Below, piece after piece: positions 1 to 64,000 of a stretch of 64,000 nt of DNA. The stretch spans positions 2,528,001 to 2,592,000 of the forward strand of contig CAXXDV010000001.1 of the NCBI GenBank assembly GCA_963674745.2, written 5' to 3'. The position numbers were made by a program, and so were the translations under genes. The notes beneath the pieces are model-generated. The model was not told where the DNA came from, searched no databases, and saw only the letters and a list, made by a program, of their open reading frames with translations. Positions within the stretch are counted from its first letter, which is position 1, and every line of letters starts with the position of its first letter. The DNA comes from Desulfosudaceae bacterium (lineage in GTDB: Bacteria; Desulfobacterota; Desulfobacteria; Desulfobacterales; Desulfosudaceae).

Positions 1-1445
1 GCGAGGTGTGGCTGGAAAAGGTGCCCTTGAAATACGAGGGGCTGGACCAGTGGGAAATATGGGTGTCCGAATCCCAGGAGCGGATGACCGTGGCCGTGTC
101 GCCGGACGACCTTGACGCGTTTATGGCGCTGTCTGCCGGACATGCCGTGGAATCCACGGTGATCGGCAAATACACCGATTCGGGCCGGTTGCATATCCTG
201 TATAACGGTCAGACCTGTGCTTATATCGATCTTGATTTCATGAAGTCGGATTTTCCCCAGTGGGTGTTTGACGCGGAATGGAGCCCACCGGCCATGCGCG
301 GGCTGTGTGAACCCGTACTGGGCCGGCCTGACGATTTCAATAAACTGCTGAGCGATATGCTGGCAAGGCCCAATATCTGCAGCCGGGAATGGATCGTCCG
401 CCAGTATGATCATGAAGTCCAGGCCGGGAGTGTCATCAAACCGTTGACGGGCGTCGGCCGGGACATCCCTTCGGACGCATCCGTAACGCGGCCGGTGCTG
501 TTCTCCGACCGGGCCATTGCTTTTTCACAGGCCCTGCTGCCGGCCTATTCCGCCATCGATACCTGGCAAATGGTGGCCTGCACCATTGATGAAGCCGTGC
601 GACGGTTGATCGCCGTTGGCGCGCCGCCTGATGAGATCGGCGGGGTGGACAATTTCTGCTGGCCCAATATCCAGTACGATCCGACGACCAACCCGGATGG
701 AAAATACAAGGCCGCACAGCTGGTCCGCGCCTGCCAGGCGCTCAAGGAAACCTGTGACGCTTTCGGCATACCCTTGCTTTCCGGTAAAGACAGCATGTAC
801 GTGGACGGGCATCTGCCGGGCTCCTATGGCGAGACGCACAAGGTCTCGGCTCCGCCGACCATGCAGTTTTCAGCCACGGCCGTGATTCCTCATGTATTTC
901 GTTGCGTGACCATGGATGCCAAGGCCGAGGGTGACCTGGTCTATATCGTCGGTCGCACGGCCGATGAACTGGGTGGATCTGAATATTACGATATGATGGG
1001 ACATACCGGCCTGAATGTGCCGCAACTGTCCGTGGAAACGGTTTTACCGGTTTACCGCAATATGTTCGAGGCGATTAACCGGGAGATGGTCGCTTCTGTT
1101 CACGGCGTTTACCGGGGTGGCCTGGGCGTTCACCTGGCCCTGTCGGCCATGGCCGGTGAACGGGGCATGATTGTCGACCTGTCGCAGGTGCCCCGGGTTG
1201 AACGCCTGAATGACGCCGGTCTTCTTTTTTCCGAAAGCACCGGCCGCTTCGTGGTAACGGTGGCCCCGCGTCACCAGGAAGCGTTTGAGGCCCTGTTCGC
1301 CGGAGAAGCTTGTGCCCGGGTGGGCGTGGTCGGCAGGGATCAGGGCGATCTGGTGATCATCGGTCAGGAGGGCCGTACCATTATTTCCACGGGGATTGAT
1401 ACGTTGAAAAAGGCCTGGAAACAGCCGCTGGGAGGACTGATATGA
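1..1445 (+). CDS. purL: Phosphoribosylformylglycinamidine synthase subunit PurL, C-terminal part (5' end lies before the window)
   Basis: Motifs SESQERM, QYDHEV, DNFCWP, LLSGKDSM and LFSESTGRF; overlaps the start of purQ. Confidence 0.95.
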   Translation, partial: EVWLEKVPLKYEGLDQWEIWVSESQERMTVAVSPDDLDAFMALSAGHAVESTVIGKYTDSGRLHILYNGQTCAYIDLDFMKSDFPQWVFDAEWSPPAMRGLCEPVLGRPDDFNKLLSDMLARPNICSREWIVRQYDHEVQAGSVIKPLTGVGRDIPSDASVTRPVLFSDRAIAFSQALLPAYSAIDTWQMVACTIDEAVRRLIAVGAPPDEIGGVDNFCWPNIQYDPTTNPDGKYKAAQLVRACQALKETCDAFGIPLLSGKDSMYVDGHLPGSYGETHKVSAPPTMQFSATAVIPHVFRCVTMDAKAEGDLVYIVGRTADELGGSEYYDMMGHTGLNVPQLSVETVLPVYRNMFEAINREMVASVHGVYRGGLGVHLALSAMAGERGMIVDLSQVPRVERLNDAGLLFSESTGRFVVTVAPRHQEAFEALFAGEACARVGVVGRDQGDLVIIGQEGRTIISTGIDTLKKAWKQPLGGLI

Positions 1446-2272
1446 GCCGCACTGTCAATGCGCTGGTGCTATGCGGTTACGGCCTGAACTGTGACCGGGA
1501 AACCGCTTATGCTTTGGAGCTGGCCGGCGCCCGGGCGCAGCGGGTACACATTAATTCACTTATATCACGTGACTCGCGATTGTCGGATTTCCAGATCATG
1601 GCCTTTGTGGGCGGTTTCTCCTGGGGGGACGATCACGGCGCCGGTGTTATCCAGGCCCACCGGTTGAAAACCCGGTTGGGCGATGACCTGATCGATTTCG
1701 TTACCGGCGGCGGGCTGGTTATCGGTATCTGCAACGGTTTTCAGACCCTGGTCAACCTCGGGCTTCTGCCCGGCTGTGACAATGATTACCGCACCCGGTC
1801 GGTGGCGCTGATTGCCAATGACTGCGGCAATTTCCGTGATGACTGGGTCCATCTGCGGGCCAACGAAGCGTCGCCCTGTGTTTTTACCGCCGGAATGACA
1901 GCCTTTGATCTGCCCGTCCGGCACGGTGAGGGCAAATTTTTTTGTGAAACGCAAATGCATGCCCGTATGTCAGAGAAAAACCAGATTGTCCTGCGTTATG
2001 CCGATGACAGCGGGCAGCCGGCAGGCGGAAAATTTCCCGACAACCCCAACGGTTCCCTGGACGACATTGCCGGGATATGTGACAGTACCGGCCGGGTTTT
2101 CGGACTGATGCCCCATCCCGAGGCCTTTATCCACCCCACCAACCATCCCGCCTGGACAAGGCAGAAAACACTGGCTGCCCGTGACGGCCGGGCTTCTACC
2201 GATACCGGTAGCACCATTACCGACGGTGTCCGCCTGCTGAAAAACGGCGTGGATTATGCCGCCGGGATGTAG
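1442..2272 (+). CDS. purQ: FGAM synthase glutamine amidotransferase subunit PurQ
   Basis: GGFSWGD, GICNGFQ (catalytic Cys), HGEGK, NPNGS and GLMPHPE; ATGA overlap with purL. Confidence 0.95.
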   Translation: MSRTVNALVLCGYGLNCDRETAYALELAGARAQRVHINSLISRDSRLSDFQIMAFVGGFSWGDDHGAGVIQAHRLKTRLGDDLIDFVTGGGLVIGICNGFQTLVNLGLLPGCDNDYRTRSVALIANDCGNFRDDWVHLRANEASPCVFTAGMTAFDLPVRHGEGKFFCETQMHARMSEKNQIVLRYADDSGQPAGGKFPDNPNGSLDDIAGICDSTGRVFGLMPHPEAFIHPTNHPAWTRQKTLAARDGRASTDTGSTITDGVRLLKNGVDYAAGM

Positions 2273-2325
2273 ACTCCCAGACGCCCTCCCTGAATACCTT
2301 CTGCAAGGCCCAGGACGCAAACTCA

Positions 2326-2386
2326 TGTAGGGGCACCCCCCTGTGGGTGCCCTTTTATCGGGCGGCCACAGGGGGCCGCCCCTACA
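2326..2386. repeat. GTAG-family REP doublet (REPIN-like inverted pair)
   Basis: TGTAGGGGCACCCCCCTGTGGGTGCCC (2326-2352) faces an inverted copy that reads TGTAGGGGCGGCCCCCTGTGGCCGCCC on the minus strand (2360-2386); 7-nt spacer; each unit is itself a hairpin. Confidence 0.8.
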
Positions 2387-2513
2387 GCGTTTACGAGTGG
2401 CCTGTAACATTTTATCTGCTTTTGTTGGAGAACCGCATGAAATATCCCGGCTAAATGGAAAATCAGCCATTTTTTGAGAATGCTTTGTGATCATTAGCAG
2501 GCGCTGTTTCATC

Positions 2514-2542
2514 TTGATGTTAATGCCACATTGTGGTATAAA
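2514..2542 (+). promoter_or_regulatory. Putative sigma70 promoter for the MOSC gene
   Basis: TTGATG-17 nt-TATAAA with a TGn extension, ~40 nt upstream of ATG 2581. Confidence 0.5.
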
Positions 2543-2580
2543 AATACCTTATGATGAAAATTCGCAAAGAGGTGCTGCAA

Positions 2581-3042
2581 ATGAAAAAAATCGTATCTCT
2601 GTCTGTCAGCCTGAAGAAGGGGACGCCGAAAACAACGGTTCGGGAGGTCTTTTTAAAAACCGGGCATGGTATTGAAGGCGATGCCCATGCCGGAGCCTGG
2701 CATCGGCAGGTCAGTTTTCTGGCCGCGGAACAGATCAAGGCGGCCTGGATCAGTGGATTGAATGTGGATTTTGGATCGTTTGCGGAAAATATCGCCACCC
2801 TGGGTGTGGACTGGGTTACGGTTCCCGTTGGTACCCGGTTGCGCCTGGGCCAAACCGCCGAGGTGGAGATCACCCAGATCGGCAAGGAATGTCATAAAAA
2901 GTGCGCCATTTATTACCAGGCCGGGGACTGCATCATGCCCCGCCAGGGCGTTTTCGGCCGTGTTCTCAGAGAAGGTCGGATCTGCCCCGGCGACGGCATA
3001 GAATTTCTTCAGGTACCGGACACCGGGGAATCTTTGCAATAA
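2581..3042 (+). CDS. MOSC domain protein
   Basis: GIEGDAHAG, RQVS, GSFAENI, TQIGKECH..C and CIMPRQGVF; GAGGTG RBS before ATG 2581 (ORF track starts at 2551). Confidence 0.9.
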   Translation: MKKIVSLSVSLKKGTPKTTVREVFLKTGHGIEGDAHAGAWHRQVSFLAAEQIKAAWISGLNVDFGSFAENIATLGVDWVTVPVGTRLRLGQTAEVEITQIGKECHKKCAIYYQAGDCIMPRQGVFGRVLREGRICPGDGIEFLQVPDTGESLQ

Positions 3043-3071
3043 AAGGCCTTGTTTGGCTAAAGGAGAAAAAA

Positions 3072-3698
3072 ATGTCTTCCAGATTGAAAAAAACAGCTGT
3101 TTTAGTGGTTGTGCTGAGTTTATTCAGTCCTTTTTCTTTTGCCGGGGAATTCTCTTCCTATATGGACTGGCGAAATGAACATTTTTTATTTGCGGATAAC
3201 AGTACCCCGGGAGTTTATGAAAAGGGTAACTGGCTGTTCGCATCCGGCGAGAAAGCCGCCGGATGCGGTGCCATGAACGCAGGCGCTTTTTGTTGCGACG
3301 CGGGTCCGGGAAAAACGTCTGTTTCAGGTTCATCGGGAAAAAAATCGATCGACCTGGGGAATATCCACAAATACCTGGGGTATACGACAGTGCTTCTGGT
3401 GGGGCTGGCCGCGGCCACGGCCGGGGATAACGGGGCGCATTACGGGGCGGCATACGGCTCGGCCGTGGCAGCAGCCGCTACCGTAACAACGGGGTTTGTA
3501 GAATACGGGGACCGGTTCGATCTTAGCTACGGTCTTTTTTCGGAAGATAACGCCCATATCATCCTGGGCACCATCGGCGCGGTGGCCTGTATCGCGGCCG
3601 TTGCCGTGGCGGATTCAGACGGTGGCGGTGGCCATGCCGGCGCCGGCAGCGGCGGTGGTGTTGCCATGGCCCTGTCGATTATCACCATCCGGTGGTGA
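3072..3698 (+). CDS. Hypothetical exported/membrane protein
   Basis: AGGAG RBS at 3061 and ATG 3072; signal-peptide-like N-terminus; small-residue hydrophobic helices preceded by His (HKYLGY, HYGAAY, HIILG, HAGAG). Confidence 0.65.
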   Translation: MSSRLKKTAVLVVVLSLFSPFSFAGEFSSYMDWRNEHFLFADNSTPGVYEKGNWLFASGEKAAGCGAMNAGAFCCDAGPGKTSVSGSSGKKSIDLGNIHKYLGYTTVLLVGLAAATAGDNGAHYGAAYGSAVAAAATVTTGFVEYGDRFDLSYGLFSEDNAHIILGTIGAVACIAAVAVADSDGGGGHAGAGSGGGVAMALSIITIRW

Positions 3699-3886
3699 TT
3701 TGCTAAAAAAGCGTATTTTTTGAGATGTCCCCACACATCAGGATTCCGTAAGCAAAAAGATGTATCCTTATTTTTGGCCATTGCTCCCGGCAGCAGGAAG
3801 CATGCCCCTGGTCTTTGAAAACGGCTTATCGTTTCCATTTTTTTGTTCTGTTGATCGTGTTTCGAATTTTAACTGGAATGATTGAA

Positions 3887-4615
3887 TTATGGCTTTCTCC
3901 CCCCGAAAAGCGCCAGTTCAAATACCTTGAAGAAAACGTCTACATCAACAAAACCGATTTTTTTCAGCCAGGCGCACTGGTCTTCGACCGGGGCCAGGAT
4001 GTTTTCTTTTTTGTCCGGCCGGTTGTAATATTCAGCGGCGATATCTTCTCTGTCTGCTGTCGCGTCAGTTCTGCTGTGAAAGTTGTGCAGTTGGTCGATA
4101 AAAAAATCATCAAACAGCGCCTGCCCGGCGGCTGTTTTTGAGGCAACATGTTCCAGGTTAAGAAATGTCCCCCCCGGCTTAAGTGCATCAAATATTTCAG
4201 TATAGAGCGTTTGTTTTCTGTAGTCCGGTTGGTGATGGATGGCGAAGCCGGACACCACCATATCGAAAAATCCGTGCGGCCGAAGCGCTTCAAGCCATTG
4301 TGGGGAAGAAAAATCCGCTTTGGTAACGGTGGCATTGGCAAGTGCGGCTGTGTTTTCACGGGCCGCGTCAAGCATGGGTTGGGAAAAATCAAGCAGCAGG
4401 CACTTGGCGGATGGGAACAGTTCGAGCAGGAAACGTCCCAGAATGCCGTTACCGCAACCGAGATCAAGAATGCCTTCCGGGGTCGGGTTCCATTGCCGGG
4501 CGATTTTCCCCATAACGGTCAGTTGCAGATCAGCGCCGGGTATGGCACCGCGCACGCCTTCTAAAAAAGTCCGAGAGAGTTCTTTGCTTTGCCAGCCGCT
4601 CATTTTTTCATCCAT
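3887..4615 (-). CDS. Class I SAM-dependent methyltransferase
   Basis: ILDLGCGNG, LLDFSQPML, FDMVVSGFAIHH and LKPGG. Confidence 0.9.
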   Translation of the reverse strand: MDEKMSGWQSKELSRTFLEGVRGAIPGADLQLTVMGKIARQWNPTPEGILDLGCGNGILGRFLLELFPSAKCLLLDFSQPMLDAARENTAALANATVTKADFSSPQWLEALRPHGFFDMVVSGFAIHHQPDYRKQTLYTEIFDALKPGGTFLNLEHVASKTAAGQALFDDFFIDQLHNFHSRTDATADREDIAAEYYNRPDKKENILAPVEDQCAWLKKIGFVDVDVFFKVFELALFGGRKP

Positions 4616-4705
4616 GTTTTTATCGCTTTTTTAAGTGTCCGGCCAAGCCGGCGATGATCATTAGAAATAAAACTTAATAGGTCGTGTTTGATTTATCACG
4701 TTGAT

Positions 4706-4939
4706 TCATACCCCCCCGGAATTGCCGGACTGACAGGAACAACTCAAGCCGGTTTGATGTGCTTTGGCTTCTTTTAAAATGCGGATACCCCCGCGCAGCA
4801 CGATCAGGCGGGAGGATTCGGCCAGCAGGCCCAGGCCAAGCTCTGTTGCAAACATGAAAGCATTGATGCCAAGGATAATCCAAAGGGTTTTTCGTTCCTG
4901 CCTGTTCTTTGCTTCCATTTCACAGCCACAATCTGGCAT
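4706..4939 (-). pseudogene. Internally deleted cation-efflux (CDF/CzcD-like) transporter remnant
   Basis: GGGAGG RBS; MPDCGCEMEAKNRQERKTLWIILGINAFMFATELGLGLLAES resembles the first helices of short CDF-like transporters and joins directly to LIVLRGGIRILKEAK, which resembles the last helix; only 77 aa. Confidence 0.65.
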
Positions 4940-5085
4940 GGTGCCTGCCTCCCGGTATGATCGATAAAAAAACTTCATAGGCGTATTATATCAACCGGAA
5001 AGGGTATGACTATTAAAAAATTAGAGAGACGTGAGGCCGTTAAAATATTATTCGAAAGGATTGCAAATGGTTACAACTAATAGCA

Positions 5086-5114
5086 TTGACATTGAAATAA
5101 TATTATGATACATT
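5086..5114 (+). promoter_or_regulatory. Putative sigma70 promoter of the PKS cluster
   Basis: Perfect TTGACA (5086-5091), 17 nt spacer, TACATT (5109-5114) with a TGn extension, in AT-rich DNA ~155 nt upstream of the first PKS. Confidence 0.6.
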
Positions 5115-5270
5115 CAAAAGGTTTAGATACAATAGCGGGTGTATTTCCGATGCTGTGTTTTGGTTTTTGATAATACCGTTTTTCAATGAATTTTTTTATA
5201 AAAAGGAATGCGGGGAACATTTTAGTTCCTGTGGCCTTGATAACAGATCCCCACGTTTTTATATCGATAG

Positions 5271-8200
5271 GTGAACAAGATGAGTCCATCCGGCAATAAA
5301 CATCAGCCTGAACCATGTGATATCGCAATCATAGGGATGGGATGCCTGTTTCCCAGGGCGGCTGATTTGAGGGCTTATTGGGAAAATATCCTCAATAAAA
5401 TTAACGCAATAGTCGAGGTCCCGGAGGACCGTTGGGATTGGCGGCAATACTACAGTGCGGATCGGCACGAAAAAGATAAAGTTTATTCAAAGTGGGGGGC
5501 TTTTATCGATGACCTTCCTTTTGACCCTTTAAACCACGGCATACCGCCGAATTCCCTCAACTCAATAGAGCCGCTTCAATTGCTCTCACTGGAAGTGGTT
5601 AAAAGTGCCCTGGAAGATGCCGGCTATAAACACCGGGAATTTCCCCGGGACAGAACTTCCGTTATTTTTGGTATCAGCGGCTCTGGAGAACATGGTCAAA
5701 AATACTGTTTTCGCTCATCATTGCCGATGTTTTTCGGGAGTGCTGCCGGGGACATCGCATCCTTTCATAAGGAAAATCTGCCGCAATGGACGGAGGATTC
5801 TTTTCCGGGTATTCTGACCAACGTCACTGCCGGAAGAATCGCCAACCGGTTTGATCTTGGCGGCGTTAACTGTACGATTGATGCCGCATGCGCCTCGTCC
5901 CTGTCCGCACTATACTTGAGCGTCAGGGAACTCGAAGCAGGGACAAGTGATATCGTTATTGCCGGAGGCGCGGATTGCACGCAAAATCCGTTTGCTTATC
6001 TGTGTTTTTCAAGAACGCAGGCCCTTTCGCCGAGAGGCATATCCGCGCCTTTTGATGACAACGCCGATGGAATCGTTTTGGGCGAGGGGCTGGCGGCAAT
6101 CATTCTAAAACGTTTATCCGATGCCGAGCGGGATGGCGATAAAATTTATGCCGTCATCAAAGGCGTCGGCGCCTCGAGTGACGGCCGGGGCAAGAGCCTG
6201 ACGGCGCCGCGTCGCGAAGGGCAGATCCAGGCCTTGAAGCGGGCCTATGAACAGGCCGGCATATCGCCTAAAACGGTCGGTCTTATAGATGCGCACGCAA
6301 CCGGAACCGCTGTCGGTGACCGGGTTGAAATTGAATCAATGAGCGAAGTGTTTTTGGGAGAAGGTGCGGCAGCCCAAACCTGTGCGATCGGGTCTGTAAA
6401 ATCAATGATCGGCCACACGAAATCAACAGCCGGGCTGGCTGGTTTGATCAAGGTCGCCCTGTCGCTTCATCATAAGACGTTGCCGGCAACACTGAATGTG
6501 ACGATGCCGAATAAAGGTTTGACAATACCCGGCAGCCCCTTTTACGTGAACACGGAAACAAAACCATGGCTCAACCATACGGCAGACTATCCTCGTAGAG
6601 CCGGTGTGAGCGCGTTCGGATTCGGCGGTACAAATTATCATATTGTGCTGGAAGAATACACCCGTGACAATTCGCAAAAATCGAAACAAAAAGCGTTTTC
6701 GCAATGGCCTTGTGAGCTGTTTATATGGAAAAACGCCTCTTCCCAAAGACTGCTTGAGGTCTTGGTTCCACTGGAAGGTGCCCTGGCGCAGGGCGCAACG
6801 CCCTCGCTCAAAGACCTGGCCTATACCGTTAATAAAGCCGGAGAAGCGTCCGGATCCGGGAATGACGGCCAAAGCATAAACCTCGCCGTTGTGGCCTGCT
6901 CGGTAAATGACTTAAAGGACAAACTGAATACCGTTATCAAAGCATTACAGGATTCACGGCTGGAGATTGTTGATACCAAGGGGATTTACATGTCTGAAAC
7001 GTCTGCTCTCGGTGACGGGAAGCTGGCGTTCCTTTTTCCCGGGCAGGGATCCCAATATCTGAATATGTTCTGGGATCTGGTGGTTCAGTTCCCGGACATG
7101 CAGGCTTGGTTTGAACGGGCTGAAAGGGTTGTTGCCAATAAACTGGACAGGCCGTTAAGCAGTTATGTTTTTCCCACGAAAGCGCTGAGCAAGGAGGAAC
7201 GGGGTGTTTGTGAAAAAGACCTCGCCCGGCCGCAAATCGTCCAGCCGGCTTTGGGGACAGCCAATGTTGCCATGTATCATCTATTGAAAAGCCTTGGCAT
7301 TACGCCTGATATGGCGGCCGGCCACAGTTATGGCGAATACGTTGCACTGGGTGCCGCGGGTGTTTTCAGCGCGGATGACTTAATCGGGGTAGCCGAAGCC
7401 AGGGGTCGTTTTATCACTGAAACGGCAGGCGCCGACCTCGGTACAATGGCCGCGGCCGGGGAAGACAAGACGGTTGTCGAAGATATTATTAAAGATATTG
7501 ACGGCGTGTGGATAGCGAACATCAATTCACCGAAACAGACGGTGATTTCCGGAAGGAGCACTGCTGTCGACGAGGCCATGGAGAGATTGAAAAGCAAGGG
7601 TGTCGCCACCCGGCGTTTTCCGATCGGGTCGGCCTTTCATTCCCCGGTTGTTGCTCCGGCCAATGAGCTGCTCAAGGACTATCTTTCCAGGGTGAAGATG
7701 AATAGGCCGGCCATTGCAGTTTATTCAAACACGACCGCACAGCGCTACCCGGAGGACACTGATGCCATACGCGCGCTTCTGGTCAATCATCTTGTGAGCA
7801 AAGTGGACTTCGTGAATGAAATCGAGACCATGTATAACGACGGGGCCCGTATTTTTATTGAGGTGGGACCGGGCCGGGTGCTGTCAGGCCTTGTTTCTAA
7901 AATATTAAAAGACCGACCGCATCTGGCGCTGATTTCCAATCAGGCCGGCAAGTCGGGTTTAAGCCAGCTTTTACATTTGCTGGGGCGATTAATTGTCAGC
8001 GGCATTAATGTGAACATGGAAAAAGTGTATGAAGGCCGGGCGTTGAAGATGATCGATCTTGATGCACTGTACAGGCAGAAAGATCAATTCGGGATGACGC
8101 CGACAACCTGGCTTGTGAACGGGGCAAGGTCAATCTCTTTTAAAGAGGCAATGGCAATCAGTCCCAAAAAGGTCGTTAAGCCCATGGATTTAAAACCGGA

Positions 8201-10844
8201 AAGCGCAGCCATCAGGCAGGATGGGGCTGTCAATGACGCATCCGGTTTCGCCGCCCCGGACTTTAAGCCCGCAGATGTTTTGCCCTCCAACAGCAAAGCA
8301 TATGTAATGATACAGCACCAGAAATTGATGCAACGATTGCTTGATATGCATCAGAGCGTAATGATGCGCTATATGAACGGATTGACTCCCGGCAGTAAAG
8401 TGCCGATATCGGATAGCGCCATCACCGTCGGAGGCCATGCGCTAAATGCAAATGATGTGATCACGCCAGCGCCGGACCGTGTGCGCAGCGGGACTTCTCG
8501 GGTCGCTGAAGATGCCTCTGGCGGTTCTTTGATAGAACCCGTTTCAGGCGGCCCAGCCGGTGCCCCTGGAGAGACGGAGACAAAAGCCGTCCTTCTGCAA
8601 ATCGTCAGTGAGCGAACCGGTTACCCCGAGGATATGCTTGATCTCGATCTGAACCTTGAGGCTGACCTGGGCATTGATTCCATCAAGCGGGTCGAGATAT
8701 TGAACAGCCTGACACAGGTCCTGTTCCCGGAGGGGCATGATGAATCTTTTGAAGAGATCGAAGAGATCACCCAGTCTAAAACGCTGCGTGAAATAATTAC
8801 GCACATTGAAAACTTTATAAGCGCGGCCGGGAATCCCGCCTTGAACAAACCCGTTTCAGGCGGCCCAGCCGGTGCCCCTGGAGAGACGGAGACAAAAGCC
8901 GTCCTTCTGCAAATCGTGAGTGAGCGAACCGGTTACCCCGAGGATATGCTTGATCTCGATCTGAACCTTGAGGCTGACCTGGGCATTGATTCCATCAAGC
9001 GGGTCGAGATATTGAACAGCCTGACACAGGCCCTGTTCCCGGAGGGGCATGATGAATCATTCGAAGAGATCGAAGAGATCACCCAGTCTAAAACGCTGCG
9101 TGAAATAATTACGCACATTGAAAACGTGCTAAACGCGACCGGAAGCATCGGCTCAGGCGATGCGGTAAAACAGCCGCAGGAAATAACCCGCGGCAGTGCC
9201 CCTGAAGACACTGAAAACCGGTCGCTTCCCCGATTCACGTTAACGGCGGTTGAGGCGCCGATTGAGGAAAGCGCGATTGATCTGTCCCGGGACCGGGTGA
9301 TTATTATCACGGATGATGAGCGGGGCGTTGCCCGGTCACTTCAAGATAAATTGACGGCAAAGGGATATAAAGCCGTGACGTTGCGGTGGGGAAAAGAACA
9401 GGGGCATACCAAAGAGCCGGTTTATTTTCTGAATAATAATTTTGCCGAAGAAATAGAAACCGTTGTTAAAACAGTCCAAAAACAGCACGGCAACGTCGGC
9501 GGCCTTATTCACCTTTTTCCCCTTAAGGAATGCCCGTCTTTTCCGGGCATTGATCTGTCGGGCTGGACGGCACGTATCGATTACGAGATAAAATCGCTTT
9601 TCAGCCTTTTAAAATGCCTGGCCCCGGACTTGAGTGATGCGGCTGACAATGGCGGTGCCTGTGTTATGTCGGCCGTCCGTATGGGCGGTACCTTTGCCAG
9701 TGGATTGAGCACCAATAATACGGAATTTTTTCCGGGGCATGGCGGGATCAGTGGTTTGCTGAAAACCGCAGCCATCGAGTTGCCCGGGGTCCGGGTCAAG
9801 TCGGTTGATCTGGACAATAAAGCATCCGTATCGGAAATAGCAGAAAACCTATTCAAAGAAATCGGTGTGGCTGACAACTTTATAGAAATAGGCTATTCCG
9901 GAAAGAAAAGAATGAGACTGGGCCTTCTGGGTTCTTCTCTGGAATCAAGACGGGAGAACGGCCTTCAGATTGATTCGTCATGGGTGATTCTGGTTACCGG
10001 CGGCGCGCGTGGCATAACCGCTCAGATCGTTCTGGAACTGGCCCGAAAGTATCAGCCCAAACTTATTCTGGCCGGCCGCTCTTTGCCACCGCCGGTTGAA
10101 GAACCCGCCCAAACCGCGGGCGTTGAGCAACCCGAGGCGTTAAAAAAGACGATCATTGATAATATGCGGCAGCAGGGCAAGGACTTCTCCCTTGTTGATG
10201 TCGAAAAGGCATACAGGCGGTTGCGCAAAGAACGGGAGATGCGTTCAAACATCTCAGCCATGCGAAGCGCCGGGGCCGAGGTCGAGTACTGTCAGGTCGA
10301 TGTGCGCCACGAAAAAGAATTCGGCGACCTCATTGAAGGGGTATATGAAAAACACGGAAAGATTGATGCGGTCATTCATGGGGCAGGCGTGATCGAAGAT
10401 AAATTGATCAAGGATAAAACACTGGTTTCTTTTGACAGGGTATTGGGCACAAAGACGGAAAGTGCATTCATCCTCAGCAAGAAATTAAGACCTGAATCAC
10501 TGAAGTTGCTTGTTCTGTTTTCATCCGTTGCCGGACGATTCGGAAATCAGGGACAGTGTGATTATGCCGCGGCCAATGAAGTCATTAATAAACTGGCCGT
10601 GTATCTTAACAAGAAGTGGCCCGGAAGGGTCGTTTCAATCAACTGGGGACCGTGGGATAAATCAGGCATGGTCTCTGACGGGCTCAGGGAAGAGTTCGCC
10701 AGAAGAGGCGTCAGGCTGATACCGCCTGCCGCAGGGTCACATTTTATGAATATCGAAATCAAAAAGGGTGAAAAGGGCGAGGTGGAACTGGTTGTCGGCG
10801 ATGGGCCGTGGGGAGCGGTTGAAGATACGTCGCAGGTCCAGTAG
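5271..10844 (+). CDS. Type I iterative PKS, PfaA/HglE-like: KS-AT-ACP-ACP-KR
   Basis: KS DAACASS / DAHATGT / GHTKSTAG; AT FPGQGSQ, GHSYGE, SAFHS; two ACPs with DLGIDSIKRVEI; KR VTGGARGIT, HGAGVIED, YAAAN, WGPW. Confidence 0.95.
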   Translation: MNKMSPSGNKHQPEPCDIAIIGMGCLFPRAADLRAYWENILNKINAIVEVPEDRWDWRQYYSADRHEKDKVYSKWGAFIDDLPFDPLNHGIPPNSLNSIEPLQLLSLEVVKSALEDAGYKHREFPRDRTSVIFGISGSGEHGQKYCFRSSLPMFFGSAAGDIASFHKENLPQWTEDSFPGILTNVTAGRIANRFDLGGVNCTIDAACASSLSALYLSVRELEAGTSDIVIAGGADCTQNPFAYLCFSRTQALSPRGISAPFDDNADGIVLGEGLAAIILKRLSDAERDGDKIYAVIKGVGASSDGRGKSLTAPRREGQIQALKRAYEQAGISPKTVGLIDAHATGTAVGDRVEIESMSEVFLGEGAAAQTCAIGSVKSMIGHTKSTAGLAGLIKVALSLHHKTLPATLNVTMPNKGLTIPGSPFYVNTETKPWLNHTADYPRRAGVSAFGFGGTNYHIVLEEYTRDNSQKSKQKAFSQWPCELFIWKNASSQRLLEVLVPLEGALAQGATPSLKDLAYTVNKAGEASGSGNDGQSINLAVVACSVNDLKDKLNTVIKALQDSRLEIVDTKGIYMSETSALGDGKLAFLFPGQGSQYLNMFWDLVVQFPDMQAWFERAERVVANKLDRPLSSYVFPTKALSKEERGVCEKDLARPQIVQPALGTANVAMYHLLKSLGITPDMAAGHSYGEYVALGAAGVFSADDLIGVAEARGRFITETAGADLGTMAAAGEDKTVVEDIIKDIDGVWIANINSPKQTVISGRSTAVDEAMERLKSKGVATRRFPIGSAFHSPVVAPANELLKDYLSRVKMNRPAIAVYSNTTAQRYPEDTDAIRALLVNHLVSKVDFVNEIETMYNDGARIFIEVGPGRVLSGLVSKILKDRPHLALISNQAGKSGLSQLLHLLGRLIVSGINVNMEKVYEGRALKMIDLDALYRQKDQFGMTPTTWLVNGARSISFKEAMAISPKKVVKPMDLKPESAAIRQDGAVNDASGFAAPDFKPADVLPSNSKAYVMIQHQKLMQRLLDMHQSVMMRYMNGLTPGSKVPISDSAITVGGHALNANDVITPAPDRVRSGTSRVAEDASGGSLIEPVSGGPAGAPGETETKAVLLQIVSERTGYPEDMLDLDLNLEADLGIDSIKRVEILNSLTQVLFPEGHDESFEEIEEITQSKTLREIITHIENFISAAGNPALNKPVSGGPAGAPGETETKAVLLQIVSERTGYPEDMLDLDLNLEADLGIDSIKRVEILNSLTQALFPEGHDESFEEIEEITQSKTLREIITHIENVLNATGSIGSGDAVKQPQEITRGSAPEDTENRSLPRFTLTAVEAPIEESAIDLSRDRVIIITDDERGVARSLQDKLTAKGYKAVTLRWGKEQGHTKEPVYFLNNNFAEEIETVVKTVQKQHGNVGGLIHLFPLKECPSFPGIDLSGWTARIDYEIKSLFSLLKCLAPDLSDAADNGGACVMSAVRMGGTFASGLSTNNTEFFPGHGGISGLLKTAAIELPGVRVKSVDLDNKASVSEIAENLFKEIGVADNFIEIGYSGKKRMRLGLLGSSLESRRENGLQIDSSWVILVTGGARGITAQIVLELARKYQPKLILAGRSLPPPVEEPAQTAGVEQPEALKKTIIDNMRQQGKDFSLVDVEKAYRRLRKEREMRSNISAMRSAGAEVEYCQVDVRHEKEFGDLIEGVYEKHGKIDAVIHGAGVIEDKLIKDKTLVSFDRVLGTKTESAFILSKKLRPESLKLLVLFSSVAGRFGNQGQCDYAAANEVINKLAVYLNKKWPGRVVSINWGPWDKSGMVSDGLREEFARRGVRLIPPAAGSHFMNIEIKKGEKGEVELVVGDGPWGAVEDTSQVQ
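8536..9125 (+). repeat. Near-identical direct repeat encoding the tandem ACP domains (8536-8813 and 8848-9125)
   Basis: Two 278-nt copies at a 312-nt offset; about four substitutions visible by eye. Confidence 0.92.
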
Positions 10845-10881
10845 TTGCTTTATGTCATCATAAGCGTGATAGCAGAGTCTA

Positions 10882-13800
10882 ATGACGGATAACAATAAAA
10901 ACAATACCTCAGCATCAGAAGATATCGCCATTATCGGCATGTCCTGTATTTTTCCGGGTGCTTCAGGGATCGATGAATACTGGCAGAATATTTTATCCTG
11001 TGTCGACTGTATCAGCGACGCCCCTCCTGAAGCGTGGGACCAGGGCGTGCTTTATGACCCCGAAAGTGATGCCAAAGACAGGGTTTATTGTAAACGGGGC
11101 GGGTTCCTTCATGAGAAGGAAAGAATGTTTAATCCGTTGAAGTACGGTATCATGCCCAGCGGTGTAGAAGGCGCGGAGCCGGACCAGTTTCTGGGATTGC
11201 GAGTTGCCCACGAGGCCCTGTCCGACGCAGGGTATCTTGACAACCCTGAAATAAAAGACCGCACCGCGGTCATTCTGGGCAGAGGTTCGTACGTCAATGC
11301 CGGACAGATGAATCTGGTCCAACATGGATGGATTGTTGAACAGACCCTTCAGATATTAAAACGCCTTCATCCCGAGTACGCGGATGACCAGCTGAAAGAA
11401 ATCAAAAATGAGCTCGTATCCGGCCTGCCGCCTTTAATCGCGGAAATCGTACCCGGTCAGGTCCCGAATATTGCGGCCGGTCGTATCGCCAACCGTCTGG
11501 ATTTAAAAGGGCCGAGCTTTACGGTGGATGCCGCGTGCGCGTCTTCACTGATCGCTCTTGATATGGGGCTCAAATCATTGCGCAGCCGTGAATGCGACCT
11601 GGCCATTGTGGGTGGTATGCAGGGCGGCAATACGGTGCTTTCTTATTTAATGTTCTGTCTGATAAAAGCCTTGTCCAGGAGTTCCCGGATCCGGCCGTTT
11701 GATCAAAACGCGGATGGCACGATATTGGGGGAAGGCGTTGGTATGGTGGTTTTGAAACGGTTGGCGGAGGCCGGTAAGGATGGTGACCGCATTTATTCGA
11801 TTGTCAAGGGGATGGGGACAGCCAGCGACGGTCGCGGGATGGGCATATTGGCGCCACGGCTGGAAGGTTCGGCCCTGGCCGTAGAGCGCGCCTATCAGAC
11901 AACCGGCCTTTCCCCTGCCACAATCGGCCTGATGGAAGCCCATGGAACAGCCACAATCGCGGGAGACACAACAGAATTCAGTGCGTTGCATTCGGTCTTC
12001 GGAAACAGGAAGGGGAAATTGCCCCGGTGCGCCATCGGATCGGTCAAGTCGATGATCGGCCATTCGCTGGGCGCGGCCGGTATCGCCGGATTGATCAAGG
12101 CCTCCCTTGCCCTTTATCATAAAGTGCTGCCGCCCACCTTGAACTGTACCGAGCCGAACAGCAAGCTGGGGCTTGACCGGTCCGGTTTTTATATTAATAC
12201 CGAAACCAGGCCCTGGATCCACGGATCTGCGGAAACCCCGAGGCGTGCCGGCGTCAACTGCATGGGGTTCGGCGGCATCAATGCCCACGCGGTGCTTGAG
12301 GAGTATACGGAAAAGAGTGCGGCTCAAACGTCCAGTTGCCATAAACGCTGGGACAGTGAAGTTTTTATTTTTCAGGGAGATTCGCGCCAGACGCTGATCA
12401 GCCGGGCCCGTCAGGTGCTTGATTTCATTTCCGCCTCGCCGGACGTGGATCCAAAAGACCTTGCCTATACATTGAACAGTACGCTTTCGAAAAAGACCTG
12501 CCGTCTTGCCATTGTGGCTTCCGCGATTACGGATTTGGAAAAAAAGCTGGCCAACGCGCTTGAACGTCTGGCCGATCCCGAATGTAAACGCATCATGTCC
12601 CGGGGGGGTGTTTATTTTTTTGCCGAACCATTGAAAAATAATGGTAAACTGGCTTTTCTGTTTCCGGGTGAGGGGTCGCAATACGTTAACATGCTTTCCG
12701 ATCTGTGTATCCATTTTCCTGAAGTAAGAAAACGCTTTGATCGCATTGACGGGATATTCAGCGGGCATTCAAGAGATTTTGTCCCCAGTGATTTTATCTT
12801 TCCGCGTCCGGTATTCAGCGAGACGGATAAAAAGGCCGCCGAAGAAAATTTATTCAAGATGGATGTGGCCGTTGAGGCGGTTTTAACGGCCAACGATGCA
12901 TTGCTTGATATCCTGAACAATCTGGATATCCGTCCGGACGCGGTTCTCGGCCACAGTACGGGGGAATACTCTTCCATGCGGGCCGCCGGAATCCTGAACA
13001 TTACCGACAGTGCGGACAGCGATCAGTACCTCCTTGCCCTGAACAAAAGCTATGAAGAGATAGCCGCAAAGGGCGAAATCCCCCGTGCCGTCCTGGTTGC
13101 CGTGGCCGCGGATTCAGAAAAAGTGGCGTCAATAATTGAGGCAACGGGTGGCCGGTTGTTTATTGCCATGGACAACTGTACCCTTCAGACCGTTATCGCG
13201 GGCGCCCCGGAATATATGGAAGTTGCCGTCAAGGCGTTGAAACGGCAAAGTTTGATGTATCAGACCTTATCTTTTGACAGACCTTATCATACGCCGTTGT
13301 TCAAGGAGTTTGCCGAAGGTCTTTCCCGTTTTTACGACCAGTGGCCTGTCGTCCCCCCCTCGACGCCGATTTATTCCTGTACCACCGGCGACCTGTTCCC
13401 CGATGATGTCACGGCTATTCGCAGGATTGCCGTTGACCACTGGCTCATGCCGGTACGGTTCAGGCAGACAATTGAAAAAATGCACGCCGATAATGTGCGG
13501 CTTTTTGTTGAAGTGGGGCCAAGGGGCAACCTGACGGCATTTGTAAAAGACATTCTCGGCCGCCGGGATCATTTATCGATTGCCCTCAACACGACGCGGC
13601 GTTCCGGGATTACCCAGCTTAATCATGTAGTGGGAATGCTGGTCGCCCACGGTGTGGACGCACGGCTGGATTATCTTTACAGTCGCAGGGATCCCCGAAA
13701 ACTGACATTCGACGGCACCGAAAACGGCCGCACCAAAAGCAATGAATCTAAAGGCATCATGACGTTGTCGCTCCAGTTCCCGCGGATGAAGTTGCGGAAT

Positions 13801-16188
13801 GTCTCCCCGTCTATGAAGCCCCCGGTCGCAGCAGAAGCCGGTATGGAAAAACACTTCAATACATTAACCATGCTGGCACAGACTTTGGGCACAGGCAGTG
13901 AGGACATGAATATCCCTTCCTCTGATGCCGGTTCTCTGGTCATGCAGGAATATGTCAAGACAGTGGAAAAAATCATTGACGTCGAGCAGGCGCTGATGCA
14001 TCAGTTTCTGGATGATACCACGGGAGCAGCATCCCTGCCGCTTCAAGAGCCGGTGGCCAATTCTGGCCAGCCCCAAAAGAGCGTCACCCCGACTGTCGAC
14101 ATGCCTGGCGATGATGATCAGCCGCTTCCTTCTTCCGGCGGGACCGCATTTGAAGATATTAAGTTCAGGCTCCTGGAGCTGGTCGCGGCGTTTACCGGAT
14201 ATCCTTTGGAGATGTTGGACCTTTCGCTGGGCCTGGAGGCCGACCTGGGCATCGATTCGATCAAGAGACTGGAAATACTGGGAAAGTTATGGGACAACAC
14301 GCCGGAGCTGGACTCTGATGATCTTGAGGAAATTGCCGCACTAAAAACGCTTAAAGAGATGATTCAGCGCATCAGTGAAAGTGTTGACGCCAAACGAAGC
14401 CCTCCGGCAGATGCGGAGCCGGGCGTGACGGATAACCCCGGAAACGAGACCGGGGGGATGGCCCGGCCTGATACCGGGCAGCCCCTGATCGACCGGATTG
14501 TTTCATTTGTGCCGAACCAAAAGCTGGAAGCCTTATCGAATTTTGACCTTGATGAGGCGGTTTTTCTTCATCACCATACCATCGGGCGTAAAGTGTCGGC
14601 TACCGATGACAACCTTACTGCTTTACCGGTCATGCCGCTGACCATGAGCATGGAGATACTGGCCGAAGCCGCTTCAATACTTGTGCCCGATAAGGTTCTG
14701 ATCGGGATGAACGATATCAGGGCGTATCGATGGATCGCATTTGAGCAGCCTTCCGTTTCCCTGAAAATCAAAGCCTTTCGAAAGCCCGGAACCAACGAGG
14801 TGAAGGCTGAAATCTGCATTGCTGAAGAAAAGGAACCGGCAACAAAGAACCCGCTTCTGGAAGGCGTGCTGGTTTTTGCCGATAACTACCCGCCGGCACC
14901 GGCCGTTGAGCCTTTTACACTTCAAGGCGAGAGGGCTTCCAGGTGGACGCCGGAAGCGCTTTACGCCAAAGGCATGTTCCACGGTCCGTGCTGGCAAGGT
15001 GTCCAGTCTGTTGATCTCTGGGGTGAGGACGGCACCACGGCGACATTTAAAGTGCTGCCGACGGACGGTTTTTTTCAGTCCAATAAAAGCCCGCAATTTA
15101 TAACAGACCCGGTTGTACTTGATGCTGCCGGGCAAGTCGTCGGCTTCTGGACAATGGAACATCTGGAAGACAACGTTCTTGTATTCCCTTATCGCGCAAA
15201 GCGGCTGCGTATCTTTTGCCCCCGTCCGTCCGTAAACCAGGCGGTCGGTTGCCGGGCCAGGATAAGGCTTATGGATTTTAACCGTGTTTCTTCTGATATT
15301 GACATGATTAATGCGGCGGGAGATCTCTGGATGCGTCTTGAGGAATGGGAGGATAAACGGTTTGACCTGCCGCCGGCCGTGTTGCAATTTCTTCTCTCAC
15401 CCCTTACGGTGATGCCCAGTGAAACCTGGAAAAAGCCTGTTGCCTTATGGGAGAATTCATCTCTATACCATTGCTGCCGTCTTGAACGGCTTTTTACAGG
15501 CGATGATGATTTCTGGAAGATTGTTTTTTCACATCTCATCCTGAATCATAAAGAGAGGCAGGCTTTTTCAAATCTGGGTAAATCAAACACGCGTCAGGTG
15601 CAATGGCTCATGGGAAGGCTGGCAGCCAAAGATGCCGTGCGGAAGATGTTACAACAGGTATATAATATAGTGGCCGGGCCGGCAGATGTCGAAATAGCGC
15701 AGGACGAGTACGGATGCCCGGAGCCGACCGGGAAATGGGAAGACAGGGTTGAAGGCCCTTTGCGGCTTTCTCTTTCTCATACGACAGGCATTGCCGCGGC
15801 GGTTGCGGGCCTTCCGGGTAGCGGAATCGGTATGGGCATAGATGTCGAGTGCCTGGATCTTCGCCGGGAAGGGATTGATAAGATTGCCATGAGCCCGGAA
15901 GATCGCGATCTGTTAAAACCCGTTTCGGCAAATGCTGAAGAAGAATGGGTGCTCCGGATATGGTGCGCCAAGGAGGCTTTAAGCAAGGCCTTAGGGCGTG
16001 GCCTGTTGGGCAAACCAAGGGACCTTATTGTGAAAAAGCTGGATCAGAAAACCGGCGACGTCAGTCTGGAAATATCGGGGGCGTTCGCCAGGGAATTCCC
16101 GGCGCTCAAGGGTATAATACATCAAATTCAAACATTACGTGAAGAAGATATTATAGTCGCCAGTGCAATGATTAACAGAGGAGATTGA
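10882..16188 (+). CDS. Type I PKS: KS-AT-ACP-DH(double hot-dog)-4'-phosphopantetheinyl transferase
   Basis: KS DAACASS / EAHGTAT / GHSLGAAG; AT FPGEGSQ, GHSTGE, RPYHT; ACP DLGIDSI; DH HHTIG...PVMP and DPVVLDAAGQ; Sfp-type PPTase GRLAAKDA, SLSHT, GMGIDVE, WCAKEALSKALG. Confidence 0.92.
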   Translation: MTDNNKNNTSASEDIAIIGMSCIFPGASGIDEYWQNILSCVDCISDAPPEAWDQGVLYDPESDAKDRVYCKRGGFLHEKERMFNPLKYGIMPSGVEGAEPDQFLGLRVAHEALSDAGYLDNPEIKDRTAVILGRGSYVNAGQMNLVQHGWIVEQTLQILKRLHPEYADDQLKEIKNELVSGLPPLIAEIVPGQVPNIAAGRIANRLDLKGPSFTVDAACASSLIALDMGLKSLRSRECDLAIVGGMQGGNTVLSYLMFCLIKALSRSSRIRPFDQNADGTILGEGVGMVVLKRLAEAGKDGDRIYSIVKGMGTASDGRGMGILAPRLEGSALAVERAYQTTGLSPATIGLMEAHGTATIAGDTTEFSALHSVFGNRKGKLPRCAIGSVKSMIGHSLGAAGIAGLIKASLALYHKVLPPTLNCTEPNSKLGLDRSGFYINTETRPWIHGSAETPRRAGVNCMGFGGINAHAVLEEYTEKSAAQTSSCHKRWDSEVFIFQGDSRQTLISRARQVLDFISASPDVDPKDLAYTLNSTLSKKTCRLAIVASAITDLEKKLANALERLADPECKRIMSRGGVYFFAEPLKNNGKLAFLFPGEGSQYVNMLSDLCIHFPEVRKRFDRIDGIFSGHSRDFVPSDFIFPRPVFSETDKKAAEENLFKMDVAVEAVLTANDALLDILNNLDIRPDAVLGHSTGEYSSMRAAGILNITDSADSDQYLLALNKSYEEIAAKGEIPRAVLVAVAADSEKVASIIEATGGRLFIAMDNCTLQTVIAGAPEYMEVAVKALKRQSLMYQTLSFDRPYHTPLFKEFAEGLSRFYDQWPVVPPSTPIYSCTTGDLFPDDVTAIRRIAVDHWLMPVRFRQTIEKMHADNVRLFVEVGPRGNLTAFVKDILGRRDHLSIALNTTRRSGITQLNHVVGMLVAHGVDARLDYLYSRRDPRKLTFDGTENGRTKSNESKGIMTLSLQFPRMKLRNVSPSMKPPVAAEAGMEKHFNTLTMLAQTLGTGSEDMNIPSSDAGSLVMQEYVKTVEKIIDVEQALMHQFLDDTTGAASLPLQEPVANSGQPQKSVTPTVDMPGDDDQPLPSSGGTAFEDIKFRLLELVAAFTGYPLEMLDLSLGLEADLGIDSIKRLEILGKLWDNTPELDSDDLEEIAALKTLKEMIQRISESVDAKRSPPADAEPGVTDNPGNETGGMARPDTGQPLIDRIVSFVPNQKLEALSNFDLDEAVFLHHHTIGRKVSATDDNLTALPVMPLTMSMEILAEAASILVPDKVLIGMNDIRAYRWIAFEQPSVSLKIKAFRKPGTNEVKAEICIAEEKEPATKNPLLEGVLVFADNYPPAPAVEPFTLQGERASRWTPEALYAKGMFHGPCWQGVQSVDLWGEDGTTATFKVLPTDGFFQSNKSPQFITDPVVLDAAGQVVGFWTMEHLEDNVLVFPYRAKRLRIFCPRPSVNQAVGCRARIRLMDFNRVSSDIDMINAAGDLWMRLEEWEDKRFDLPPAVLQFLLSPLTVMPSETWKKPVALWENSSLYHCCRLERLFTGDDDFWKIVFSHLILNHKERQAFSNLGKSNTRQVQWLMGRLAAKDAVRKMLQQVYNIVAGPADVEIAQDEYGCPEPTGKWEDRVEGPLRLSLSHTTGIAAAVAGLPGSGIGMGIDVECLDLRREGIDKIAMSPEDRDLLKPVSANAEEEWVLRIWCAKEALSKALGRGLLGKPRDLIVKKLDQKTGDVSLEISGAFAREFPALKGIIHQIQTLREEDIIVASAMINRGD

Positions 16189-16189
16189 T

Positions 16190-16504
16190 GTGAAAACCGG
16201 AACTGAGGGAGATAACACAGCCAAAAAAAATATCATAGATGATGTTTTGCATATCCTGGAGGAAATGACTTGTGACTGGGATCTGGAGCTTGACGGAGCT
16301 TTAGGCCAGGACACCAGACTCATCGCTGATCTTGAATTTGCTTCAATAGACATCGTGCAGTTTCTCGTCGCCATCGAAGAACACTATCAGCGCCGGGAAT
16401 TCCCCTTCGAGGAACTTGTCATGAAAGACGGCAGATATGTCGACGAAATCCTGGTAGATGACGTCATCACTTTTTTAGACAACCATCTGAACAGGTCATC
16501 CTGA
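16190..16504 (+). CDS. Free-standing acyl carrier protein
   Basis: 104 aa, acidic; DTRLIADLEFASIDIVQF corresponds to the ACP Ser motif; directly follows the PPTase-bearing PKS. Confidence 0.85.
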   Translation: MKTGTEGDNTAKKNIIDDVLHILEEMTCDWDLELDGALGQDTRLIADLEFASIDIVQFLVAIEEHYQRREFPFEELVMKDGRYVDEILVDDVITFLDNHLNRSS

Positions 16505-16513
16505 GGAGGCATA

Positions 16514-18118
16514 ATGAATCGAACAGTATTAATCGGACTTGATGGCGCCACCTTTACCATTCTTGACCCCCTAATGAACAACGGCGTTATGCCTTTCCTC
16601 AAGAAGTTTGTTGAGCAGGGTGTGCGGGCCGGGCTGATGTCCACCACCAATCCCCTCACGCCGCCGGCCTGGACCACATTGATGACAGGCCGCAGTCCGG
16701 GCAATCATGGTGTGTTTGATTTTATCTGGGCGGAGGAACGGGAGACCAACCATTATTTTACGCTTTACAATTTTCGTGACATCCGTTGTGAAACCATCTG
16801 GTCTATTGTCAGCAGGCAGAACGGGGAAGTGTGCTCGCTCAATTTCCCTTTTATGGCGCCGCCACCGTCTGATGCCGGGTATATCGTTCCGGGGCTGGTC
16901 TCATGGAAACACCTGCGCCTTAATGTGTCCCCTGCAGAGCTGTTTCCGAAATTGAAGGAAATTGAGGGCTTCAATGCCAAAGAACTGGCCTGGGATTTTG
17001 ACATGGAGGATAAGGCGGCCAAGGGCGTTCCAAAAGAGGATTTCGAAAACTGGGTTGATTTTCATATCCGTCGAGAGAAGCAGTGGTTTAACATCGCGCG
17101 TCATATTATGAAGAACGACCCCCGCGATCTGATGGCCATCCTCTTTGACGGACCGGACAAGCTTTTACACATGGGTTGGCGTTTTCTTGACCCGAACTTA
17201 TTCCCCGAAAACCCGTCTGCCTGGGAGCAGAAAATTCGTGATTTATGCCTGGATTACTTTCGCGAACTGGACGGCTTTATTGAAGAAATCGCAGACATTG
17301 CCGGGCCTGATGCAAGAATATTTATCGCCTCCGATCATGGTTTCGGGCCTTCATGGCATGTTTTTCGTGTCAATACATGGCTGCAAAGCCAGGGATATCT
17401 GACCTGGCTGGATCTTGATGCAATGAATGAGAAAGACAGGAAAAGCGCTGAAAAAGTCGCCCAGAAGCATTTTGTCATGCTGGACTGGGACAAGACGACG
17501 GCTTACGCCCGGACGATTACGTCCAACGGTATTTATATACGTGTGGCCAAAGGCCCGAATCAAACAGGGGTGCCGCCTGAAAAATATGAGGCGTTCAGAA
17601 AGGAGCTGATGGAAAAGCTGCTGGCTGTCCGGGACCCTGAAACCGGCAAGCCGGTTGTCAAGCGGATTTTAACCAGGGAGGAAGCATACCCCGGCACCAA
17701 CAATGAACAGGCGCCTGACCTGCTGCTGGCCATGGATGATTGCAGCTTTTTATCTATTTTCAACAAGAGCCCTGTTATTTATAAGCGACCGGAGGTTGAA
17801 GGCACCCATTATCCTGAAGGCGTGTTTATGGCCAGGGGGCCGGGCATCTCTAAAGGCGCTTCACTATCCAGGCTTTCCATCATTGATGTCGCGCCGGCAC
17901 TTCTGCACAGTCTCGGTCTGAAGATACCTTCTGATTTTGAAGGCGGTGTGCCCACCGGGGCCTTTGACGCTTCGTTTTTAAAGTCGCATCCGCCGACTGG
18001 GGGTGAACCGACCAGGCCGGTAGAAACCTTTACCACCCAGGGCGAAAAATCAAAAGCGGATAAAGCAGAGGAAGATCATATCTATAAACAAATGAAAGCC
18101 CTGGGATATATGGAGTAA
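16514..18118 (+). CDS. Alkaline phosphatase superfamily / type I phosphodiesterase-nucleotide pyrophosphatase
   Basis: IGLDGA, PLTPPAWTTLMTGRSPGNHGVFDF (Thr nucleophile), DKLLH, ASDHGF, GTHYPEG and C-terminal KALGYME; GAGGAGG RBS. Confidence 0.88.
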   Translation: MNRTVLIGLDGATFTILDPLMNNGVMPFLKKFVEQGVRAGLMSTTNPLTPPAWTTLMTGRSPGNHGVFDFIWAEERETNHYFTLYNFRDIRCETIWSIVSRQNGEVCSLNFPFMAPPPSDAGYIVPGLVSWKHLRLNVSPAELFPKLKEIEGFNAKELAWDFDMEDKAAKGVPKEDFENWVDFHIRREKQWFNIARHIMKNDPRDLMAILFDGPDKLLHMGWRFLDPNLFPENPSAWEQKIRDLCLDYFRELDGFIEEIADIAGPDARIFIASDHGFGPSWHVFRVNTWLQSQGYLTWLDLDAMNEKDRKSAEKVAQKHFVMLDWDKTTAYARTITSNGIYIRVAKGPNQTGVPPEKYEAFRKELMEKLLAVRDPETGKPVVKRILTREEAYPGTNNEQAPDLLLAMDDCSFLSIFNKSPVIYKRPEVEGTHYPEGVFMARGPGISKGASLSRLSIIDVAPALLHSLGLKIPSDFEGGVPTGAFDASFLKSHPPTGGEPTRPVETFTTQGEKSKADKAEEDHIYKQMKALGYME

Positions 18119-18130
18119 GAGGCTGTCTGT

Positions 18131-19342
18131 ATGGGTTCGGTTAACTGCAAAGGTGTAACGATCAATTACCGGACCGTGGGAAAAGGTGAAGATGTCGTCT
18201 TGATCCACGGACTGGGCGCAAATTGCGCTTTCTGGCACCTTAATGTCCTTCTCTCCCTTAGCAGGAAATACAGGGTCACGGTCTATGACCTTCGGGGGCA
18301 CGGATACAGCTCCATGCCATTATCCGGTTATACCACCGTTGACATGGCGGAAGACCTCCACTGTCTGCTCAATCACCTGGGGATTAAAAAAGCCCATCTG
18401 GTGGGTCACAGCCTGGGGGGGGGCATTGCGTTGCAGTACGCGGTTTTGTTTCCTGACCAGGTTGCCAGCCTGATTGTCGCAGATGCCAGAATACGCTCCA
18501 TTCAGCCGACGCATTTTGCCAGGGATTGGCCGAATTGGAGAACTGTAAAAAAACATCTGGAAAATATCGGGCTTTCCATTCCCGAGGATGAATCCGAAGC
18601 CGGTATATGGCTGTTGGAAAAACTGGCTTCGCCTGAATGGCAGCGGAACAGGCATAAACTGAAAGGGCGAAGCCTTTTTGTCCCATTCAGCAAGTGGGGT
18701 GGGGGCAATAGCACGGCCGAGAAGTTTCTGGCCATGTTATACGGTACATCGGCCAGACAGGAATTGAATTTGCCTGACGGATTGACGCTGGACCGACTGG
18801 CCGGTATCCGGCAACCGGCCCTGCTGATGTATGGGGAAAATTCTCCATCGCTGTCGTCGTTACATGGTTTGAGACAGCACCTGCCGGCCTCTCGAAGTGT
18901 TGTTGTCACCGGCGCAGGGCATTTTTTCCCTCTTTCACGGGCGAAATTTTTTGTGGGTATCGCCGAGCGTTTTTTAGACATGGTGTGTAAAAATGAGCGC
19001 AGGCTGTATGAACGAGTCCCCTGCAGCTTCCTGGTGGGGATCAGGGCAAAAGGGGCGGAACGGTTTCCAGCCGAGGTCCTGAATATATCCAGCCAGGGGC
19101 TTTTATTAAAGAGTTCAAAAAAACTGGAGATAGGCAGTGGCGTTGAAATCATTACCGGCTTGTCCCATGCCTACGACATATCCACTGAAGGCAGAATCGT
19201 AAGAGCCATACATGATAATGATGGCGAAAGACTGTTGGGTATCGAGCTGGATTTGCATGAAGATGCGGGGCTGGTGTGGAATAGTCTTCTAGCGGAACAG
19301 CTGGGGACCAACCTTACGGACATTTTGCCGAATGGCACTTAG
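18131..19342 (+). CDS. Alpha/beta hydrolase (possible thioesterase) fused to a C-terminal PilZ domain
   Basis: LIHGLGA, YDLRGHGYS, GHSLGG and GAGHFFP; C-terminal ERRLYERVP (RxxxR) and NISSQG (D/NxSxxG). Confidence 0.85.
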   Translation: MGSVNCKGVTINYRTVGKGEDVVLIHGLGANCAFWHLNVLLSLSRKYRVTVYDLRGHGYSSMPLSGYTTVDMAEDLHCLLNHLGIKKAHLVGHSLGGGIALQYAVLFPDQVASLIVADARIRSIQPTHFARDWPNWRTVKKHLENIGLSIPEDESEAGIWLLEKLASPEWQRNRHKLKGRSLFVPFSKWGGGNSTAEKFLAMLYGTSARQELNLPDGLTLDRLAGIRQPALLMYGENSPSLSSLHGLRQHLPASRSVVVTGAGHFFPLSRAKFFVGIAERFLDMVCKNERRLYERVPCSFLVGIRAKGAERFPAEVLNISSQGLLLKSSKKLEIGSGVEIITGLSHAYDISTEGRIVRAIHDNDGERLLGIELDLHEDAGLVWNSLLAEQLGTNLTDILPNGT

Positions 19343-19469
19343 GCATCCGGGCATGAAAACCGGTTAAGGTCGAATTCGTCAGCGGCTAACCTGTATCCGA
19401 GGCGTTACAGCCGGCAGCCTTCGAATCCGAGAACGGCGGGAAACCGCATTATATATCCGGGGTGAAAAT

Positions 19470-20504
19470 GTGAAAAAGTGTTTTTTTTTCTGGTTTGCAA
19501 TATCTTTAATCATGCTTTCCAATTATGAGGTAGCGGCTTTGGCCAAAAATGAGCTTATTCAGTTTCGCAAGCCGGTTAAATCGATACGGCACCGCCTGAT
19601 TCCGCCAAAAGCGTTTTCCTATGGTGCCGGTGATTACCGCAGAACCTTAAAAGGGGATTTTGGAAACCGGTTTTATGATATCCATGTGCCTCCCTCATAT
19701 CACAAGGAAAAGCCTGCTCCCCTGGTGATGGTTTTCCACGGCGGCGGCGGTGATCCCGGGAGCGTGAGGTATGAATCCGATATGGACAGTACTTCCGACA
19801 GGAACGGCTTTATTGTCGTCTATCCGGCCGGAACGCCCACCAGAATGCTTTTCAAAGACAGGTTGTTGATTTGGAATGACGGCCGTGCTTTTAAAAACGG
19901 TGAACACAGTGAGGTTGATGATGTCGCCTATGTCGATGCCTTACTCGAAGACCTGTCGCAACTGTTCAATGTGGATAAAAAGCGGATATATGCCTGCGGT
20001 TATTCAAACGGTGCCCAGTTAACCTTCCGGCTGGCAAAAAGACGTTCTGATGCAATCGCGGCGATTGCGGTCGTCGCCGGGCAGAGACCGCCCGAAGACG
20101 CTTATGACCCGGTTCCGTCGAGGCCGATTCCTTTGATGCAGTTCGCCGGCGTAGGGGACACTTTCAGCCCGTATGAGGGGGGAAAACCGCCAAAAGACGC
20201 GGCCTTTAAAGCCGAAATTAAACCTGTACGGCAGACGGTTAAAGCGTGGGCTGATTTTAATAAATGTAAGCCGGAACCGGTTGAAGAAAAACGGATCGGC
20301 AATGCCGTGATGCGGCGCTATGGGTATTGTCAGTCAGGCGCTGAGGTGGTTTTCTGGACGCTTGAAGACGGTGGCCATACATGGCCGGGCGGCAGGGTAA
20401 CGCCGAATGTAGAAGCTTTGGGGTTGGGGAGCCTGGGGAAAGTGAACACGGATATTAATGCCTCGGATTTAATGTGGGCTTTTTTTAAGAAATATTCCCT
20501 TTAA
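19470..20504 (+). CDS. Secreted esterase, LpqC/PHB depolymerase family
   Basis: Signal-peptide-like N-terminus; PLVMVFHGGGG, GFIVVYPAG, VDDVAY, GYSNGA and GGHTWPGG. Confidence 0.85.
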   Translation: MKKCFFFWFAISLIMLSNYEVAALAKNELIQFRKPVKSIRHRLIPPKAFSYGAGDYRRTLKGDFGNRFYDIHVPPSYHKEKPAPLVMVFHGGGGDPGSVRYESDMDSTSDRNGFIVVYPAGTPTRMLFKDRLLIWNDGRAFKNGEHSEVDDVAYVDALLEDLSQLFNVDKKRIYACGYSNGAQLTFRLAKRRSDAIAAIAVVAGQRPPEDAYDPVPSRPIPLMQFAGVGDTFSPYEGGKPPKDAAFKAEIKPVRQTVKAWADFNKCKPEPVEEKRIGNAVMRRYGYCQSGAEVVFWTLEDGGHTWPGGRVTPNVEALGLGSLGKVNTDINASDLMWAFFKKYSL

Positions 20505-20584
20505 CAGGCAACAGTGTTTTTCCTTTGCACATCGGCAGGCCTGTGGCCGGAATGTGCCGGACTTATTTTGTGGGTTTTTGAAAA

Positions 20585-21775
20585 ATGAGCCACAGCGCTT
20601 TATCTGGTATCCGGGTGGTTGACTTAACCCATTATACGGCCGGGCCGTATTGCACCAAATTGATGTCGGGATTTGGTGCCGAGGTCGTCAAGGTGGAACG
20701 GCCTTTAACAGGCGATGCCATGCGGTCTTTCGGCCCCTTTTTTCAGGACAGGCAAGACGTTGAGACAAGTATCCCTTTTTTATGGCTGAACACCGGTAAG
20801 AAAAGTGTGACCCTGGATTTTAAAACAGAAAAAGGCCGGGAAGTTTTAAAAGACCTTATCCGGGAGGCCGATGTGGTGGTTGAAAGTTTCTCTCCCGGTG
20901 TCATGCAGCGGCTTGGCCTGGATTATGAAACAGTCAGAAAGCTTAAACCGGGTATTGTTATGACATCGATTTCCAATTTTGGACAATCGGGGCCGTATAA
21001 AGACTTCAAGGCCGATGAAATAACGCTGAATGCCCTAAGCGGCGGCATGTCTGTGACGGGCGAACCGGAAAAAGAACCGCTTGCCGCAGGACCGTCCATT
21101 TATCAGTATACAGCAGGGCAACACGCCTATATCGGAACGCTTATGGCCCTTTTTCAGAAGGGCGTTGACGGAAAAGGGCAATATGTCGATGTGTCCATTC
21201 AGGAGAGCGGATTGGAACATATCGAAATTTTATTGTCATATAACCTGCAAAAGGGAGAAAACAAAAAAAGAGGCGGACATATGTTTGTCCCATGGGCCAC
21301 CTATGATTGTCAGGATGGATATGCCGCCGTTATTGCCATGCCCTATCGCCATTGGCACCGGGCCGCCGAAATTTTTAAAGACCCCGTTCTTTTTGACGAA
21401 AAATATGATCACCTGCTGAACAGAATAAAAGACCGCACTGAATATGAAACGCGGTTAAAGGCCTGTGTAAAAACCATGCCCAAAAAAGACCTTTTTCACG
21501 CCGGCCAGGCCCGTCAACTTGCCTTTGGATATATTGCCGATCTTAAAGACGTGACTGAATCACCCCAGCATGAGGCCCGGCGCTTTTTTAAGGAAATCGA
21601 TCATCCGATGACCGGAAAACATAAATACTGCGACGCGCCCTTTATGATGTCGGAGACGCCCTGGAAATCATTGCGCGCGCCGTTTTTGGGGGAGCATAAC
21701 GACGAGATATTCAAGGGGCTTCTCGGCTATGGTGAGGATGAAATAAAACAGTTGTCGGAACGGGAAATAATATGA
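20585..21775 (+). CDS. Class III (CaiB/BaiF) CoA-transferase subunit, probably non-catalytic
   Basis: LSGIRVVDLT, AGPYC, GAEVVKVE, NTGKKSVTLD and APFLGEHN; Gln at the expected catalytic Asp position (SIYQYTAG). Confidence 0.88.
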   Translation: MSHSALSGIRVVDLTHYTAGPYCTKLMSGFGAEVVKVERPLTGDAMRSFGPFFQDRQDVETSIPFLWLNTGKKSVTLDFKTEKGREVLKDLIREADVVVESFSPGVMQRLGLDYETVRKLKPGIVMTSISNFGQSGPYKDFKADEITLNALSGGMSVTGEPEKEPLAAGPSIYQYTAGQHAYIGTLMALFQKGVDGKGQYVDVSIQESGLEHIEILLSYNLQKGENKKRGGHMFVPWATYDCQDGYAAVIAMPYRHWHRAAEIFKDPVLFDEKYDHLLNRIKDRTEYETRLKACVKTMPKKDLFHAGQARQLAFGYIADLKDVTESPQHEARRFFKEIDHPMTGKHKYCDAPFMMSETPWKSLRAPFLGEHNDEIFKGLLGYGEDEIKQLSEREII

Positions 21776-22986
21776 AAAGAAAACGGCCCTTAACCGGTAT
21801 TCGTGTTCTGGATTTGTCCCACAGCTGGGCGGCCCCGCATTGTGGCAGAATCCTGGCGGACTTCGGCGCCGAGGTGATCAAGGTCGAGTATATCAGAAGG
21901 CTCTGCCTTCTTCGGGGGGCAAAAAAAGACCCGCAGATATATAACAATCACCCCGGCTGGCTGCAGGTGAACAGAAACAAATATGCCATCACGTTAGACT
22001 TGAAAGAAACGGGCGATCGTGAGATATTTATAAATCTCATCAGGATTTCCGATGTGCTGATCACGAATTCAAGGACCGGTGTCATGGAAAAGCTTGGCTT
22101 CGGGTATGCCGATATTATCAAGATTAAAAAAGATTTAATCGTCCTGTCCATGTCTTCTTTCGGAAACACGGGGCCATATGCTTATTATTCGGGATACGGT
22201 GCTGTCTTTGAAGCCGTTGGCGGCATTAACAGCCTTACCGCTTATGATAAGGACAGCCGGCCCTGCCGGATCAAGGAAGTTGATGTCACAAACGGCTCGG
22301 CCGGCGCAAGCGCCGTAATGACGGCACTTATTTATCGTCAAAAAACAGGGCGGGGACAATATATCGACCTGTCACAGCTTGAAGCCGCCACCCATGCAAC
22401 TATAGGTGAACATTTACTGGCATTTGAAATGGACGCGGAACAGACCCTGCCGAACGGTAACCGGCATTGGAAGTATGCGCCCCGGGGATGCTACCGGTGT
22501 AAAGGGGATGATAAATGGGTCGTTATTACTGTCCGGTCAGAGGGTCAATGGGAACGGTTTTGTGACGTTCTGGGACATCCCGAGTGGAAAACGGATGGAC
22601 GGTTTATGTCCGTTTCGCAAAGGATTGTCAACCATGATGAATTGGACAAATTGATTGATACCTGGACCGGTGTGCGTGAAAACATGGAAGTCATGACCCT
22701 GCTTCAGGAAAATAATATTTGTGCCGGTGCGGTACTTGATGTGGAAGACCTCGGCGGAAATCGTCACCTGATTGATAGAGATTACTTTGTTTGTGAAGAA
22801 GAATCCTCTGATATGCGTTTTTTGGGGATGCCTTTTGTTTTGTCCCGGGGCGCCGGGAGGGTCGCATGGCGCGGGCCTGCACTGGGCAGTCATAACGAAC
22901 ATGTCCTGTGTGATTTACTTGGGATGTCAAAAAAAGATGTCAGGCCTTTGACGGCAAATGAGGTCGGCACAGCCTTTGATAAATAG
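21772..22986 (+). CDS. Class III (CaiB/BaiF) CoA-transferase subunit, probably catalytic
   Basis: LTGIRVLDLS, LADFGAEVIKVE, NRNKYAITLDLK, EVDVTNG (Asp retained) and GPALGSHN; ATGA overlap with the previous gene. Confidence 0.88.
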   Translation: MKRKRPLTGIRVLDLSHSWAAPHCGRILADFGAEVIKVEYIRRLCLLRGAKKDPQIYNNHPGWLQVNRNKYAITLDLKETGDREIFINLIRISDVLITNSRTGVMEKLGFGYADIIKIKKDLIVLSMSSFGNTGPYAYYSGYGAVFEAVGGINSLTAYDKDSRPCRIKEVDVTNGSAGASAVMTALIYRQKTGRGQYIDLSQLEAATHATIGEHLLAFEMDAEQTLPNGNRHWKYAPRGCYRCKGDDKWVVITVRSEGQWERFCDVLGHPEWKTDGRFMSVSQRIVNHDELDKLIDTWTGVRENMEVMTLLQENNICAGAVLDVEDLGGNRHLIDRDYFVCEEESSDMRFLGMPFVLSRGAGRVAWRGPALGSHNEHVLCDLLGMSKKDVRPLTANEVGTAFDK

Positions 22987-23078
22987 TCGTTCATAACACG
23001 ATTGCTGCTTGTGCGATTACGGGAGACGTTTATTCAATTAATCCTGTGCAACAGGATGTGAACCGGTAACGGAAAATC

Positions 23079-25418
23079 ATGTATAGCAAAACGGTAAGGA
23101 ATAATGCATGCTCCGGGCTTGACCGCTGGAGTTTCCGAAAGGTGGGGCCGAACGGTCTGGGCGACCCTTATAACTGTTATCCGCATTCAATGGCCTGGTT
23201 CCAGGATCACCTTTATGTCGGCACCACCCGTGCCAACCTTGCCAGCAGGGCCAAGCAGATTCAGAGCAATACCCCTGAAAAAATGAGCAAGGTATGGCCT
23301 GTAAAAATACCCGAAAAGGCCCTGGACAGCCCGCTACGAGCCGAAATATGGCGTTATAATCCGGCTGCCGACGAGTGGCGTAACCTGTACACCGCCCCGA
23401 TGGTGATAGGCATTGACGGTTTTGAAGTGCCCATAAGCGTGGGGTTCAGATGTATGGCGGTGTTCCAGGGGCCCCGTGATTCGTCACCGGCGCTTTACGC
23501 GCCCACCTGGGCCAGTCATCAGACCCCGGCAACAATAATGCTGAAAACGACTGACGGCGTTCATTTTGAAGCGGTATCAGAGCCCGGGCTTGGAATAACC
23601 CAGAACACCCCGAGGTCGTTGCGCGGTATTGTCAGTTTTAAGGGTTACCTCTTCACCTCTCCAGTGGTCGGACAGAAAAGACTGGAACCCAATATCGCCG
23701 GAGAGGCGGTTGTCTATTGCAGCGCTGATCCGGATCATGGCGCCTGGCAGTTTGCCTGTGAAACCAGTTTCGGGGACCCGAATAACGTCAGTGTTTTTCA
23801 CATGGCCGCCTCCGACGAGTATTTTTATGCCGGAACACTTAATATTTACGAGGGATTTCAGATATGGAAAACCGATGCGGAAGGGGGGCCGCCGTTTAAA
23901 TGGAAAAAAGTCGTTTCCAATGGCGCCTATCGGGGAAAATTAAACCAGATGGGGATGACACTGGTCTATTTTAAAGGCTGTATTTTTGTGGGCAGTGCCA
24001 TACAGAATTGCAGCTGGGATCATGACTATAAAGTGGGGCCGGCAGCTCCCGAAGTCATCCGTATCAACCCGGATGACTCCTGGGATCTGATTATGGGAGA
24101 GCCGCGCATGACGCCTGAAGGCCTCAAGGTGCCTTTAAGCGGTCTGGGCCCTGGATTCAGCGATCCTTTTGCGGGTTATATCTGGTCCATGTGTGTGCAT
24201 GAAGGCTGGCTGTACGTCGGCAACGCTGTCTGGGCAAATTTTCTGCGCTATTCTGACCGGCTGGACAAACTGCCCAAGATTCTGCGTAACATACAGCACC
24301 CGGAGAATCTTGAAAAACTTCTTCAAGATTTTGGCGGTTGTGATCTGTGGCGGACCCGTGATGGCGTTAACTGGCGGCCGGTAACCATTAATGGCTTCGG
24401 TAATTGCTTTAACATCGGGTTCCGGAATATGGTTTCATCCCCTTATGGCCTTTTTGTCGGCGCAGCCAATCCGTTTGCGCCCGAGGTGGCTGTGAAGCGG
24501 ATTGCGGGCTGGAAGTATGAAGAAAACCCTGTGGGCGGACTTGAGATATGGTTCGGCTCCCATGAACATGGAAACCCGCCCGGGCGCGCGGAGAATGAAC
24601 TTGTACCCGGAAAGATAGATGACGGCCAATACGTTGTTCTTAAAGAAAATGAAAGCGACGAAGACGCGTTTGAAAGGCATATCAATACCTTTTACGGCAA
24701 CAGCAATTTCCGTCATTTCGGCATGTGGAAGATCGGCATAAATGATGCCAGGGTCGCATGCGAAAACCTGATGGGTGAGATACTGGCCTTTATTCCAGAC
24801 GAGGATGGGCGTGTCCTTGATGTCAGCTGTAACATGGGCGCTTCAACGCGTCGTTTGTCGAAAAGCTTTCCGCCTCAAGCGGTAACAGGAATCACTTCAG
24901 ATGAAGAACTGCTGGCGGTGTGTAAAAGAACGGCTCCTGAAGCAAGATTCCTTTGCGGGAAGATTTCGCGGCTGAACCTTGATGACGCTTTTTTTGATTC
25001 GGCCGTTATGATTAAAGGCTTCTACAAACTCGGGGCGAGAGCCAGGCTATTTTCGGAAATTCATCGCGTGCTGCGGCCGGGTGGACGATTTGTGGGTTTT
25101 GACGTGCTTTATGACCCCCCAAACGCAAATACCGGCTGGCGCAAACTTGATAGACGGAAGCGCCATGTTGAAAATATAGATGAATATCGGCACCTTTTGC
25201 ATGAGGCCGGGTTTGATGATATTATGTTCATCGACGTGACGGAGGCCTGTCTCAATGGTTTCCGGATGCACATGGAAAGATATTTTGCATTGAAACATAT
25301 CGGTGGTGATCTCAATGACGATATGCTGCAAAAAATAAAAGATTTTTTTAAGCCCGATAAACCTGCGGTCAGCGGGTGCTTTTTCGTATTATGCCGCAAG
25401 CCGGAAACGGGGTCGTGA
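23079..25418 (+). CDS. Repeat-containing (beta-propeller-like) protein fused to a C-terminal SAM-methyltransferase-like domain
   Basis: Recurring G(L/F)GDPxN...M...LYVG units in the N-terminal ~490 aa; C-terminal HFGMW, VLDVSCNMG and EIHRVLRPGG. Confidence 0.7.
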   Translation: MYSKTVRNNACSGLDRWSFRKVGPNGLGDPYNCYPHSMAWFQDHLYVGTTRANLASRAKQIQSNTPEKMSKVWPVKIPEKALDSPLRAEIWRYNPAADEWRNLYTAPMVIGIDGFEVPISVGFRCMAVFQGPRDSSPALYAPTWASHQTPATIMLKTTDGVHFEAVSEPGLGITQNTPRSLRGIVSFKGYLFTSPVVGQKRLEPNIAGEAVVYCSADPDHGAWQFACETSFGDPNNVSVFHMAASDEYFYAGTLNIYEGFQIWKTDAEGGPPFKWKKVVSNGAYRGKLNQMGMTLVYFKGCIFVGSAIQNCSWDHDYKVGPAAPEVIRINPDDSWDLIMGEPRMTPEGLKVPLSGLGPGFSDPFAGYIWSMCVHEGWLYVGNAVWANFLRYSDRLDKLPKILRNIQHPENLEKLLQDFGGCDLWRTRDGVNWRPVTINGFGNCFNIGFRNMVSSPYGLFVGAANPFAPEVAVKRIAGWKYEENPVGGLEIWFGSHEHGNPPGRAENELVPGKIDDGQYVVLKENESDEDAFERHINTFYGNSNFRHFGMWKIGINDARVACENLMGEILAFIPDEDGRVLDVSCNMGASTRRLSKSFPPQAVTGITSDEELLAVCKRTAPEARFLCGKISRLNLDDAFFDSAVMIKGFYKLGARARLFSEIHRVLRPGGRFVGFDVLYDPPNANTGWRKLDRRKRHVENIDEYRHLLHEAGFDDIMFIDVTEACLNGFRMHMERYFALKHIGGDLNDDMLQKIKDFFKPDKPAVSGCFFVLCRKPETGS

Positions 25419-25517
25419 GCCTGTCGCGTAAAAATATGGCCATTCCGGCGGGCGTGATTTAATATGTGATGAATAATCGATGCATCCATGGACTGATTAT
25501 TCAAGAACTGAACAGGG

Positions 25518-27452
25518 ATGAAAAAGATGAAAAATATTTTACTGGTAAACCCGAAGTATCGACTGGAAATTCGATGGATTTCCAGCAAGAAGGAAATTGA
25601 TGTAAAAGCGGATTATTTTCCGTTGGGTTTGGGCACTGTCGCGGCACTGACGCCTGAAGGCTGTCATGTGGACATATGGGATGAACTCGTCCGCGGGGAG
25701 GTCGAAAAAGCTGACCTTGACAAAAAGTACGATCTGGTCGGTGTCACCAGTCACAGCGCCAACCTCGGGCGGGCCAATGAAATAGGCGCCTATTTTAAAC
25801 AAAAGGGGATTCTTACGGCGATTGGCGGTCCCGGCGTTACATCAAACTCGCACCGATGCCGCAAGGGGTTTGATATCCTTTTTATAGGGGAAGCCGAACT
25901 GACCTGGCCCAGATTTGTAAGAGAGTGGCAGAGCGGCAGCTATAAACCCGAATACCGTCAGATTGACAAACCGGATATTTTGTCAAGTCCCGCGCCTGAC
26001 TGGCGAAGCATCGAATCTGATGTGGATAAATATGCCATGGGAACCGTCCAGACAACCAGGGGGTGCCCTATCGATTGCGAGTTCTGTGACGTCATCTATC
26101 TGCATGGCCGCCGGCAGCGCTATAAATCCATTGACCAGATATTGAAAGAAGTCCGGGCACTCGAGCAGCTGGGGGTAGAAAGCATCTCTTTTAACGATGA
26201 TAATTTTACGATCGCGCACAAAAGGGCTAAAGATGTATTGCGGGCATTAATCACCTTGAACAACTCTTTTTCAAAACCGTTGCGGTTCATGACCCAGTTG
26301 GGCATTGACATCAGCCGGGATGAAGAAATGCTGGAGCTGCTGGCAGACGTCAATATGTATGAAGTGCTGATAGGCATTGAATCCCCGAATAAAGATTCTT
26401 TAAGAGAGGCCGGTAAATTTAACAATTTGAAAGGAGACCTGGTCGCCGAAGTGCGCAAGGTGCTTTCCTATGGCATTGCCGTGCGGGGCGCCATGATTAT
26501 CGGCTTTGATCATGATGACCAGGATATCTTTGAGCAGCAGTATCAATTTATCCAGGAGACCTGCCTGCCTTCTATCTCCATGCACATGCTTAATGCGCCG
26601 GTGGGCACCAGGCTGTGGCGCAGACTCCATGCGGAAGGGCGGGTGATAGACGCTTTTGCCATAGCGGACAAATCCACCCAGCGGCTGTTTAACAACATTA
26701 TCCCAAAGCGCATGAGCAGAGTGGAGCTGATGGAGGGATTTGCGGATTTGTACGAAAAGCTTTTTAGCTGGGAAAGTTTTAAGGAACGCATGTTCGGATT
26801 CGTTTCGCTGGTAAACCGCCCGCCCAAAATCCTGAGGGAAGAAGAGTCATTGCAGGAGCTGCTGGCCCTTGGGCCGGACATGAACCTTGACAAGGAATCC
26901 TGTGGCGCCCTGGCTGAAATTTTCGAGTTCACTGATAAAACGGCGCCATTCTTGCTGGGGCGGGTCAGGGAACTGGCCATCCAGTTTGTCCGGTACCGTC
27001 ACTCCGCGTATGACTTTATTCCGGGCTTGAGGCAGCAGATAGAGCTGGAATCTTCGGGTAAACTGCAGATCAAACTCGACGACAGGCCGATTCCGATACC
27101 GGATGGTTTCAGGCAGGAATTTGATGCCATATTTCCGTCTGTACAGCAGCGGGCGGTCCGGAATCTGATTGATAAAAGTAAGGTTCCCGAAGTGCTGGTC
27201 GATGTTTTTGTGGACTTTCTTATCCATGAAGAGGGCTTCAGTAAACTGGAGGATTATCATATCACTTACCTGAACGAAATCGTCGACAGTGCCTGTACCA
27301 GGGTGAACGGACAGGCGCCGGCAGGCGCCGTACCGGCGGAGACCGCGGATAACGGGGGCGGGGATGAAAACAGTAAGCGCCTGAAGGATGATGTTCTGAT
27401 CGGCGTGGAGCACGAACTTATGAAAATGCAGCTCGCGCAGCAGGCGGTTTGA
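25518..27452 (+). CDS. B12-binding radical SAM protein with a long C-terminal extension
   Basis: ILLVNP, PLGLGTVAALTP, IGGPG, GEAE, TTRGCPIDCEFC, DDNF, IGIES and IIGFDHD. Confidence 0.9.
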   Translation: MKKMKNILLVNPKYRLEIRWISSKKEIDVKADYFPLGLGTVAALTPEGCHVDIWDELVRGEVEKADLDKKYDLVGVTSHSANLGRANEIGAYFKQKGILTAIGGPGVTSNSHRCRKGFDILFIGEAELTWPRFVREWQSGSYKPEYRQIDKPDILSSPAPDWRSIESDVDKYAMGTVQTTRGCPIDCEFCDVIYLHGRRQRYKSIDQILKEVRALEQLGVESISFNDDNFTIAHKRAKDVLRALITLNNSFSKPLRFMTQLGIDISRDEEMLELLADVNMYEVLIGIESPNKDSLREAGKFNNLKGDLVAEVRKVLSYGIAVRGAMIIGFDHDDQDIFEQQYQFIQETCLPSISMHMLNAPVGTRLWRRLHAEGRVIDAFAIADKSTQRLFNNIIPKRMSRVELMEGFADLYEKLFSWESFKERMFGFVSLVNRPPKILREEESLQELLALGPDMNLDKESCGALAEIFEFTDKTAPFLLGRVRELAIQFVRYRHSAYDFIPGLRQQIELESSGKLQIKLDDRPIPIPDGFRQEFDAIFPSVQQRAVRNLIDKSKVPEVLVDVFVDFLIHEEGFSKLEDYHITYLNEIVDSACTRVNGQAPAGAVPAETADNGGGDENSKRLKDDVLIGVEHELMKMQLAQQAV

Positions 27453-27515
27453 GACGTCGAATAGGCATCCGCTGAAAAAGGGCGAAAGACAAAAATGATT
27501 TCTTGAGAGAATAAA

Positions 27516-28931
27516 ATGGAAGATTTTGTCCCTCAGCTTGAAGGACTGGGCCTTAGCCCGCAGTCACAATTGTTGGTGGCCTATACGCATTTTATGAACG
27601 GGGATGGGGCTCAGGCGATCCAGCGATGTAAAAACGCCCTGAAGATGAACCCTAAATACACCGACGCCCACCTGCTGCTGGCCAAGGTATACGCCGGTCT
27701 TGGAAACAGCGACGAGGCGATGGCGGCGTGCAGGGATGCCCTGGCCGTCGATCCGGATCTGGCCAAAGGTTTCCTGATGCTGGGATCAATTTATCAGGAC
27801 CAGGGTTCGTATCCTGAAGGGATCGCCGCCTGCCGGAAATCGCTGAAAATCGATCCGGATGATCCGACAGGTCATTTTCTGCTTGGCGAGATGTATGCCC
27901 TGCAGGAACAGTTTGAGGATGCCGTGCGTGCCTTCCAAAAGGCCCTGAAATTAAATCCGCAGCTTGAGCTGGCGTATTATAAACTTGCCGCCGCATACCA
28001 GGCGCAGGGGATGACTGCTGAAGCCCTGCAAGAGGTGAGAAAAGCGTTAGAGCTGAATCCCATTGTGGCCCGCACGAGAATCCTTTTAGGTGACATTTAT
28101 TTTGCCCAAAAAGAGTACGAAAAGGCCCTTTCCGAATATCAGGAGGCCCTTACAAACAATCCGCAACTGGCCGAAGCACATCAAAAAGCAGGTGAAGCCT
28201 ATTTCAAGCTGGAGAAGACCCACCAGGCTATTTTGGAGTATCGGATTTCATTGCTCATTAACGCAAAATCGGTTGAGGCCCATGTCGGGCTTGCCCATAT
28301 TTATTTTACGACCGGCCGGTATGGCGTGGCGGTTTCCGAATATAAGGCGGCCTTGCATTTGAATCCACATTTATTGTCGGCTCGTGCCGGGCTTGCCGAT
28401 GCCCATGTCATGAATGAACAGTATGCGGAGGCGGTCGATCAATATCGCGCCGCCCTTGAACTGGCAGAGGTTAAATGTGAATCCGGCGATCAATGCCTGG
28501 AAAATGAGCAATATAATGAGGCGATTGCTTTATACCGGTCAACACTGGGCCTGGATGAGGCGCTGCATCCCGTTCATGACAAAATCAAGACAAGCAGTTC
28601 ATGGCATCCTCTGGTAAGCAGGAGGAAGCATGAACGGATCCCGATGAGAGTCCCTGCGGAGATCCGGACGAAGGATGGTGTTCCTTACAGTGTCGAGAGC
28701 GTTGATGTTTCTAAGCAGGGTATTTTAATTGAAAGCAGCAAGCCCATACAGGTCGGTTCTGAAGTAGAGGTTTTGCTTTTGCCTGAAGGCGAAAAAGATG
28801 CGATCCCCCTTGTCGGCCGGGTTGTCAGGGTCGCAAACCCGGATCGTCCTGACAAGCAGTTCGGGATTGAGCTGGCACCCGATGCCGATGATGCGTGGGG
28901 TGCTATTTTAGGTGAGGACTGTATCATGTAA
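27516..28931 (+). CDS. TPR-repeat protein with a C-terminal PilZ domain
   Basis: About nine TPR units (A...LG.....G....A.....KAL..NP); C-terminal SRRKHERIP and DVSKQG. Confidence 0.88.
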   Translation: MEDFVPQLEGLGLSPQSQLLVAYTHFMNGDGAQAIQRCKNALKMNPKYTDAHLLLAKVYAGLGNSDEAMAACRDALAVDPDLAKGFLMLGSIYQDQGSYPEGIAACRKSLKIDPDDPTGHFLLGEMYALQEQFEDAVRAFQKALKLNPQLELAYYKLAAAYQAQGMTAEALQEVRKALELNPIVARTRILLGDIYFAQKEYEKALSEYQEALTNNPQLAEAHQKAGEAYFKLEKTHQAILEYRISLLINAKSVEAHVGLAHIYFTTGRYGVAVSEYKAALHLNPHLLSARAGLADAHVMNEQYAEAVDQYRAALELAEVKCESGDQCLENEQYNEAIALYRSTLGLDEALHPVHDKIKTSSSWHPLVSRRKHERIPMRVPAEIRTKDGVPYSVESVDVSKQGILIESSKPIQVGSEVEVLLLPEGEKDAIPLVGRVVRVANPDRPDKQFGIELAPDADDAWGAILGEDCIM

Positions 28932-29018
28932 GGCCGCAAAGAAAAAACCAGTGCCGCCCAGGCGGCGGGCTGCATTGCGCTGCATTCGTCAGAATCTGCG
29001 CGTCTTGGTGTCGAACTT

Positions 29019-31364
29019 TTGGCTTTGCCGTCGAAAATACAATTTTCTGAAGTAAAGACGGGTTACGGATTGCAAAAAATACTTCCAAAATATTGTGCAG
29101 ATGTGGAAATTGTGCCGAGATTGGGCAAAGAGGGCGTATTCCGTTATCTTGTCGTTGCCCCGGCTTCTGATGAAGTATATGAGATTGGCGAAAAAGAATA
29201 CTTTATCTTCAAGCAGTTCAATGGAGAAACAGCGCTTGAAACGATACCGGAACGGTTTTTTAACCACTTTAATATCCCATTGAATAAGGATTATCTGGAA
29301 TCTTTTGTTATTCATTTAACATCATTGGGATTGCTGGAATCAGATGCGTCCACAATTGAAGAACATGCCGCTCAAGATGATGACATTAACGGCATTAAGA
29401 TATTTGATCCTGACCGGTTGTTGACCTTTTTGTCGCAGATTTGCTGGTGGTGCTTTACACCTTTTTTTCTGATGTTCACCGGTATTACTTTATTTGTGGC
29501 AATGGGCGTTTTATTTAAATACGGCGGTGACTTGATTTTTGAGGTTCAAATTCTCTGGGAACCGGGTTTTTTCTTCTTTTTCCCTTTATTGGGTATTTTT
29601 GTTATCCAGGTGGCATGTGAGATGGTAAAAGGTATGACCTGTAAATATTACGGGGGGCATGTCCATGAATTCGGCGTATGGTTTGTTTTTAAAATAATTC
29701 CCTTTTTCTATTGCGACCTGACCGATGCCCTGTGGATGGAAAATCAATCCAACCGCAAAAAGATTCTGTCCGCCGGGATTGTTTTCCACTTGTTGCTCTG
29801 GTCCATGGGTATCATCGGCTGGTATGACACACACACCGGATCAAAAATAAACTTGTTTTTTATAATCTTTATCTGTGTTTCTACACTTTATTTGTTTTAT
29901 TCCGTTAATCCGTTTTTTCAACGGGACGGTTATACGCTTTTGAGTGTTTGGCTTAAAACGCCGGATTTGAGAAGCCGGGCGATCAATTTCTGGAAGCACT
30001 GGTTTTTTAAAAAACCGCTGCCTGAACCACTGACAAAAAAACAAGTGCGCAGGTTTAAAGTTTATGGGTTGTCATTGTTTGGATTTCATTTTGTCTTCTG
30101 GTCGGCGCTGTTGGGGTTCATTGGATACCTTCTTGTAGACCTTTTAAATGGAATCGGCGCGATCTTATTTTCAATAATCCTGTTTTTCAGGTTTAACAAT
30201 TATTTGAAGAGGATACCCATGGAATTATTCAATTTTAAAAGGGTTTTATTAAATGAGAACGGCATGGCCAGCCTGCCGGTCAGACGGTTTATTAAATTTG
30301 GCATACCAATACTCATTATTCTGGTTATGCTGATACCCTACCCGTTTTCTGTCGGCGGCGATTTCCGTATCGTGCCTGAAAATCAGCTGGGCATTCGTGC
30401 GCAGGTGGCCGGGGAAATCGGGGAAGTCTTTGTCACGGAAGGGGAATTTGTAGAAGAGGGGCAACCTGTTGCCGTTATGGTCGGACGGGAGCAACGGAAA
30501 ACAGTCGATGAAGTCCAGGCCTCTCTGGACGAGGTGCATGCCAGGCTGGAACTTCTCCGGCAAGGCGCCAAAACCGAAGAGATCCAGCGGGCTGAACAGG
30601 AAGTGGCGACCGCGGCAAAAAGTTTAGAGTACAGCAGCCTTCAAGCCGATAGAAGTGAAGGTATGTTTAAAAACAAGGCGATTTCAGAGCAGGATTATGA
30701 GAACGCTTTAAAGCAGCGTGATCTGGATAAAGAAAAGCTTGAACTGGCCAAAAAGAACCTCGAGCTTGTTAAAAGCGGTGCCCGTGATGAAGCGATCAAG
30801 GCCCTTGAAGCAGAAGAAAGACGCCTGCAAGTCCTTTTTGAGAACGCAAATGAAGATTTGAAGCAAACAACAATGCTCAGTCCTGCTGACGGCAGAATCA
30901 TCACCCCTTTTGTCTCCCAGACCGTGGGGCAATACCTGCAGGTTGGTGACCTGCTCGCTGTGGTTGAACAACCGGGTAATATTATAGCCGAAATACAGTT
31001 GTCCGAAGAAGATGTTGGAGAAGTTGATGTGGGCGCAGAGACCAGGTTAAAGACCTGGGCTTTTCCTCATAATGTGTATTCAGGAAAAGTGCTGGCCATT
31101 GCACCGGTCGCGTTTGAAAAAAGTAAGGGCCGAATCGATCGTGCATTATCTGAAAGAGAATGGCGTGTTGAACAAAAAGAACTGATTCGAAAAAAGGGAA
31201 AGGTTGTAAGGATTATTTCAAGTATGGAAGATCCCGATGGCCTCTTAAAAACAGATATGACCGGATACGGCAAAATCAGATGTGGCTGGCGGCCGGTGGG
31301 GATTGCTTTTACGCGATGGCTGAACCGGTTTATCTTTGTAGAGGTATGGTCATGGCTGCCATAA
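29019..31364 (+). CDS. Fusion of a PqqD/RRE-like domain, an M50 (site-2 protease)-like membrane domain with a degenerate active site, and a HlyD-family membrane fusion domain
   Basis: N-terminal YEIGEKEYFIFKQFNG...LTSLGLLE; CEMVKGMTCKYYGGHVHEFGV, FFYCDLTDA, AGI and NPFFQRDGY; HlyD lipoyl half-motifs GEIGEVFVTEGEFVEEGQ and SPADGRI with a coiled coil. Confidence 0.8.
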   Translation: MALPSKIQFSEVKTGYGLQKILPKYCADVEIVPRLGKEGVFRYLVVAPASDEVYEIGEKEYFIFKQFNGETALETIPERFFNHFNIPLNKDYLESFVIHLTSLGLLESDASTIEEHAAQDDDINGIKIFDPDRLLTFLSQICWWCFTPFFLMFTGITLFVAMGVLFKYGGDLIFEVQILWEPGFFFFFPLLGIFVIQVACEMVKGMTCKYYGGHVHEFGVWFVFKIIPFFYCDLTDALWMENQSNRKKILSAGIVFHLLLWSMGIIGWYDTHTGSKINLFFIIFICVSTLYLFYSVNPFFQRDGYTLLSVWLKTPDLRSRAINFWKHWFFKKPLPEPLTKKQVRRFKVYGLSLFGFHFVFWSALLGFIGYLLVDLLNGIGAILFSIILFFRFNNYLKRIPMELFNFKRVLLNENGMASLPVRRFIKFGIPILIILVMLIPYPFSVGGDFRIVPENQLGIRAQVAGEIGEVFVTEGEFVEEGQPVAVMVGREQRKTVDEVQASLDEVHARLELLRQGAKTEEIQRAEQEVATAAKSLEYSSLQADRSEGMFKNKAISEQDYENALKQRDLDKEKLELAKKNLELVKSGARDEAIKALEAEERRLQVLFENANEDLKQTTMLSPADGRIITPFVSQTVGQYLQVGDLLAVVEQPGNIIAEIQLSEEDVGEVDVGAETRLKTWAFPHNVYSGKVLAIAPVAFEKSKGRIDRALSEREWRVEQKELIRKKGKVVRIISSMEDPDGLLKTDMTGYGKIRCGWRPVGIAFTRWLNRFIFVEVWSWLP

Positions 31365-31373
31365 GGAGGTCTG

Positions 31374-32780
31374 ATGAGAATCGCAAAAACAAATAAAAGA
31401 TATCGCATCATCAGTTTGGTCCAGGCAATTTTAGTGCTCATTATGTTGCCGTCTTTTGCCTTTTCCGGACCGTCTCCGCAACTTGTTACGCTGGACGATG
31501 CCTTTGCTCGTGCCATAACCATTGATGAGCGGATCAAAATAGCCGAAAGAGAAATTACGAAAAGCCATATTCTTTCTGACAAAGCGGCAACTTATTTCTG
31601 GCCGAGCATGTCTGCATATGGCGGGTATTTCGAGGCGAATGAAGAGGTCAGAATCGGATCTTATACCGCAACCTCGGCCACCGGCCTTGGACCTTTTGAT
31701 GTCGCTCCGGTTGACAGAAATGTGATCACGCCCAAGGGCGAATGGCGGGGAAAATTCGAGTTTTTGCAGCCGCTTTACAGAGGGGTGTACTTCCCATTAA
31801 AAGACCAGGCAGAGAGAATTATCGAAAGAAGCACGGAAACGTTCTATCAGACTGTGCAGGATACGCTGCTCGAGGTCGAGCGGGTTTACTTCGAAATTTT
31901 AAAAATCAAGGAACTGGTGCTAAACGCCGAAGAGATTTGCAAACTGGCTCAAGAGGAGCTGGACATTGCAAAAGTTAAATTCGAGGCCGGCCAGGCGACG
32001 GAAGATATCGTTCTCAAGGCCGAACTTTATGTTACAGAAGCGGAACGAAAAAAAATCGAATACCGCAATGACCTGAGATCGGCCAAAGACGGCCTGGGAA
32101 ATCTGATCGGAATAGAGAACGTGTGCACGGATTTTGATGTCGTTAAACCGCATATGCGAACGGTTCCCGGAATGGATTACGAGTTTTTGTTAAATATCGC
32201 CTTTGAAAACAGATACGATCATGAAATCGCATTATTGAACGTGAATGTGGCCGAGTCTGATGTCGATATTGTAAAGGCAAGGTTTCATCCGACACTTCAG
32301 GCGAGCTGGGATTATTACATATCTGACCATGAAACCCTCAGCCGGGACAATGAATCCTGGATCGCCGCCATAACCATGGAGATACCGATTTTAGAGGGTA
32401 CGTTGCGCTTCCGTGATCTGAAGGAGAAAAAAGAGGCGCTGAGTCAGGCGCGACTTAATCTGGACGCAAGAAAAAAGAAAATCAGGATACAGGTTCAGGA
32501 TGCTATTCTTCAGGTCGATAGTTTTGAAGGCATTCTTAAGAACCTGGAAAAACAGGTGGAGCTGGCTCAAAAAAACTACGACATTATATCAACCCAGTTT
32601 GAGTATGGATCGGCCACCAGCCTGTATTTGAATGAGGCGCTGACGGATCTGGACTCGGCTAAAACCGCATTAATTCATGCCACCTACAGCCAGCAGCAGG
32701 TCCTGATTGATCTTGAAAGGGTCCTGGGGATATATGCACATGATTATATTAACAGCATAATTGAAGAGAAAGAGGAATAG
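31374..32780 (+). CDS. TolC-family outer membrane efflux protein
   Basis: AGGAGG RBS; signal peptide; TLDDAFARA, QPLYRG, YFEIL, KFEAGQAT, IPILEG and FEYGSAT. Confidence 0.88.
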   Translation: MRIAKTNKRYRIISLVQAILVLIMLPSFAFSGPSPQLVTLDDAFARAITIDERIKIAEREITKSHILSDKAATYFWPSMSAYGGYFEANEEVRIGSYTATSATGLGPFDVAPVDRNVITPKGEWRGKFEFLQPLYRGVYFPLKDQAERIIERSTETFYQTVQDTLLEVERVYFEILKIKELVLNAEEICKLAQEELDIAKVKFEAGQATEDIVLKAELYVTEAERKKIEYRNDLRSAKDGLGNLIGIENVCTDFDVVKPHMRTVPGMDYEFLLNIAFENRYDHEIALLNVNVAESDVDIVKARFHPTLQASWDYYISDHETLSRDNESWIAAITMEIPILEGTLRFRDLKEKKEALSQARLNLDARKKKIRIQVQDAILQVDSFEGILKNLEKQVELAQKNYDIISTQFEYGSATSLYLNEALTDLDSAKTALIHATYSQQQVLIDLERVLGIYAHDYINSIIEEKEE

Positions 32781-32825
32781 GCGTTTTGCCCAATGCTTTA
32801 TTGCTTTGTGAGCGGGGAGTTTTAA

Positions 32826-33434
32826 ATGACTGACGCGCGTTCAGGGAAGGAACCTCAAGACCGGGTTGTTATCGTATCGGGGTTGCCCCGGTCGGGAACA
32901 TCAATGATGATGCAGATGCTTGAGGCCGGCGGGGCAGAGATTGTGACAGATGGTGTCCGTAAGGCGGACAATGATAACCCCAAAGGATACTATGAGTTCG
33001 AAAAAGTTAAGCAGATGCACGGTGGCACGGAATGGCTTGATGACTGTCCCGGCAAGGCCATAAAAATGGTTTCCCCCCTTTTGTCCCGGTTACCGGATGA
33101 CAGGTCGTACAAGGTTATTTTTATGCGAAGAGACCTTAAGGAGGTCCTTGCCTCTCAAAATGTCATGCTGAAACGGTTGGGACGACAGGGCGCCAATATT
33201 TCCGACGAGGAAATGATTGAGAAATTTGATGCTCATTTGCATGAAGTGGTGGGTTGGCTTGCTGATAAACATAATTTTGATGTTTTATACATTGATTTTA
33301 AAGATGTTGTCCGGCATCCGCATGAAACTGCGGTCGCTGTTAACCGGTTTTTAGAAAAAGCCCTGGATACCACCGCCATGGGTAATGTTGTTGAGCAAAA
33401 GCTTTACCGCCAGAAAAGCGGGGAAGGCGAATGA
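32826..33434 (+). CDS. Sulfotransferase-family protein
   Basis: PAPS-binding loop IVSGLPRSGTSMMMQML; NPKGYYE; 3'-phosphate-binding-like IFMRRDLKEVLASQ. Confidence 0.85.
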   Translation: MTDARSGKEPQDRVVIVSGLPRSGTSMMMQMLEAGGAEIVTDGVRKADNDNPKGYYEFEKVKQMHGGTEWLDDCPGKAIKMVSPLLSRLPDDRSYKVIFMRRDLKEVLASQNVMLKRLGRQGANISDEEMIEKFDAHLHEVVGWLADKHNFDVLYIDFKDVVRHPHETAVAVNRFLEKALDTTAMGNVVEQKLYRQKSGEGE

Positions 33435-33479
33435 TTGACGGCAAGCCGTCATGCCGGCAAATAGAAATGATAAGCGGGA

Positions 33480-34469
33480 TCAGTCTTTGTAACCGTGCGG
33501 ATGGGCCCGATGCCACTCCCAGGCAGTGGCGATGATGTCACGCAGTTCCGTGAAGGCGGGCTTCCAGCCAAGGTCTTTGAATGCTTTGTCGCTGGCGCTG
33601 ACCAGTTCACCCGGATCTCCGGCACGCCGGCCGGTGATTTCGACCGGAATTGATTTGCCGGTTACCCTACGGGCGGTTTCGATAATTTCCTTTACCGAAT
33701 AGCCGCCGCCATTGCCGAGGTTGTATCTGTCACCGGGATGGCCGTTCAGGAGTTTTTCCAGGGCCAGCAGGTGCGCCTGCGCCAGATCGTTGACGTGGAT
33801 ATAGTCGCGAACACAGCTGCCGTCCCGGGTAGGATAATCATCGCCGAAAATTTGGACCATTTCACGAATGCCCAGGGCGGTCTGCAGGACCAGGGGGATG
33901 AGGTGCGTCTCCGGCCGGTGATCCTCACCGATTTCACCCTCAGGGTCGGCACCGGAGGCGTTAAAGTATCTTAAGGAGATGTATTTCAACTCCCCGGCAG
34001 TGCTCAAATCCTTAAGGATCTGTTCAACCATTAATTTTGATCTGCCATAGGGGTTGATGGGATTCTGGGGGTGCTTTTCGGTCATGGGCGTTTTGACCGG
34101 TTCGCCGTAGGTCGCACAGGAAGAGGAAAAGATCAGGTTGTGAACCCGGTGCCGCTTCATGGCCTCCAGCAGGTTGATGGTGGCAAAGACATTATTATGG
34201 TAATAAATCAACGGGTTATTGACAGACTCATTGACATAGCAGGAAGCCGCAAAGTGCATAACGGCTGCGGGGTGATGCTCGGTAAAAATCCGGTCCAGCA
34301 GGGTGGTGTCCTCCAGGGATCCTTCGAAAAGCGGGCCCCATCGCACGGCCTGACGGTGGCCTGTTGTCAGGCTGTCTACCACGATGGGTTGATAACCGTT
34401 TGCTTTTAAATGTTTGCACATGGTTGAACCGATATAGCCGGCCCCACCGGTCACTAAAATATCTGTCAT
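33480..34469 (-). CDS. galE: UDP-glucose 4-epimerase
   Basis: ILVTGGAGYIGS, HFAA, FSSSCATYG, NPYGRSK, LRYFNASGAD, THLIP and RDYIHV. Confidence 0.95.
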   Translation of the reverse strand: MTDILVTGGAGYIGSTMCKHLKANGYQPIVVDSLTTGHRQAVRWGPLFEGSLEDTTLLDRIFTEHHPAAVMHFAASCYVNESVNNPLIYYHNNVFATINLLEAMKRHRVHNLIFSSSCATYGEPVKTPMTEKHPQNPINPYGRSKLMVEQILKDLSTAGELKYISLRYFNASGADPEGEIGEDHRPETHLIPLVLQTALGIREMVQIFGDDYPTRDGSCVRDYIHVNDLAQAHLLALEKLLNGHPGDRYNLGNGGGYSVKEIIETARRVTGKSIPVEITGRRAGDPGELVSASDKAFKDLGWKPAFTELRDIIATAWEWHRAHPHGYKD

Positions 34470-34862
34470 GAGCGTTCCTGCCTGTCAAAGGTTAACAAAA
34501 GGGATGGAAGACAGTTATTGACGGTAAAAATGAAAATTATAAGCATGAAAAAAATGTTTTCGATGAAAAAATAAACGGAACGTATATGGCTCCGATTCCA
34601 AAATTACAGGCTACTATTATAAACGTGTCCTGCTATTAAAACAATTTATTTTAACAGAACAGCACTTTTTGTTATAAAACAGCCATTTTTTTAAATTATT
34701 AAAATTCATCGGCATTCTGCCATGGATCCAGCTCCGGCCCCTTTAATCAAGCTAATTGGTTGTTTTTTTTAATTTCTTGTGTTGAGTTTTGCAGCTGTAT
34801 CAGGCAGAATGTAACTCCGGTTCGTTACCCGGACTGAAAACATGAAGGCATAAACGAAATAA

Positions 34863-35255
34863 ATGGCGGGTAAAAAACATATGGCGCGTGAGAAAATAAA
34901 GGATGCGGGGCTGGCCCTGGTGTTGCTCCTGTTATGGGCGGCCTGGGGACTGGCTGATCTCCGTCACCCCTTAATTGCGGTTGCGGCCGTGTGTATCCTG
35001 TTGTGTATGCTGGTGCCCGGTGCGTTCCGGCCGTTTGCTTTTTTATGGTATGGATTGGGGCACGTTCTAGGGGCCGTGGTCTCTCGAGTTGTACTGACGA
35101 TAGTGTATACGCTGGTGGTCGTCCCCGTAGGTCTGGCAAGGCGGCTGGTCGGGAAGGATGCCATGCAGCTGAAACGTTGGAAACAAAATGATGGTTCGGT
35201 GTTTGTGGTGCGCGATCACCTGTATACTCCGGAAGATGTGTCCCATCCCTATTAG
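34863..35255 (+). CDS. SxtJ-family membrane protein
   Basis: Hydrophobic N-terminal helices; WYGLGHVLGAVVSRVVLTIVY...PVGLARRLVGKDAMQLK and C-terminal HPY; next to an SxtK-like gene and a carbamoyltransferase. Confidence 0.8.
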   Translation: MAGKKHMAREKIKDAGLALVLLLLWAAWGLADLRHPLIAVAAVCILLCMLVPGAFRPFAFLWYGLGHVLGAVVSRVVLTIVYTLVVVPVGLARRLVGKDAMQLKRWKQNDGSVFVVRDHLYTPEDVSHPY

Positions 35256-35299
35256 ACCCTACTGGCGAGAAGCAACCCTATGAATAACAAGGATTAAAC

Positions 35300-35449
35300 A
35301 TGGAATTTTTTAAAGATTTGTGGGGCTTTTTAAATAAACGGAAAAAATACTGGCTGCTGCCGATTATATTGGTCCTCTTGTTCTTCGGGGCGCTGATTGT
35401 CCTGACCAGCGGAACCGCTGTGGCCCCATTTGTTTATACGTTATTTTAG
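35300..35449 (+). CDS. SxtK-like (DUF5989) small membrane protein, 49 aa; not in the ORF track
   Basis: Hand translation MEFFKDLWGFLNKRKKYWLLPIILVLLFFGALIVLTSGTAVAPFVYTLF*; AAGGA RBS; family hallmarks RKKxWLxP and APFxYTLF. Confidence 0.88.
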   Translation: MEFFKDLWGFLNKRKKYWLLPIILVLLFFGALIVLTSGTAVAPFVYTLF

Positions 35450-35463
35450 TCCGGAAGCTTGCG

Positions 35464-37338
35464 ATGAACGGACATATCCTCGGCATCTCAGCTTACTACC
35501 ATGACAGCGCGGCCGTGCTTTTGTCAGATGGTGATATTGTGGCCGCGGCCCACGAGGAGCGGTTTACACGCAAAAAGCATGATTCCGCTTTTCCGAAAAA
35601 CGCGGTTCGGTATGTTCTGGAGGAAGGCGCTGTAAGCATAGACGACCTTTCTGCTATCAGTTTTTATGATAAACCCTATCTGAAATTTGAACGTCTGCTG
35701 GAAACCTACCATGCTTTTGCTCCCCGGGGCCTGGTCAGCTTTATGGAGAGCGTACCGGTCTGGATAAAAGAAAAGCTGTTCATGAAAAACATGCTCTGGA
35801 AAGCGCTTGAGGACGTTGCCGGCGCACCGGTAAGGAAACGGCCGAAACTGCTTTTCCCCGAACATCATCTGTCCCATGCGGCCAGCGCTTTTTATGCTTC
35901 ACCCTTTGAATCGGCCGCCGTTCTGACCATTGACGGGGTGGGGGAATGGGCCACGGCTACCATATGTAACGCCGACGCCGGGGGGATGACCATTTTAAAA
36001 GAGTTGTGCTTTCCACATTCCGTGGGCCTGCTTTATTCGGCTTTTACGTATTACTGCGGTTTCAAGGTCAACAGTGGTGAGTATAAACTGATGGGGCTGG
36101 CACCCTATGGCAACCCGAACAGCGAACAATGTCGACGGTTTCGTAAGACAATTGAAGAACAACTGGTGGATATCCGGGAGGATGGGTCGATCCTTCTTAA
36201 CCTGGATTATTTCGACTTCGCCACGGGTTTGCGCATGTGTGCCGATAAAAAATGGGAAAAACTGTTCGGCCTGCCACGGCGTCTTCCTGAAAGCCCGCTT
36301 TCTCAACCATACATGGATATGGCCCTGGCCATTCAACAGGCGACTGAAACCATTGTTTTGCGCCTGGCCGAAACCGCCCGTAAAGAGACCGGCCGAAATA
36401 ATCTGGTCATGGCCGGCGGCGTGGCTTTGAACTGTGTCGCCAACGGGCGGCTGCTCGAGGCCGGTATTTTTGACAACCTGTGGATTCAGCCCGCCGCCGG
36501 TGACGCCGGCGGCGCTCTGGGAGCGGCTTACGCGGCGGATTACATCTGGAACAAACGCCAGTGGCGGCCCGATCCCGACGGGGCTGACAAAATGAAGGGC
36601 GCTTACCTCGGCCCGGCCTTCGAGGCGACTGATGTCCGGCGCATGGCCAGACGTTATGGGGCGGTTTATACGTCCTGCCCTGATATCGATGAACTTTGTC
36701 AAACAACCGCGGCACTTCTGGCCGAAGGCCGGGTGGTCGGCTGGTTCCAGGGCAGGATGGAGTTCGGCCCCAGGGCTCTGGGTAATCGGAGTATTCTCGG
36801 GGATCCCCGGATGCCGGATATGCAGAAGAAGCTCAACCTGAAAATAAAATACCGGGAAGGTTTTCGGCCTTTCGCGCCATCGGTTCTGATTGAAGATGCC
36901 GGGGAATATTTTGATCTAAAGACAGCTTCGCCCTATATGCTGCTGGTAGCGCCGGTTGGAGAAAAACGCCGCCGTCCCGTAACGGAGGGGTATGAACAAC
37001 TGTCCCTGTATGATCGTCTTTACACGCTTCGGTCCGATATCCCGGTGGTGACCCATGTTGATTTCTCCGCCCGTATCCAGACGGTACACCGCCGGACAAA
37101 TGAACGATACTGGCGCCTGATCGACGCTTTTAAATCCTTGACAGGTTATGGCGTGATTGTTAACACCAGTTTCAATGTCCGTGGTGAACCCATTGTCTGC
37201 ACCCCGGAAGACGCTTACCGATGTTTCATGAGAACCGCGATGGATTACCTTGTCATAAACGAGTTTATATTTGATAAACAGCAACAACCCGAATTTTCCG
37301 ATCCGGATGACTGGCAACAGACGTTTCAGCTGGATTGA
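35464..37338 (+). CDS. O-carbamoyltransferase (NodU/CmcH/SxtI family)
   Basis: ILGISAYYHDSAA, EERFTRKKHD, EHHLSHAASAF, DGVGE, GEYKLMGLAPYG, AGGVALNCVAN, GPRALGNRS and NTSFNVRGEPIV. Confidence 0.95.
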   Translation: MNGHILGISAYYHDSAAVLLSDGDIVAAAHEERFTRKKHDSAFPKNAVRYVLEEGAVSIDDLSAISFYDKPYLKFERLLETYHAFAPRGLVSFMESVPVWIKEKLFMKNMLWKALEDVAGAPVRKRPKLLFPEHHLSHAASAFYASPFESAAVLTIDGVGEWATATICNADAGGMTILKELCFPHSVGLLYSAFTYYCGFKVNSGEYKLMGLAPYGNPNSEQCRRFRKTIEEQLVDIREDGSILLNLDYFDFATGLRMCADKKWEKLFGLPRRLPESPLSQPYMDMALAIQQATETIVLRLAETARKETGRNNLVMAGGVALNCVANGRLLEAGIFDNLWIQPAAGDAGGALGAAYAADYIWNKRQWRPDPDGADKMKGAYLGPAFEATDVRRMARRYGAVYTSCPDIDELCQTTAALLAEGRVVGWFQGRMEFGPRALGNRSILGDPRMPDMQKKLNLKIKYREGFRPFAPSVLIEDAGEYFDLKTASPYMLLVAPVGEKRRRPVTEGYEQLSLYDRLYTLRSDIPVVTHVDFSARIQTVHRRTNERYWRLIDAFKSLTGYGVIVNTSFNVRGEPIVCTPEDAYRCFMRTAMDYLVINEFIFDKQQQPEFSDPDDWQQTFQLD

Positions 37339-37362
37339 TGGTGTTGTGGAGGATAAGGCGTT

Positions 37363-37980
37363 ATGGCCAAACGTGTTTTTCGTACCAGAAAAGAAATTAT
37401 AAAACTTTTTGAAGACCTGGGAATTGTATACCGGACCCGCACCCGCGTGGACTGGGAGCCGCTTTTTGATATCCGCCTGGATAAAAGTGCTTATTATATC
37501 GAGAATAAAGAAGAGTTTGAATCTCTTGCCAGGCGTTACGGCCCGTATGTTGAGCGGGAGGCCATGGCACCCGTTTATATCCGTCGGATCGACAAAACAA
37601 TCGGTTACGGTGTTTTCGCCGCCCGGGATATCCGCCGGGGAGACTTTATCGGTGAGTATGCCGGTGTGGTGCAGATTTCAGGAAAACACACGGATTGTTA
37701 TGACGATGACAAGGGATATGAGTCGGACTACAGCTGGTATTATCTGGACGAAATCGAAAAGGGCCCGGAGCTGGAAATAAACGGTCGCTTGGAAGGCAAC
37801 GAGATGCGTTTCGTCAATCACGGTGACAAGCCGAACCTGTGCGTGGAACACACCCTCTACCAGGGGCAGTGGGTATTGTTTTTTACGGCGGCCGTGGATA
37901 TCAAAAAAGATGAACAGCTGCTGATCAGTTACGGGGAGGCTTACTGGGACGAGAAATATCGCGAACAGCTGGCCATTTGA
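37363..37980 (+). CDS. SET-domain protein (putative protein-lysine methyltransferase)
   Basis: GYGVFAARDI, FIGEYAG, RFVNH and DIKKDEQLLISYG. Confidence 0.9.
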   Translation: MAKRVFRTRKEIIKLFEDLGIVYRTRTRVDWEPLFDIRLDKSAYYIENKEEFESLARRYGPYVEREAMAPVYIRRIDKTIGYGVFAARDIRRGDFIGEYAGVVQISGKHTDCYDDDKGYESDYSWYYLDEIEKGPELEINGRLEGNEMRFVNHGDKPNLCVEHTLYQGQWVLFFTAAVDIKKDEQLLISYGEAYWDEKYREQLAI

Positions 37981-37992
37981 GTCTTGTCGGTT

Positions 37993-39294
37993 TTATCGCA
38001 TCATGGACGGCAGAAACAGCGTCAGTTGCGGGAATATGATGATCAGGGCGACCGCCACGATCAGTGCCGCCAGATAGGGCAACGACCCTTTGAAAATGGT
38101 CTCCAGCGGGATCTCCGGCACAACACTTTGTACCACATATACATTGATGCCCACCGGCGGGGTGATGACGCCGATCTGTGTCACCAGAACAATCACCACT
38201 CCGAACCAGACCGGATCGTAATTCAGGGCGGTCACCACCGGATAAAATATCGGGATGGTCAGCATGATCAACGCCAGGGCATCGATAAAACAGCCGCCGA
38301 TCAGAAAAACGAGAATAATCAATGTGATGATCGCGTATGGCGGCAGGTCAAGACTTCCCACCCAGCCTGCGATGGAAAACGGAATCTGGGTGACCGCCAG
38401 AAAATGACCGAAAATCGTGGCGCCGGTGACAATCACCATGATCATGCAGGTGATCCGGGTGGTTTCAGACAGGGCCTGTAAAAAGCCTTTAATTGAAATG
38501 TTGCGCCGCATGACGGCCACCAGCAGGGTGCCAAAGGCGCCGATACCCCCGGCCTCGGTCGGCGTAAAAAGCCCGGCAAACAGCCCCCCCATAACCATGA
38601 TAAACAGCAGAATCGTTTCGGATACCCCGGAAAGAGAGGCGATTTTTTCCGGCCAGGGCGTCCGCTCGCCTTTGGGTGCGCTTTGGGGAAACAGCATGGC
38701 CCAGCCGATGACGACCAGCATGAACAAGGCGGTCAGCAATATACCCGGCAGGATGCCGGCCACGAACAGCCTGCCGATGGACTGTTCGGTCATGATGCCG
38801 TAAATAATAAAAATAACACTGGGCGGGATCAGGATGCCCAGGCTGCCGCCGGCTGCTACGGCACCTGTGCCCAGACTGTCGTGATAATGGTATTTTTTCA
38901 TTTCCGGTATGGTAATGGAGGCCATGGTGGCGGCGGTGGCGTTGGTGGAGCCGCAAATGGCTGAAAAACCGGCGCAGGCGCCGATGGTGGCGACACCCAT
39001 GCCGCCCGGTAGATGCCCGATGAATTTATAAACCGTGCGATAGAGGCGGGTGCTGATACCGGCGTGAAAGGCAATCTGTCCCATCAGAATAAATAAAGGA
39101 ATTACCGTCAGGCTGTATGCTCCGAAAACTGCATAAATATCCTTGACGGCCATGTTCAGGGCGGCGTCCGGCGATATGATCCAGCCAAATCCTACGATAC
39201 CGACCAGTGCCATGGCAAATCCGACGGGCAGGTGGGCAAATATCAGCACCAGCAATGCCGCAAAACCGATGATACCGATCAGGGTGGGTGACAT
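37993..39294 (-). CDS. dctM: TRAP transporter large permease
   Basis: IPLFILMG, LPGG, GSLGILIPPS, FTPTEAG and ITPPVG. Confidence 0.93.
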   Translation of the reverse strand: MSPTLIGIIGFAALLVLIFAHLPVGFAMALVGIVGFGWIISPDAALNMAVKDIYAVFGAYSLTVIPLFILMGQIAFHAGISTRLYRTVYKFIGHLPGGMGVATIGACAGFSAICGSTNATAATMASITIPEMKKYHYHDSLGTGAVAAGGSLGILIPPSVIFIIYGIMTEQSIGRLFVAGILPGILLTALFMLVVIGWAMLFPQSAPKGERTPWPEKIASLSGVSETILLFIMVMGGLFAGLFTPTEAGGIGAFGTLLVAVMRRNISIKGFLQALSETTRITCMIMVIVTGATIFGHFLAVTQIPFSIAGWVGSLDLPPYAIITLIILVFLIGGCFIDALALIMLTIPIFYPVVTALNYDPVWFGVVIVLVTQIGVITPPVGINVYVVQSVVPEIPLETIFKGSLPYLAALIVAVALIIIFPQLTLFLPSMMR

Positions 39295-39807
39295 TTAGCA
39301 GTCTCCCCCGGACGACTCCGATTCGGCAAAAGGACGGATAATCTGGAGTATGAACACCGCGCATAGAACCATGCAACCGGCCGCGATACCGTAAATAAAG
39401 GGGTAAACCGGTACCTGTAATGTCATGGAGACTTCGCCTACCCGGCGTGCATCAGCTGCATATAGCAGGAGGTAGCGTGTGAGCAGAACAAACATAATGG
39501 CGCAGACCACGGTATTGATTCTGTCAATAAAACCGGTAATTCTCGGCGGGAATTTTTTGATCAGAAAGTCCACCGCGATATGCCCGCGATTGATTGAAGT
39601 CGCGGCCAGGGAAAAGGAAATCATCACCGCTCCAAGAAAGCCGACGATTTCATAAGTACCTGGTATCGGGCACCGGAAGAAGCGTAAAACAACATCCGCC
39701 GTGGTCAGCAGCATCATGCCCACTACCGCAACTGCCGCCAGTTGGTTGGCTACAGCCGCGACAGTGGAGATCCAGTAGTCAATTTTCTGAATAAAATGCA
39801 TCGTCAT
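39295..39807 (-). CDS. dctQ: TRAP transporter small permease
   Basis: DVVLRFF, GTYEI and GHIAVD; four TM helices; lies between dctP and dctM. Confidence 0.9.
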   Translation of the reverse strand: MTMHFIQKIDYWISTVAAVANQLAAVAVVGMMLLTTADVVLRFFRCPIPGTYEIVGFLGAVMISFSLAATSINRGHIAVDFLIKKFPPRITGFIDRINTVVCAIMFVLLTRYLLLYAADARRVGEVSMTLQVPVYPFIYGIAAGCMVLCAVFILQIIRPFAESESSGGDC

Positions 39808-39811
39808 ACGG

Positions 39812-40822
39812 CTATTTTTTTAGCAGGTCACGCAGGGTGTCGACATATTTTTTGCCGGACAGATTTTTTTCTTTCGCGGCGGTGATATAATCATCGATGA
39901 CGGTTTGTACCTTGTCGTTCCAGAGAGCGGTCTGCTCATCTGATAACTGAACAATACTGTTCCCCAAACTTAATGTGTATTCGCGACCGGCCGCGTCGGC
40001 TTCATCCCAGGCCAGGCCGTGATTTTTAATTGCCTGCCGGCTGGTTTCCTCGAAAAGTGCCTGTATTTCTTCGGGCAGGCTGTTCCATTTGTCCAGGTTC
40101 ATGACAACATACATAGTAGTGGTGTAGCCGATGGAGGTGCATTCCGTGGTCGATTTGATGACCTCACCCTGGCGCCATCCTTTTAAGACCTCCATAGGTC
40201 CGAAGGTGCCTTCGACAACGCCTTTTTTAAGCGATTCATAGGTGTCTCCCTGGGACATGGCCACCGGAACACCGCCAAGCGCCTTGACAATCTTGGCACT
40301 CAATCCCGTAGAACGAATTTTCATGCCTTTTAAGTCATCAAGGGTAGTGACCGGTTTGCCGGTATGCAGGAGGCCGGGGCCGTGGGCGTGAAGATAAAGG
40401 ACCTTGACATCGGCCAGTTCCTCCGGGTGGATCGCCGTGTAAAAGTCATTGACGACTTTGCTGGCGGTTATGCCGTTCGGATACCCCAAGGGGAGGTCGG
40501 CTGCTTCCATAACCGGAAAACGGCCGCGGGTATAAGCGAAACAGGACATGCCGATATCAGCGATGCCTTTGACGACACTGTCGTATGTCTGCGGCGCGGG
40601 CGTCAGGGTGCCGCCGGGAAAGACCGTGATATCGACCTTGCCGCCGGATTTTTCATTAATGGTTTTGGCCCATTCCATACCGGCCTGGCACTGAACATGA
40701 GAGGCCGGGAAAAAAATGCTGTAGTTGAGTTTAATGGTTTTTGCCTCGGTTGGTGCGGTCAGGGTGACGGACAGCAGAACCAAAAGTATGATCAGGGTGA
40801 AATGAAATAAACGGTTGCCCAT
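39812..40822 (-). CDS. dctP: TRAP transporter substrate-binding protein
   Basis: AGGAG RBS before ATG 40822; signal peptide; FPGGTL, DLKGMKIR, ALGGVPV and YESLKKGVVEG. Confidence 0.92.
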   Translation of the reverse strand: MGNRLFHFTLIILLVLLSVTLTAPTEAKTIKLNYSIFFPASHVQCQAGMEWAKTINEKSGGKVDITVFPGGTLTPAPQTYDSVVKGIADIGMSCFAYTRGRFPVMEAADLPLGYPNGITASKVVNDFYTAIHPEELADVKVLYLHAHGPGLLHTGKPVTTLDDLKGMKIRSTGLSAKIVKALGGVPVAMSQGDTYESLKKGVVEGTFGPMEVLKGWRQGEVIKSTTECTSIGYTTTMYVVMNLDKWNSLPEEIQALFEETSRQAIKNHGLAWDEADAAGREYTLSLGNSIVQLSDEQTALWNDKVQTVIDDYITAAKEKNLSGKKYVDTLRDLLKK

Positions 40823-41094
40823 AACGGCCCTCCTTGTACATGGTTGATTAACGTGACTTCTTATACAATCCGTAAACCGTTTTGGTGTCAAGCCTTTTTT
40901 GGCTCGGTATCAGGGCTTGGTGTTGTGTCCGGGCGAAAAACAGAGAGATAATATTAACCATTTTGTTTTTAAGCAGCAAAAAAAGGTTTGACACTTTTTC
41001 ACCTCAGCGATTAGCATAGAAAAATAACTGGAGGGGAAACCGGCCTTTGCCGTCGGTCACCGAAAAATGATTATCAGGGCCATAAGGAGGTCGC

Positions 41095-41733
41095 ATGCGA
41101 TACAGTAAATATTTTAAACCGTTGAATAAGATGCGGATGATGGTTGTCCTTTGGCTTGCCCTGGGAATTGTCATCCTACCGGCCTGTTCCAAAAAGCCGG
41201 GAGATGACGGACAATCTGCCGGACAACCGGCGCTGACCGACAAAGCCGAGGAAAAACCGTTAACCCTTCAGGATAAGCGCCAGGAAATGCTCAAGCAGCT
41301 GCAGCAGATTAGAGGTGAATTGATTATCATGCAGGGTACAATCCTGAAAAAATATCCGGAATTGTCTGATGAGCAGGGCGCATTAAAAAACCGGATTGAA
41401 GAAAAAATGACATCTCTGCTGGTCGAGAAGGATATTGATCTCCAGCAGCTTCAGCTGCTTCAGAAAAAGCTTCAGGACCCGAACCTGCCCCAGGAAGAGA
41501 AAACAACCTTGATGCAGGAATTCCAGACAAAAGCGAAGCTGGCCAGGCAGGCGCGGGTCGATGCCATGAATGACCAGGCGATCAAGGACGCTTATCAGCA
41601 GTATGAAACACACCTGAAGGAAAAGTTGATCGCCGATCATCCCAACGCGCTTGAAAAGATGGAGGCGTTTGACAAAATCCAGGCCAGCCTGCAGGCACTT
41701 GAAGCGAATGCAGGTGTTGTGCCGGCCAATTAA
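41095..41733 (+). CDS. Hypothetical coiled-coil lipoprotein
   Basis: TAAGGAGGT RBS; lipobox-like LPAC; Q/K/E-rich helical body. Confidence 0.7.
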   Translation: MRYSKYFKPLNKMRMMVVLWLALGIVILPACSKKPGDDGQSAGQPALTDKAEEKPLTLQDKRQEMLKQLQQIRGELIIMQGTILKKYPELSDEQGALKNRIEEKMTSLLVEKDIDLQQLQLLQKKLQDPNLPQEEKTTLMQEFQTKAKLARQARVDAMNDQAIKDAYQQYETHLKEKLIADHPNALEKMEAFDKIQASLQALEANAGVVPAN

Positions 41734-41768
41734 CCTCTTTTGATGTATCGGGTTAACCCGGATGAATA

Positions 41769-42458
41769 ATGGCCGATAAATATACCAGGCCGACTGACTA
41801 TCTTGACAGCGAACACCCGGCGGTGGTGTCTTTTGCCCTTGATGCCGCAGGAAGCGCCCCTTCAGAACGGGAACGCGCCGTCAACCTTTATTACGCTGTC
41901 AGAGACGGTGTACGTTATAACCCCTATGCCTTTACCATGGACCGGGAAAAATACAAGGCCAGCTACACGCTGGCGGCCGGTGAGGGGTTCTGCGTTCAGA
42001 AAGCCGTTCTTCTGGGCGCGGTGGCGCGTGCGGCCGGTATCCCGGCACGGTTGGGATTTGCCAACGTCAGAAACCATCTGGCCACAGAGCGTTTGAAAAC
42101 ATTGATGGGAACCGATCTGTTCGTTTTTCACGGCTACACGGAATTGTTCATTAACGACAGGTGGGTCAAAGCGACTCCTGCTTTTAATCTCAGCCTGTGT
42201 GAAAAGTTCGATACGCGCCCCCTTGAGTTTGACGGCCTTTCAGATTCAATTTTTCATCCCTATGATAATAACGGCCGGCAGCACATGGAATACGTCCATG
42301 ATTATGGCGCGTTTGATGATTTTCCGTTTGAGAAAATGCTCGAAGAGTTTCGTCGTTACTACACGACCTGGTTTAATGACGATGTCAGTATCGATTTTGA
42401 CGCAATCGGCGGTGATTTTGAAAAAGAAAGGGCGCAGGACATCGAACCCAAATCCTGA
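41769..42458 (+). CDS. Transglutaminase-like domain protein
   Basis: YYAVRDG, GFCVQKA (Cys), AAGIPAR, FHGYTE (His) and WVKATPAF. Confidence 0.88.
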   Translation: MADKYTRPTDYLDSEHPAVVSFALDAAGSAPSERERAVNLYYAVRDGVRYNPYAFTMDREKYKASYTLAAGEGFCVQKAVLLGAVARAAGIPARLGFANVRNHLATERLKTLMGTDLFVFHGYTELFINDRWVKATPAFNLSLCEKFDTRPLEFDGLSDSIFHPYDNNGRQHMEYVHDYGAFDDFPFEKMLEEFRRYYTTWFNDDVSIDFDAIGGDFEKERAQDIEPKS

Positions 42459-42515
42459 TTTTTAGAGATACCCTGATGACATATCCGGGCTATCCCCTTA
42501 TTCGTCTATGGCTTA

Positions 42516-44114
42516 TCAGCTGTTATCGGGACAATGGCCGTCCCGCAGAAGGTCGAACAGCGTCTTTACCGGATTGAATGCGTTCGGAGGCAGTTCGACG
42601 AATACCGTATGCCAGAAAGCCATGGCACCGTTCCACAGGCCGGGGTGCTCCAGCGCTTTCAAATTCCGGCCATCCTTTGATTTCTCCGTGATGATGCCTG
42701 CCATGGGGTCGGCGTAGTTCTTAAGCTGAAACGGTCGGCCTGAAAAATCCCGGACCGCGCAGGCGAGAATAACCGGGTTGAAGTGGGTGGATGACTGCCA
42801 TATCTCTTTCTGCCCGGGGGCGGTCATATCCACCTGGGCCGATTCAATAATCTGGGCGCTGATGTTACCCCGGCCGTCTTTGACCCAGAAGGGGCCTCCT
42901 CCGGGTTCGCCGACGTTTTTAACCACGCCGCAGACGCGCAACGGACGGTTCAAAAGAGTCAACAGTTTCTGCCTCGCCGCCTCAGTATCACACCCCTGTA
43001 AAATGTCGGCCTGGGGCAAGTTCAGATATTCAGATGTCCGGGCCGCGATTTCTTCAATGGTGCTTTTCTCCGGGTTTTCGTCTTGCAGGCGTTCAATCAG
43101 TGAGAACAGGCCTTTCTGCAGTTTTACCAGCAGGCCGCCCATCGCGGTCAGGGCCGGGCCGGTTTCCTGCCTGACGGTTTTCTTAGCGATGTTATCAATG
43201 TTTTTAATAAACAGAATATCACCCTGGAGGTTGTCCATATTTTTCAGCAATGCGCCATGGCCTCCGGGGCGGAAAACAAGCCGCCCGTTTCGATCTCTGA
43301 ACAGCGTGTTATCGCTGGCCGCGGCAATGGTATCAGTCGACGGATGCTGGGTGGAAAACGTCACTTCAGGTATGATTCCGGTTTGTTTGGTGATGACTTC
43401 CACGGCGTGCTGAAGATGCGCTTTGATGGCCTGTTTGTGCTGCGGGGCAACCGTAAAATGGACCCGGCAGCCTTTTTTGCGATTGGAGAACAGTTCGACT
43501 GCTTCTGCCAGATGTTCTTCAAAGGCGGTCCGGGCGAACGCGGTGGCGCTTGTTTCGTTCTTATACCGGTGGAACGGGATTAATCCTTTTGGTAAATTGG
43601 CAAAATTCAGGCCTTTGGGGGTCAGCAGATATTCCAGGACAGCGGCATGGCCACCCGTCTCGATCATCCCCCGGCAGTTCAACCCGTCTTTGGCCATGGA
43701 TTTGACCAGGGCGTCATAACAGGCAAAACGGCTGATGTTGTTAATGAGTTCGGTCATGCTTTTGTCTGAGGAAAGGTCACTTTTATCTGAGTGATGCCAG
43801 GCGGCAATCAGATCCTTGAACATTCGGGTGGCAGCGCCGGAGGCCGGGACGAATTTGGTGACCCGGCCGCTATGAACGGCCTGTCTGAAAGTGGTGGCCA
43901 GCTCTTTTGCATCAGCGGCCGTAATTGTCAGAACACCATTGCCTACGGTGCAAGGCAACATCAGCTCCGGGGTAAAAACCCCCGATTTAAACAACTTGAG
44001 TTGTTCGGTGATGACCTTCGGCGTCAACCCGTGAGCCTTAATATCTTCCAGATCCTCTTTACTGAAGGTGCTTTTATTCATATCGTATTCGGCAGCCGGT
44101 AAACAGTTATTCAA
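42516..44114 (-). CDS. DUF4301-family protein (alternative start ATG 44081)
   Basis: KFVPASGAATRMFK, LPKGLIPFH, FRPGGHGALL, KNIDN, GEPGGGPFWV, THFNPV and FNPVKT. Confidence 0.85.
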   Translation of the reverse strand: MNNCLPAAEYDMNKSTFSKEDLEDIKAHGLTPKVITEQLKLFKSGVFTPELMLPCTVGNGVLTITAADAKELATTFRQAVHSGRVTKFVPASGAATRMFKDLIAAWHHSDKSDLSSDKSMTELINNISRFACYDALVKSMAKDGLNCRGMIETGGHAAVLEYLLTPKGLNFANLPKGLIPFHRYKNETSATAFARTAFEEHLAEAVELFSNRKKGCRVHFTVAPQHKQAIKAHLQHAVEVITKQTGIIPEVTFSTQHPSTDTIAAASDNTLFRDRNGRLVFRPGGHGALLKNMDNLQGDILFIKNIDNIAKKTVRQETGPALTAMGGLLVKLQKGLFSLIERLQDENPEKSTIEEIAARTSEYLNLPQADILQGCDTEAARQKLLTLLNRPLRVCGVVKNVGEPGGGPFWVKDGRGNISAQIIESAQVDMTAPGQKEIWQSSTHFNPVILACAVRDFSGRPFQLKNYADPMAGIITEKSKDGRNLKALEHPGLWNGAMAFWHTVFVELPPNAFNPVKTLFDLLRDGHCPDNS

Positions 44115-45429
44115 TTATCGAAAAGGTCGCCCCTCCCTTGGGAAATACGGCAACGCTGGCCCGGGGCCCCAGTCGTTTTGCCCCGGCGTTGATGACGTCC
44201 TGGGGCGTGCCGGTATATCCTTCAAAAAAGAAAAGCGCCTTTATGGTTTCTGTTGTCAGGGACGGCACAAAAAGCAGAACTTCATACTGCCGAATCAGCT
44301 GCATGGTGTAATAATAAAGGAATCGTTCTTCTTCGTTTAACCCCTTTCTGGTCATGTTCAGGAATGTGTAAACCCGGGAAGGTCCGATAATTCGCAGGAT
44401 TTTTTTCACCAGCGGCAGGGGCAGCGGCGGTTTTTTCGGCATGGGGATATCGTCCAGGCCTCTTTCCGCCCTTAGAAATCCCATGACCGTGCCACCCGGT
44501 TTGAGGGCCGGCAGGGCGTTTCCCACACATTTCATGCTCTGCTTGAAATTAATATCCATGGGATGAGCGTTGACGATAATTCCGTCCACCTGCCTGTCCA
44601 GCATCAACCCCGAGTGGCGCTGGTTAAAGCGGACACCCTCACGGTGGGCGGCAACAGGGTCACCCGCGAAACAGGCGATGATGCTTCCCTGGTGATTCAG
44701 GGCGACGTTAAGGCAGAAGATATCGGCCGTGATCATCTGCCGGCATTCTTCAAGATCCAGGCGGAAAGAATTTTTATCCGGCAACATGCCGACCCGATTA
44801 GGCTGGTAGGGCGGTTCGGTAAGAATTTCGTGGTGTTTCCCGATGGTCTCGGCTGATGCCACGCCAGGCAGGATGTTTTTCATGCCGCCCCCGAATCCGG
44901 CCATCAGGTGCGGCTCGATCAATCCGATGAGCACGATAAAATCAGCGTCCCGGAGATGGCGGTTCAGATAAACCGGGGTGCCACGGCGTGTTTTGCCCAT
45001 ATACACGTTAGCCTCGGGATCAAAGGCCCGGTGATTTTCCCAGGCAATACGGGACAGATTGTCTTTCCCTGTTTTTTCGGCCATTTCCGTTTCAGACATG
45101 GGGGTATGGATTCCCAGGGCGGGGATCATCAGCATATTGTCTGGTGTGCCCCCGGCCACAATCAGCGCATCCAGGATAAGGTGAAAAAAACGGTCGGCCG
45201 GTGTCGGACGGGTATTGTCATCCACAATAATGACGATTTTTTTGCCGGACAACCGTTTTTGGGACAAGGGCTCTGAGCCGACCGGCTGATGCAAAGCGTT
45301 GCTGACGATAGTTGCTTCGTCGTTCCCGTCGGCAGGCGGTGGGTCGAATGTTTCCGGGGTGATAACGTTCCAGGTGTCGGGCAGGTCCAGAGACAGTGTC
45401 GTTTCATCCCAGGGGAGTTCAATACGCAT
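44107..45429 (-). CDS. LarA (nickel-dependent lactate racemase) family protein
   Basis: DDNTRPTP, ALGIH, GKTRRGTPV and IEPHLMAGFGGGMKNILPGVA. Confidence 0.85.
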   Translation of the reverse strand: MRIELPWDETTLSLDLPDTWNVITPETFDPPPADGNDEATIVSNALHQPVGSEPLSQKRLSGKKIVIIVDDNTRPTPADRFFHLILDALIVAGGTPDNMLMIPALGIHTPMSETEMAEKTGKDNLSRIAWENHRAFDPEANVYMGKTRRGTPVYLNRHLRDADFIVLIGLIEPHLMAGFGGGMKNILPGVASAETIGKHHEILTEPPYQPNRVGMLPDKNSFRLDLEECRQMITADIFCLNVALNHQGSIIACFAGDPVAAHREGVRFNQRHSGLMLDRQVDGIIVNAHPMDINFKQSMKCVGNALPALKPGGTVMGFLRAERGLDDIPMPKKPPLPLPLVKKILRIIGPSRVYTFLNMTRKGLNEEERFLYYYTMQLIRQYEVLLFVPSLTTETIKALFFFEGYTGTPQDVINAGAKRLGPRASVAVFPKGGATFSIIE

Positions 45430-45621
45430 GGATATCGCCTCAACTGATCTTTTAAGTTTGAATTTATTTGAATTTTACCAGCCACAGGCGATGGGGACAA
45501 GGATTATCAGACGGGATCTTCAATTTAGGCATGTCCGGATGGCGGTAAATTAACTTGACATGGCCGCTGGCCATATCATACCGTTTTCACATTTTAATAA
45601 CTTCAAAACATACCGGGCCCA

Positions 45622-46614
45622 ATGGTAACGTTTTCTTTAATTATTCCGGTCGCTCCGGGAAGAGAAGCGGAGATCCTTTCATCGATCCGCAGGCTTGACT
45701 ATCCTGAGTCGGCTTATGAAGTCGTGGTCGTCAGAGGAACCAACCCTTCTGCCAATCGAAACCGGGGGGCGGATCAGGCGCTGGGTGGTATTCTTGTTTT
45801 TCTGGATGACGATGCTTCTATTCCGACCGATTATCTTCAGCAGGCGGAGGCGTTTTTTGTAAAATATCCGGCGGTAGATATCGTCGGCGGCCCCCAACTG
45901 ACGTCGAAAGAGGACAAGTCTTTTTCAAAGATCAGCTGGTACGCGCTTTCTTCAATTTTCGGCGCCTGGAAAGTATCACACCGCTACTCGGTCAGAAGAA
46001 CCCGGCTCAATGTGGACGAGACAGCTGTTTCATCGGCCAATTTGCTTTGCCGGAAACAGGTCTTGGCGAGAACACGTTTTGACACGCGACTGTTCCCCGG
46101 AGAGGATCCTAAATTTATTGCAGATGCCAGAAAAGCGGGATTTAAGATCGCCTATTCGCCGAAAATTTTATTGTACCATCGCCGGAGGCCGACGCTGGGT
46201 AGGCTCGTGCAACAGGTTTTTACTTATGGCAAAACCAGACCGCAGAAAGAGACCATCCAGGAAACAATGAAAATGCCATTTTTTTTTGTCCCCACCCTGT
46301 TTCTTCTTTACCTGCTGACGCTTGGCTCTTTGATATTAATTAAACCACAACTTCCGGGAATAACCCTGACCAGAAGCAACGGGCTCATGGGGCTGTCCTC
46401 GACAGGGGCAATGGTTTTGTTTCCCCTCATGTCATACCTTTTATCAGCGGTTTTCTTCAGTATATATGATGCGGCCAAAAATCGGGACCATAAAGCCCTT
46501 TTTATCCTTCCTTTTATTTATCCGGCTATTCACCTGAGTTACGGATCGGGCATGCTCTGGGGTTATATACGTAAAATCAAATTTGGTCGGGTAACCGGAA
46601 TCCAAAGACATTAG
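45622..46614 (+). CDS. Glycosyltransferase family 2 with C-terminal TM helices
   Basis: FSLIIPV, NRNRG, FLDDD, GED, HRRR and YG. Confidence 0.9.
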   Translation: MVTFSLIIPVAPGREAEILSSIRRLDYPESAYEVVVVRGTNPSANRNRGADQALGGILVFLDDDASIPTDYLQQAEAFFVKYPAVDIVGGPQLTSKEDKSFSKISWYALSSIFGAWKVSHRYSVRRTRLNVDETAVSSANLLCRKQVLARTRFDTRLFPGEDPKFIADARKAGFKIAYSPKILLYHRRRPTLGRLVQQVFTYGKTRPQKETIQETMKMPFFFVPTLFLLYLLTLGSLILIKPQLPGITLTRSNGLMGLSSTGAMVLFPLMSYLLSAVFFSIYDAAKNRDHKALFILPFIYPAIHLSYGSGMLWGYIRKIKFGRVTGIQRH

Positions 46615-46618
46615 TGTT

Positions 46619-48103
46619 ATGAAAATCCTAATAGGCTATCCGCCTTCCGAATCTCCAGGAGGCACACCGACATTGGGGCAGAACCGGCAATTCCAATGGT
46701 TTTCCAATCCCTGCCTGATATTTCCCGTGATAATGGCCGGTGCCGCAACCATGTTAAAGCAAAAGGGGCATGACGTTAAATGGGTTGATGCGGTGGCCGA
46801 AGGGCTGAACAAACAACAGTATTTTAAGATCATCCAAAATTACCAACCCGACCTTATCGCCTTTGAGACGAAAACACCGGTCATCAGGCAACACTGGTCG
46901 CTGATTAATGAAATAAAAGACCTCCTGCCCGACACCAGGGTGGTTGTTATGGGCGACCATGTCACGTTCAATCCCCGTGAGACAATGGAGAATTCCGCGG
47001 TTGATTATGTTTTGCGGGGTGGGAATTATGACTTTTCGCTAAGCTCCCTGGTCGACTATTTCGTCGGTTCAACGGATGCCATGCCTCCGGGATTTTTTTA
47101 CCGGGATTCAGGACGCATTGAATCAAGCGGAGAATTCAGGCTTGATCATGATCTGGACAAAGCCCCCCTGATTGATCGTGAACTTGCCAGATGGCGGCTT
47201 TATGACCGGGAATACAATTTGATGGGCAAACCCTATTTTTATATCATGAGCGGCCGGGATTGCTGGTGGGGAAAATGCCGTTTCTGTTCCTGGTCCCTCT
47301 TATATCCGGAATTCAGGCACAGAAGTGTGGGCAGTGTACTTGAAGAGATCGAACATCTGGTCGCGCGATATGGTGCCAGGGAAATATTCGATGACGCCGG
47401 GACAATGATGACCGGGGACTGGTTGAGGCAGTTGTGCCAGGGGCTGATCAAAAGAGACCTTAATAAAAAAGTATATTATTCATGCAATATGCGTTTTGGG
47501 ACGTTGAAACAGACGGATTACGATTTAATGAAAAAGGCGGGCTTCCGGTTGCTCAAATTCGGCCTGGAATCAGCCCGCCAGGAAACGCTCGACAGGCTGG
47601 GGAAAGGCTTTCGTGTGTCTGATATTGAAGACGGCTGCCGGATGGCGCATAAGGCCGGCCTGACCATTCATTTGACCATGATGGTCGGTTACCCATGGGA
47701 AACGAGAGATGATGCCATGAACACCTTTAAGCTCGCCGGGCGGTTGATGAAGAGCGGTCTGGCGGATCTGCTGCAGGCGACAGTTCTGATCCCTTATCCC
47801 GGCACCCCACTGTGGCATGAGGCCCGGGAAAAAGGCTGGTTCCTGTTTGATCATCTGGCCTATGAGCGGTATGACATGACGGAACCGGTTTTAAGAACAA
47901 AAGACGGGGATCCTGAGGCGGTGGCCCGGATTTGCGGCCGGATATATACGGTTTTTTTAAACCCCGTCTATATATACCGGCGGCTGTCACGGATCAGGTC
48001 TAAGGAATCGCTTCTGTTTCACTTAAGAGGTCTCAGGGCCGTCCGGGGACACCTGAACGATTTTTTGATCAGAAACAGGTTTATTAACCGTCATGTACAA
48101 TAA
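46619..48103 (+). CDS. B12-binding radical SAM protein (HpnJ-like architecture)
   Basis: N-terminal B12-type domain (MGDHVT), GRDCWWGKCRFC, FDD, FGLES, MVGYPWET and PYPGT. Confidence 0.88.
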   Translation: MKILIGYPPSESPGGTPTLGQNRQFQWFSNPCLIFPVIMAGAATMLKQKGHDVKWVDAVAEGLNKQQYFKIIQNYQPDLIAFETKTPVIRQHWSLINEIKDLLPDTRVVVMGDHVTFNPRETMENSAVDYVLRGGNYDFSLSSLVDYFVGSTDAMPPGFFYRDSGRIESSGEFRLDHDLDKAPLIDRELARWRLYDREYNLMGKPYFYIMSGRDCWWGKCRFCSWSLLYPEFRHRSVGSVLEEIEHLVARYGAREIFDDAGTMMTGDWLRQLCQGLIKRDLNKKVYYSCNMRFGTLKQTDYDLMKKAGFRLLKFGLESARQETLDRLGKGFRVSDIEDGCRMAHKAGLTIHLTMMVGYPWETRDDAMNTFKLAGRLMKSGLADLLQATVLIPYPGTPLWHEAREKGWFLFDHLAYERYDMTEPVLRTKDGDPEAVARICGRIYTVFLNPVYIYRRLSRIRSKESLLFHLRGLRAVRGHLNDFLIRNRFINRHVQ

Positions 48104-49133
48104 GATAAAATATTCTTTTTTGAAGAACAGGCTGAAAACGCCGATTTATCTTATTTTTTTTGTTACCAGCAAGTGCAACGGGTCATGTCGGCACTGTTTT
48201 TATCACCAGGAGTTAAACAGTGCGGTTGATGACCTTTCCCTGGCGGAAATCGACACCTTTTCAAGCCGGATGGGAAAACTGGTCTGGTTGAGTTATTCCG
48301 GCGGCGAGCCGTTCTTAAGAGACGACCTGTATGAAACCTACCGGATATTTGTCAAAAATAATGCCGTCGACCATATTGCCATCCCAACCAACGGCATACT
48401 GACGGACCGGATTTATGACGTCTGCCGGCAAATCCTGGAGGACAACCGGGTCAGGTCGCTGACCCTTAACCTGTCCCTGGACGGTCCACTGGAAATACAT
48501 GAAAAAACCAGGGGTGCCGGGAGTTATGACCATCTGATCCGGACTTATCAGGCCCTTGCCCCTTTGAAAGAAAAGTATCAACAGTTCAGCATCATGGCCG
48601 CAACGATATTAACCCGGCAGAACTATGCTTATATAAACCAGCTTGATGAACAGATAAGGACGCAGATGCCCGGCGTGGATTATCATAATTTTGAAATTGC
48701 CAGAGGCTTTCCCCCGGATAACGGGTTTAGAGCACCTGGAACAGAAGAACTGAAGCAGATACGGGAAAAAATTTTTGCCGTATGGAAACGCTATGATTAT
48801 TATGCCTCTCCGCTTCAGGCCAGGATCGCCGACAGGGCCAAGAAAATACTTTATGATCAATATATTGATATCCTGGAGGGGGAAAAACAGCCCTGGCCCT
48901 GCCTGGCGGGTTCGGTTCACGCGGTAGTCGACTATAAAGGGGATGTGTCTTTCTGTGAAGGCCTGCCGGCGCTCGGCAACTTGCGAAAGCAGTCATTCCT
49001 TGATATCTGGGGGTCTGATGAGGCCGACACCTTGAGGTCGAAGGTTAAAAACAACTGTTCCTGCTGTCATTCCTGTTTTCAGATTACCAATCTGATTTTC
49101 TGCCATAAATACTGGCCCCGGCTGATAATATGA
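48093..49133 (+). CDS. Radical SAM protein with a SPASM/twitch-like domain
   Basis: CNGSCRHC, SGGEPFLR and SLDG; C-terminal CLAG...GDVSFC...GNL...CSCCHSC. Confidence 0.9.
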   Translation: MYNKIKYSFLKNRLKTPIYLIFFVTSKCNGSCRHCFYHQELNSAVDDLSLAEIDTFSSRMGKLVWLSYSGGEPFLRDDLYETYRIFVKNNAVDHIAIPTNGILTDRIYDVCRQILEDNRVRSLTLNLSLDGPLEIHEKTRGAGSYDHLIRTYQALAPLKEKYQQFSIMAATILTRQNYAYINQLDEQIRTQMPGVDYHNFEIARGFPPDNGFRAPGTEELKQIREKIFAVWKRYDYYASPLQARIADRAKKILYDQYIDILEGEKQPWPCLAGSVHAVVDYKGDVSFCEGLPALGNLRKQSFLDIWGSDEADTLRSKVKNNCSCCHSCFQITNLIFCHKYWPRLII

Positions 49134-49148
49134 AAGTGTCGTAAAGAT

Positions 49149-50234
49149 ATGAAGATTGTTGTTCTCTCATCCCTGGCACAAGACAGCGGCTGCCATCTGA
49201 GGGCGCGATATATGGCTGACGCCCTGAAGCCAATGGCTGATGTCCGGTACATGGAACCGTTGTCCAGGTCTTTACCGTTTATGGTGGATATGGCGCTTTC
49301 CGTACCTTACAACATCATCAGGGTTTTACTGTCGGACGGGGATGTGTATATCGGTATAAAACCGTTTCCTAATGTGACCCTGCCGCTGATCATCAAAAAG
49401 ATGCTGACCGGTAAAAAAATCGTAGTAGATATTGATGATTTTGACGCCGGTTACCGCAAAGGCTGGTTACGGGCGGTCAGTCACCTGGTTCAAAAACCGT
49501 TCCCTGCTTTTTTTGATTTGATTACCTATCACAACCAACGGCTTGGCCCCTATATTCAGCGGACTTTTTCCGTTAACGGCGAGCGGCTTTACCGGCTGGA
49601 GCAGGGGGTTGACACATCTGTATTTACGCCCGGGCGGTTTAATCGGAGGTTACGCCGACAGTTTCCGGAGAACCACAAAATTATCGTTTACACCGGGCAC
49701 TTGAACGCGGCTTCGGATCTGGAGAAGATCATCAGGGCCATGAAAATCGTTTTACAGGGTGTGCCGGCCACGTTTATCGTGGCCGGGGGCGGCCCTGATG
49801 AAAAGCGTTTTAGAGCATGCGCCCGAAAAGCCGGTGTACCTGTTCATTTTACCGGGCGGATCAGTAATATCCGGGCGGCTTCCTATGTCGCCATAGCGGA
49901 CATATGCCTTGTTTATTACAGGGATATTTCGGTAAATTGGTACAGGTCTTCCATGAAGTTGCGAGAATGCCTGGCCATGGACAAGAAAGTGGTTACGGAC
50001 AGCGTGGGGGAATTGAAACAATTTAAAGCGTATACGTACCAGGCAGAACCCGATATAGTCGCTTATGCCGAAAAGATAATAGCTGTCTTGACCGGTCCAA
50101 CGGATCAGCGGGAAAGGGCCGGTGGTGATTACATCAGGAATTCGTATGATTGGAAAACGCTGGGGAAGATGTTTTATAAAAGACTGGACCTGATCAGCGA
50201 CCCAAAACCATTTGATAGCCAGCAAAACGCATAA
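49149..50234 (+). CDS. Glycosyltransferase family 4 (GT-B)
   Basis: VVDIDD, GVDTSVF, IVYTGHL, VAGGGP and SMKLRECLA. Confidence 0.85.
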   Translation: MKIVVLSSLAQDSGCHLRARYMADALKPMADVRYMEPLSRSLPFMVDMALSVPYNIIRVLLSDGDVYIGIKPFPNVTLPLIIKKMLTGKKIVVDIDDFDAGYRKGWLRAVSHLVQKPFPAFFDLITYHNQRLGPYIQRTFSVNGERLYRLEQGVDTSVFTPGRFNRRLRRQFPENHKIIVYTGHLNAASDLEKIIRAMKIVLQGVPATFIVAGGGPDEKRFRACARKAGVPVHFTGRISNIRAASYVAIADICLVYYRDISVNWYRSSMKLRECLAMDKKVVTDSVGELKQFKAYTYQAEPDIVAYAEKIIAVLTGPTDQRERAGGDYIRNSYDWKTLGKMFYKRLDLISDPKPFDSQQNA

Positions 50235-50346
50235 GCATGAATGATCCAGATAAAATATGATTGATCAAACCACCCTGGAGAGCGGCATCTTTTTAACAGA
50301 ATGCCTTCCAGAAACATTTAACGGAATTTTCAAGGGGTAAACGGGA

Positions 50347-51078
50347 TTGGATGAAAAAAATCGAAACAGTAGCATAAAGCGTCGTATCGATTTTATAAAG
50401 ACGCATCCTGTCTGGCGATCTCAATATACCGTTTTTGTGAAGGCTGTTTCGCAATTGCAGATTCCGCCGGAATCAACCGGCCTGTCTGTTTCCTGTGGAG
50501 ACGGGACCTGGGATTTTTTGGCTGTTTCCTCTAATCATAACCTGGACCGCCTTATCGCCACCGATGTGACTGATTGCCCTGTCAGCAAGGTGGATGTAAA
50601 AATGCTGCAGACAAAGACCGCCTGGTCTTTTCATCGGGTAGAACCGGACACTGTATTGCCCGTCGATGATGATTGCTGCCAACTGGTTCTTCACCAGGAT
50701 GTACTTGAGCATACAACAAAGCCTTTTCTGCTCTTGAAGGAGAATCACAGGGTTTTGAGGCAGGGTGGATTTCTTCTGTGCGGCACGCCGAACATCTTTC
50801 GCCCGGCGAACATAGCAAAGCTTCTAATCGGAAAATTGAGTTTCCCGTGTGTTCTGCCTCGAGATGTTTCGGTAATGTCTGGCGGTATGACGCATGTTCA
50901 GGAATTTAACCAATATCAGTTACGAACGATGCTGGAGGAAAGCGGATTTAAGGTTTTGTCTATGATTCATTGTTTTTTCGGGATCAGTTTTTTCAAAGTC
51001 AACTTTTGTGATTTTCCGAACGGCAACCTGGGCAGAAATTTATGCCAATATATTTTTTGTGTTGCACAAAAATGTTAA
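50347..51078 (+). CDS. SAM-dependent methyltransferase (type 11-like)
   Basis: LSVSCGDG, DVLEH, HRVLRQGG, TPN and HVQEF. Confidence 0.75.
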   Translation: MDEKNRNSSIKRRIDFIKTHPVWRSQYTVFVKAVSQLQIPPESTGLSVSCGDGTWDFLAVSSNHNLDRLIATDVTDCPVSKVDVKMLQTKTAWSFHRVEPDTVLPVDDDCCQLVLHQDVLEHTTKPFLLLKENHRVLRQGGFLLCGTPNIFRPANIAKLLIGKLSFPCVLPRDVSVMSGGMTHVQEFNQYQLRTMLEESGFKVLSMIHCFFGISFFKVNFCDFPNGNLGRNLCQYIFCVAQKC

Positions 51079-51097
51079 TGGCGCGTGCTTCATTTTT

Positions 51098-52594
51098 TCA
51101 TTTCAGATTTCCCTGGACCTGAGCGGCGATTTTACCGAAAAGTAACCATTCGTATCCTGTGGTAAACCAACGCTGTTTGAGACGGAAGAGAGCGTCATAG
51201 CGCAAAAAGAAACTCCCCAGCCACCAAAGCCATCTCCAGTACCAAGCGCCCAGTTTTTTGTTTTGAAAGAAGATCCCGTAGGAGTGGAACCGTTCATAAA
51301 TAAATAAAAAGAGAACAATCTTTGATAATACTGTCAAACGCTGTTTTGATGCTTGCGATAGCCAGGGAAGATTGACTGCGTCTGAAAACTGCCATTCTTG
51401 CCATGCTTCCAGATTGTCAAAAGGTGTGTATCCATATTTTTGGGCCTCGTCAAAAAGTGCGGTGCCCGGGTAGGGTGTAAAGAGGTACATTCCGTTGATT
51501 TCCACTATCGGTGAGATCGTTTTGAGGGCTTCATATAAGGTAATTGTTTTTTCCAGGTCTATTTCCTCTTCTCCCGGGATACCGATGACAAAGCTGAAGA
51601 CCGGAGTCATACCATGCCGAACGCAATTCTGAGCAGTTTTGACAATATCGGCGGTGGTGATATCTTTCTGTATTTTATCCAGTATGCGTTGGGAGCCGGA
51701 TTCAGCCCCGATGGCTATATATCTGAAACCTGCTTTGGCAAGTAAAGAAAGTTCTTGATCCGTATAGCTGGAAAAACAGTCCGCTCGGGCTTGAGTAAAA
51801 ATTTCAATTATCAATCCTTTGTCTAGAAGGTTTTTAGCAAAATCCAGTACACGTTGTTTGTCGGCAAAAAAATTATCATCACAGATAAAGAATTTATGAA
51901 GACCAAAATCTTTAATAATCTGCTGAATTTCATGAAGAGAATGCTGCAGGGGTTTGGCGCGCCATTGCCGACGATGAAATTTATGGACGTAACAGAAGCT
52001 GCACCGATAGGGGCAGCCCCGGCTGGTTTCAATGGTGAAATACTGGAAACTATCTTGATAATGGTGAAGTTCAATCAGGTCATAGGCGGGGATCGCCAGA
52101 TCCGCCATATTAAGAAAAGGGCGCTCTCTGTTGGATAACACGTGGTCGCGATTTTTGAAGACCAATCCGGGAATATCGGAAAACGGGGTTTTGTCGCGCA
52201 ACGCGCAAGCCAGTTCATAAAGAGTGATTTCGCCTTCACCCCGGACAATGAAATCCACCAGCTTGGATTGGCAGGTCTGATGAGGGAAAAAGGTCGGATG
52301 TGGTCCGCCCCAGACGATTGGCGCACAATGGTTTGCACGGATATGTCGGCAGATGGTAATCGCTGCCACCAACTGCTCCCCGGTTTTGACGGACAGTCCA
52401 ATCAGGTCGTAGTCATCGTAATTTAGATTTTGATAGCCGCTATTACTGAGCCGGGAGTCAAAAATATCTACCGCAATTCCTCGATCTCTCAGATAAGAGG
52501 CCAATACCAGTATTGAAAAAGGAATAGTGGGATTATGTTGCCTGCGTCCTGGAAATATTAATAGTACTTTCATGGATATCTTTTTCAATTTCAT
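51098..52594 (-). CDS. B12-binding radical SAM protein
   Basis: IVWGGPHPT, RGEGE, TSRGCPYRCSFC, DDNFF, IGAESGS and PYPGT. Confidence 0.92.
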   Translation of the reverse strand: MKLKKISMKVLLIFPGRRQHNPTIPFSILVLASYLRDRGIAVDIFDSRLSNSGYQNLNYDDYDLIGLSVKTGEQLVAAITICRHIRANHCAPIVWGGPHPTFFPHQTCQSKLVDFIVRGEGEITLYELACALRDKTPFSDIPGLVFKNRDHVLSNRERPFLNMADLAIPAYDLIELHHYQDSFQYFTIETSRGCPYRCSFCYVHKFHRRQWRAKPLQHSLHEIQQIIKDFGLHKFFICDDNFFADKQRVLDFAKNLLDKGLIIEIFTQARADCFSSYTDQELSLLAKAGFRYIAIGAESGSQRILDKIQKDITTADIVKTAQNCVRHGMTPVFSFVIGIPGEEEIDLEKTITLYEALKTISPIVEINGMYLFTPYPGTALFDEAQKYGYTPFDNLEAWQEWQFSDAVNLPWLSQASKQRLTVLSKIVLFLFIYERFHSYGIFFQNKKLGAWYWRWLWWLGSFFLRYDALFRLKQRWFTTGYEWLLFGKIAAQVQGNLK

Positions 52595-52834
52595 TTATGT
52601 CCAAAAATAAACGTTATTTATTGAACTTATTCTTCCTGTGGATAAAGTTGATTTTTATTGGCTAAAAAAATACCCCCAAGAAGGCATTAAGAAATGGTAT
52701 GATATGGGCGCCTTTTCAGTCAACTGCTTGCCGTTTTTGATCGTAATAAAATTGAAGAACCGGTTATGAGCAACAGGCCGGGAAAAATTTAAAAGCGTTT
52801 AAGCCCAATTTAGCCCCCTTGCCTTTTGACAAGT

Positions 52835-54604
52835 TCAGAGCCCAGTGACTTTGTCATCTGTATGCTGGGGCAAAGGATGTAATGTCTGCCCATTATTCTC
52901 TTTTAAACGCTCCATAATAAGCCGACGGTTTTTGATGGCCGTCTGATAACGATGGTTTTTTTTGATGGCCAGGTCGAGGTAAGATAAAGCCTTCAAGTAG
53001 TCTCCACGCTCATACATTATCAGAGCCAGATTGTTAAGGGTTTGAAAAAGATCGGGATTGATTTCCAGAGCCTTCCTGTATAGCGCTATGGCCTTATCCA
53101 CCTGTCCCGTTTGTGTCATTAAATCCGCCAGTCCATGACAGGCCGGAACGTAGTCTGGAGAAAGCCGCAGGGCTTTCTCATACTGTCGGCGTGCTTCTTC
53201 TGTCATGCCGGCAAAAGCCATGGCTTGGGCCAGTTTGGTAAGCCCCAGGGGGCTATCGGGGGAGAGCCGCAGAAACTGACGGTAGTGGTGGATGGCTTTG
53301 TCGAAATCCTTTTTTCCCATATAAACATCGCCCAGATTAACGTGGACTTTTTTATTGTCCGGATGAATGGATAGCGCATGAGTGAAAATGGATTCGCTGT
53401 TTTTCCAGTATCCGGTCTGCCGGTAAGCCAGGGGAATCAGCATGGACAAGATAATGATGCCGGTAAGCAGAAACAGGCCGCGACCGTATTTAAGCGGGAA
53501 AAGAGCTGATGACAGGCCAAAAGAAGCGATAACAAAAATACCGATTAACGGAATATACAGATGATGGTCTTCTACCGACCGGCCGGATAAAAAAATCATG
53601 AGTATAACCGGGGCTGAAGCCCCCCAGAACCAGAACCAGCCGGTGAAGATATATTTATGATTATGTGTTTTCAACATGATGGCCAGGGAGATCGCCAAAA
53701 ATACCCCCAGCAGGACTGCTGCGCCCCACATAGGGGCTGCCGGCGGCGCGGGACGGCATATGGCTAAATCGATCGGGTAAAATGTTTTTGTTAAATGGCC
53801 GACAAAGTCCATAATTGATCCGGGATGAAAACTCAAAGAAACAGGTGTCGCTCTTTGATATTGTCCTGTATAAAGAACTTTTTGAATTGTCCATAGGAGC
53901 GGGGGCAGGATCGCCAGGGGGATTTTTTCGACAAGCACCGGGTTCCGGCGAAATCCAAGCGTTAATTTTCTGATACCAACCCGATCCAGGCTGAAGCGGC
54001 GGAAAGGCCAATAGTCGAGAAGGAACAGTAGGAATGGCAGTATCGCAATTGTCGGTTTGCACATCAGTCCCAGAATAAAGGGTGGAAATAGAATCAGGTA
54101 CCATTTCAATACAGGGTTCCTGGCGTAAATGGCATAACAAAGTAAACAGATCATCAGGAAGAAGGCTTCCAGCAGACCGTTAAAACCGGCCAGCCAGCTG
54201 ACTGCTTCCACATTGATCGGATGGATTGTAAAAAGTAGTGCGCAGAATCCGCTTTCATATCTTTTTTTGGTGGTTAACCGAAGAAACAGAAAAAACATCA
54301 AGGCGATGGCCAGATGTAAATAAAGCGAAAATAAATGGTGCTTTCCCGGATTTGCACCGGGAAGATCCCATAACAACATTCTGACAATATAGGGAACTGG
54401 AACTTGGTAGGGGCTGTATTTTAAAGGATTATAGAATGCTTGACCGGCTTTTTCCAGGGAAAACCCGTTGGTTAAAAAAGGATCGAACATACTCAAAATA
54501 TCATCGTAAAAGATATAATCATAATTGCAAAGTTGTGCATATACGATTAATCCAATCGTGATAATCATCAGACATATAATTGTTTCAGGAAAATATCTTT
54601 TCAT
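52835..54604 (-). CDS. TMTC-like GT-C membrane glycosyltransferase with C-terminal TPRs
   Basis: FYDD after TM1; HLFSLYLH, HPINVEAVSW, KP, LLDYW, EKIP and LYIP; TPR tail. Confidence 0.8.
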   Translation of the reverse strand: MKRYFPETIICLMIITIGLIVYAQLCNYDYIFYDDILSMFDPFLTNGFSLEKAGQAFYNPLKYSPYQVPVPYIVRMLLWDLPGANPGKHHLFSLYLHLAIALMFFLFLRLTTKKRYESGFCALLFTIHPINVEAVSWLAGFNGLLEAFFLMICLLCYAIYARNPVLKWYLILFPPFILGLMCKPTIAILPFLLFLLDYWPFRRFSLDRVGIRKLTLGFRRNPVLVEKIPLAILPPLLWTIQKVLYTGQYQRATPVSLSFHPGSIMDFVGHLTKTFYPIDLAICRPAPPAAPMWGAAVLLGVFLAISLAIMLKTHNHKYIFTGWFWFWGASAPVILMIFLSGRSVEDHHLYIPLIGIFVIASFGLSSALFPLKYGRGLFLLTGIIILSMLIPLAYRQTGYWKNSESIFTHALSIHPDNKKVHVNLGDVYMGKKDFDKAIHHYRQFLRLSPDSPLGLTKLAQAMAFAGMTEEARRQYEKALRLSPDYVPACHGLADLMTQTGQVDKAIALYRKALEINPDLFQTLNNLALIMYERGDYLKALSYLDLAIKKNHRYQTAIKNRRLIMERLKENNGQTLHPLPQHTDDKVTGL

Positions 54605-54617
54605 ATCAGCTTATCCG

Positions 54618-55697
54618 TTATCCGGACTGTCGGGCCAGTTTGGAAAACAGGGTGGCTGCAACTGTTTTGACGGCCTGCAGATCATATGAGAAAAATTCAT
54701 TTTTCAGGTCCTGAACACTCTGGCGACAGAACAGGCAGTCATTTTGATCCAGGCTGTTCCAGGCGCCCTTGACGCCTTCGGTACGGATGCTTCGGCCGTT
54801 CATGCCGCGTCCCAGCAGCATGGGGCAGGGATACATGATGCCGTTGCTGTCAATAAAAGCGTGGCTGCGTGCAATATGGCAGGGGCGGTAATCATACCCC
54901 GGCGGCAAAACGTCGTTTTTTTCAAAAATTCTGTCCAGGGGGACGTCCGGCGGAAAGTTAATAATGTTGTCCAGCAAATGGAATGTCTTATCCACCGGGT
55001 AGCCCTTTTTCTTAAAGTCGCGGACGTTGATCCAGAACTGCCGTAATTCCGGGGGGGACATGACAAAGGCCTTGTCATGTTCACGGGTAACGGCCTGCTC
55101 GCAAAGGCCCAGACTGGTGTTCCATGATCCGGCCAGATCCAGCAGGAATTCCAGGCTGCCGGCATTGTTTTTATTAAACACGGTCCGCATCTGGATGGGG
55201 ATGCCGTTTTTCCGGCACAAATCCATGCTTTCCATGATTTTCCCATAGGATCCCCGTCCCCGGTTTTTTTCCATGTCCGTTTCGGTGCCGTCGATACTGT
55301 GGCAGACATAACTGACTTTTTTTAAAGCGTCCAGCCGTCTGGCCGTGAAATAACCGTTGGTAATGACCTCAACGATAATCTGTTTGCGGGCGATATAGTC
55401 AATGATGTCACCCACGTCCTCCCTGAGCAGTGGTTCTCCACCAAGCAGGACAATATAACGGGTGCCCATGCGGTAAAGCTCATCAACGATATGAAAGATT
55501 TCCTGTAGCGAAAATTCATTCTCATCTTTTCTATGAGGAGAGTCGGGAAAACAGTAAACACATTTCAGGTTGCATCTGGGGGTAATAAACAACCCGACAT
55601 ATAAAGGGATACGCTGGCCCGTGACAAAGGCCCGGGTATATTGAGCAGCCGCTTTTACAAGCGTTCGGCTGCCGGCAAAAGATCGCCCGACGTTCAT
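54618..55697 (-). CDS. Radical SAM protein with a twitch/SPASM-like C-terminus
   Basis: CNLKCVYC, GGEPLLR, TNG, SIDG, CH...GIMYPC and CLFC; probable start ATG 55697 with a GAAGGTG RBS (ORF track extends to 55853). Confidence 0.88.
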   Translation of the reverse strand: MNVGRSFAGSRTLVKAAAQYTRAFVTGQRIPLYVGLFITPRCNLKCVYCFPDSPHRKDENEFSLQEIFHIVDELYRMGTRYIVLLGGEPLLREDVGDIIDYIARKQIIVEVITNGYFTARRLDALKKVSYVCHSIDGTETDMEKNRGRGSYGKIMESMDLCRKNGIPIQMRTVFNKNNAGSLEFLLDLAGSWNTSLGLCEQAVTREHDKAFVMSPPELRQFWINVRDFKKKGYPVDKTFHLLDNIINFPPDVPLDRIFEKNDVLPPGYDYRPCHIARSHAFIDSNGIMYPCPMLLGRGMNGRSIRTEGVKGAWNSLDQNDCLFCRQSVQDLKNEFFSYDLQAVKTVAATLFSKLARQSG

Positions 55698-55901
55698 GGA
55701 CAACACCTTCTGATATTTTTCCGATTGATGGCAAGTTATGATCATACCCGTGATGCCGCTTGAATGCAAGAATGGAACGATAACCGGACATTGCTTTTTC
55801 GCGGGAAACCGATTATCTTGATCGAAATAATAATCGTCAAAAACGTTATGCAATTATTCGAATCGGCCGGGTAATGGCTGGGTGGGGGTATATTTTAATC
55901 T

Positions 55902-57212
55902 ATGAGCGATTCGCTTAGAAATGGTAATCCCGGCCGGCCATCTGTTTACCGACGAATGATACCCCTTTACGTTGTTGCGGCCGCGTCAGTGCTGCTTGTC
56001 TGTTTCCAGAAGTTGATATCGCCAAGAATCGGCTTTGTCGGTTATACCGGAAGCGCGTTTTATCTTCAGGATTTCGCTTACCATATTATCCTGACAGACC
56101 ATTTCTGGTTTAAGGAAGCCGGTAACTTTTATGATTTGAATTTTCAGCTTCAAGCGCTTTCATCGTATATGGGCAGGCCGGCTCTGGCAGCAATGCCAGT
56201 GGGTGTGACGCCGTTGGCATTTATTGTCTGGATGCCGTTCGCGTATATTGCCGATTACAGCCTCTCTTTTGCCTACAGCCTGTGGATGACCGTTTCTATA
56301 GTTGTATTGGTGTCGGCACTGTGGAAAATATGGGCTTCCCTATCTCCGGTTAGGTCGTTTCAGATCCTGCCGCTGGTGTTGATCGGAATTTCCCTCTTTT
56401 CACTTGTTGCCGTGTCGACCGTTGTCGTGGGGCAGACCTCTATCTTTACGGCGGGCATTCTTTGTCTCATTTTTTACAGGATTATGTACTGTCATAACAG
56501 TGCCGACGATCGCCAGGTCGACTGGCTGGTTATTTTTCTGGTCTTGCTGGGAGGTATGAAGCCGCCTTACCTGATTATCGGTTTCGGAAGTCTATTGGTT
56601 TATGGAAGGTGGGGGGATGTTGCCCGGGCAGCCGGCATTCTGCTGCTTGTGCTGGTGGTAATGACACCCATGATGACGGCGGGGTGGCCGGAAGCCTACT
56701 TGCATATGCTGCAAATGTACGGAGGCAAAAATTTTCCCGATATATACGCCTGGGCTGTTGTTCCCCGGACAATGAATATTTTCCGGAGCGCGATATCCGG
56801 CTTGACCGGCGACAGGATCGCCGTCGTGGGGTCGTCGATAATTAGCATTCTGGTTTTTTCGGGTATTTTTATTTTCAGCCTGGCCAAGGCCAGGTTTGCC
56901 CCCAAGCTGCGAACGAAGCTGGTTGCGGGGCTTATAGCCTGCTGTCTATTGTTTGCACCTTATATGGGGGCTTATGAAGATATGCTGATGATCCCGATTT
57001 TTGTTATTGTTCTGTTGACAGGTGAAGCCAAGCCCTTTTCCAGTTGTCAGAGCATCGTTATATGCGTCGCTTTATTCCTCTGTCTTCTCCATGGCTTGCC
57101 GGTCTTGCCGCATACGGGCGTATCTTTTCTTCTGAAAGTGGCAGTGCTGGCGAGTATGGTTCGTTATGCAGGCAATCAGAAACAAAGAAACCCGGACTGT
57201 GATCGTTTGTAA
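55902..57212 (+). CDS. GT87/DUF2029-like GT-C membrane glycosyltransferase
   Basis: Multi-TM; DF after TM1, TP...PF, GQTS, KP and PY...YED patterns. Confidence 0.65.
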   Translation: MSDSLRNGNPGRPSVYRRMIPLYVVAAASVLLVCFQKLISPRIGFVGYTGSAFYLQDFAYHIILTDHFWFKEAGNFYDLNFQLQALSSYMGRPALAAMPVGVTPLAFIVWMPFAYIADYSLSFAYSLWMTVSIVVLVSALWKIWASLSPVRSFQILPLVLIGISLFSLVAVSTVVVGQTSIFTAGILCLIFYRIMYCHNSADDRQVDWLVIFLVLLGGMKPPYLIIGFGSLLVYGRWGDVARAAGILLLVLVVMTPMMTAGWPEAYLHMLQMYGGKNFPDIYAWAVVPRTMNIFRSAISGLTGDRIAVVGSSIISILVFSGIFIFSLAKARFAPKLRTKLVAGLIACCLLFAPYMGAYEDMLMIPIFVIVLLTGEAKPFSSCQSIVICVALFLCLLHGLPVLPHTGVSFLLKVAVLASMVRYAGNQKQRNPDCDRL

Positions 57213-57219
57213 TGGAAGC

Positions 57220-59166
57220 TTACTGCCTGGGGCCACAGGAACTGATCAGTTCCTGGAAAGCCGGGATTCGACGGATATTGTCCAGGTCTTTATCAATCGC
57301 CAGAAGCTCGAAGTGTGTAAACCCGGCAGCAATGCTTTTCCTCAGCCAGGCCATGGCTGTTGCCGGATCGTTCTTCAACGCGAAAAGGCAGGCCAGGTTG
57401 TAAGTTGTGGTAATGCTGTATTCGGGCTTCCTGTCAAGCAGCTGTTTGTATACGGCGACAGCCTCATCATACCGGCCTTCTGTTTTATAAATGCCGGCTA
57501 GCATCTCGGCGGTTTTGACATGACCGGGCTCAATGGACAGGGCCTGTTTGAAATTCCTGACGGCATCATCTGTTTTCCGGTCGTTTAGCATAATCAGGCC
57601 CATGAGATGATATATGAGGGCGGCGTTTTTATAGTCCGGGTTAATATCCAGAACACGTTGGAAATGTGTCAGCGCCCGTTTGGGGTCACCTTTGGTTAGC
57701 ATCGTCCTGGCCATGTTATAATGGGCCTCCGCGAATTCCGGCCGGTGTTCGATGGCCCGGGCAAAATGCGTCAGGGCGGCATCGGTCTTTCCTTCTGCCG
57801 TCAGCAATACCCCCAGGTTGTTATGGGCCTGAGGAAATTCCGGATGGATCGCCAGTGCCCGGTCGAGGTGAGGTCTGGCCTCCTCGATCCGTCCCTTCTC
57901 CACCAGGGCTCTGGCCAGGTTGTTATGGGCGGCGTAATTGTCAGCGGTTACGGACAGCGCCTGCCGGAAAATTGTCTCGCTGTCCTGCCAGTGGCCCAGT
58001 TGACGACGGGAAAACAGACCAAGTGTCGTCAGTATGATCAGAATGAGTAAAACGGTCAGGGCTTTTTTTACAGGCCGGTGTCGGAACGTCTCCGCAAGAC
58101 CCCAGACGACAGCGATCATAATACCGATACCGGGAATATAGGCGTAACGGTCGGCCATGGCGTGTCCGCCTAAAGGAATGATCCCGATCACCGGTAACAG
58201 GGCGATGAGAAACCAGAACCATCCGCAAACAGCATAGGGCATTTTCTTGCGCCGGATGATGACCAGGAGGCTGATCAGCACCAGCAATGAGGCGCCGCCG
58301 GCAGCGTTTACCCAGTTTATAGCCGGCGGCCAGGGGTAGAAAACGGCCAGGCCGGAAGGCCGGAACAGGCGGCCAAGATAGGTCATGTAGCTGATCAGGG
58401 CATTGCCAATCCGGTCGATAAACGGGATTGCGGACAGGGTCGGCAGGGCGTCGGCCTGCTGCTGGGTAATCATGGCAACGATTCCGATGACCAGAGAAAG
58501 CATCAGCAGGGGCAGTTTTTCTTTGAAAAGAGATATCGGGGACTCATTCTGAAATCGGTTCAGCGGCCAGTAATCCAGCAGCAGGAATATTAATGGCAGT
58601 GTGACCGGCATGGGTTTGGCCATCATGCCCAGGAAAAAACATATTACAGTCAGCAGGTATCTGCCGGCGGATTTTCGCCGGACATATCCCGCATAGGCGA
58701 AAATGGCCAGCAGCCAGAAAAAGGCCGCCAGCAGGCCTTTGCGACAGGCGATATAGGCTACCGGTTCAACGTTGAGCGGGTGCAGGGCAAATACGGCAGC
58801 CACCAGCCAGCTCCGGTAAAAAGAACCGGTCAGGGACCGTAATACGAAAAACAACAGCAGGACATTGAATATATGAAGGACCAGGCTGGTCAAATGGTGC
58901 CCGGCCGGACGCGGGCCATATAGTTGGTAGTCGGTCATGTGAGACAGCCAGGTCAGCGGCATCCACATGCAGTCGTGCAGGGTAAAGGCCCGCTGTATGT
59001 TCTTCAGCGTCAATCCCCCGGGGACATGATGCCGTTCGATAAAAAAAGGATCATCCATGTTCAGAAAATCGTATCCCTTGACGGGATAAAACAGGGCCAT
59101 GACCAGTGCCATCAGAAAAAGAACGGCCAGGATTGTTTTCGTGTTTCGTGTCATTATTTGACGCAT
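57220..59166 (-). CDS. TMTC-like GT-C membrane glycosyltransferase with C-terminal TPRs
   Basis: FLNMDD, WMPLTWLSH, HPLNVEPVAY, KPMPVTLP, LLDYWPL and ADRYAYIP; TPR tail ending in YNLAC. Confidence 0.85.
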   Translation of the reverse strand: MRQIMTRNTKTILAVLFLMALVMALFYPVKGYDFLNMDDPFFIERHHVPGGLTLKNIQRAFTLHDCMWMPLTWLSHMTDYQLYGPRPAGHHLTSLVLHIFNVLLLFFVLRSLTGSFYRSWLVAAVFALHPLNVEPVAYIACRKGLLAAFFWLLAIFAYAGYVRRKSAGRYLLTVICFFLGMMAKPMPVTLPLIFLLLDYWPLNRFQNESPISLFKEKLPLLMLSLVIGIVAMITQQQADALPTLSAIPFIDRIGNALISYMTYLGRLFRPSGLAVFYPWPPAINWVNAAGGASLLVLISLLVIIRRKKMPYAVCGWFWFLIALLPVIGIIPLGGHAMADRYAYIPGIGIMIAVVWGLAETFRHRPVKKALTVLLILIILTTLGLFSRRQLGHWQDSETIFRQALSVTADNYAAHNNLARALVEKGRIEEARPHLDRALAIHPEFPQAHNNLGVLLTAEGKTDAALTHFARAIEHRPEFAEAHYNMARTMLTKGDPKRALTHFQRVLDINPDYKNAALIYHLMGLIMLNDRKTDDAVRNFKQALSIEPGHVKTAEMLAGIYKTEGRYDEAVAVYKQLLDRKPEYSITTTYNLACLFALKNDPATAMAWLRKSIAAGFTHFELLAIDKDLDNIRRIPAFQELISSCGPRQ

Positions 59167-59179
59167 CCGTTTTTCATTA

Positions 59180-60568
59180 TTATATCCGCCTGAGTTTGAG
59201 GAACAATTTTTTTATCCCCACCGGGCTGGTCAATGACCGCAATGTGAACCGGATTCTGGCGGGATACAGGTAGAAATAAACGTAAGCGATTTTTCTGAGT
59301 ATGGCCAGCCTGGCCGGGCTGATTTCGTGGACGCTCATGGCCGGCCGTTGAACATGGTTGTAATCATAGGCGTCAACATTTGACGGCTGTTGCCAGCCGG
59401 CGGCCACCAGATCATTAAACAACGACGAACCCGGTGTCGGGGTGGTCACGGAAAAAAGGGCTTCGGTCAGATCGGCTTTGGCCGCGAATCTGATCGTGTT
59501 CCAGACTTCCCGGGTGGTTTCCGTGGGCGCGCCCAGCATGAAAAAAGCGAATACCTGGACCCCCAGTTTTCTGGCATTTTCAAGCAGCCTGACGATGTCG
59601 CTGTATTGAATTTTTTTGTTGTAGATACCGTTGCGGATTCTGTCGGTAATGGATTCGATGCCGATTTTTATTTTTACCAGTCCGGCGGCTTTCATTTTTT
59701 CCATGGTGGTGTAATCAAGGGTGTCCGCCCGGGTATTGCAGGCCCAGGCGATATGGATATTCCGGTTTATCAGTTCCGTTGAAAAGCGTTCCAGCCAGCC
59801 GGGTACGACGGCGATCAAATCGTCGGCAAAGTAAAAGGCGTTAATGGCATATGTTTTTTGTAAATACCGGATATCGTCCGCAACCCGTTCCGGCGACCGG
59901 ATCCTGACCTTCCGGCCCAGGGTTTTGCGCACCGTCGGCTGACAGAAAGTACAATCATAAGGGCAACCCCGGGATATGGTCAGGGAAATCCCCCTGGCAT
60001 CCGGCCGGTAGGAATCGAGCTGGAAAAAATAGTTGATGTATCGTTCCATGTCAAACAAATCGAATGCCGGTGAGGGCAGGGCGTCGATATCCTCAATCAG
60101 CGGACGCGGCGGATTTTTCCGGACATCGCCGTCTTCTTTGTACCAGATGCCCTTTACATCCCTGAAATTTTTGTCCCTGTAAAAAGCGTCCACGTATTCT
60201 TTTAGGGTGACTTCCCCTTCGCCGATGCAGACGGCGTCAATGTCGGGAAATTTGATGATATCAGCGGCTGCTATGGTTGCCTGAGGCCCGCCGACAATGA
60301 CCAGGGATCCGTGGCGCCGGGCGATACGGGCGGCTTTTACCGCATTGGGCGCCATTAACACATCCATGAAAATACCGGTAATATCCGGTTTGAATCGGGC
60401 CAGTCGGTGGTCGATATGGTCAAAAGAGGGAGTGAAGCTGGTATCAATCAGATCGATGTTAATATCATTAATCTGTTCCCGGATATAGGCGGCAATCGTG
60501 GCCAGGCCGGTCGGCAGTTCTCCGGACGGGTAAAGAAACCGGGGAAAAATGAGGGCGATCTTTTTCAT
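59180..60568 (-). CDS. B12-binding radical SAM protein
   Basis: PTGLATIAAY, VGGPQAT, GEGE, SRGCPYDCTFC, DD, IGIES and PTPGS; probable start MKKIALIF at 60568. Confidence 0.92.
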   Translation of the reverse strand: MKKIALIFPRFLYPSGELPTGLATIAAYIREQINDINIDLIDTSFTPSFDHIDHRLARFKPDITGIFMDVLMAPNAVKAARIARRHGSLVIVGGPQATIAAADIIKFPDIDAVCIGEGEVTLKEYVDAFYRDKNFRDVKGIWYKEDGDVRKNPPRPLIEDIDALPSPAFDLFDMERYINYFFQLDSYRPDARGISLTISRGCPYDCTFCQPTVRKTLGRKVRIRSPERVADDIRYLQKTYAINAFYFADDLIAVVPGWLERFSTELINRNIHIAWACNTRADTLDYTTMEKMKAAGLVKIKIGIESITDRIRNGIYNKKIQYSDIVRLLENARKLGVQVFAFFMLGAPTETTREVWNTIRFAAKADLTEALFSVTTPTPGSSLFNDLVAAGWQQPSNVDAYDYNHVQRPAMSVHEISPARLAILRKIAYVYFYLYPARIRFTLRSLTSPVGIKKLFLKLRRI

Positions 60569-60668
60569 TTGATGGCAGACGTCATTGCCTCTGGGTTTGT
60601 TTTTTGCTTTGAACAATTTAAAAAATTTTTGCCATTATACAGCAGGAAGGGATGAAATACGAGGGTTT

Positions 60669-60712
60669 AAAAAAACAAAGCGGCAGGCCGATATTCCGGT
60701 CCTGCCGCTTTG
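60669..60712 (-). terminator. Rho-independent terminator of hsp20
   Basis: 12-bp stem CAAAGCGGCAGG/CCTGCCGCTTTG followed by a 7-U run on the minus strand, 20 nt after the stop codon. Confidence 0.85.
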
Positions 60713-60732
60713 ATGATTTACGTGCGATGAGA

Positions 60733-61176
60733 TTACAGGATTTTGATTTTTTTGGGTTTGGCGGCTTCTGCTTTCGGGATGCTGACCGTCAGAACGCCGT
60801 TTGTATAAACGGCATCGACTTTTTCCATGGATGCGTCTTCGGGCAGCAGCAGGCTTCTGGAAAAAGATCCGTAACGGCTTTCCATGTAGTGGTAATTTTC
60901 TTTTTCCTCTTTTTCTTCATACCGTTTTTCACCCTTGATGGTCAACACACCGTCGGTCAGCGAGATATCGATATCGTCTTTGCTGATCCCCGGCAGCTCC
61001 GCCTTGACCGTGTATTCATTCTCAGTTTCCGAAAAATCAACGGCCGGACGCCAGTCTTTTTCCCAGGTTGAAACCGTGGGCGCAAAATCATTAAAAAAGC
61101 TGTCAAACAGACTGGTTCGGGCCGGTTCCCGATGCCTTAGCCAAGTATTATTGAAGATGGGTAATAAAGCGTTCAT
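60733..61176 (-). CDS. Hsp20/alpha-crystallin small heat-shock protein
   Basis: PAVD, AELPG, LTIKGEK, ESRYGSFSRS and NGVLTVSIPK; GGAGG RBS. Confidence 0.95.
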   Translation of the reverse strand: MNALLPIFNNTWLRHREPARTSLFDSFFNDFAPTVSTWEKDWRPAVDFSETENEYTVKAELPGISKDDIDISLTDGVLTIKGEKRYEEKEEKENYHYMESRYGSFSRSLLLPEDASMEKVDAVYTNGVLTVSIPKAEAAKPKKIKIL

Positions 61177-61489
61177 AATAATCCTCCATATTGTAAAATA
61201 CTGTTATTACAAATTCATTTTTCTTTTCTGTTATAAATAGAATAAGCATTGTAAGATGGCCGTCAAGAGGGAATGGCGTTTTTTTTGAATGACATGTCTG
61301 CTTATGGCAATGGTTTTTGTCATCATACCTGTTTTGATCGGGTTCAGTGTTAAATCGTCAAGACCGCTTTAAGCGGCTTGTTTGATAAAGATTTTTACAG
61401 GCCAGTTCGGTGTGGATATACCATGACTTTTGGTCGATAATAAGATAAAAGAAAATGATCGATAAACCCAATCAAACAGGAGATAACCA

Positions 61490-62251
61490 TTGGAGAAAAC
61501 AATCAGAATCATGCCATGCCTGGATATGCAGAACGGACGGGTTGTCAAGGGCGTTCATTTTGTTGACATACGAGACGCCGGCGATCCGGTTGAATGCGCT
61601 CGCGCTTATTGCGCGTCGGGTGCGGACGAACTGGCGCTTCTGGACATCACTGCCACGGTGGAAGGCAGGGCCACCATGCTCGACGTCGTTAAACGGGTGG
61701 CTGAAGTCACCACCGTGCCGTTTACCGTAGGTGGCGGCATATCCGATGTGAAATCGGCCGAACGGGTGCTGAGCGCCGGTGCAGACAAGGTGTCGACCAG
61801 CAGTGCCGCTTTCCGGAAGCCCGAGGTGATCGAGGAGATGGTAAAAGTGTTGGGAGCCGAGAAGGTAACGGTGGCCATTGACGTGGATCAGAACGCGGCC
61901 ATGCCTTCGGGTTATGAAGTATACATCGACGGCGGACGAACGGCGACCGGCGCGGATGCCATCGAATGGGCCAGGCGTGTCGATGGTTATGGTGTTCCGG
62001 TCATTTTACCGACCAGCAAGGCAGGGGACGGTGTTCGGACCGGATATGACCTGCCGGTGATCAGCGCCATCAAGGCAGCCGTTTCGGCTGAAGTGGTGGC
62101 TTCCGGCGGAGCGGGTGAGTCGGAACATTTCTATCAGGCAGTTGAATCGGGCGCGACCATCCTGCTGGCTGCGTCTGTGTTTCATTTCGGCATCATCGGC
62201 ATCGGCGAACTAAAGGATTACCTGCGTGAGCGGGGCGTCGCCGTTCGTTGA
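61490..62251 (+). CDS. hisF: Imidazole glycerol phosphate synthase cyclase subunit (HisF-like)
   Basis: PCLD..NGRVVKG, GDPVE, GADEL, LDITA, VGGGI, ASGGAG and AASVFH; AGGAG RBS with a TTG start. Confidence 0.88.
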   Translation: MEKTIRIMPCLDMQNGRVVKGVHFVDIRDAGDPVECARAYCASGADELALLDITATVEGRATMLDVVKRVAEVTTVPFTVGGGISDVKSAERVLSAGADKVSTSSAAFRKPEVIEEMVKVLGAEKVTVAIDVDQNAAMPSGYEVYIDGGRTATGADAIEWARRVDGYGVPVILPTSKAGDGVRTGYDLPVISAIKAAVSAEVVASGGAGESEHFYQAVESGATILLAASVFHFGIIGIGELKDYLRERGVAVR

Positions 62252-62336
62252 ACCGCAAGGACATGGCGGTTGTGTGTTCCGGATTGATGAGCCGACACAA
62301 AGGGCCGTTTACGTGCCCGTCATGAAAGGGGAAAAC

Positions 62337-63125
62337 GTGAAAACCGCATTGACCATTGCCGGCTCGGATTCATCCGGTGGTGCCGGTATTCAGGCCGACC
62401 TGAAAACATTTCAAGCCCACGGCGTATTCGGGATGAGCGCTATCACCGCCGTGACTGTGCAGAATACGCAAAAGGTGTATGACGTCCAGGAGATTGATCC
62501 GAAGATCGTGTACGAGCAGATCATGCGGGTGTTTGACGATATTGCGGTCGATGCCGTCAAGATCGGCATGGTGGCCGGTGTGGCCCTGATCGAATCCATT
62601 GCCCGGGCGCTGACAGCGGTCAAGAGACCAGCGGTAGTGCTCGATCCGGTCATGATTTCAAAAAGCGGTTACGCCTTGCTAAAGCCCGATGCCCGGGATT
62701 CCCTTATGGGGCTTTTGTTTCCCCTGGCTGATATCGTGACCCCCAATATTTATGAGGCTGAGTTGCTGGCCGGCATGAAGATCAACACCGTGGATGATAT
62801 GAAAAAAGCCGCCACCATTCTTGTCAATCTGGGTGCGAAGCAGGTGGTGGTCAAAGGGGGGCATCTGGAGGAAGAAAAAGCCACGGATGTTCTGTATGAC
62901 GGTCAGGGGTTTGAGGCATTATCGGCGGACCGCATACCCTCCCGTAACACCCACGGCACGGGATGTACGTTTTCGTCCGCGCTGGCGGCCAACCTGGCCC
63001 TGGGAAAAGATTTTTTTACAGCCGCCACGGCTGCCAAGGGCTATATTACCCGGGCCATTGCCCGGGCGCCGGATATCGGCCATGGTCCCGGCCCCCTGAA
63101 CCATATGGTTCCGCCCGGGGAATAG
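62337..63125 (+). CDS. thiD: Hydroxymethylpyrimidine/phosphomethylpyrimidine kinase
   Basis: ALTIAGSDSSGGAGIQADLKT, VKIGM, DPVM, TPN, KGGH and THGTGCTFS; probable GTG start at 62337. Confidence 0.95.
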   Translation: MKTALTIAGSDSSGGAGIQADLKTFQAHGVFGMSAITAVTVQNTQKVYDVQEIDPKIVYEQIMRVFDDIAVDAVKIGMVAGVALIESIARALTAVKRPAVVLDPVMISKSGYALLKPDARDSLMGLLFPLADIVTPNIYEAELLAGMKINTVDDMKKAATILVNLGAKQVVVKGGHLEEEKATDVLYDGQGFEALSADRIPSRNTHGTGCTFSSALAANLALGKDFFTAATAAKGYITRAIARAPDIGHGPGPLNHMVPPGE

Positions 63126-63132
63126 GGACAGG

Positions 63133-64000
63133 TCAGGAGGCCTGCGCCTGCTCCAGCATCTCTTTGGCATGGGCCAGGGTTTTGTCGGTAATCTGTTCCC
63201 CACCGGTCATTCTGGCGATTTCCTGGACCCGGTCCTTTTGGGATAAAGCGTGAATGCGGGTTAATGTTCGGCCCTGTTCGACACTTTTTTCAATTTTGCA
63301 GTGCTGGTTTCCGAATTTGGCGATCTGGGCAAGGTGGGTAATGCAGATGACCTGATGGTAAGCGGAAAGAGCCAGCAGTTTTCTTCCGACGACTTCTGCC
63401 GTTTCCCCTCCGATACCGGCGTCTACCTCGTCAAAGACAATGGTGCCGACCGATTCCGTCCCTGCCAGGATGGCTTTTAAGGCCAGTACCACCCGGGAAA
63501 GCTCTCCGCCGGAGGCGATGTCCGCCAGGGCCTTTAAGGGTTCACCCACATTGGGGGCGATCTGGAAGGCGATTTTATCCAGCCCGGTTTCCTCTATGCC
63601 TTTGCCGTCTGTGGCCAGGTGCGGGTTTGAGGACTCGGATACAGGGTTGTTGCTGAAGGCCACGTCAAACTGTGTCCTGTCCATTTTCAGCCCGGTCAGT
63701 TCTTTTTCAACTTTTTTCGACAGATCCCGGGCGGCTTTTTGTCTCAAAGCCGACAATTGCCGGGCGCTGTCCGCCAGCTGTTCATGAACGTCGCTGATGC
63801 GTTTATCAAGGCCGGCAACGGTATCGGAAATGTTTTCCAGCCCGGCCAGCTCGGTGTTGATCTGCTCCAGCCGGTCCAGTACGTCGGCCAGTGTCCGGCC
63901 GTATTTCTTTTTGAGCCGGACCAGCAGGTCAAGCCGTTCCTCCACTTCCTCCAGCCGGTGATCGTCTATCTGCACACTGTCCAGATAGCTTCTTAAATGG
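63133..64000 (-). CDS. recN: DNA repair protein RecN, C-terminal part (continues past the window)
   Basis: LKKKYG, PNVGEP, ASGGELSR, FDEVDAGIGG and ITHLAQIA. Confidence 0.95.
   Translation of the reverse strand, partial: HLRSYLDSVQIDDHRLEEVEERLDLLVRLKKKYGRTLADVLDRLEQINTELAGLENISDTVAGLDKRISDVHEQLADSARQLSALRQKAARDLSKKVEKELTGLKMDRTQFDVAFSNNPVSESSNPHLATDGKGIEETGLDKIAFQIAPNVGEPLKALADIASGGELSRVVLALKAILAGTESVGTIVFDEVDAGIGGETAEVVGRKLLALSAYHQVICITHLAQIAKFGNQHCKIEKSVEQGRTLTRIHALSQKDRVQEIARMTGGEQITDKTLAHAKEMLEQAQAS

Follow-up and report, generated by a model that had tools for sequence, protein, structure and literature searches.

The window, that is, the whole 64,000 nt stretch analysed here, contains 14 consecutive plus-strand open reading frames between positions 5271 and 33434 (g01 to g14; Table 1), and not 13 as counted in a preliminary description of this DNA. 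The short or overlapping junctions described there are borne out by the ORF coordinates: all the genes are co-directional and the intergenic distances range from -4 to 127 nt (from g01 to g14: 37, 1, 9, 12, 127, 80, -4, an overlap, 92, 99, 63, 87, 9, and 45 nt). The cluster indeed ends convergent to galE (33480–34469, minus strand; TIGR01179, 452.7 bits, cut-off 262.3), with g14 stopping 45 nt before it, and every domain previously named was recovered with Pfam and NCBIfam. For g01, an ATG at 5280 is a likelier start than the GTG at 5271, with a Shine-Dalgarno sequence, AGGTGA, at 5269–5274. The sigma70-like promoter formerly described as strong is present as a site, but it is only a consensus match and the surrounding 1-kb stretch is rich in such sites (seven, vs. 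2.5 ± 1.8 in shuffled sequences). No riboswitch was found at the gathering threshold in the whole window, at E ≤ 1 in positions 4500–5400, or in 15 loci comprising 14 relatives' loci and the leader from genome G174. A terminator scan was uninformative (30 sites, vs. 23.2 ± 4.6 in shuffles).

Table 1. Promoter candidate and genes of the cluster, with coordinates in the window.
Feature	Description	Coordinates	Strand	Evidence
Promoter	sigma70-like candidate, TTGACA-17-TACATT, TG-extended	5086..5114	+	consensus match, 10/12 positions
g01	PKS1, PfaA-like: KS(Cys-His-His)-AT(GHSYG, AFHS)-ACP-ACP-KR	5271..10844 (start probably ATG 5280)	+	Pfam, NCBIfam, motifs
g02	PKS2, 'PfaBC-like': KS(Cys-His-His)-AT(GHSTG, PYHT)-ACP-DH(PS-DH)-PPTase(ACPS)	10882..16188	+	Pfam, NCBIfam, motifs
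g03	discrete carrier protein, ACP-like, invariant Ser52	16190..16504	+	weak AsbD match (NCBIfam); alignment
g04	cytoplasmic NPP-type phosphodiesterase, AP superfamily PF01663	16514..18118	+	Pfam, alignment, fold match
g05	alpha/beta-hydrolase (GHSLG) fused to PilZ	18131..19342	+	Pfam, motifs
g06	secreted PHB-depolymerase/feruloyl-esterase-family esterase (GYSNG), signal-peptide-like N-terminus	19470..20504	+	Pfam, NCBIfam, motif
g07	family III CoA-transferase, subunit 1	20585..21775	+	Pfam, NCBIfam
g08	family III CoA-transferase, subunit 2; 4-nt overlap with g07	21772..22986	+	Pfam, NCBIfam
g09	beta-propeller (residues ~15-495) + class I SAM methyltransferase (~570-720)	23079..25418	+	Pfam, fold search
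g10	radical SAM enzyme, probably B12-class, CPIDCEFC at 183, DUF4070	25518..27452	+	Pfam, NCBIfam, motif
g11	TPR protein + C-terminal PilZ (RRKHER ... DVSKQG)	27516..28931	+	Pfam, motifs
g12	polytopic membrane domain (7 TM-like segments, M50-protease-like) + HlyD-type periplasmic adaptor	29019..31364	+	Pfam, NCBIfam, motif
g13	TolC-family outer-membrane channel (OEP x2), signal-peptide-like N-terminus	31374..32780	+	Pfam, NCBIfam
g14	small (202-aa) PAPS-type sulfotransferase, P-loop-like PRSGTS	32826..33434	+	Pfam, PDB search, motif

PKS1 scores above the cut-off of the PfaA model TIGR02813 (1238 vs. 1010.1 bits) and its tandem ACPs are a near-identical repeat. The dehydratase of PKS2 is a PS-DH (PF14765), with no second KS-like domain in the protein by Pfam, and the motif of its PPTase, LSLSH, is of the hShxH kind in a by-eye comparison. 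PDB sequence searches with both subunits gave generic modular PKS, trans-AT PKS and MAS matches, of no help in classification. From their domains and active-site residues, the two subunits would act as iterative type I synthases assembling an acyl chain from malonyl units. Pfam found no NMO/ER domain in any of the 14 products, and the chain would therefore be unsaturated and/or hydroxylated. The genome contains several further PfaA-like loci, and its single above-cut-off match to the PfaD model TIGR02814 adjoins a PfaA-like gene outside the cluster (C3:591299–592609), from where an enoyl reductase could conceivably act in trans. In the relatives L006 and L039, the PKS1 proteins (2787 and 2728 aa, respectively) carry a fused N-terminal PfaD-type ER, and a C-terminal DH occurs in both as well as in G174 and in a paralogous cluster of the same genome; because the window PKS1 lacks both domains, the chain chemistry is not transferable from these relatives.

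As already proposed, domain searches confirmed that the cluster matches neither PUFA synthases nor the enediyne synthase PksE. With the PUFA synthase pfaABCDE it shares a PKS1 above the PfaA cut-off, tandem ACPs and the iterative logic, but it has no KS-CLF, an AT in place of the CLF, a PKS-type instead of a FabA-type DH and no PfaD ER; domain searches found neither PfaC (KS-CLF, FabA-type DH) nor PfaD among the 14 products, and a canonical PUFA synthase was rejected. So was PksE, a single KS-AT-ACP-KR-DH-PPTase polypeptide, since the cluster divides these domains between two proteins that both have a KS-AT-ACP set. In Pfam, the 14 products show no enediyne cassette domains (hot-dog thioesterase, conserved unknowns). 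Enediyne PKSs build polyenes and end in DH and PPTase domains, the same domains that end PKS2. This similarity, the lack of an ER in the cluster and the position of g14 at its far end would suit a non-sulfated polyene envelope lipid or pigment, e.g., an antioxidant, in which KS, KR and DH make a conjugated polyene acid and the sulfotransferase acts elsewhere. We consider this unlikely: sulfotransferases accompany the core genes in four independent arrangements (the window and G588, the paralogue, G174, and G435), and the fused ER in close core relatives indicates that the family is not intrinsically polyene-forming.

By domain content, the architecture matches instead an uncharacterised kind of secondary lipid synthase, "pfaA + pfaBC-PPTase". 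In the sections dealing with them, pfaA(-DA) + pfaBC-PPTase synthases are catalogued as Types M–T (Shulse & Allen 2011; PMC3098273), and a pfaA + pfaBC-PPTase arrangement is noted in Renibacterium salmoninarum (PMC13291983). As far as those sections describe them, the features in common are a PfaA-like KS-AT-tandem ACP-KR protein, a second KS-AT-DH subunit with a PPTase (KS-AT-...-DH with fused PPTase in window PKS2 and in L006) and its hShxH-kind motif, a patchy, HGT-like distribution and even, in L006 and L039, the fused ER; the window PKS1 differs from the Type M-like pfaDA synthase of these sections in lacking the N-terminal ER and the C-terminal DH. The same sections make no mention of a module of ACP, NPP-type phosphodiesterase, hydrolase and propeller, of tailoring by sulfation or glycosylation, or of a c-di-GMP input. 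We found no paper reporting this gene set, but its two-PKS architecture had been catalogued as an uncharacterised 'secondary lipid synthase' type (PMC3098273; PMC13291983).

In the part of their article concerning Desulfobacterium autotrophicum, Shulse and Allen proposed a 'Type S' synthase as the main membrane fatty acid source (PMC3098273). That organism is of the same group as ours and PKS1 exceeds the PfaA cut-off, so the cluster might be a housekeeping fatty acid synthase supplying most membrane fatty acids. We find this very improbable, as the marker gene for the cluster, encoding the alkaline-phosphatase-superfamily (AP) enzyme, was searched for without a match in G129, a genome of the same genus that is 99% complete, and was detected in only two of 201 sampled genomes of the order and nine of 401 of the phylum (G000 within both counts). 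Furthermore, an ER is missing, export, sulfation and c-di-GMP input are atypical of housekeeping synthases, and the genome has several other PfaA-like loci.

The AP enzyme, g04, belongs to the NPP branch of the superfamily by its modelled fold, Thr nucleophile and bimetal ligands. It scores 131.8 bits against PF01663, and its AF2 model (pLDDT 88.8) has Xac NPP as top Foldseek match (E 4e-17, TMt 0.65), followed by ENPP6, ENPP7 and then ENPP1/3/5. The putative nucleophile, Thr49, aligns with the NPP nucleophile region and is among the invariant residues (D10, T49, D212, D215, H219, D274, H275, and H432; for D10, T49, D274, H275, and H432, across 29 sequences). A predicted complex of g04 with the carrier protein g03 scored 0.28, against a mark of 0.32 and without controls, and counts neither way. 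For proteins of the cluster, the ESM Atlas yielded nothing more specific than 'alkaline phosphatase family', 'hypothetical' and 'exo-alpha-sialidase family'. By PDB sequence search, g05 is closest to esterases, C-C hydrolases and haloperoxidases. From the gene order, the chain would be handed to, or processed on, the discrete ACP and be released by this hydrolase. The esterase g06 falls just under the NF050058 cut-off (144.3 vs. 150 bits) and would work outside the cytoplasm.

The two CoA-transferase subunits, 27–28% identical, may supply an unusual acyl-CoA starter, perhaps loaded by the non-canonical second AT. Gene g09 (779 aa), earlier called methyltransferase-like, does have a C-terminal methyltransferase, but this is fused to a beta-propeller of around 500 aa that had been missed, whose Foldseek matches are generic Kelch/GH74 propellers with no functional lead. 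Several NCBIfam families of B12 radical SAM enzymes match g10, all far under their cut-offs (TIGR04072 and TIGR04013 align from residues 34–72), and the Pfam B12-binding domain was not reported at E ≤ 1e-3. Both proteins might contribute methyl groups to the product.

The sulfotransferase g14 would sulfate a hydroxyl to form the head group; PAPS should be available, because the genome encodes an APS-kinase domain. At E ≤ 1, its PDB sequence search listed 25 entries; every one is either a sulfotransferase of the cytosolic type or a chance match, and none derives from a PKS. In CurM/OLS off-loading, ACP, sulfotransferase and thioesterase are fused at the PKS C-terminus, and the cluster resembles it in linking both a sulfotransferase and an alpha/beta-fold hydrolase to the end of a PKS pathway. 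The product could then be an olefin: the sulfotransferase would act on a carrier-bound beta-hydroxyl, the hydrolase would cleave the thioester, and decarboxylation would expel the sulfate, here a leaving group, to give a terminal alkene. A beta-hydroxyacyl end is plausible because a KR is present and an ER absent, and in the paralogue and in G174 the genes for these two enzymes are overlapping neighbours, with a g14-like gene (45–47% identity) abutting that for the hydrolase. Nevertheless, both enzymes are free-standing, with no ACP-ST-TE tridomain; a CurM-type module was rejected, as g05 and g14 are separate genes some 13.5 kb apart in the window, and adjacent yet separate in the paralogue. 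Neither search of the PDB, with g14 (E ≤ 1) or with g05, listed a PKS-derived sulfotransferase or thioesterase. Besides, glycosyltransferases replace the sulfotransferase at the tailoring position of related clusters, which fits a stable head group better, and trans-envelope exporters suit an amphiphile better than a hydrocarbon. On this evidence an olefin is quite unlikely, and we retain sulfation as the proposed head-group chemistry, with glycosylation probably taking its place in other lineages, as their tailoring genes suggest.

Comparative analyses were used to examine whether the downstream genes are conserved together with the PKS pair. This held: an uncultured Desulfobacterales MAG (G588) has all 14 genes in identical order, with 68–87% identity, and subsets drawn from the CoA-transferase pair, propeller-methyltransferase, radical SAM, esterase, TPR-PilZ, M50-HlyD, OEP and sulfotransferase genes accompany the PKS core in independent metagenome contigs and in G435. 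A core made of the PfaA-like PKS, the KS-AT-ACP-DH-PPTase PKS, the ACP, the NPP-type phosphodiesterase and the alpha/beta-hydrolase recurs, in invariant gene order throughout the cluster family, in Desulfobacterota, Chloroflexota, Planctomycetota and Actinomycetota, usually accompanied by a beta-propeller protein. In genome loci fetched with PKS2 alone, the AP enzyme and the hydrolase lie directly downstream in 10 of 10 and the ACP in 8 of 10 (E ≤ 1e-5), and both PKS genes are adjacent in the seven AP-positive genomes examined (one of them, G228, being the same contig as L006). Among metagenome loci fetched with the AP enzyme alone, the ACP is upstream in 19/19 with at least 350 nt upstream, the hydrolase downstream in 9/10 with at least 900 nt downstream, a g09-like protein in 6/6 with at least 4.6 kb downstream (three of these six with the CoA-transferase pair, and L067 with at least its first subunit) and the radical SAM gene in 2/4 with 10 kb downstream; one locus has the TPR-PilZ gene and two a PilZ on the hydrolase. 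The accessory genes (CoA-transferase pair, B12 radical SAM, secreted esterase, M50-HlyD, TolC-like channel, and sulfotransferase) appear in varying combinations, and in other lineages GT1 glycosyltransferases, SDRs or PF00884 sulfatases fill the tailoring position (in L033, the sulfatase is accompanied by an rSAM-SPASM gene). The paralogous cluster, on contig C3, has its own sulfotransferase and genes for an OMF+MFP+RND exporter. The cluster is an orphan solely in its lack of a known product: its family is widely distributed, and the genome itself holds a paralogue.

The occurrence of the core alone in distant relatives, and the start of the largest gaps (80–127 nt) after g05, could mean that the pathway comprises only g01–g05 and that g06–g14 are co-directional by chance. 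Against such a mosaic stand the synteny of the 14 genes in G588, the recurrence of g06–g11 homologues, differently ordered, in L051, L052, L055, L059, L063, and L067, and the presence of homologous or functionally equivalent counterparts to g06, g12, g13, and g14 in the distant genome G435, where M50-HlyD, PF13469 sulfotransferase, PHB-depolymerase-like esterase and OEP genes follow the core; recurrence of g12–g14 was checked in G588 and G435, since the metagenome loci end too early. We hold this explanation to be barely credible, and comparison of the sequences indicates that the 14-gene cluster is a real, co-conserved unit. In G129, G174 and G067, homologues of the flanking purQ and downstream carbamoyltransferase genes are on separate contigs or at a distance of around 590 kb, and an empty insertion site was not definable by flank synteny in these three genomes.

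The HlyD fusion named in the preliminary description does have an HlyD adaptor, to which we can add that its membrane part resembles M50-type intramembrane proteases without HExxH: g12 scores 93.4 bits against NF041824 (cut-off 300) and has distant homologues with PF02163. An active S2P (M50) protease was rejected, as the site reads HEFGV. The start of g12 may lie 28 codons further in, because a 753-aa form is on record. Together with the TolC-like g13, the fusion would allow the product to cross both membranes, although this model is incomplete because Pfam identified none of the transporters (ABC, RND, or MFS) that could energise export at the inner membrane in the 14-gene cluster.

Similar combinations of synthesis and export are found in other bacteria. 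The heterocyst glycolipid system of cyanobacteria (hglEDCB, HglT, DevBCA-HgdD) uses a PfaA-like synthase to make a hydroxylated long chain for an envelope layer. The analogy would extend to hydroxyl decoration (glycosylated in relatives of the cluster, sulfated here) and to export by an adaptor and a TolC-like channel; conversely, the cluster has no KS-CLF(-AT) subunit, thioester reductase or ABC transporter, it would use sulfate for sugar, and it has a PilZ input. The mycobacterial sulfolipid-1 pathway (Pks2, Stf0, MmpL8) relies on a trehalose scaffold, Pap acyltransferases and MmpL export. By analogy, both would yield a surface sulfolipid from acyl chains made by a PKS, with the help of a PAPS sulfotransferase and an exporter dedicated to the product, but the cores are unrelated (NF041183 Pks2 model, 463 bits vs. 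a cut-off of 2400).

Both PilZ domains previously described are present with the canonical RxxxR and D/NxSxxG motifs: RRLYER at 290 and NISSQG at 318 in g05 (PF07238, 37.1 bits), and RRKHER at 369 and DVSKQG at 397 in g11 (50.4 bits), making them candidate c-di-GMP receptors. Fusions of the hydrolase to PilZ appear confined to the close clade: among 17 hydrolase homologues listed, all except that of L005 have 270–346 aa and no PilZ. Binding is predicted from these motifs, and c-di-GMP, a biofilm signal, would gate the pathway post-translationally through the hydrolase PilZ and the TPR-PilZ protein.

Taken together, these analyses make it somewhat probable that the cluster is a c-di-GMP-gated, self-contained, horizontally mobile 'secondary lipid' pathway for an exported, sulfated and probably methylated lipid; that the product is a sulfated or methylated amphiphile is what we infer from the tailoring genes. 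This explanation leaves g04, the most conserved accessory enzyme, unaccounted for. Sediment and anaerobic bacteria commonly carry PfaA-like 'secondary lipid synthase' clusters and, to our knowledge, known products are nearly absent beyond the PUFA, heterocyst-glycolipid and phenolic-lipid systems. The sub-family to which this cluster belongs has a clear conserved core (two PKS, ACP, NPP-type phosphodiesterase, hydrolase, and propeller), and would combine it with interchangeable head-group chemistry (sulfate or sugar) and dedicated trans-envelope export. Cultivable organisms of sulfate-reducer type are among the nearest relatives, so the product is experimentally reachable; such a lipid could be an unrecognised sulfated biomarker of anoxic sediments.

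Ahead of the paralogous cluster lies a c-di-GMP-I riboswitch (RF01051; 48.9 bits, gathering score 35). We can speculate, as a rather doubtful possibility, that c-di-GMP governs the making and export of a lipid, and not a polysaccharide, adhesin or motility organelle; that two paralogous lipid clusters in one genome are wired to it by unrelated mechanisms, a GEMM-I riboswitch before one and PilZ domains on the chain-releasing hydrolase and a TPR partner in the other; and that the substrate of the invariably ACP-adjacent NPP-type g04 is either acyl-CoA or the phosphodiester that joins phosphopantetheine to the carrier protein. If so, g04 would perform release or recycling chemistry new to PKS/FAS systems, as we know of none with a phosphodiesterase-type step of this kind. 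Lipid as an output, backed by two independent wirings in one genome, would broaden the repertoire of this second messenger.

Pfam and NCBIfam searches of the ORFs at 5271-33434 revealed a run of 14 consecutive plus-strand genes, g01 to g14, with gaps of -4 to 127 nt, whose products include the domain content given in a preliminary description of this DNA (the PKS pair, ACP, PPTase, PilZ, HlyD, TolC and sulfotransferase among others), confirming its observation of a cluster; the co-directional run stands, although the ORF listing raises its count from 13 genes to 14. The run ends, as had been described, convergent to galE (TIGR01179, 452.7 bits), 45 nt from the end of g14, whereas the strong sigma70-like promoter placed before it is retained here as a candidate site. 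The sequence AGGTGA at 5269-5274 suggests that g01 starts at the ATG at 5280. Neither flank is related to the cluster: purL/purQ-like genes precede it, and genes for a carbamoyltransferase, a SET-domain protein and a TRAP transporter follow it. The proposed boundaries are therefore reasonable.

Features of the cluster, its surroundings and related loci (positions without a prefix are those of the window)
Feature	Position	Call or basis
Candidate sigma70-like promoter, TTGACA-17-TACATT	5086-5114 (+)	consensus match only
g01 (PKS1)		KS-AT-ACP-ACP-KR; TIGR02813, 1238 bits, above the curated PfaA cut-off of 1010.1
Tandem ACPs within g01	8590-9270	near-identical ~100-aa repeat
g02 (PKS2)		KS-AT-ACP-DH(PS-DH)-PPTase
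g03 (ACP)		carrier protein, 104 aa
g04		AP-superfamily PF01663 enzyme
g05		alpha/beta-hydrolase + PilZ domain
g06		PHB-depolymerase-family esterase
g07, g08		two family III CoA-transferases
g09 (propeller protein)	23079-25418	779 aa, methyltransferase at C-terminus
g10		radical-SAM/DUF4070 enzyme
g11		TPR protein + PilZ domain
g12		membrane domain-HlyD fusion
g13		TolC-family channel
g14		sulfotransferase, 202 aa
Carbamoyltransferase gene	35464-37338	
SET-domain protein, bacterial	37363-37980	PF00856, 72 bits
DUF4301 protein and its neighbor	42516-45429 (-)	DUF4301, 607 bits
B12-binding radical SAM genes	46619-48103, 51098-52594, 59180-60616	
rSAM-SPASM gene	48093-49133	
Further rSAM gene	54618-55853	
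Tandem SDR pairs	L051:7063-8824, L055:7076-9392, L063:3108-4858	
Distant propeller homologs	L006:21370-23376, L033:7761-9767, L042:748-2808, L043:6808-8928	signal peptide or lipobox
Paralogous cluster	C3:328000-357500	loci L018, L019, L002
c-di-GMP-I riboswitch RF01051	L019:8230-8308 (-)	48.9 bits vs gathering score 35
Further PfaA-like locus	C3:591299-599337	PfaD-type ER directly upstream (TIGR02814, 617.5 bits)
Further PfaA-like locus	C3:1325870-1330195	two KS-like regions, one 2393-aa frame

Cys-His-His is retained in both KS domains, and the AT domains carry GHSYG and AFHS, the latter a malonyl-specific AT motif, in PKS1 and GHSTG and PYHT in PKS2. The near identity of the tandem ACPs suggests a recent duplication or gene conversion. 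RxxxR and D/NxSxxG are present in both PilZ domains, GxSxG in g05 and g06, and CPIDCEFC in g10; the N-termini of g06 and g13 are signal-peptide-like. Inspection of the g12 protein sequence found seven TM-like segments and no HExxH. Fusions of this M50-like/HlyD type are rare: a protein search gave 23 at E<=1e-5. One Planctomycetota homolog of g12 and one homolog of the AP enzyme (g04) come from contigs that are both 50,816 nt long.

Scanning a genome collection with PKS2 retrieved ten loci, and tblastn with all 14 proteins placed the AP enzyme and the hydrolase (g05) directly downstream in every one, together with the ACP in eight (L013 and L014 had no ACP match at E<=1e-5). The closest locus, from the uncultured Desulfobacterales MAG G588, contains all 14 genes in unchanged order with 68-87% identity, g01-g10 on locus L005 and g09-g14 on its continuation L032. 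Scanning metagenomes with the AP enzyme as the sole query yielded 22 loci (52-81% identity), whose coverage stops short of where g12-g14 would fall. The ACP lies upstream of the AP enzyme in all 19 with at least 350 nt upstream, and the hydrolase downstream in 9 of the 10 that extend 900 nt or more past it; the tenth, L069, has only an AP fragment (residues 46-117), followed by 3.3 kb matching none of the 14 genes. All six loci reaching 4.6 kb or more downstream encode a g09-like protein and three of them the CoA-transferase pair, to which L067 adds at least the first subunit, while the radical-SAM enzyme occurs in two of four loci with 10 kb downstream, the PilZ-bearing hydrolase in two (L050 and L051), and the esterase and the TPR-PilZ protein in one each. 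In the genome G435, which is distant but belongs to the same phylum, the core (PKS1, PKS2, ACP, AP enzyme and hydrolase) is followed by genes for a propeller protein, an M50-HlyD fusion 23-28% identical to g12, a sulfotransferase (PF13469), an esterase resembling PHB depolymerases and an OEP channel. Thus, the synteny in G588, the metagenome loci and G435 show that downstream genes are co-conserved with the PKS pair, the opposite of what the preliminary description had held would speak against its reading. Metagenome locus L061 differs in having a PKS1-like gene, with KR at its end, and not a PKS2-like one immediately before the ACP. Additionally, a tandem SDR pair follows the hydrolase in the close-clade loci L051, L055 and L063; the window cluster has none.

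The g04 protein retains the NPP-type Thr nucleophile region, and residues D10, T49, D212, D215, H219, D274, H275 and H432 are invariant in an alignment of 29 sequences. The best structural match of its AF2 model (pLDDT 88.8) is a bacterial NPP, followed by ENPP6, ENPP7, ENPP1/3/5 and phosphonoacetate hydrolase. The Thr region, the invariant residues and the model match together point to an enzyme of the phosphodiesterase type, whose gene always lies between those of the discrete ACP and the hydrolase; sequence inspection found no signal peptide or TM-like segment in it. The N-terminal ~500 residues of g09 are modeled as a beta-propeller (pLDDT 79.7; generic Kelch/GH74 structural matches). Whereas propeller homologs in distant clusters bear a signal peptide or lipobox, those of the close clade, the window protein included, have neither, and therefore the implied cellular compartment differs. 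The methyltransferase is fused to the propeller in all close-clade members except L039.

A second copy of the system is present in the source genome (G000), on contig C3, in the order PKS1 (2285 aa, KS-AT-ACP-KR-DH), PKS2 (KS-AT-DH), ACP, AP enzyme (43% identity), hydrolase (34%, without PilZ), sulfotransferase (47% to g14, its gene overlapping that of the hydrolase), propeller-like protein (661 aa), free AT, OMF, MFP and RND pump. In G174, from the same family, this order is kept through AT; the next gene encodes a 575-aa protein whose match to a propeller is weak. The RF01051 riboswitch lies ~250 nt upstream of the start of the C3 PKS1, and Rfam searches gave no match in the window, in 14 relatives' loci or in the G174 leader. 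With the element found before the C3 paralog and not in the window, the two clusters appear, as judged from sequence, to be tied to c-di-GMP differently, by a riboswitch in C3 and by PilZ fusions in the window. Contig C3 contains two further PfaA-like loci, so that this 5.5-Mb genome has four or more loci for PfaA-like synthases.

Domain analysis bears out the earlier view that neither known pattern fits the window cluster: it lacks the KS-CLF, FabA-type DH and in-cluster ER of a PUFA synthase, and the division of its domains between two proteins, with two KS-AT pairs, sets it apart from an enediyne PksE. Likewise, a CurM/OLS ST-TE module was rejected because the enzymes are free-standing and PDB searches gave no sequence relationship. 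By analogy, the working logic seems most like that of the heterocyst-glycolipid system, with a PfaA-like synthase, a hydroxyl-linked head group and adaptor plus TolC export, although the CLF and reductase subunits of that system are missing. The PKS1 of relatives L006 and L039 is ER-KS-AT-KR-DH, and that of the window lacks both this ER and the C-terminal DH; a PfaD homolog is encoded elsewhere in G000. The arrangement in these relatives corresponds to the "fused pfaDA + pfaBC with PPTase" that PMC13291983 likens to an uncharacterised Renibacterium salmoninarum secondary lipid synthase; Renibacterium is placed under Type M in PMC3098273. The window cluster is best described as a reduced form of the pfaA + pfaBC-PPTase type of secondary lipid synthase, with predicted sulfation and c-di-GMP wiring. 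Full-text searches gave no description of this gene set, in keeping with the preliminary description, which named no characterised product for it. Nor did they turn up a PKS cluster containing PilZ domains or a pairing of an NPP-type enzyme with an ACP; this absence is provisional because subscription papers, MIBiG and the figures and supplements of PMC3098273 lay outside the scope of the searches.

Tailoring genes around the core vary. Sulfotransferases accompany it in the window and G588, the C3 paralog, G174 and G435, GT1 glycosyltransferases and SDRs in L006, L008, L010 and L014, and PF00884 sulfatases in L006, L010 and L033, the last also with an rSAM-SPASM gene; other tailoring genes in relatives encode methyltransferases and an AMP-binding enzyme. 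Because hydroxyl groups are the acceptors for both sulfotransferases and GT1 enzymes, the simplest reading is that the family product is a hydroxylated acyl chain receiving a polar head group. An APS-kinase domain is encoded in G000, which makes PAPS available. In the proposed pathway, the CoA-transferase pair g07/g08 would supply the starter, a methylation step may take place, the hydrolase g05 would release the chain, a hydroxyl of which would be sulfated, and the product would be exported across the envelope; the PilZ motifs suggest that the pathway could be gated by c-di-GMP. This proposal builds on the observed domains, catalytic residues, gene order, co-conservation, PilZ motifs and C3 riboswitch, and supports the earlier interpretation of a pathway for an exported, probably sulfated and/or methylated amphiphile, the chemistry of which is predicted. 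No inner-membrane energising pump is found among the 14 cluster products, a gap in the export model.

Of 201 genomes sampled from the order, 2 gave a match to the AP marker (g04) at E<=1e-40, as did 9 of 401 from the phylum at E<=1e-80; both counts include G000. The search did not find the marker in G129, a 99% complete genome of the same genus. A protein search with it, in which 8000 proteins were scored, gave at least 2164 at E<=1e-30; identity is 52-84% for the best 120 of these 2164. Sources among the matches listed include Nitrospirae, Deltaproteobacteria, Desulfobulbaceae, Planctomycetota, Thermodesulfobacteriota and Gammaproteobacteria, including Halioglobus japonicus, and the only functional names among them are "alkaline phosphatase family" and "AlkP superfamily phosphohydrolase/phosphomutase". 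This distribution is sporadic and fits horizontal spread.

Beyond the downstream boundary, the SET-domain gene comes just after that for the carbamoyltransferase, and the DUF4301 protein adjoins one whose N-terminal domain is of the LarA lactate-racemase type. At 45622-60616 the radical SAM genes are densely grouped with those for two glycosyltransferases, one methyltransferase and two large TPR proteins, perhaps as a modification cluster in its own right.

Follow-up and report, generated by a model that had tools for sequence, protein, structure and literature searches.

A PilZ domain fused to an alpha/beta hydrolase in a widespread polyketide synthase cluster family: a candidate for direct c-di-GMP control of a PKS-pathway enzyme

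Direct control by c-di-GMP is known for polysaccharide synthases; polyketide and lipid pathways are controlled by it mainly via transcription. Alg44 and BcsA, like the protein described here, carry a canonical PilZ domain, with both the RxxxR and the [D/N]hSxxG motif, on a biosynthetic component, and BcsA is also among the PDB profile matches reported below. Their operons hold TPR and export genes as well, as here, and c-di-GMP-controlled matrix-polymer operons combine a PilZ enzyme, a TPR protein, an export channel, and a depolymerase-like enzyme. Our protein differs from both: its PilZ domain is accessory and is joined to a soluble serine hydrolase from a polyketide synthase (PKS) pathway instead of a glycosyltransferase or membrane adaptor. 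A PilZ domain joined to a soluble enzyme has been described in Myxococcus xanthus, where PixB, a PilZ-PilZ-GNAT acetyltransferase, binds c-di-GMP in vitro (10.1101/2021.03.04.433885). PixB belongs to another enzyme class, has two PilZ domains, acts in motility and development, and is not placed in a biosynthetic cluster in the available part of that source. With PilZ on a soluble enzyme already exemplified by PixB, the kind of device reported here is known and its target is new.

For the PKS genes, the nearest described systems are the Pfa-type synthases (PfaA/PfaB; types A to T of Shulse and Allen), with which the cluster shares a first PKS scoring above the PfaA cut-off, tandem ACPs, and a second AT without the malonyl Arg. 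In contrast to these synthases, the cluster has no PfaD enoyl reductase in the window, its PPTase is fused to PKS2, and a free ACP, an alkaline-phosphatase-superfamily (AlkP) enzyme, and the hydrolase form its conserved core. The lipid synthase types of Shulse and Allen (PMC3098273) included no match to the cluster in the portion of the text compared. In the open literature we found no PilZ-hydrolase or PilZ-thioesterase fusion, no direct c-di-GMP control of a PKS enzyme, and no account of this cluster, although supplement tables or subscription journals could list such a fusion; the earlier note's statement that no characterized precedent was known agrees with this search.

The window is a 64,000-nucleotide stretch of contig CAXXDV010000001.1 of a Desulfosudaceae bacterium (assembly GCA_963674745.2), the host genome in what follows. 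The ORF from 18131 to 19342 (+) encodes 403 aa and divides as follows.

18131 to 18988, + strand: alpha/beta hydrolase domain, aa 1 to 286 (PF00561, conservation over 278 rows, model, fold searches)
18410 to 18412, 18482 to 18484, and 18920 to 18922, + strand: hydrolase codons of S94, D118, and H264
18995 to 19303, + strand: canonical PilZ domain, aa 289 to 391 (PF07238, motif counts, modeled secondary structure, PDB profile matches)
19001 to 19015, 19082 to 19099, and 19202 to 19204, + strand: RxxxR, NISSQG, and the third conserved Arg (R358) of PilZ

The earlier note had read this gene as a hydrolase with a PilZ tail and had proposed an HMM search and a fold prediction as checks; both bear it out. 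A Pfam scan of the protein placed Abhydrolase_1 (PF00561) at aa 22 to 268 with 114 bits and PilZ (PF07238) at aa 289 to 377 with 37.1 bits (E = 4e-9; cut-off, 22.5), and the motifs named in the note lie where it had put them, GHSLG giving S94, GAGHFF giving H264, RRLYER giving R291/R295, and NISSQG giving N318 to G323. An AlphaFold2 model of the fusion protein from a 121-row alignment had a pLDDT of 92.8 and a pTM of 0.82, and its tail formed six strands between residues 295 and 373 followed by a C-terminal helix (377 to 391). As a single sequence, the tail returned just two chance matches in the PDB (E about 0.7). With a profile of 13 tails, six PDB sequences came up at E <= 0.1, none of them strongly (E = 0.003 to 0.01): YpfA, BcsA (three entries), and "type IV fimbriae assembly protein" (two entries), which we take to be PilZ domains. 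The tail agrees with the canonical PilZ layout and the [D/N]hSxxG definition given in the available part of 10.1101/814665. Because the same tail is found on 31 of the best 120 protein homologues, a share biased toward the fusion by the full-length query, the fusion is more than chance. It is real, and it joins a canonical, motif-intact PilZ domain to an intact hydrolase. We predict that this PilZ domain very probably binds c-di-GMP, although a motif-intact PilZ domain need not do so: PlpA is reported as nonbinding in the part of the source available (10.1101/2021.03.04.433885).

The genes between 5271 and 33434 share a single strand and are spaced by -4 to 127 nt. Besides the fusion gene, they are as follows.

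5271 to 10844, + strand: PKS1, PfaA-like, KS-AT(malonyl type)-ACP-ACP-KR (Pfam, TIGR02813, AT Arg in 16/16)
10882 to 16188, + strand: PKS2, KS-AT-ACP-DH-PPTase with a PfaB-like AT (Pfam, AT motif counts in 75 homologues)
16190 to 16504, + strand: stand-alone ACP of a cluster-specific type (weak NCBIfam ACP matches, all below cut-off)
16514 to 18118, + strand: alkaline-phosphatase-superfamily (NPP-like) enzyme (PF01663)
19470 to 20504, + strand: PHB-depolymerase-like esterase with a hydrophobic N terminus, putatively secreted (PF10503; NF050058, 144 bits versus a cut-off of 150)
20585 to 22986, + strand: two family III CoA-transferases (Pfam)
23079 to 25418, + strand: conserved domain of ~490 aa of no Pfam family, fused to a methyltransferase
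25518 to 27452, + strand: radical SAM enzyme related to B12-binding families (orthologue fused to the hydrolase elsewhere)
27516 to 28931, + strand: TPR protein with a C-terminal PilZ domain 35% identical to that of the hydrolase
29019 to 32780, + strand: membrane domain-HlyD fusion and TolC-family outer-membrane channel, for export (Pfam, NCBIfam)
32826 to 33434, + strand: sulfotransferase (Pfam)

As the earlier note had observed, the fusion gene (18131 to 19342) lies two genes downstream of the ACP gene (16190 to 16504), and neither PKS has a thioesterase (TE) domain in Pfam and NCBIfam scans, PKS1 ending in KR and PKS2 in PPTase. PKS1 reached 1,238 bits with TIGR02813 (PfaA; cut-off, 1,010) and PKS2 only 733, below the cut-off. 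Neither a PfaD enoyl reductase nor a PfaC-type KS-CLF-DH-DH protein was found among the 42 window proteins scanned, and the Pfam and NCBIfam scans gave no match to a PHA-synthase family. Rfam models, including those of c-di-GMP riboswitches, gave nothing at cut-off within the window, and there was no plasmid match at E <= 1e-30. S52 of the stand-alone ACP is nearly invariant in 89 rows; one orthologue (L068:15884-16159) has Leu in place of the phosphopantetheine Ser.

Several other features of the window deserve mention. The two ACPs of PKS1 (window ~8530 to 9130, aa ~1090 to 1285) are almost identical in sequence, which suggests a recent duplication. The AlkP enzyme has no close solved structure (best E = 2e-4); it might, speculatively, act on the product or on the phosphopantetheine phosphodiester of the ACP. 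The ~490-aa domain (23079 to 24550) was detected in 50 of 80 genome loci, a count that may include methyltransferase-only matches; its Atlas clusters are nameless or auto-named "putative exo-alpha-sialidase," and its repeats would fit a beta-propeller. The membrane domain at 29019 to 30260, which is fused to HlyD, weakly resembles HExxH intramembrane proteases (93 bits versus a cut-off of 300) and, by eye, lacks an intact HExxH, so that it is possibly a noncatalytic export component. Further along, the window holds a carbamoyltransferase and a SET-domain protein (35464 to 37980) and another block with radical SAM, glycosyltransferase, and TPR genes (45622 to 60616).

Conservation of the hydrolase domain was assessed over 278 rows (265 distinct), from which duplicate loci and tail-less rows cut by contig ends had been removed beforehand. 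A GxSxG nucleophile, a catalytic His, and a conserved acid are all present in the alignment: S94 and H264 are each found in 278/278 rows and D or E at position 118 in 277/278. At position 238, where the acid normally lies after beta7, 272/278 rows have Ser or Thr (Ser238 in the query). Because position 118 is conserved as D/E and the beta7 site is Ser/Thr, D118, which in the model closes the strand that follows the nucleophile helix, is likely the third residue of the triad. Type I thioesterases likewise place their acid after strand beta6, and the PKS thioesterases of PF00975 are also alpha/beta hydrolases near ACP or PKS genes. However, PF00975 did not match the query at E <= 0.001, and fusion to a PKS was never seen in the loci examined. 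Among 11 distant orthologues, PF00975 gave weak matches in four, one of them above the cut-off. The best structural match listed was 8V16 (Z = 30.7; rmsd, 2.3 Å over 239 residues), and the structural neighbors among the matches listed are stand-alone esterases and C-C hydrolases. The top fold-search matches listed for the whole model were hydrolases, with no PKS thioesterase among them. 8V16, BphD, Est816, and YbfF share the fold (Z = 26 to 31; rmsd, 2.3 to 2.9 Å over 234 to 255 residues) and the Ser-His pair with the query but are at most ~26% identical to it, and none has a PilZ tail; the query further departs from such esterases and C-C hydrolases in having Ser238 instead of the usual acid after beta7 and a conserved D118 after beta6. 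The domain forms an orthologous group of its own with its relatives; it is intact as a hydrolase and is not recognizable as a PKS thioesterase.

The best 80 of 523 relatives in the genome collection came from Proteobacteria, Cyanobacteria, Planctomycetota, Acidobacteriota, Nitrospirota, and other phyla. Where at least 9.5 kb was available upstream, a PKS, ACP, or AlkP gene was present in the flank of 53/56 genome loci and 18/18 metagenome loci, and a PKS gene itself in 46/56 and 16/18, respectively. Among loci that extend 300 nt or more upstream, the AlkP gene lay immediately before the hydrolase gene in 53/79 from genomes and 60/72 from metagenomes (113/151 in total). Since these PKS, ACP, and AlkP neighbors recur, the hydrolase belongs to the core of a PKS-PKS-ACP-AlkP-hydrolase cluster found across phyla. 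Within the host phylum the family is sparse (8 of 400 other genomes and 4 of 60 relatives, with the fusion in only one of the latter). The host itself, which has dsrA along with 18 PilZ and 23 GGDEF matches, holds a second, divergent cluster (G000:C3:~337600-356000; L088, L089) consisting of two PKSs, an ACP, an AlkP enzyme, a hydrolase, a sulfotransferase, a 661-aa protein of unassigned family, a free AT, and TolC/HlyD/RND genes. Its hydrolase, of 294 aa, has no PilZ domain and is 34% identical to that of the query.

Across the fused tails, R291 and R295 are kept in 41/41, and R358 and the full pair of RxxxR and [D/N]hSxxG are each kept in 39/41; the ligand-motif columns are the most conserved of the tail, though the tails are mutually only ~30% identical. 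H264 and R291 are 27 residues apart in 30 of the 32 close relatives and 26 apart in two; in a distant fused clade the distance is 33. All PilZ-fused loci examined retain the AlkP-hydrolase order. In a single comparison, against G005, both domains had a dN/dS below 1 (hydrolase, 0.13; PilZ, 0.45). Base composition gives no support to the idea that the PilZ segment was acquired recently from elsewhere (GC, 0.50 versus 0.53; GC3, 0.55 versus 0.58). The tail is nevertheless patchily distributed. Of the 80 genome loci (the best among 523 relatives), only one has it on the hydrolase, and it is missing from 106 of 143 rows of the query's own large clade in the 278-row tree. On that tree (FastTree) the PilZ label changes at least 11 times, and on a 56-row mixture-model tree at least six times, with the starred branches forcing two; the trees are unrooted, so these changes count gain or loss alike. 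The earlier note's question of whether hydrolases of related clusters lack the PilZ tail thus has a clear answer: most do, the host's second copy included. Because most orthologues have no PilZ domain and the label changes often, the cluster pathway works without it. The PilZ tail is accessory but under selection where present. Three other hydrolase orthologues (L022:10001-11020, L143, and L159) end in short Arg-rich ERR...DRR tails without a Pfam match.

The PilZ domains of the hydrolase and of the TPR protein are related. On a 113-column tree built by a quick method from few columns, 40 of 41 hydrolase PilZ tails and four TPR-borne PilZ domains formed one branch (SH-aLRT, 97), which stands apart from 16 other PilZ domains of the host; P0028 falls outside the branch. 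When a profile of this subfamily was searched against 1.84 billion proteins, the best 150 matches included 42 single-PilZ proteins, comprising 21 TPR proteins, 12 hydrolases, and 9 fragments (72 to 133 aa) or unassigned proteins, and 108 multi-PilZ proteins that were left unclassified; the profile was built from hydrolase and TPR PilZ domains, so that confinement to these two protein types is partly circular. At one locus (L116:5695-7527) an EAL domain replaces PilZ on the TPR orthologue, and at another (L110) a TPR-PilZ protein occurs alongside a PilZ-less hydrolase. GGDEF genes were present in the flanks of L029, L031, L032, and L157, 4 of about 170 loci, which alone is no enrichment.

In 22 of 80 genome loci (for example, L073:10781-10984) the hydrolase bears a different domain, DUF6316, where PilZ would stand; all belong to one clade, from Rubrivivax, Ideonella, Pseudomonas, Neptuniibacter, one Nitrospirota genome, and one Myxococcota genome. 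Over 21 aligned tails, R13, R23, R26, W34, T38, R39, G45, P46, and A53 are invariant, including four arginines. The DUF6316 model (pLDDT, 74.8) consists of three strands and a helix, for which fold searches gave no match (best Z, 4.8; Foldseek E >= 0.9; no usable match in the Atlas), and the domain is named in no publication that we found in the open literature. A search of the host gave no DUF6316, but the control genomes came up empty as well. DUF6316 is a candidate new ligand-binding domain; that the ligand is a nucleotide would be a guess.

We tentatively favor, as a possibility somewhat under an even chance, a reading in which the hydrolase removes an acyl chain from the stand-alone ACP, either hydrolyzing it or transferring it to an acceptor, c-di-GMP tunes this step, and the product is a secreted lipid. 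PKS1 and PKS2 would assemble the chain, and the free ACP would likely receive it from the arginine-less AT of PKS2. Decoration would fall to the AlkP enzyme, the methyltransferase, the radical SAM enzyme, and the sulfotransferase; the hydrolase would free the chain, and HlyD/TolC would export it. In the query lineage, binding of c-di-GMP would order the RxxxR switch, which comes directly after the helix following the catalytic His264, thereby linking production to sessile life; the sister PilZ domain on the TPR protein would provide a second c-di-GMP input. The parts of this reading differ in strength. The hydrolase probably acts on an ACP-bound substrate, and whether c-di-GMP directly affects its catalysis is a prediction we consider evenly poised; that the enzyme specifically performs the final release is a doubtful prediction, though a serious one. 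Control need not be allosteric: given the sister PilZ domain of the TPR protein, the messenger may work through the assembly of a complex.

Final release might instead fall to PKS2, whose non-malonyl AT could off-load the chain as PfaB-type ATs do in PUFA synthases, leaving the hydrolase as a tailoring or proofreading esterase whose step is gated; we regard this as rather unlikely. The AT of PKS2 has Ser and His in 75/75 homologues, but the five residues most often found at its malonyl position do not include Arg, compared with a malonyl Arg in 16/16 for PKS1. PfaB also lacks this Arg and reportedly acts as a long-chain acyltransferase, other homologues having hydrolase activity, according to the available part of PMC12895367; the same part gives Tyr as the residue before the AT Ser in bacterial PfaB, whereas PKS2 has His. 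An AT of this kind may off-load the chain or hand it to the free ACP, and in the latter case, simple loading, a releasing enzyme is still required. Because a PfaB-like AT could off-load, the missing TE domain does not force a release role on the hydrolase. Fusions speak to the same question. The hydrolase is joined to a tailoring enzyme, the radical SAM enzyme, in 3 proteins among 3,109 candidates of 707 to 2,015 aa; neither these candidates nor the loci included a PKS-hydrolase fusion, but a PKS2-hydrolase fusion would exceed 2,015 aa and so lie beyond the reach of that protein search. B12 radical SAM fusions of the hydrolase are represented by P0121 to P0123 and L118, a methyltransferase-TPR-PilZ fusion is found in P0151, and the hydrolase and the ~490-aa domain share one open frame in L031 and L032. 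The radical SAM and methyltransferase-TPR-PilZ fusions suggest that the late enzymes (hydrolase, radical SAM, methyltransferase, and TPR-PilZ) would work as one complex. Against off-loading by PKS2 stands, besides the His before Ser, the placement of the hydrolase acid after beta6, where type I thioesterases have theirs. The earlier note's central proposal, direct c-di-GMP control of PKS release, is therefore upheld in part: an intact PilZ domain does sit on a hydrolase of a PKS/ACP cluster and the gate would be present in the query lineage, but the release role is weakened by the missing PF00975 match and the competing AT, and a gate lacking from most orthologues and the host's second copy is not universal.

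The role of the PilZ domain can also be read differently. It might be an adaptor through which c-di-GMP recruits the hydrolase to a TPR-PilZ scaffold or the export machinery with the catalytic rate unchanged, and the two sister PilZ domains within one operon, the combination at L110, and the fusion of TPR to a methyltransferase in P0151 would all fit; the linker from the catalytic His is, however, short and of uniform length among close relatives, and recruitment and allostery are compatible with each other, so that we consider pure recruitment unlikely. The resemblance of the operon to matrix-polymer systems, with its PilZ enzyme, TPR protein, export channel, and depolymerase-like enzyme, raises the thought that the enzyme extends a growing surface polyester or lipid with PKS-made units, as a transacylase or polymerase that c-di-GMP switches on in the manner of BcsA, and that the PHB-depolymerase-like esterase does the clearing. 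That esterase recurs in 19/80 genome loci, but the lack of a PHA-synthase family match and a TPR protein without an obvious signal peptide (by eye) make such a polymerase improbable. Least probable of all, with a low probability, is that the tail is a mere passenger and regulates nothing. It is labile, missing from most orthologues, evolves faster than the hydrolase, and comes from a host with 18 PilZ matches; on the other hand, its ligand residues are the best conserved across tails of ~30% identity, and its PilZ subfamily is confined to proteins of the PKS cluster.

On the favored reading, in which c-di-GMP tunes removal of the chain from the ACP, a broader possibility arises, that c-di-GMP directly gates off-loading from iterative PKSs for a secreted surface or biofilm lipid and that this control was wired repeatedly, through PilZ on the hydrolase, through PilZ or EAL on the TPR protein, and through DUF6316 in Beta- and Gammaproteobacteria. 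We hold this broader view to be unlikely; if it were true, DUF6316 would be a new c-di-GMP receptor domain. The analysis gives DUF6316 a testable function, and orthologues with PilZ, with DUF6316, and without a tail offer natural controls, two of them within one genome. It also exposes a widespread, apparently uncharacterized PKS cluster family with cultured hosts in Rubrivivax, Ideonella, Solimonas, Pseudomonas, Bosea, and Tumidithrix. If c-di-GMP does bind this PKS-pathway enzyme directly, it would represent a new mode of posttranslational control of an assembly line.

Follow-up and report, generated by a model that had tools for sequence, protein, structure and literature searches.

An RRE–pseudoprotease–HlyD fusion beside a TolC-family gene as a candidate inner-membrane component of pump-less export in a polyketide gene cluster

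In the textbook view, tripartite exporters depend on an energised transporter in the inner membrane. The locus described here, from a 64,000-nucleotide stretch of Desulfosudaceae bacterium DNA (hereafter the window), resembles MacAB-TolC, EmrAB-TolC and HlyBD-TolC in its MacA/EmrA-like adaptor and its adjacent TolC-family gene, but it has no ABC, RND or MFS component, and its membrane domain is of protease descent and covalently joined to the adaptor. DevBCA-HgdD, which exports heterocyst glycolipids, offers a parallel as a dedicated exporter within a lipid cluster. Alg44 of alginate secretion, which carries PilZ and MFP-like periplasmic domains, is comparable in coupling a c-di-GMP receptor to an adaptor-like protein for pump-less secretion of a polymer or lipid product; in the window, however, PilZ is found on a TPR protein encoded apart from the adaptor, TolC instead of a porin is the outer-membrane partner, and no glycosyltransferase takes part. 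Conservation after loss of catalysis is known from the rhomboid pseudoproteases, namely iRhoms and the Derlins that take part in ER retrotranslocation. These also handle membrane clients, but they are eukaryotic, have no envelope duct and belong to an unrelated fold (serine rhomboid versus metallo site-2 protease, S2P). The best family-level match is to the RiPP intramembrane leader peptidases (NCBIfam NF041824, and YydH/LiaK, NF058609), in which an RRE likewise precedes an M50 core; the fusion differs from them in having no HExxH motif, an attached adaptor and no RiPP precursor or maturase nearby.

A pump-less M50-HlyD locus was already pointed out in 2015 by Kamneva, Poudel and Ward (PMC4452313), who describe 'secondary SecA_DEAD / type-I-secretion-related' loci with M50-HlyD, GAF-HlyD and HlyD genes. 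Those loci share with ours the same domain order, clear homology, a TolC gene and the lack of an ABC transporter nearby. The loci of that kind in our collection keep HExxH in 15 of 15 cases, carry one or two extra HlyD adaptors in 12 of 15 and a SecA-like ATPase in 3 of 15, and also have giant proteins. By contrast, the clade of the window gene has lost the motif and has no extra adaptor, SecA paralogue or giant protein, and its setting is a PKS cluster with a TPR-PilZ gene; neither SecA, GAF nor a second HlyD was found among the scanned window ORFs, such loci being seen only for HExxH relatives. Gene content indicates that the lack of a pump characterises the M50-HlyD family as a whole, protease-active forms as well. 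Literature searches pairing 'site-2 protease' or 'peptidase M50' with HlyD found nothing, and searches joining PilZ, polyketide synthase and sulfotransferase returned only unrelated fungal work.

The fusion gene, a 781-aa frame, occupies 29019..31364 on the plus strand, which is also the strand of all cluster features given below. Its start is most likely TTG 29070 (764 aa), since the residue-18 column is M in at least 90% of 74 aligned rows; the database copy (P0003) begins at GTG 29103 and has 753 aa. An N-terminal, cytoplasmic PqqD-like RiPP-recognition element (RRE; 29076..29354, residues 20-112) is followed by an M50/site-2-protease-fold membrane core (29412..30008, residues 132-330) comprising TM1-TM4, in which a beta hairpin separates TM2 from TM3, and by three more membrane segments (30036..30332, residues 340-438). 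The seven hydrophobic segments start at residues 141, 178, 248, 274, 350, 372 and 418, and the basic loops of the translated sequence predict a topology with the N-terminus inside and the adaptor outside. The periplasmic HlyD/MFP adaptor, with lipoyl, alpha-helical hairpin and beta-barrel parts (30354..31298, residues 446-760), precedes a C-terminal helix ending in FVEVWSWLP (31299..31361), whose pattern [VI]EVWSW[IL]P is a hallmark of the clade. Only 10 bases downstream starts a TolC-family outer-membrane channel gene (31374..32780; Pfam OEP at 1.1e-47, two repeats; TIGR01844 at 8.9e-29, below cut-off), and this arrangement suggests a partnership.

The RRE matches TbiB1 (5v1u, E=1.5e-5) and PqqD (3g2b, 1.4e-3) in profile searches and has the winged-helix plus three-strand sheet fold, superposing on TfuB1 6jx3_B and TbiB1 5v1u_A with Z 11.0 and rmsd 2.2-2.3 over 82-83 aligned residues. 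The adaptor scores above cut-off with Pfam HlyD_3 (1e-13, 52.3 bits against 22.2) and HlyD_D23 (3.6e-9, 36.6 bits against 30), and Foldseek places it with MacA 9qgy_G (4.4e-19) and EmrA 8zal_A (2.4e-17). It thus has the domain, the fold and the neighbouring outer-membrane factor gene of the HlyD family, though not a cognate ABC, RND or MFS gene. A sequence-only reading of this DNA had proposed exactly this fusion of a PqqD/RRE-like domain and an intact HlyD domain next to TolC, and all three parts are borne out.

The M50 relationship of the core is visible only through profiles and structure, because Pfam and phmmer came up empty on the N-terminal part: Pfam found no protease family in the N-terminal 454 aa, PF02163 gave no match at E<=10 for residues 1-454 or at E<=0.01 for the whole protein and did not reach its gathering score, and phmmer of the same 454 aa against PDB sequences gave no match. 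NF041824 (daptide intramembrane metalloprotease) matches residues 43-388 with E=1.5e-26 though, at 93 bits, below its cut-off of 300, NF058609 matches at E=2.5e-3, and our profile A4 matches the site-2 protease mjS2P 3b4r at E=0.057. The predicted structure of the domain (pLDDT 86.8) had no Foldseek match at E<=0.001. A wide VIA-align search aligned it to SpoIVFB 8vjl_A (Z 9.6, rmsd 4.3, 134 residues), RseP (7w6z, Z 8.7; 9j83, Z 8.4) and mjS2P 3b4r (Z 7.4), all in the range below about 13 in which, by the tool's own warning, Z can be unspecific for helical bundles.

We next consider the zinc site in an alignment (A1) of 28 rows, made up of the window protein, 16 close homologues and 11 distant homologues (P0023-26, 28-31, 33-35), several of which bear PF02163. 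All 11 distant rows read HEFAHG, HEFGHG or HETAHG where all 17 close rows read [CSGA][EQ]xx[KN]G, whereas P298 and D303 are invariant in all 28 rows. In the window protein these columns read CEMVK (29616..29630, residues 200-204), so that both zinc-binding His are lost, the Glu (E201) is kept and a Lys stands at the second His; the third-ligand Asp, D303, lies within NPFFQRDGY (29907..29933, residues 297-305), a conserved NPxxxxDG motif. The core therefore has M50 homology and the NPxxxxDG Asp without HExxH in TM2. Translation reproduces both motifs at the coordinates first given for them, and homology, alignment and structure matches support the earlier view of a true M50-fold pseudoprotease that has lost both His ligands and kept the Asp. 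That view had allowed for the true ligands lying in HVHEF (residues 214-218). We rejected HVHEF as a substitute metal site because it is conserved neither among degenerate homologues nor among HExxH forms, equivalent stretches reading GGYVNNFG, GGYVDTFG, GSQVNELG and GGRVYEGG, and GLRVPQMG in HExxH forms. Charge pairing was observed in 46 of 62 His-less rows, with K or R in the five-residue stretch and an acidic residue at 303; 7 rows have neither and 9 are mismatched, a count that serves as a lead only because the rows are kin.

The pseudoprotease state defines a large clade rather than the window gene alone. To size the clade free of retrieval bias, a profile search of 1.84 billion representatives was made and gave 3101 matches at E<=1e-30, and among the best 149 of these 3101 representative clusters, 101 have no His pair, 5 have HxxxH, 37 have HExxH and 6 are fragments. 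HExxH is absent from all 55 rows derived from loci L035-L114 and kept in 24 of 25 rows from a phylum search. In a 98-row tree, 69 degenerate rows fall in one clade with support 100. A single HExxH loss, as this tree would have it, was rejected on wider sampling: a tree of 234 rows, from which the motif columns had been removed, places the HExxH rows P0043, and P0048 together with P0082, inside the degenerate group with support 99, and the HExxH label needs 3 changes (both trees by FastTree only, with its own support values). These trees indicate that the motif decayed more than once and that the fusion descends from protease-active RRE-M50-HlyD fusions; sister HExxH proteins P0023-26 carry a VEFWSWW tail. 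The dead domain is under purifying selection. Between the window and L035 (79% identity), dN is 0.134 and dS about 1.19 for the M50-like core, and 0.072 and 1.11 for HlyD, a rough estimate since dS is near saturation.

Among the proteins of the biosynthetic cluster in the window, the fusion alone is polytopic. Two PKS/PUFA-synthase-like genes (KS-AT-ACP-KR and KS-AT-ACP-DH-PPTase by Pfam; 5271..16188) are followed by a small ORF (16190..16504), taken as ACP-like from its ...DLEFASIDIVQ... pattern and kept in this position in relatives, after PKS2 and ahead of the phosphodiesterase-family gene. A tailoring set identified by Pfam/NCBIfam scans (16514..27452) then encodes a Phosphodiest-family protein, an alpha/beta-hydrolase-PilZ protein, a PHB-depolymerase-like esterase, two family III CoA-transferases, a 779-aa methyltransferase and a B12-type radical SAM protein. 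PilZ receptors of c-di-GMP carry the motifs RxxxR and [D/N]xSxxG. The cluster encodes two PilZ proteins, at 18131..19342 and 27516..28931; the latter, immediately upstream of the fusion, is a cytoplasmic TPR-PilZ protein whose PilZ domain (residues 369-453; PF07238, 3.1e-13, 50.4 bits against a cut-off of 22.5) has both motifs, as RRKHER and DVSKQG, marking it from sequence as a putative c-di-GMP receptor. Its conserved N-terminus, [FWY][VIL]P[RKQ][LVI]xxLG, is a candidate peptide partner of the RRE. A sulfotransferase-family gene (Pfam; 32826..33434) lies on the far side of TolC. As had been noted for the cluster itself, pump genes are missing: none of 44 window ORFs scanned against Pfam is an ABC, RND or MFS gene, and the only transporter in the window is a TRAP importer, DctPQM (37993..40891).

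This organization recurs across relatives. In a close set of 12 loci with 80 neighbour proteins (Pfam, E<=1e-8), an OEP gene lies directly downstream of the fusion in 11 of 11 loci having downstream DNA, and a TPR-PilZ gene precedes it by at most two genes in 8 of 11 having upstream DNA. Our wider degenerate set comprises 33 loci with at least four called neighbours, 8 loci being omitted because gene calling missed the fusion gene. OEP is adjacent in 16 of the 33 and within four genes in 19, leaving 14 without OEP at that distance (singleton unknowns were scanned only up to two genes away). Across the clade the fusion travels with the same PKS, ACP, phosphodiesterase-family, hydrolase, methyltransferase and sulfotransferase set: the tailoring genes recur beside degenerate fusions, PKS2-like genes adjoin the fusion even in distant loci, and the sulfotransferase neighbour cluster has 26 members, spread over 22 loci in gene positions +1 to +8. 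Loss of HExxH tracks with PKS neighbourhoods, a check suggested by the sequence-only reading, with cluster marker genes at 26 of 33 degenerate loci versus 1 of 15 HExxH loci.

At about even confidence, we interpret the fusion as the inner-membrane part of a c-di-GMP-controlled, TolC-linked export module with the pseudoprotease as its entry component. The module, of two or three proteins, would span the envelope and be dedicated to what the surrounding PKS/sulfotransferase/methyltransferase cluster makes, the fusion supplying its inner-membrane and periplasmic parts. The sequence-only reading had cast the pseudoprotease as an inner-membrane component that binds or translocates a lipid product, a view supported here in part; it passed over the upstream TPR-PilZ partner, the lack of a pump throughout the family and the extent of the pseudoprotease clade. 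In real site-2 proteases, substrates embedded in the membrane enter laterally and reach a site close to the cytoplasmic leaflet; the dead core could likewise take in or hold an amphipathic product synthesised on the cytoplasmic side, with a Lys/Arg-Asp pair where zinc was, and hand that product to the adaptor-TolC duct. The TPR-PilZ protein would dock on the cytoplasmic face, perhaps by its leader-like N-terminus on the RRE, which would make export depend on c-di-GMP. Contact prediction for TPR-PilZ with the N-terminal 426 aa gave a weak score of 0.48 (runs 0.52, 0.48 and 0.48; best control 0.01), a mark that 116 of 157 solved complexes and 2 of 215 mismatched pairs attain; but only 18 of the 157 complexes do so with a score of 0.60 or less, as do both mismatched pairs. 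The runs share at least 98% of their contacts, and partner pLDDT is 77. Among the points against the export module, we know of no precedent for a motor-less duct for small molecules, and in the wider clade not every fusion has TolC beside it. We regard as speculative, and unlikely in its entirety, a bolder version that would make this a further class of TolC-dependent envelope exporter. In it, S2P pseudoenzymes arranged in a ring, each fused to an adaptor of its own, would stand in for the ABC/RND/MFS pump and extract an amphipathic polyketide lipid from the inner membrane; the ancestral RRE, once leader-binding, would be re-used to dock a leader-like N-terminal tag of the TPR-PilZ protein, letting c-di-GMP gate the route.

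It is possible, if unlikely, that the fusion amounts to no more than a periplasmic adaptor whose membrane anchor is elaborate, the dead M50 domain regulating or tethering instead of transporting, and that the real pump (ABC, MFS or other) is encoded elsewhere. Unlinked components of tripartite systems exist. In the genome itself, all 8 full-length RND pumps and likewise 4 FtsX/MacB-type permeases have their own adjacent adaptor, so that no RND or FtsX-MacB pump is visibly left over for the fusion. Adaptor-less ABC exporters (C1:2311755, C1:379863/381856 and C1:162981) and FtsX permeases (C1:2302194 and others) could be remote partners; adaptor-less ABC exporters are present in most genomes. 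Because an ABC exporter lies two genes upstream of the fusion at degenerate loci L102 and L104, and an MMPL protein occurs at L054, some clade members may work with a pump. Against a remote pump, no ABC, RND or MFS gene occurs among the 80 neighbour proteins of the 12 close loci, nor any pump gene among the 62 neighbours at 16 more loci, yet a cluster keeping TolC and adaptor together over a wide sequence range should keep its pump too. Seven conserved membrane segments under purifying selection also far exceed the needs of an anchor.

We consider it rather less probable still that the module handles a peptide or protein instead of a lipid, the RRE binding a leader-like peptide and the dead core passing it uncut, for example a secreted or surface protein acting with the lipid. 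The RRE fold is well preserved, and because it is a peptide-binding fold, a peptide or protein cargo or partner fits it better than a lipid does. Moreover, HExxH relatives either adjoin giant proteins or sit in YcaO/NHLP RiPP clusters (L116, L130), and the protease-active ancestors seem to have handled peptides or proteins. Of 9 giant proteins inspected, 5 have the N-terminal motif LExLE[DEN]RIV[LFM]DA in common, whereas the pattern [LIVMFWY]xPR gave no N-terminal tag in the giant proteins of these loci. However, no giant protein or precursor-like small ORF is conserved next to degenerate fusions, where the recurrent neighbours are lipid/polyketide enzymes and the one conserved small ORF looks ACP-like.

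A role as a scaffold or sensor, assembling the biosynthetic enzymes at the membrane or controlling them there, with HlyD-TolC serving envelope contact and not export, seems to us improbable. Pseudoproteases are often regulators, as rhomboid pseudoproteases that control partner proteins illustrate, and two PilZ proteins in the cluster point to heavy regulation; still, a MacA/EmrA-like adaptor with long hairpins and a dedicated TolC in 11 of 11 close loci is a costly device whose one known use is a duct to the outside. That the fusion is still a protease with other residues, such as those of the HVHEF stretch, as metal ligands is most improbable: E201 and D303 are both kept among the closest relatives (A1), which speaks for it, but no alternative His pair is conserved and other degenerate branches lose the Glu (GQxAR) or also the Asp (NPLVKSSG, NPLVKMNG).

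A large conserved family that retains adaptor and TolC but has a dead intramembrane protease where the pump would be either challenges the rule for tripartite exporters or points to an unknown means of energising or gating. If the export-module interpretation is true, it would provide a bacterial intramembrane pseudoprotease with a transport-related role and would tie c-di-GMP signalling to the export of a polyketide lipid, possibly a surfactant or a biofilm matrix lipid. The dedicated export genes would also offer a handle on a widespread orphan PKS cluster.

The TPR-PilZ protein, the fusion of a pseudoprotease with an HlyD adaptor, and TolC may make up a module that exports the PKS product under c-di-GMP control, the likeliest reading, which we hold with about even confidence. 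Under this proposal the three genes would act together under c-di-GMP control, their cargo would be the product of the PKS, and the former protease core would serve as the inner-membrane entry part. The fusion is encoded in a frame of 781 residues on the + strand (29019-31364), with three candidate starts between 29019 and 29103: the TTG that opens the frame (29019), a TTG matching the N-termini of homologues (29070) and a GTG (29103) corresponding to the public copy of 753 aa (P0003), which starts at V29. In the residue-18 column, where homologues begin, no fewer than 90% of the 74 aligned rows have a methionine, and because the fusion codon at this column is the TTG at 29070, the likely product is 764 aa long. 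Translation placed CEMVK at 29616-29630 and NPFFQRDGY at 29907-29933, exactly where the sequence-only reading had located them. The last 21 codons (31299-31361) diverge little at synonymous positions from those of the homologous locus L035 (pS 0.13 in this small sample, about 0.58 in the rest of the gene), possibly because the TolC start, 10 bases further on, constrains them.

Degenerate fusions, i.e. those lacking HExxH, have a recurrent neighbourhood. Among 12 close loci with 80 neighbour proteins, an OEP/TolC gene (31374-32780 in the window, + strand) lies directly 3′ of the fusion in all 11 loci having downstream DNA, and a TPR-PilZ gene at most two genes upstream in 8 of the 11 having upstream DNA. 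The remaining neighbours are methyltransferases, B12 radical SAM enzymes, SDRs, esterases, CoA-transferases and sulfotransferases, with no ABC, RND or MFS protein among the 80. For the wider context, the window's own proteins were searched against the gene calls of 81 loci (L035-L115), and Pfam was run on 96 cluster representatives and near singletons. A shared biosynthetic set, comprising a PKS2-like gene, a small ACP-like ORF, a Phosphodiest-family protein, an alpha/beta hydrolase, a large methyltransferase, a PHB-esterase-like protein and a sulfotransferase, adjoins fusions just 24-30% identical (e.g. L108, L109, L111, L076 and L099), and likewise in L121, from a same-phylum genome. Counts were made on 33 degenerate loci with at least four called neighbours, 8 further loci being left out because greedy gene calling had lost the fusion. 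Cluster marker genes are found in 26 of the 33, an OEP gene adjoins the fusion in 16 and lies within four genes in 19, and a TPR-PilZ gene is within two genes in 12. The window's own cluster is followed, at 34863-37980, by a small membrane ORF of three segments that weakly resembles SxtJ (1.6e-6), and by genes for a carbamoyltransferase and a SET-domain protein. A second gene group (45622-60616) encodes four B12-binding radical SAM proteins, a SPASM radical SAM protein, two glycosyltransferases and three polytopic proteins with 7-11 hydrophobic segments, two of which have TPR repeats and one no Pfam family.

No pump was found by Pfam among the 44 window ORFs scanned, which bears out the earlier claim that the cluster has no ABC or RND gene, and the fusion is the sole protein with at least three hydrophobic segments between 5 and 34 kb. 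A pump-like gene occurs in 4 of the 33 degenerate loci, as a distant AcrB (L045, L061) or as an ABC exporter two genes upstream (L102, L104). The latter exporter, of 560 aa, is an exception to the pump-less rule, and the fusions of these two loci are far longer, with an N-terminal extension (L102:8204-11956, 1250 aa; L104:8633-11956, 1107 aa). Outside these counts, L054, which has no full-length row in the tree, carries an MMPL protein two genes upstream of its fusion. A pump encoded elsewhere could work with the fusion, which we regard as unlikely. In the 5.55 Mb source genome all eight full-length RND pumps adjoin their own adaptors, as do four FtsX/MacB-type permeases. ABC exporters without an adaptor are also present in this genome, as they are in most genomes, and this survey weighs neither for nor against a remote partner.

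Pfam recognised only the adaptor of the fusion (HlyD_3, 1e-13; HlyD_D23, 3.6e-9; residues 457-704), with no match to the first 454 residues at E≤10. Residues 43-388 matched the daptide intramembrane metalloprotease family NF041824 of NCBIfam (E=1.5e-26; 93 bits, below the cut-off of 300) and, weakly, YydH/LiaK. A profile of 67 N-terminal regions (A4) matched the lasso-peptide RRE TbiB1 (1.5e-5), PqqD (1.4e-3) and, weakly, the archaeal site-2 protease 3b4r (0.057). AlphaFold modelled the whole fusion with a pLDDT of 84.0 and a pTM of 0.62, and residues 20-445 with 86.8 and 0.70. In structure comparisons the modelled N-terminus is an RRE (TfuB1 and TbiB1, Z 11.0, rmsd 2.2-2.3 over 82-83 residues), and the best matches of the membrane core are four site-2 proteases (SpoIVFB, Z 9.6; RseP orthologues, 8.7 and 8.4; mjS2P, 7.4), values that are not decisive by themselves for helical bundles and that agree with the sequence evidence. 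The modelled adaptor part resembles MacA and EmrA. Hydropathy gives seven hydrophobic segments, and the Lys/Arg-rich loops after segments 2, 4 and 6 fit a topology in which the RRE and the former active site would be cytoplasmic and the adaptor periplasmic. A peptide or protein cargo for the fusion-TolC module, with the RRE on its side and the PKS surroundings on the other, is somewhat less probable still than a remote pump.

The TPR-PilZ protein (27516-28931, + strand) has TPR repeats, a C-terminal PilZ domain (Pfam, 3.1e-13) containing RRKHER and DVSKQG, which we take to be PilZ motifs, and no hydrophobic segment by hydropathy. Its extreme N-terminus is among its best-conserved parts, reading [FWY][VIL]P[RKQ][LVI]xxLG with P6, L11 and G12 invariant in nine rows. 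The motif lies in the first 15-20 residues, ahead of the TPR repeats (27516-27575), and also occurs in L035, L036, L038, L042, L043, L044, L046 and L060; it may serve the RRE as a leader-like tag. A predicted complex between the TPR-PilZ protein and the fusion's N-terminal 426 residues scored 0.48, compared with 0.01 for the best control, and weakly supports a contact between them. The fusion could instead be a scaffold or regulator, an improbable role. The alpha/beta hydrolase of the cluster (18131-19342) has a C-terminal PilZ domain of its own (4.3e-9), a predicted second c-di-GMP input to the cluster, and proteins related to this hydrolase are again found next to the fusion in distant loci.

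The loss of HExxH is real and a feature of a clade, extending beyond the window's gene in the aligned sequences. In alignment A1, the columns of CEMVK hold HEFAHG, HEFGHG or HETAHG in 11 distant homologues, and [CSGA][EQ]xx[KN]G in the window and in 16 homologues closer to it (42-85% identity). D303, the Asp of NPxxxxDG, is invariant across this alignment, and the HVHEF stretch, earlier offered as a fall-back metal site, is not conserved among the aligned homologues; a residual protease is a very remote prospect. Of 80 locus-encoded homologues, 24 of the 25 from a search of 400 same-phylum genomes keep HExxH and all 55 from L035-L114 lack it, the latter being a biased sample, collected by means of the C-terminal pattern [VI]EVWSW[IL]P. 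A profile search free of that bias, against 1.84 billion representatives, found 3101 matches at E≤1e-30; among the best 149, 101 lack the His pair, 5 have both His and no Glu (HQxxH, HSxxH), 37 have HExxH, most of them together with a VEFWSWW tail, and the other 6 are fragments. A 98-row tree placed all 69 non-HExxH rows in one clade (support 100), and the sister HExxH forms already carry the tail. The single loss that this tree implies was contradicted by a 234-row tree without the motif columns, in which three HExxH rows lie inside the non-HExxH clade (support 99), indicating that the motif decayed several times. We infer that the protein probably took on a new role at the root of the clade that carries the tail and then repeatedly lost dispensable residues. 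The dead domain is not drifting, given a dN of 0.134 against a dS of about 1.19, near saturation, in the core between the window and L035 (79% identical). One subclade (L056, L059, L062, L063, L065, L066 and L074) reads HQxVH, with both His, Gln for the catalytic Glu and the Asp kept, and may bind metal without catalysis, as an intermediate state of decay. Among 62 His-less rows, which are kin, 46 have both a basic residue at 200-204 and an acidic one at 303, 7 have neither and 9 are mismatched, as if a salt bridge had replaced the zinc. The sequence-only reading is confirmed in its observation on the fusion (motif positions, alignment to HExxH homologues and absence of window pumps) and supported in part in its interpretation.

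The 15 same-phylum loci with HExxH M50-HlyD fusions have a pump-less operon of different make-up from the degenerate loci, with extra HlyD adaptors (12/15), an OEP gene within three genes (7/15), very large proteins nearby and, in L118, L124 and L127, a shortened SecA-like ATPase (667-694 aa). DUF3467 is among the companions, and giant proteins lie near the fusions of L120, L122, L123, L126 and L131. Five of the nine large neighbours whose N-termini were inspected begin with LExLE[DEN]RIV[LFM]DA, a leader that the TPR-PilZ N-terminus may loosely resemble. Shorter HExxH forms (L116, L130) lie inside YcaO/ThcOx/nitrile-hydratase-leader clusters. The HExxH loci match the M50-HlyD locus of Kamneva et al. 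2015 (PMC4452313), at which no ABC transporter was found and M50 proteins were proposed as a possible inner-membrane pore. No paper on the dead branch was found in the literature searched, and the supplements of Kamneva et al. 2015 may list some such proteins. Because the active HExxH relatives are also pump-less, the lack of a pump is a trait of the family and does not set the dead branch apart; the novelty lies in that branch as such, in the PKS genes around it and in the TPR-PilZ protein paired with it.
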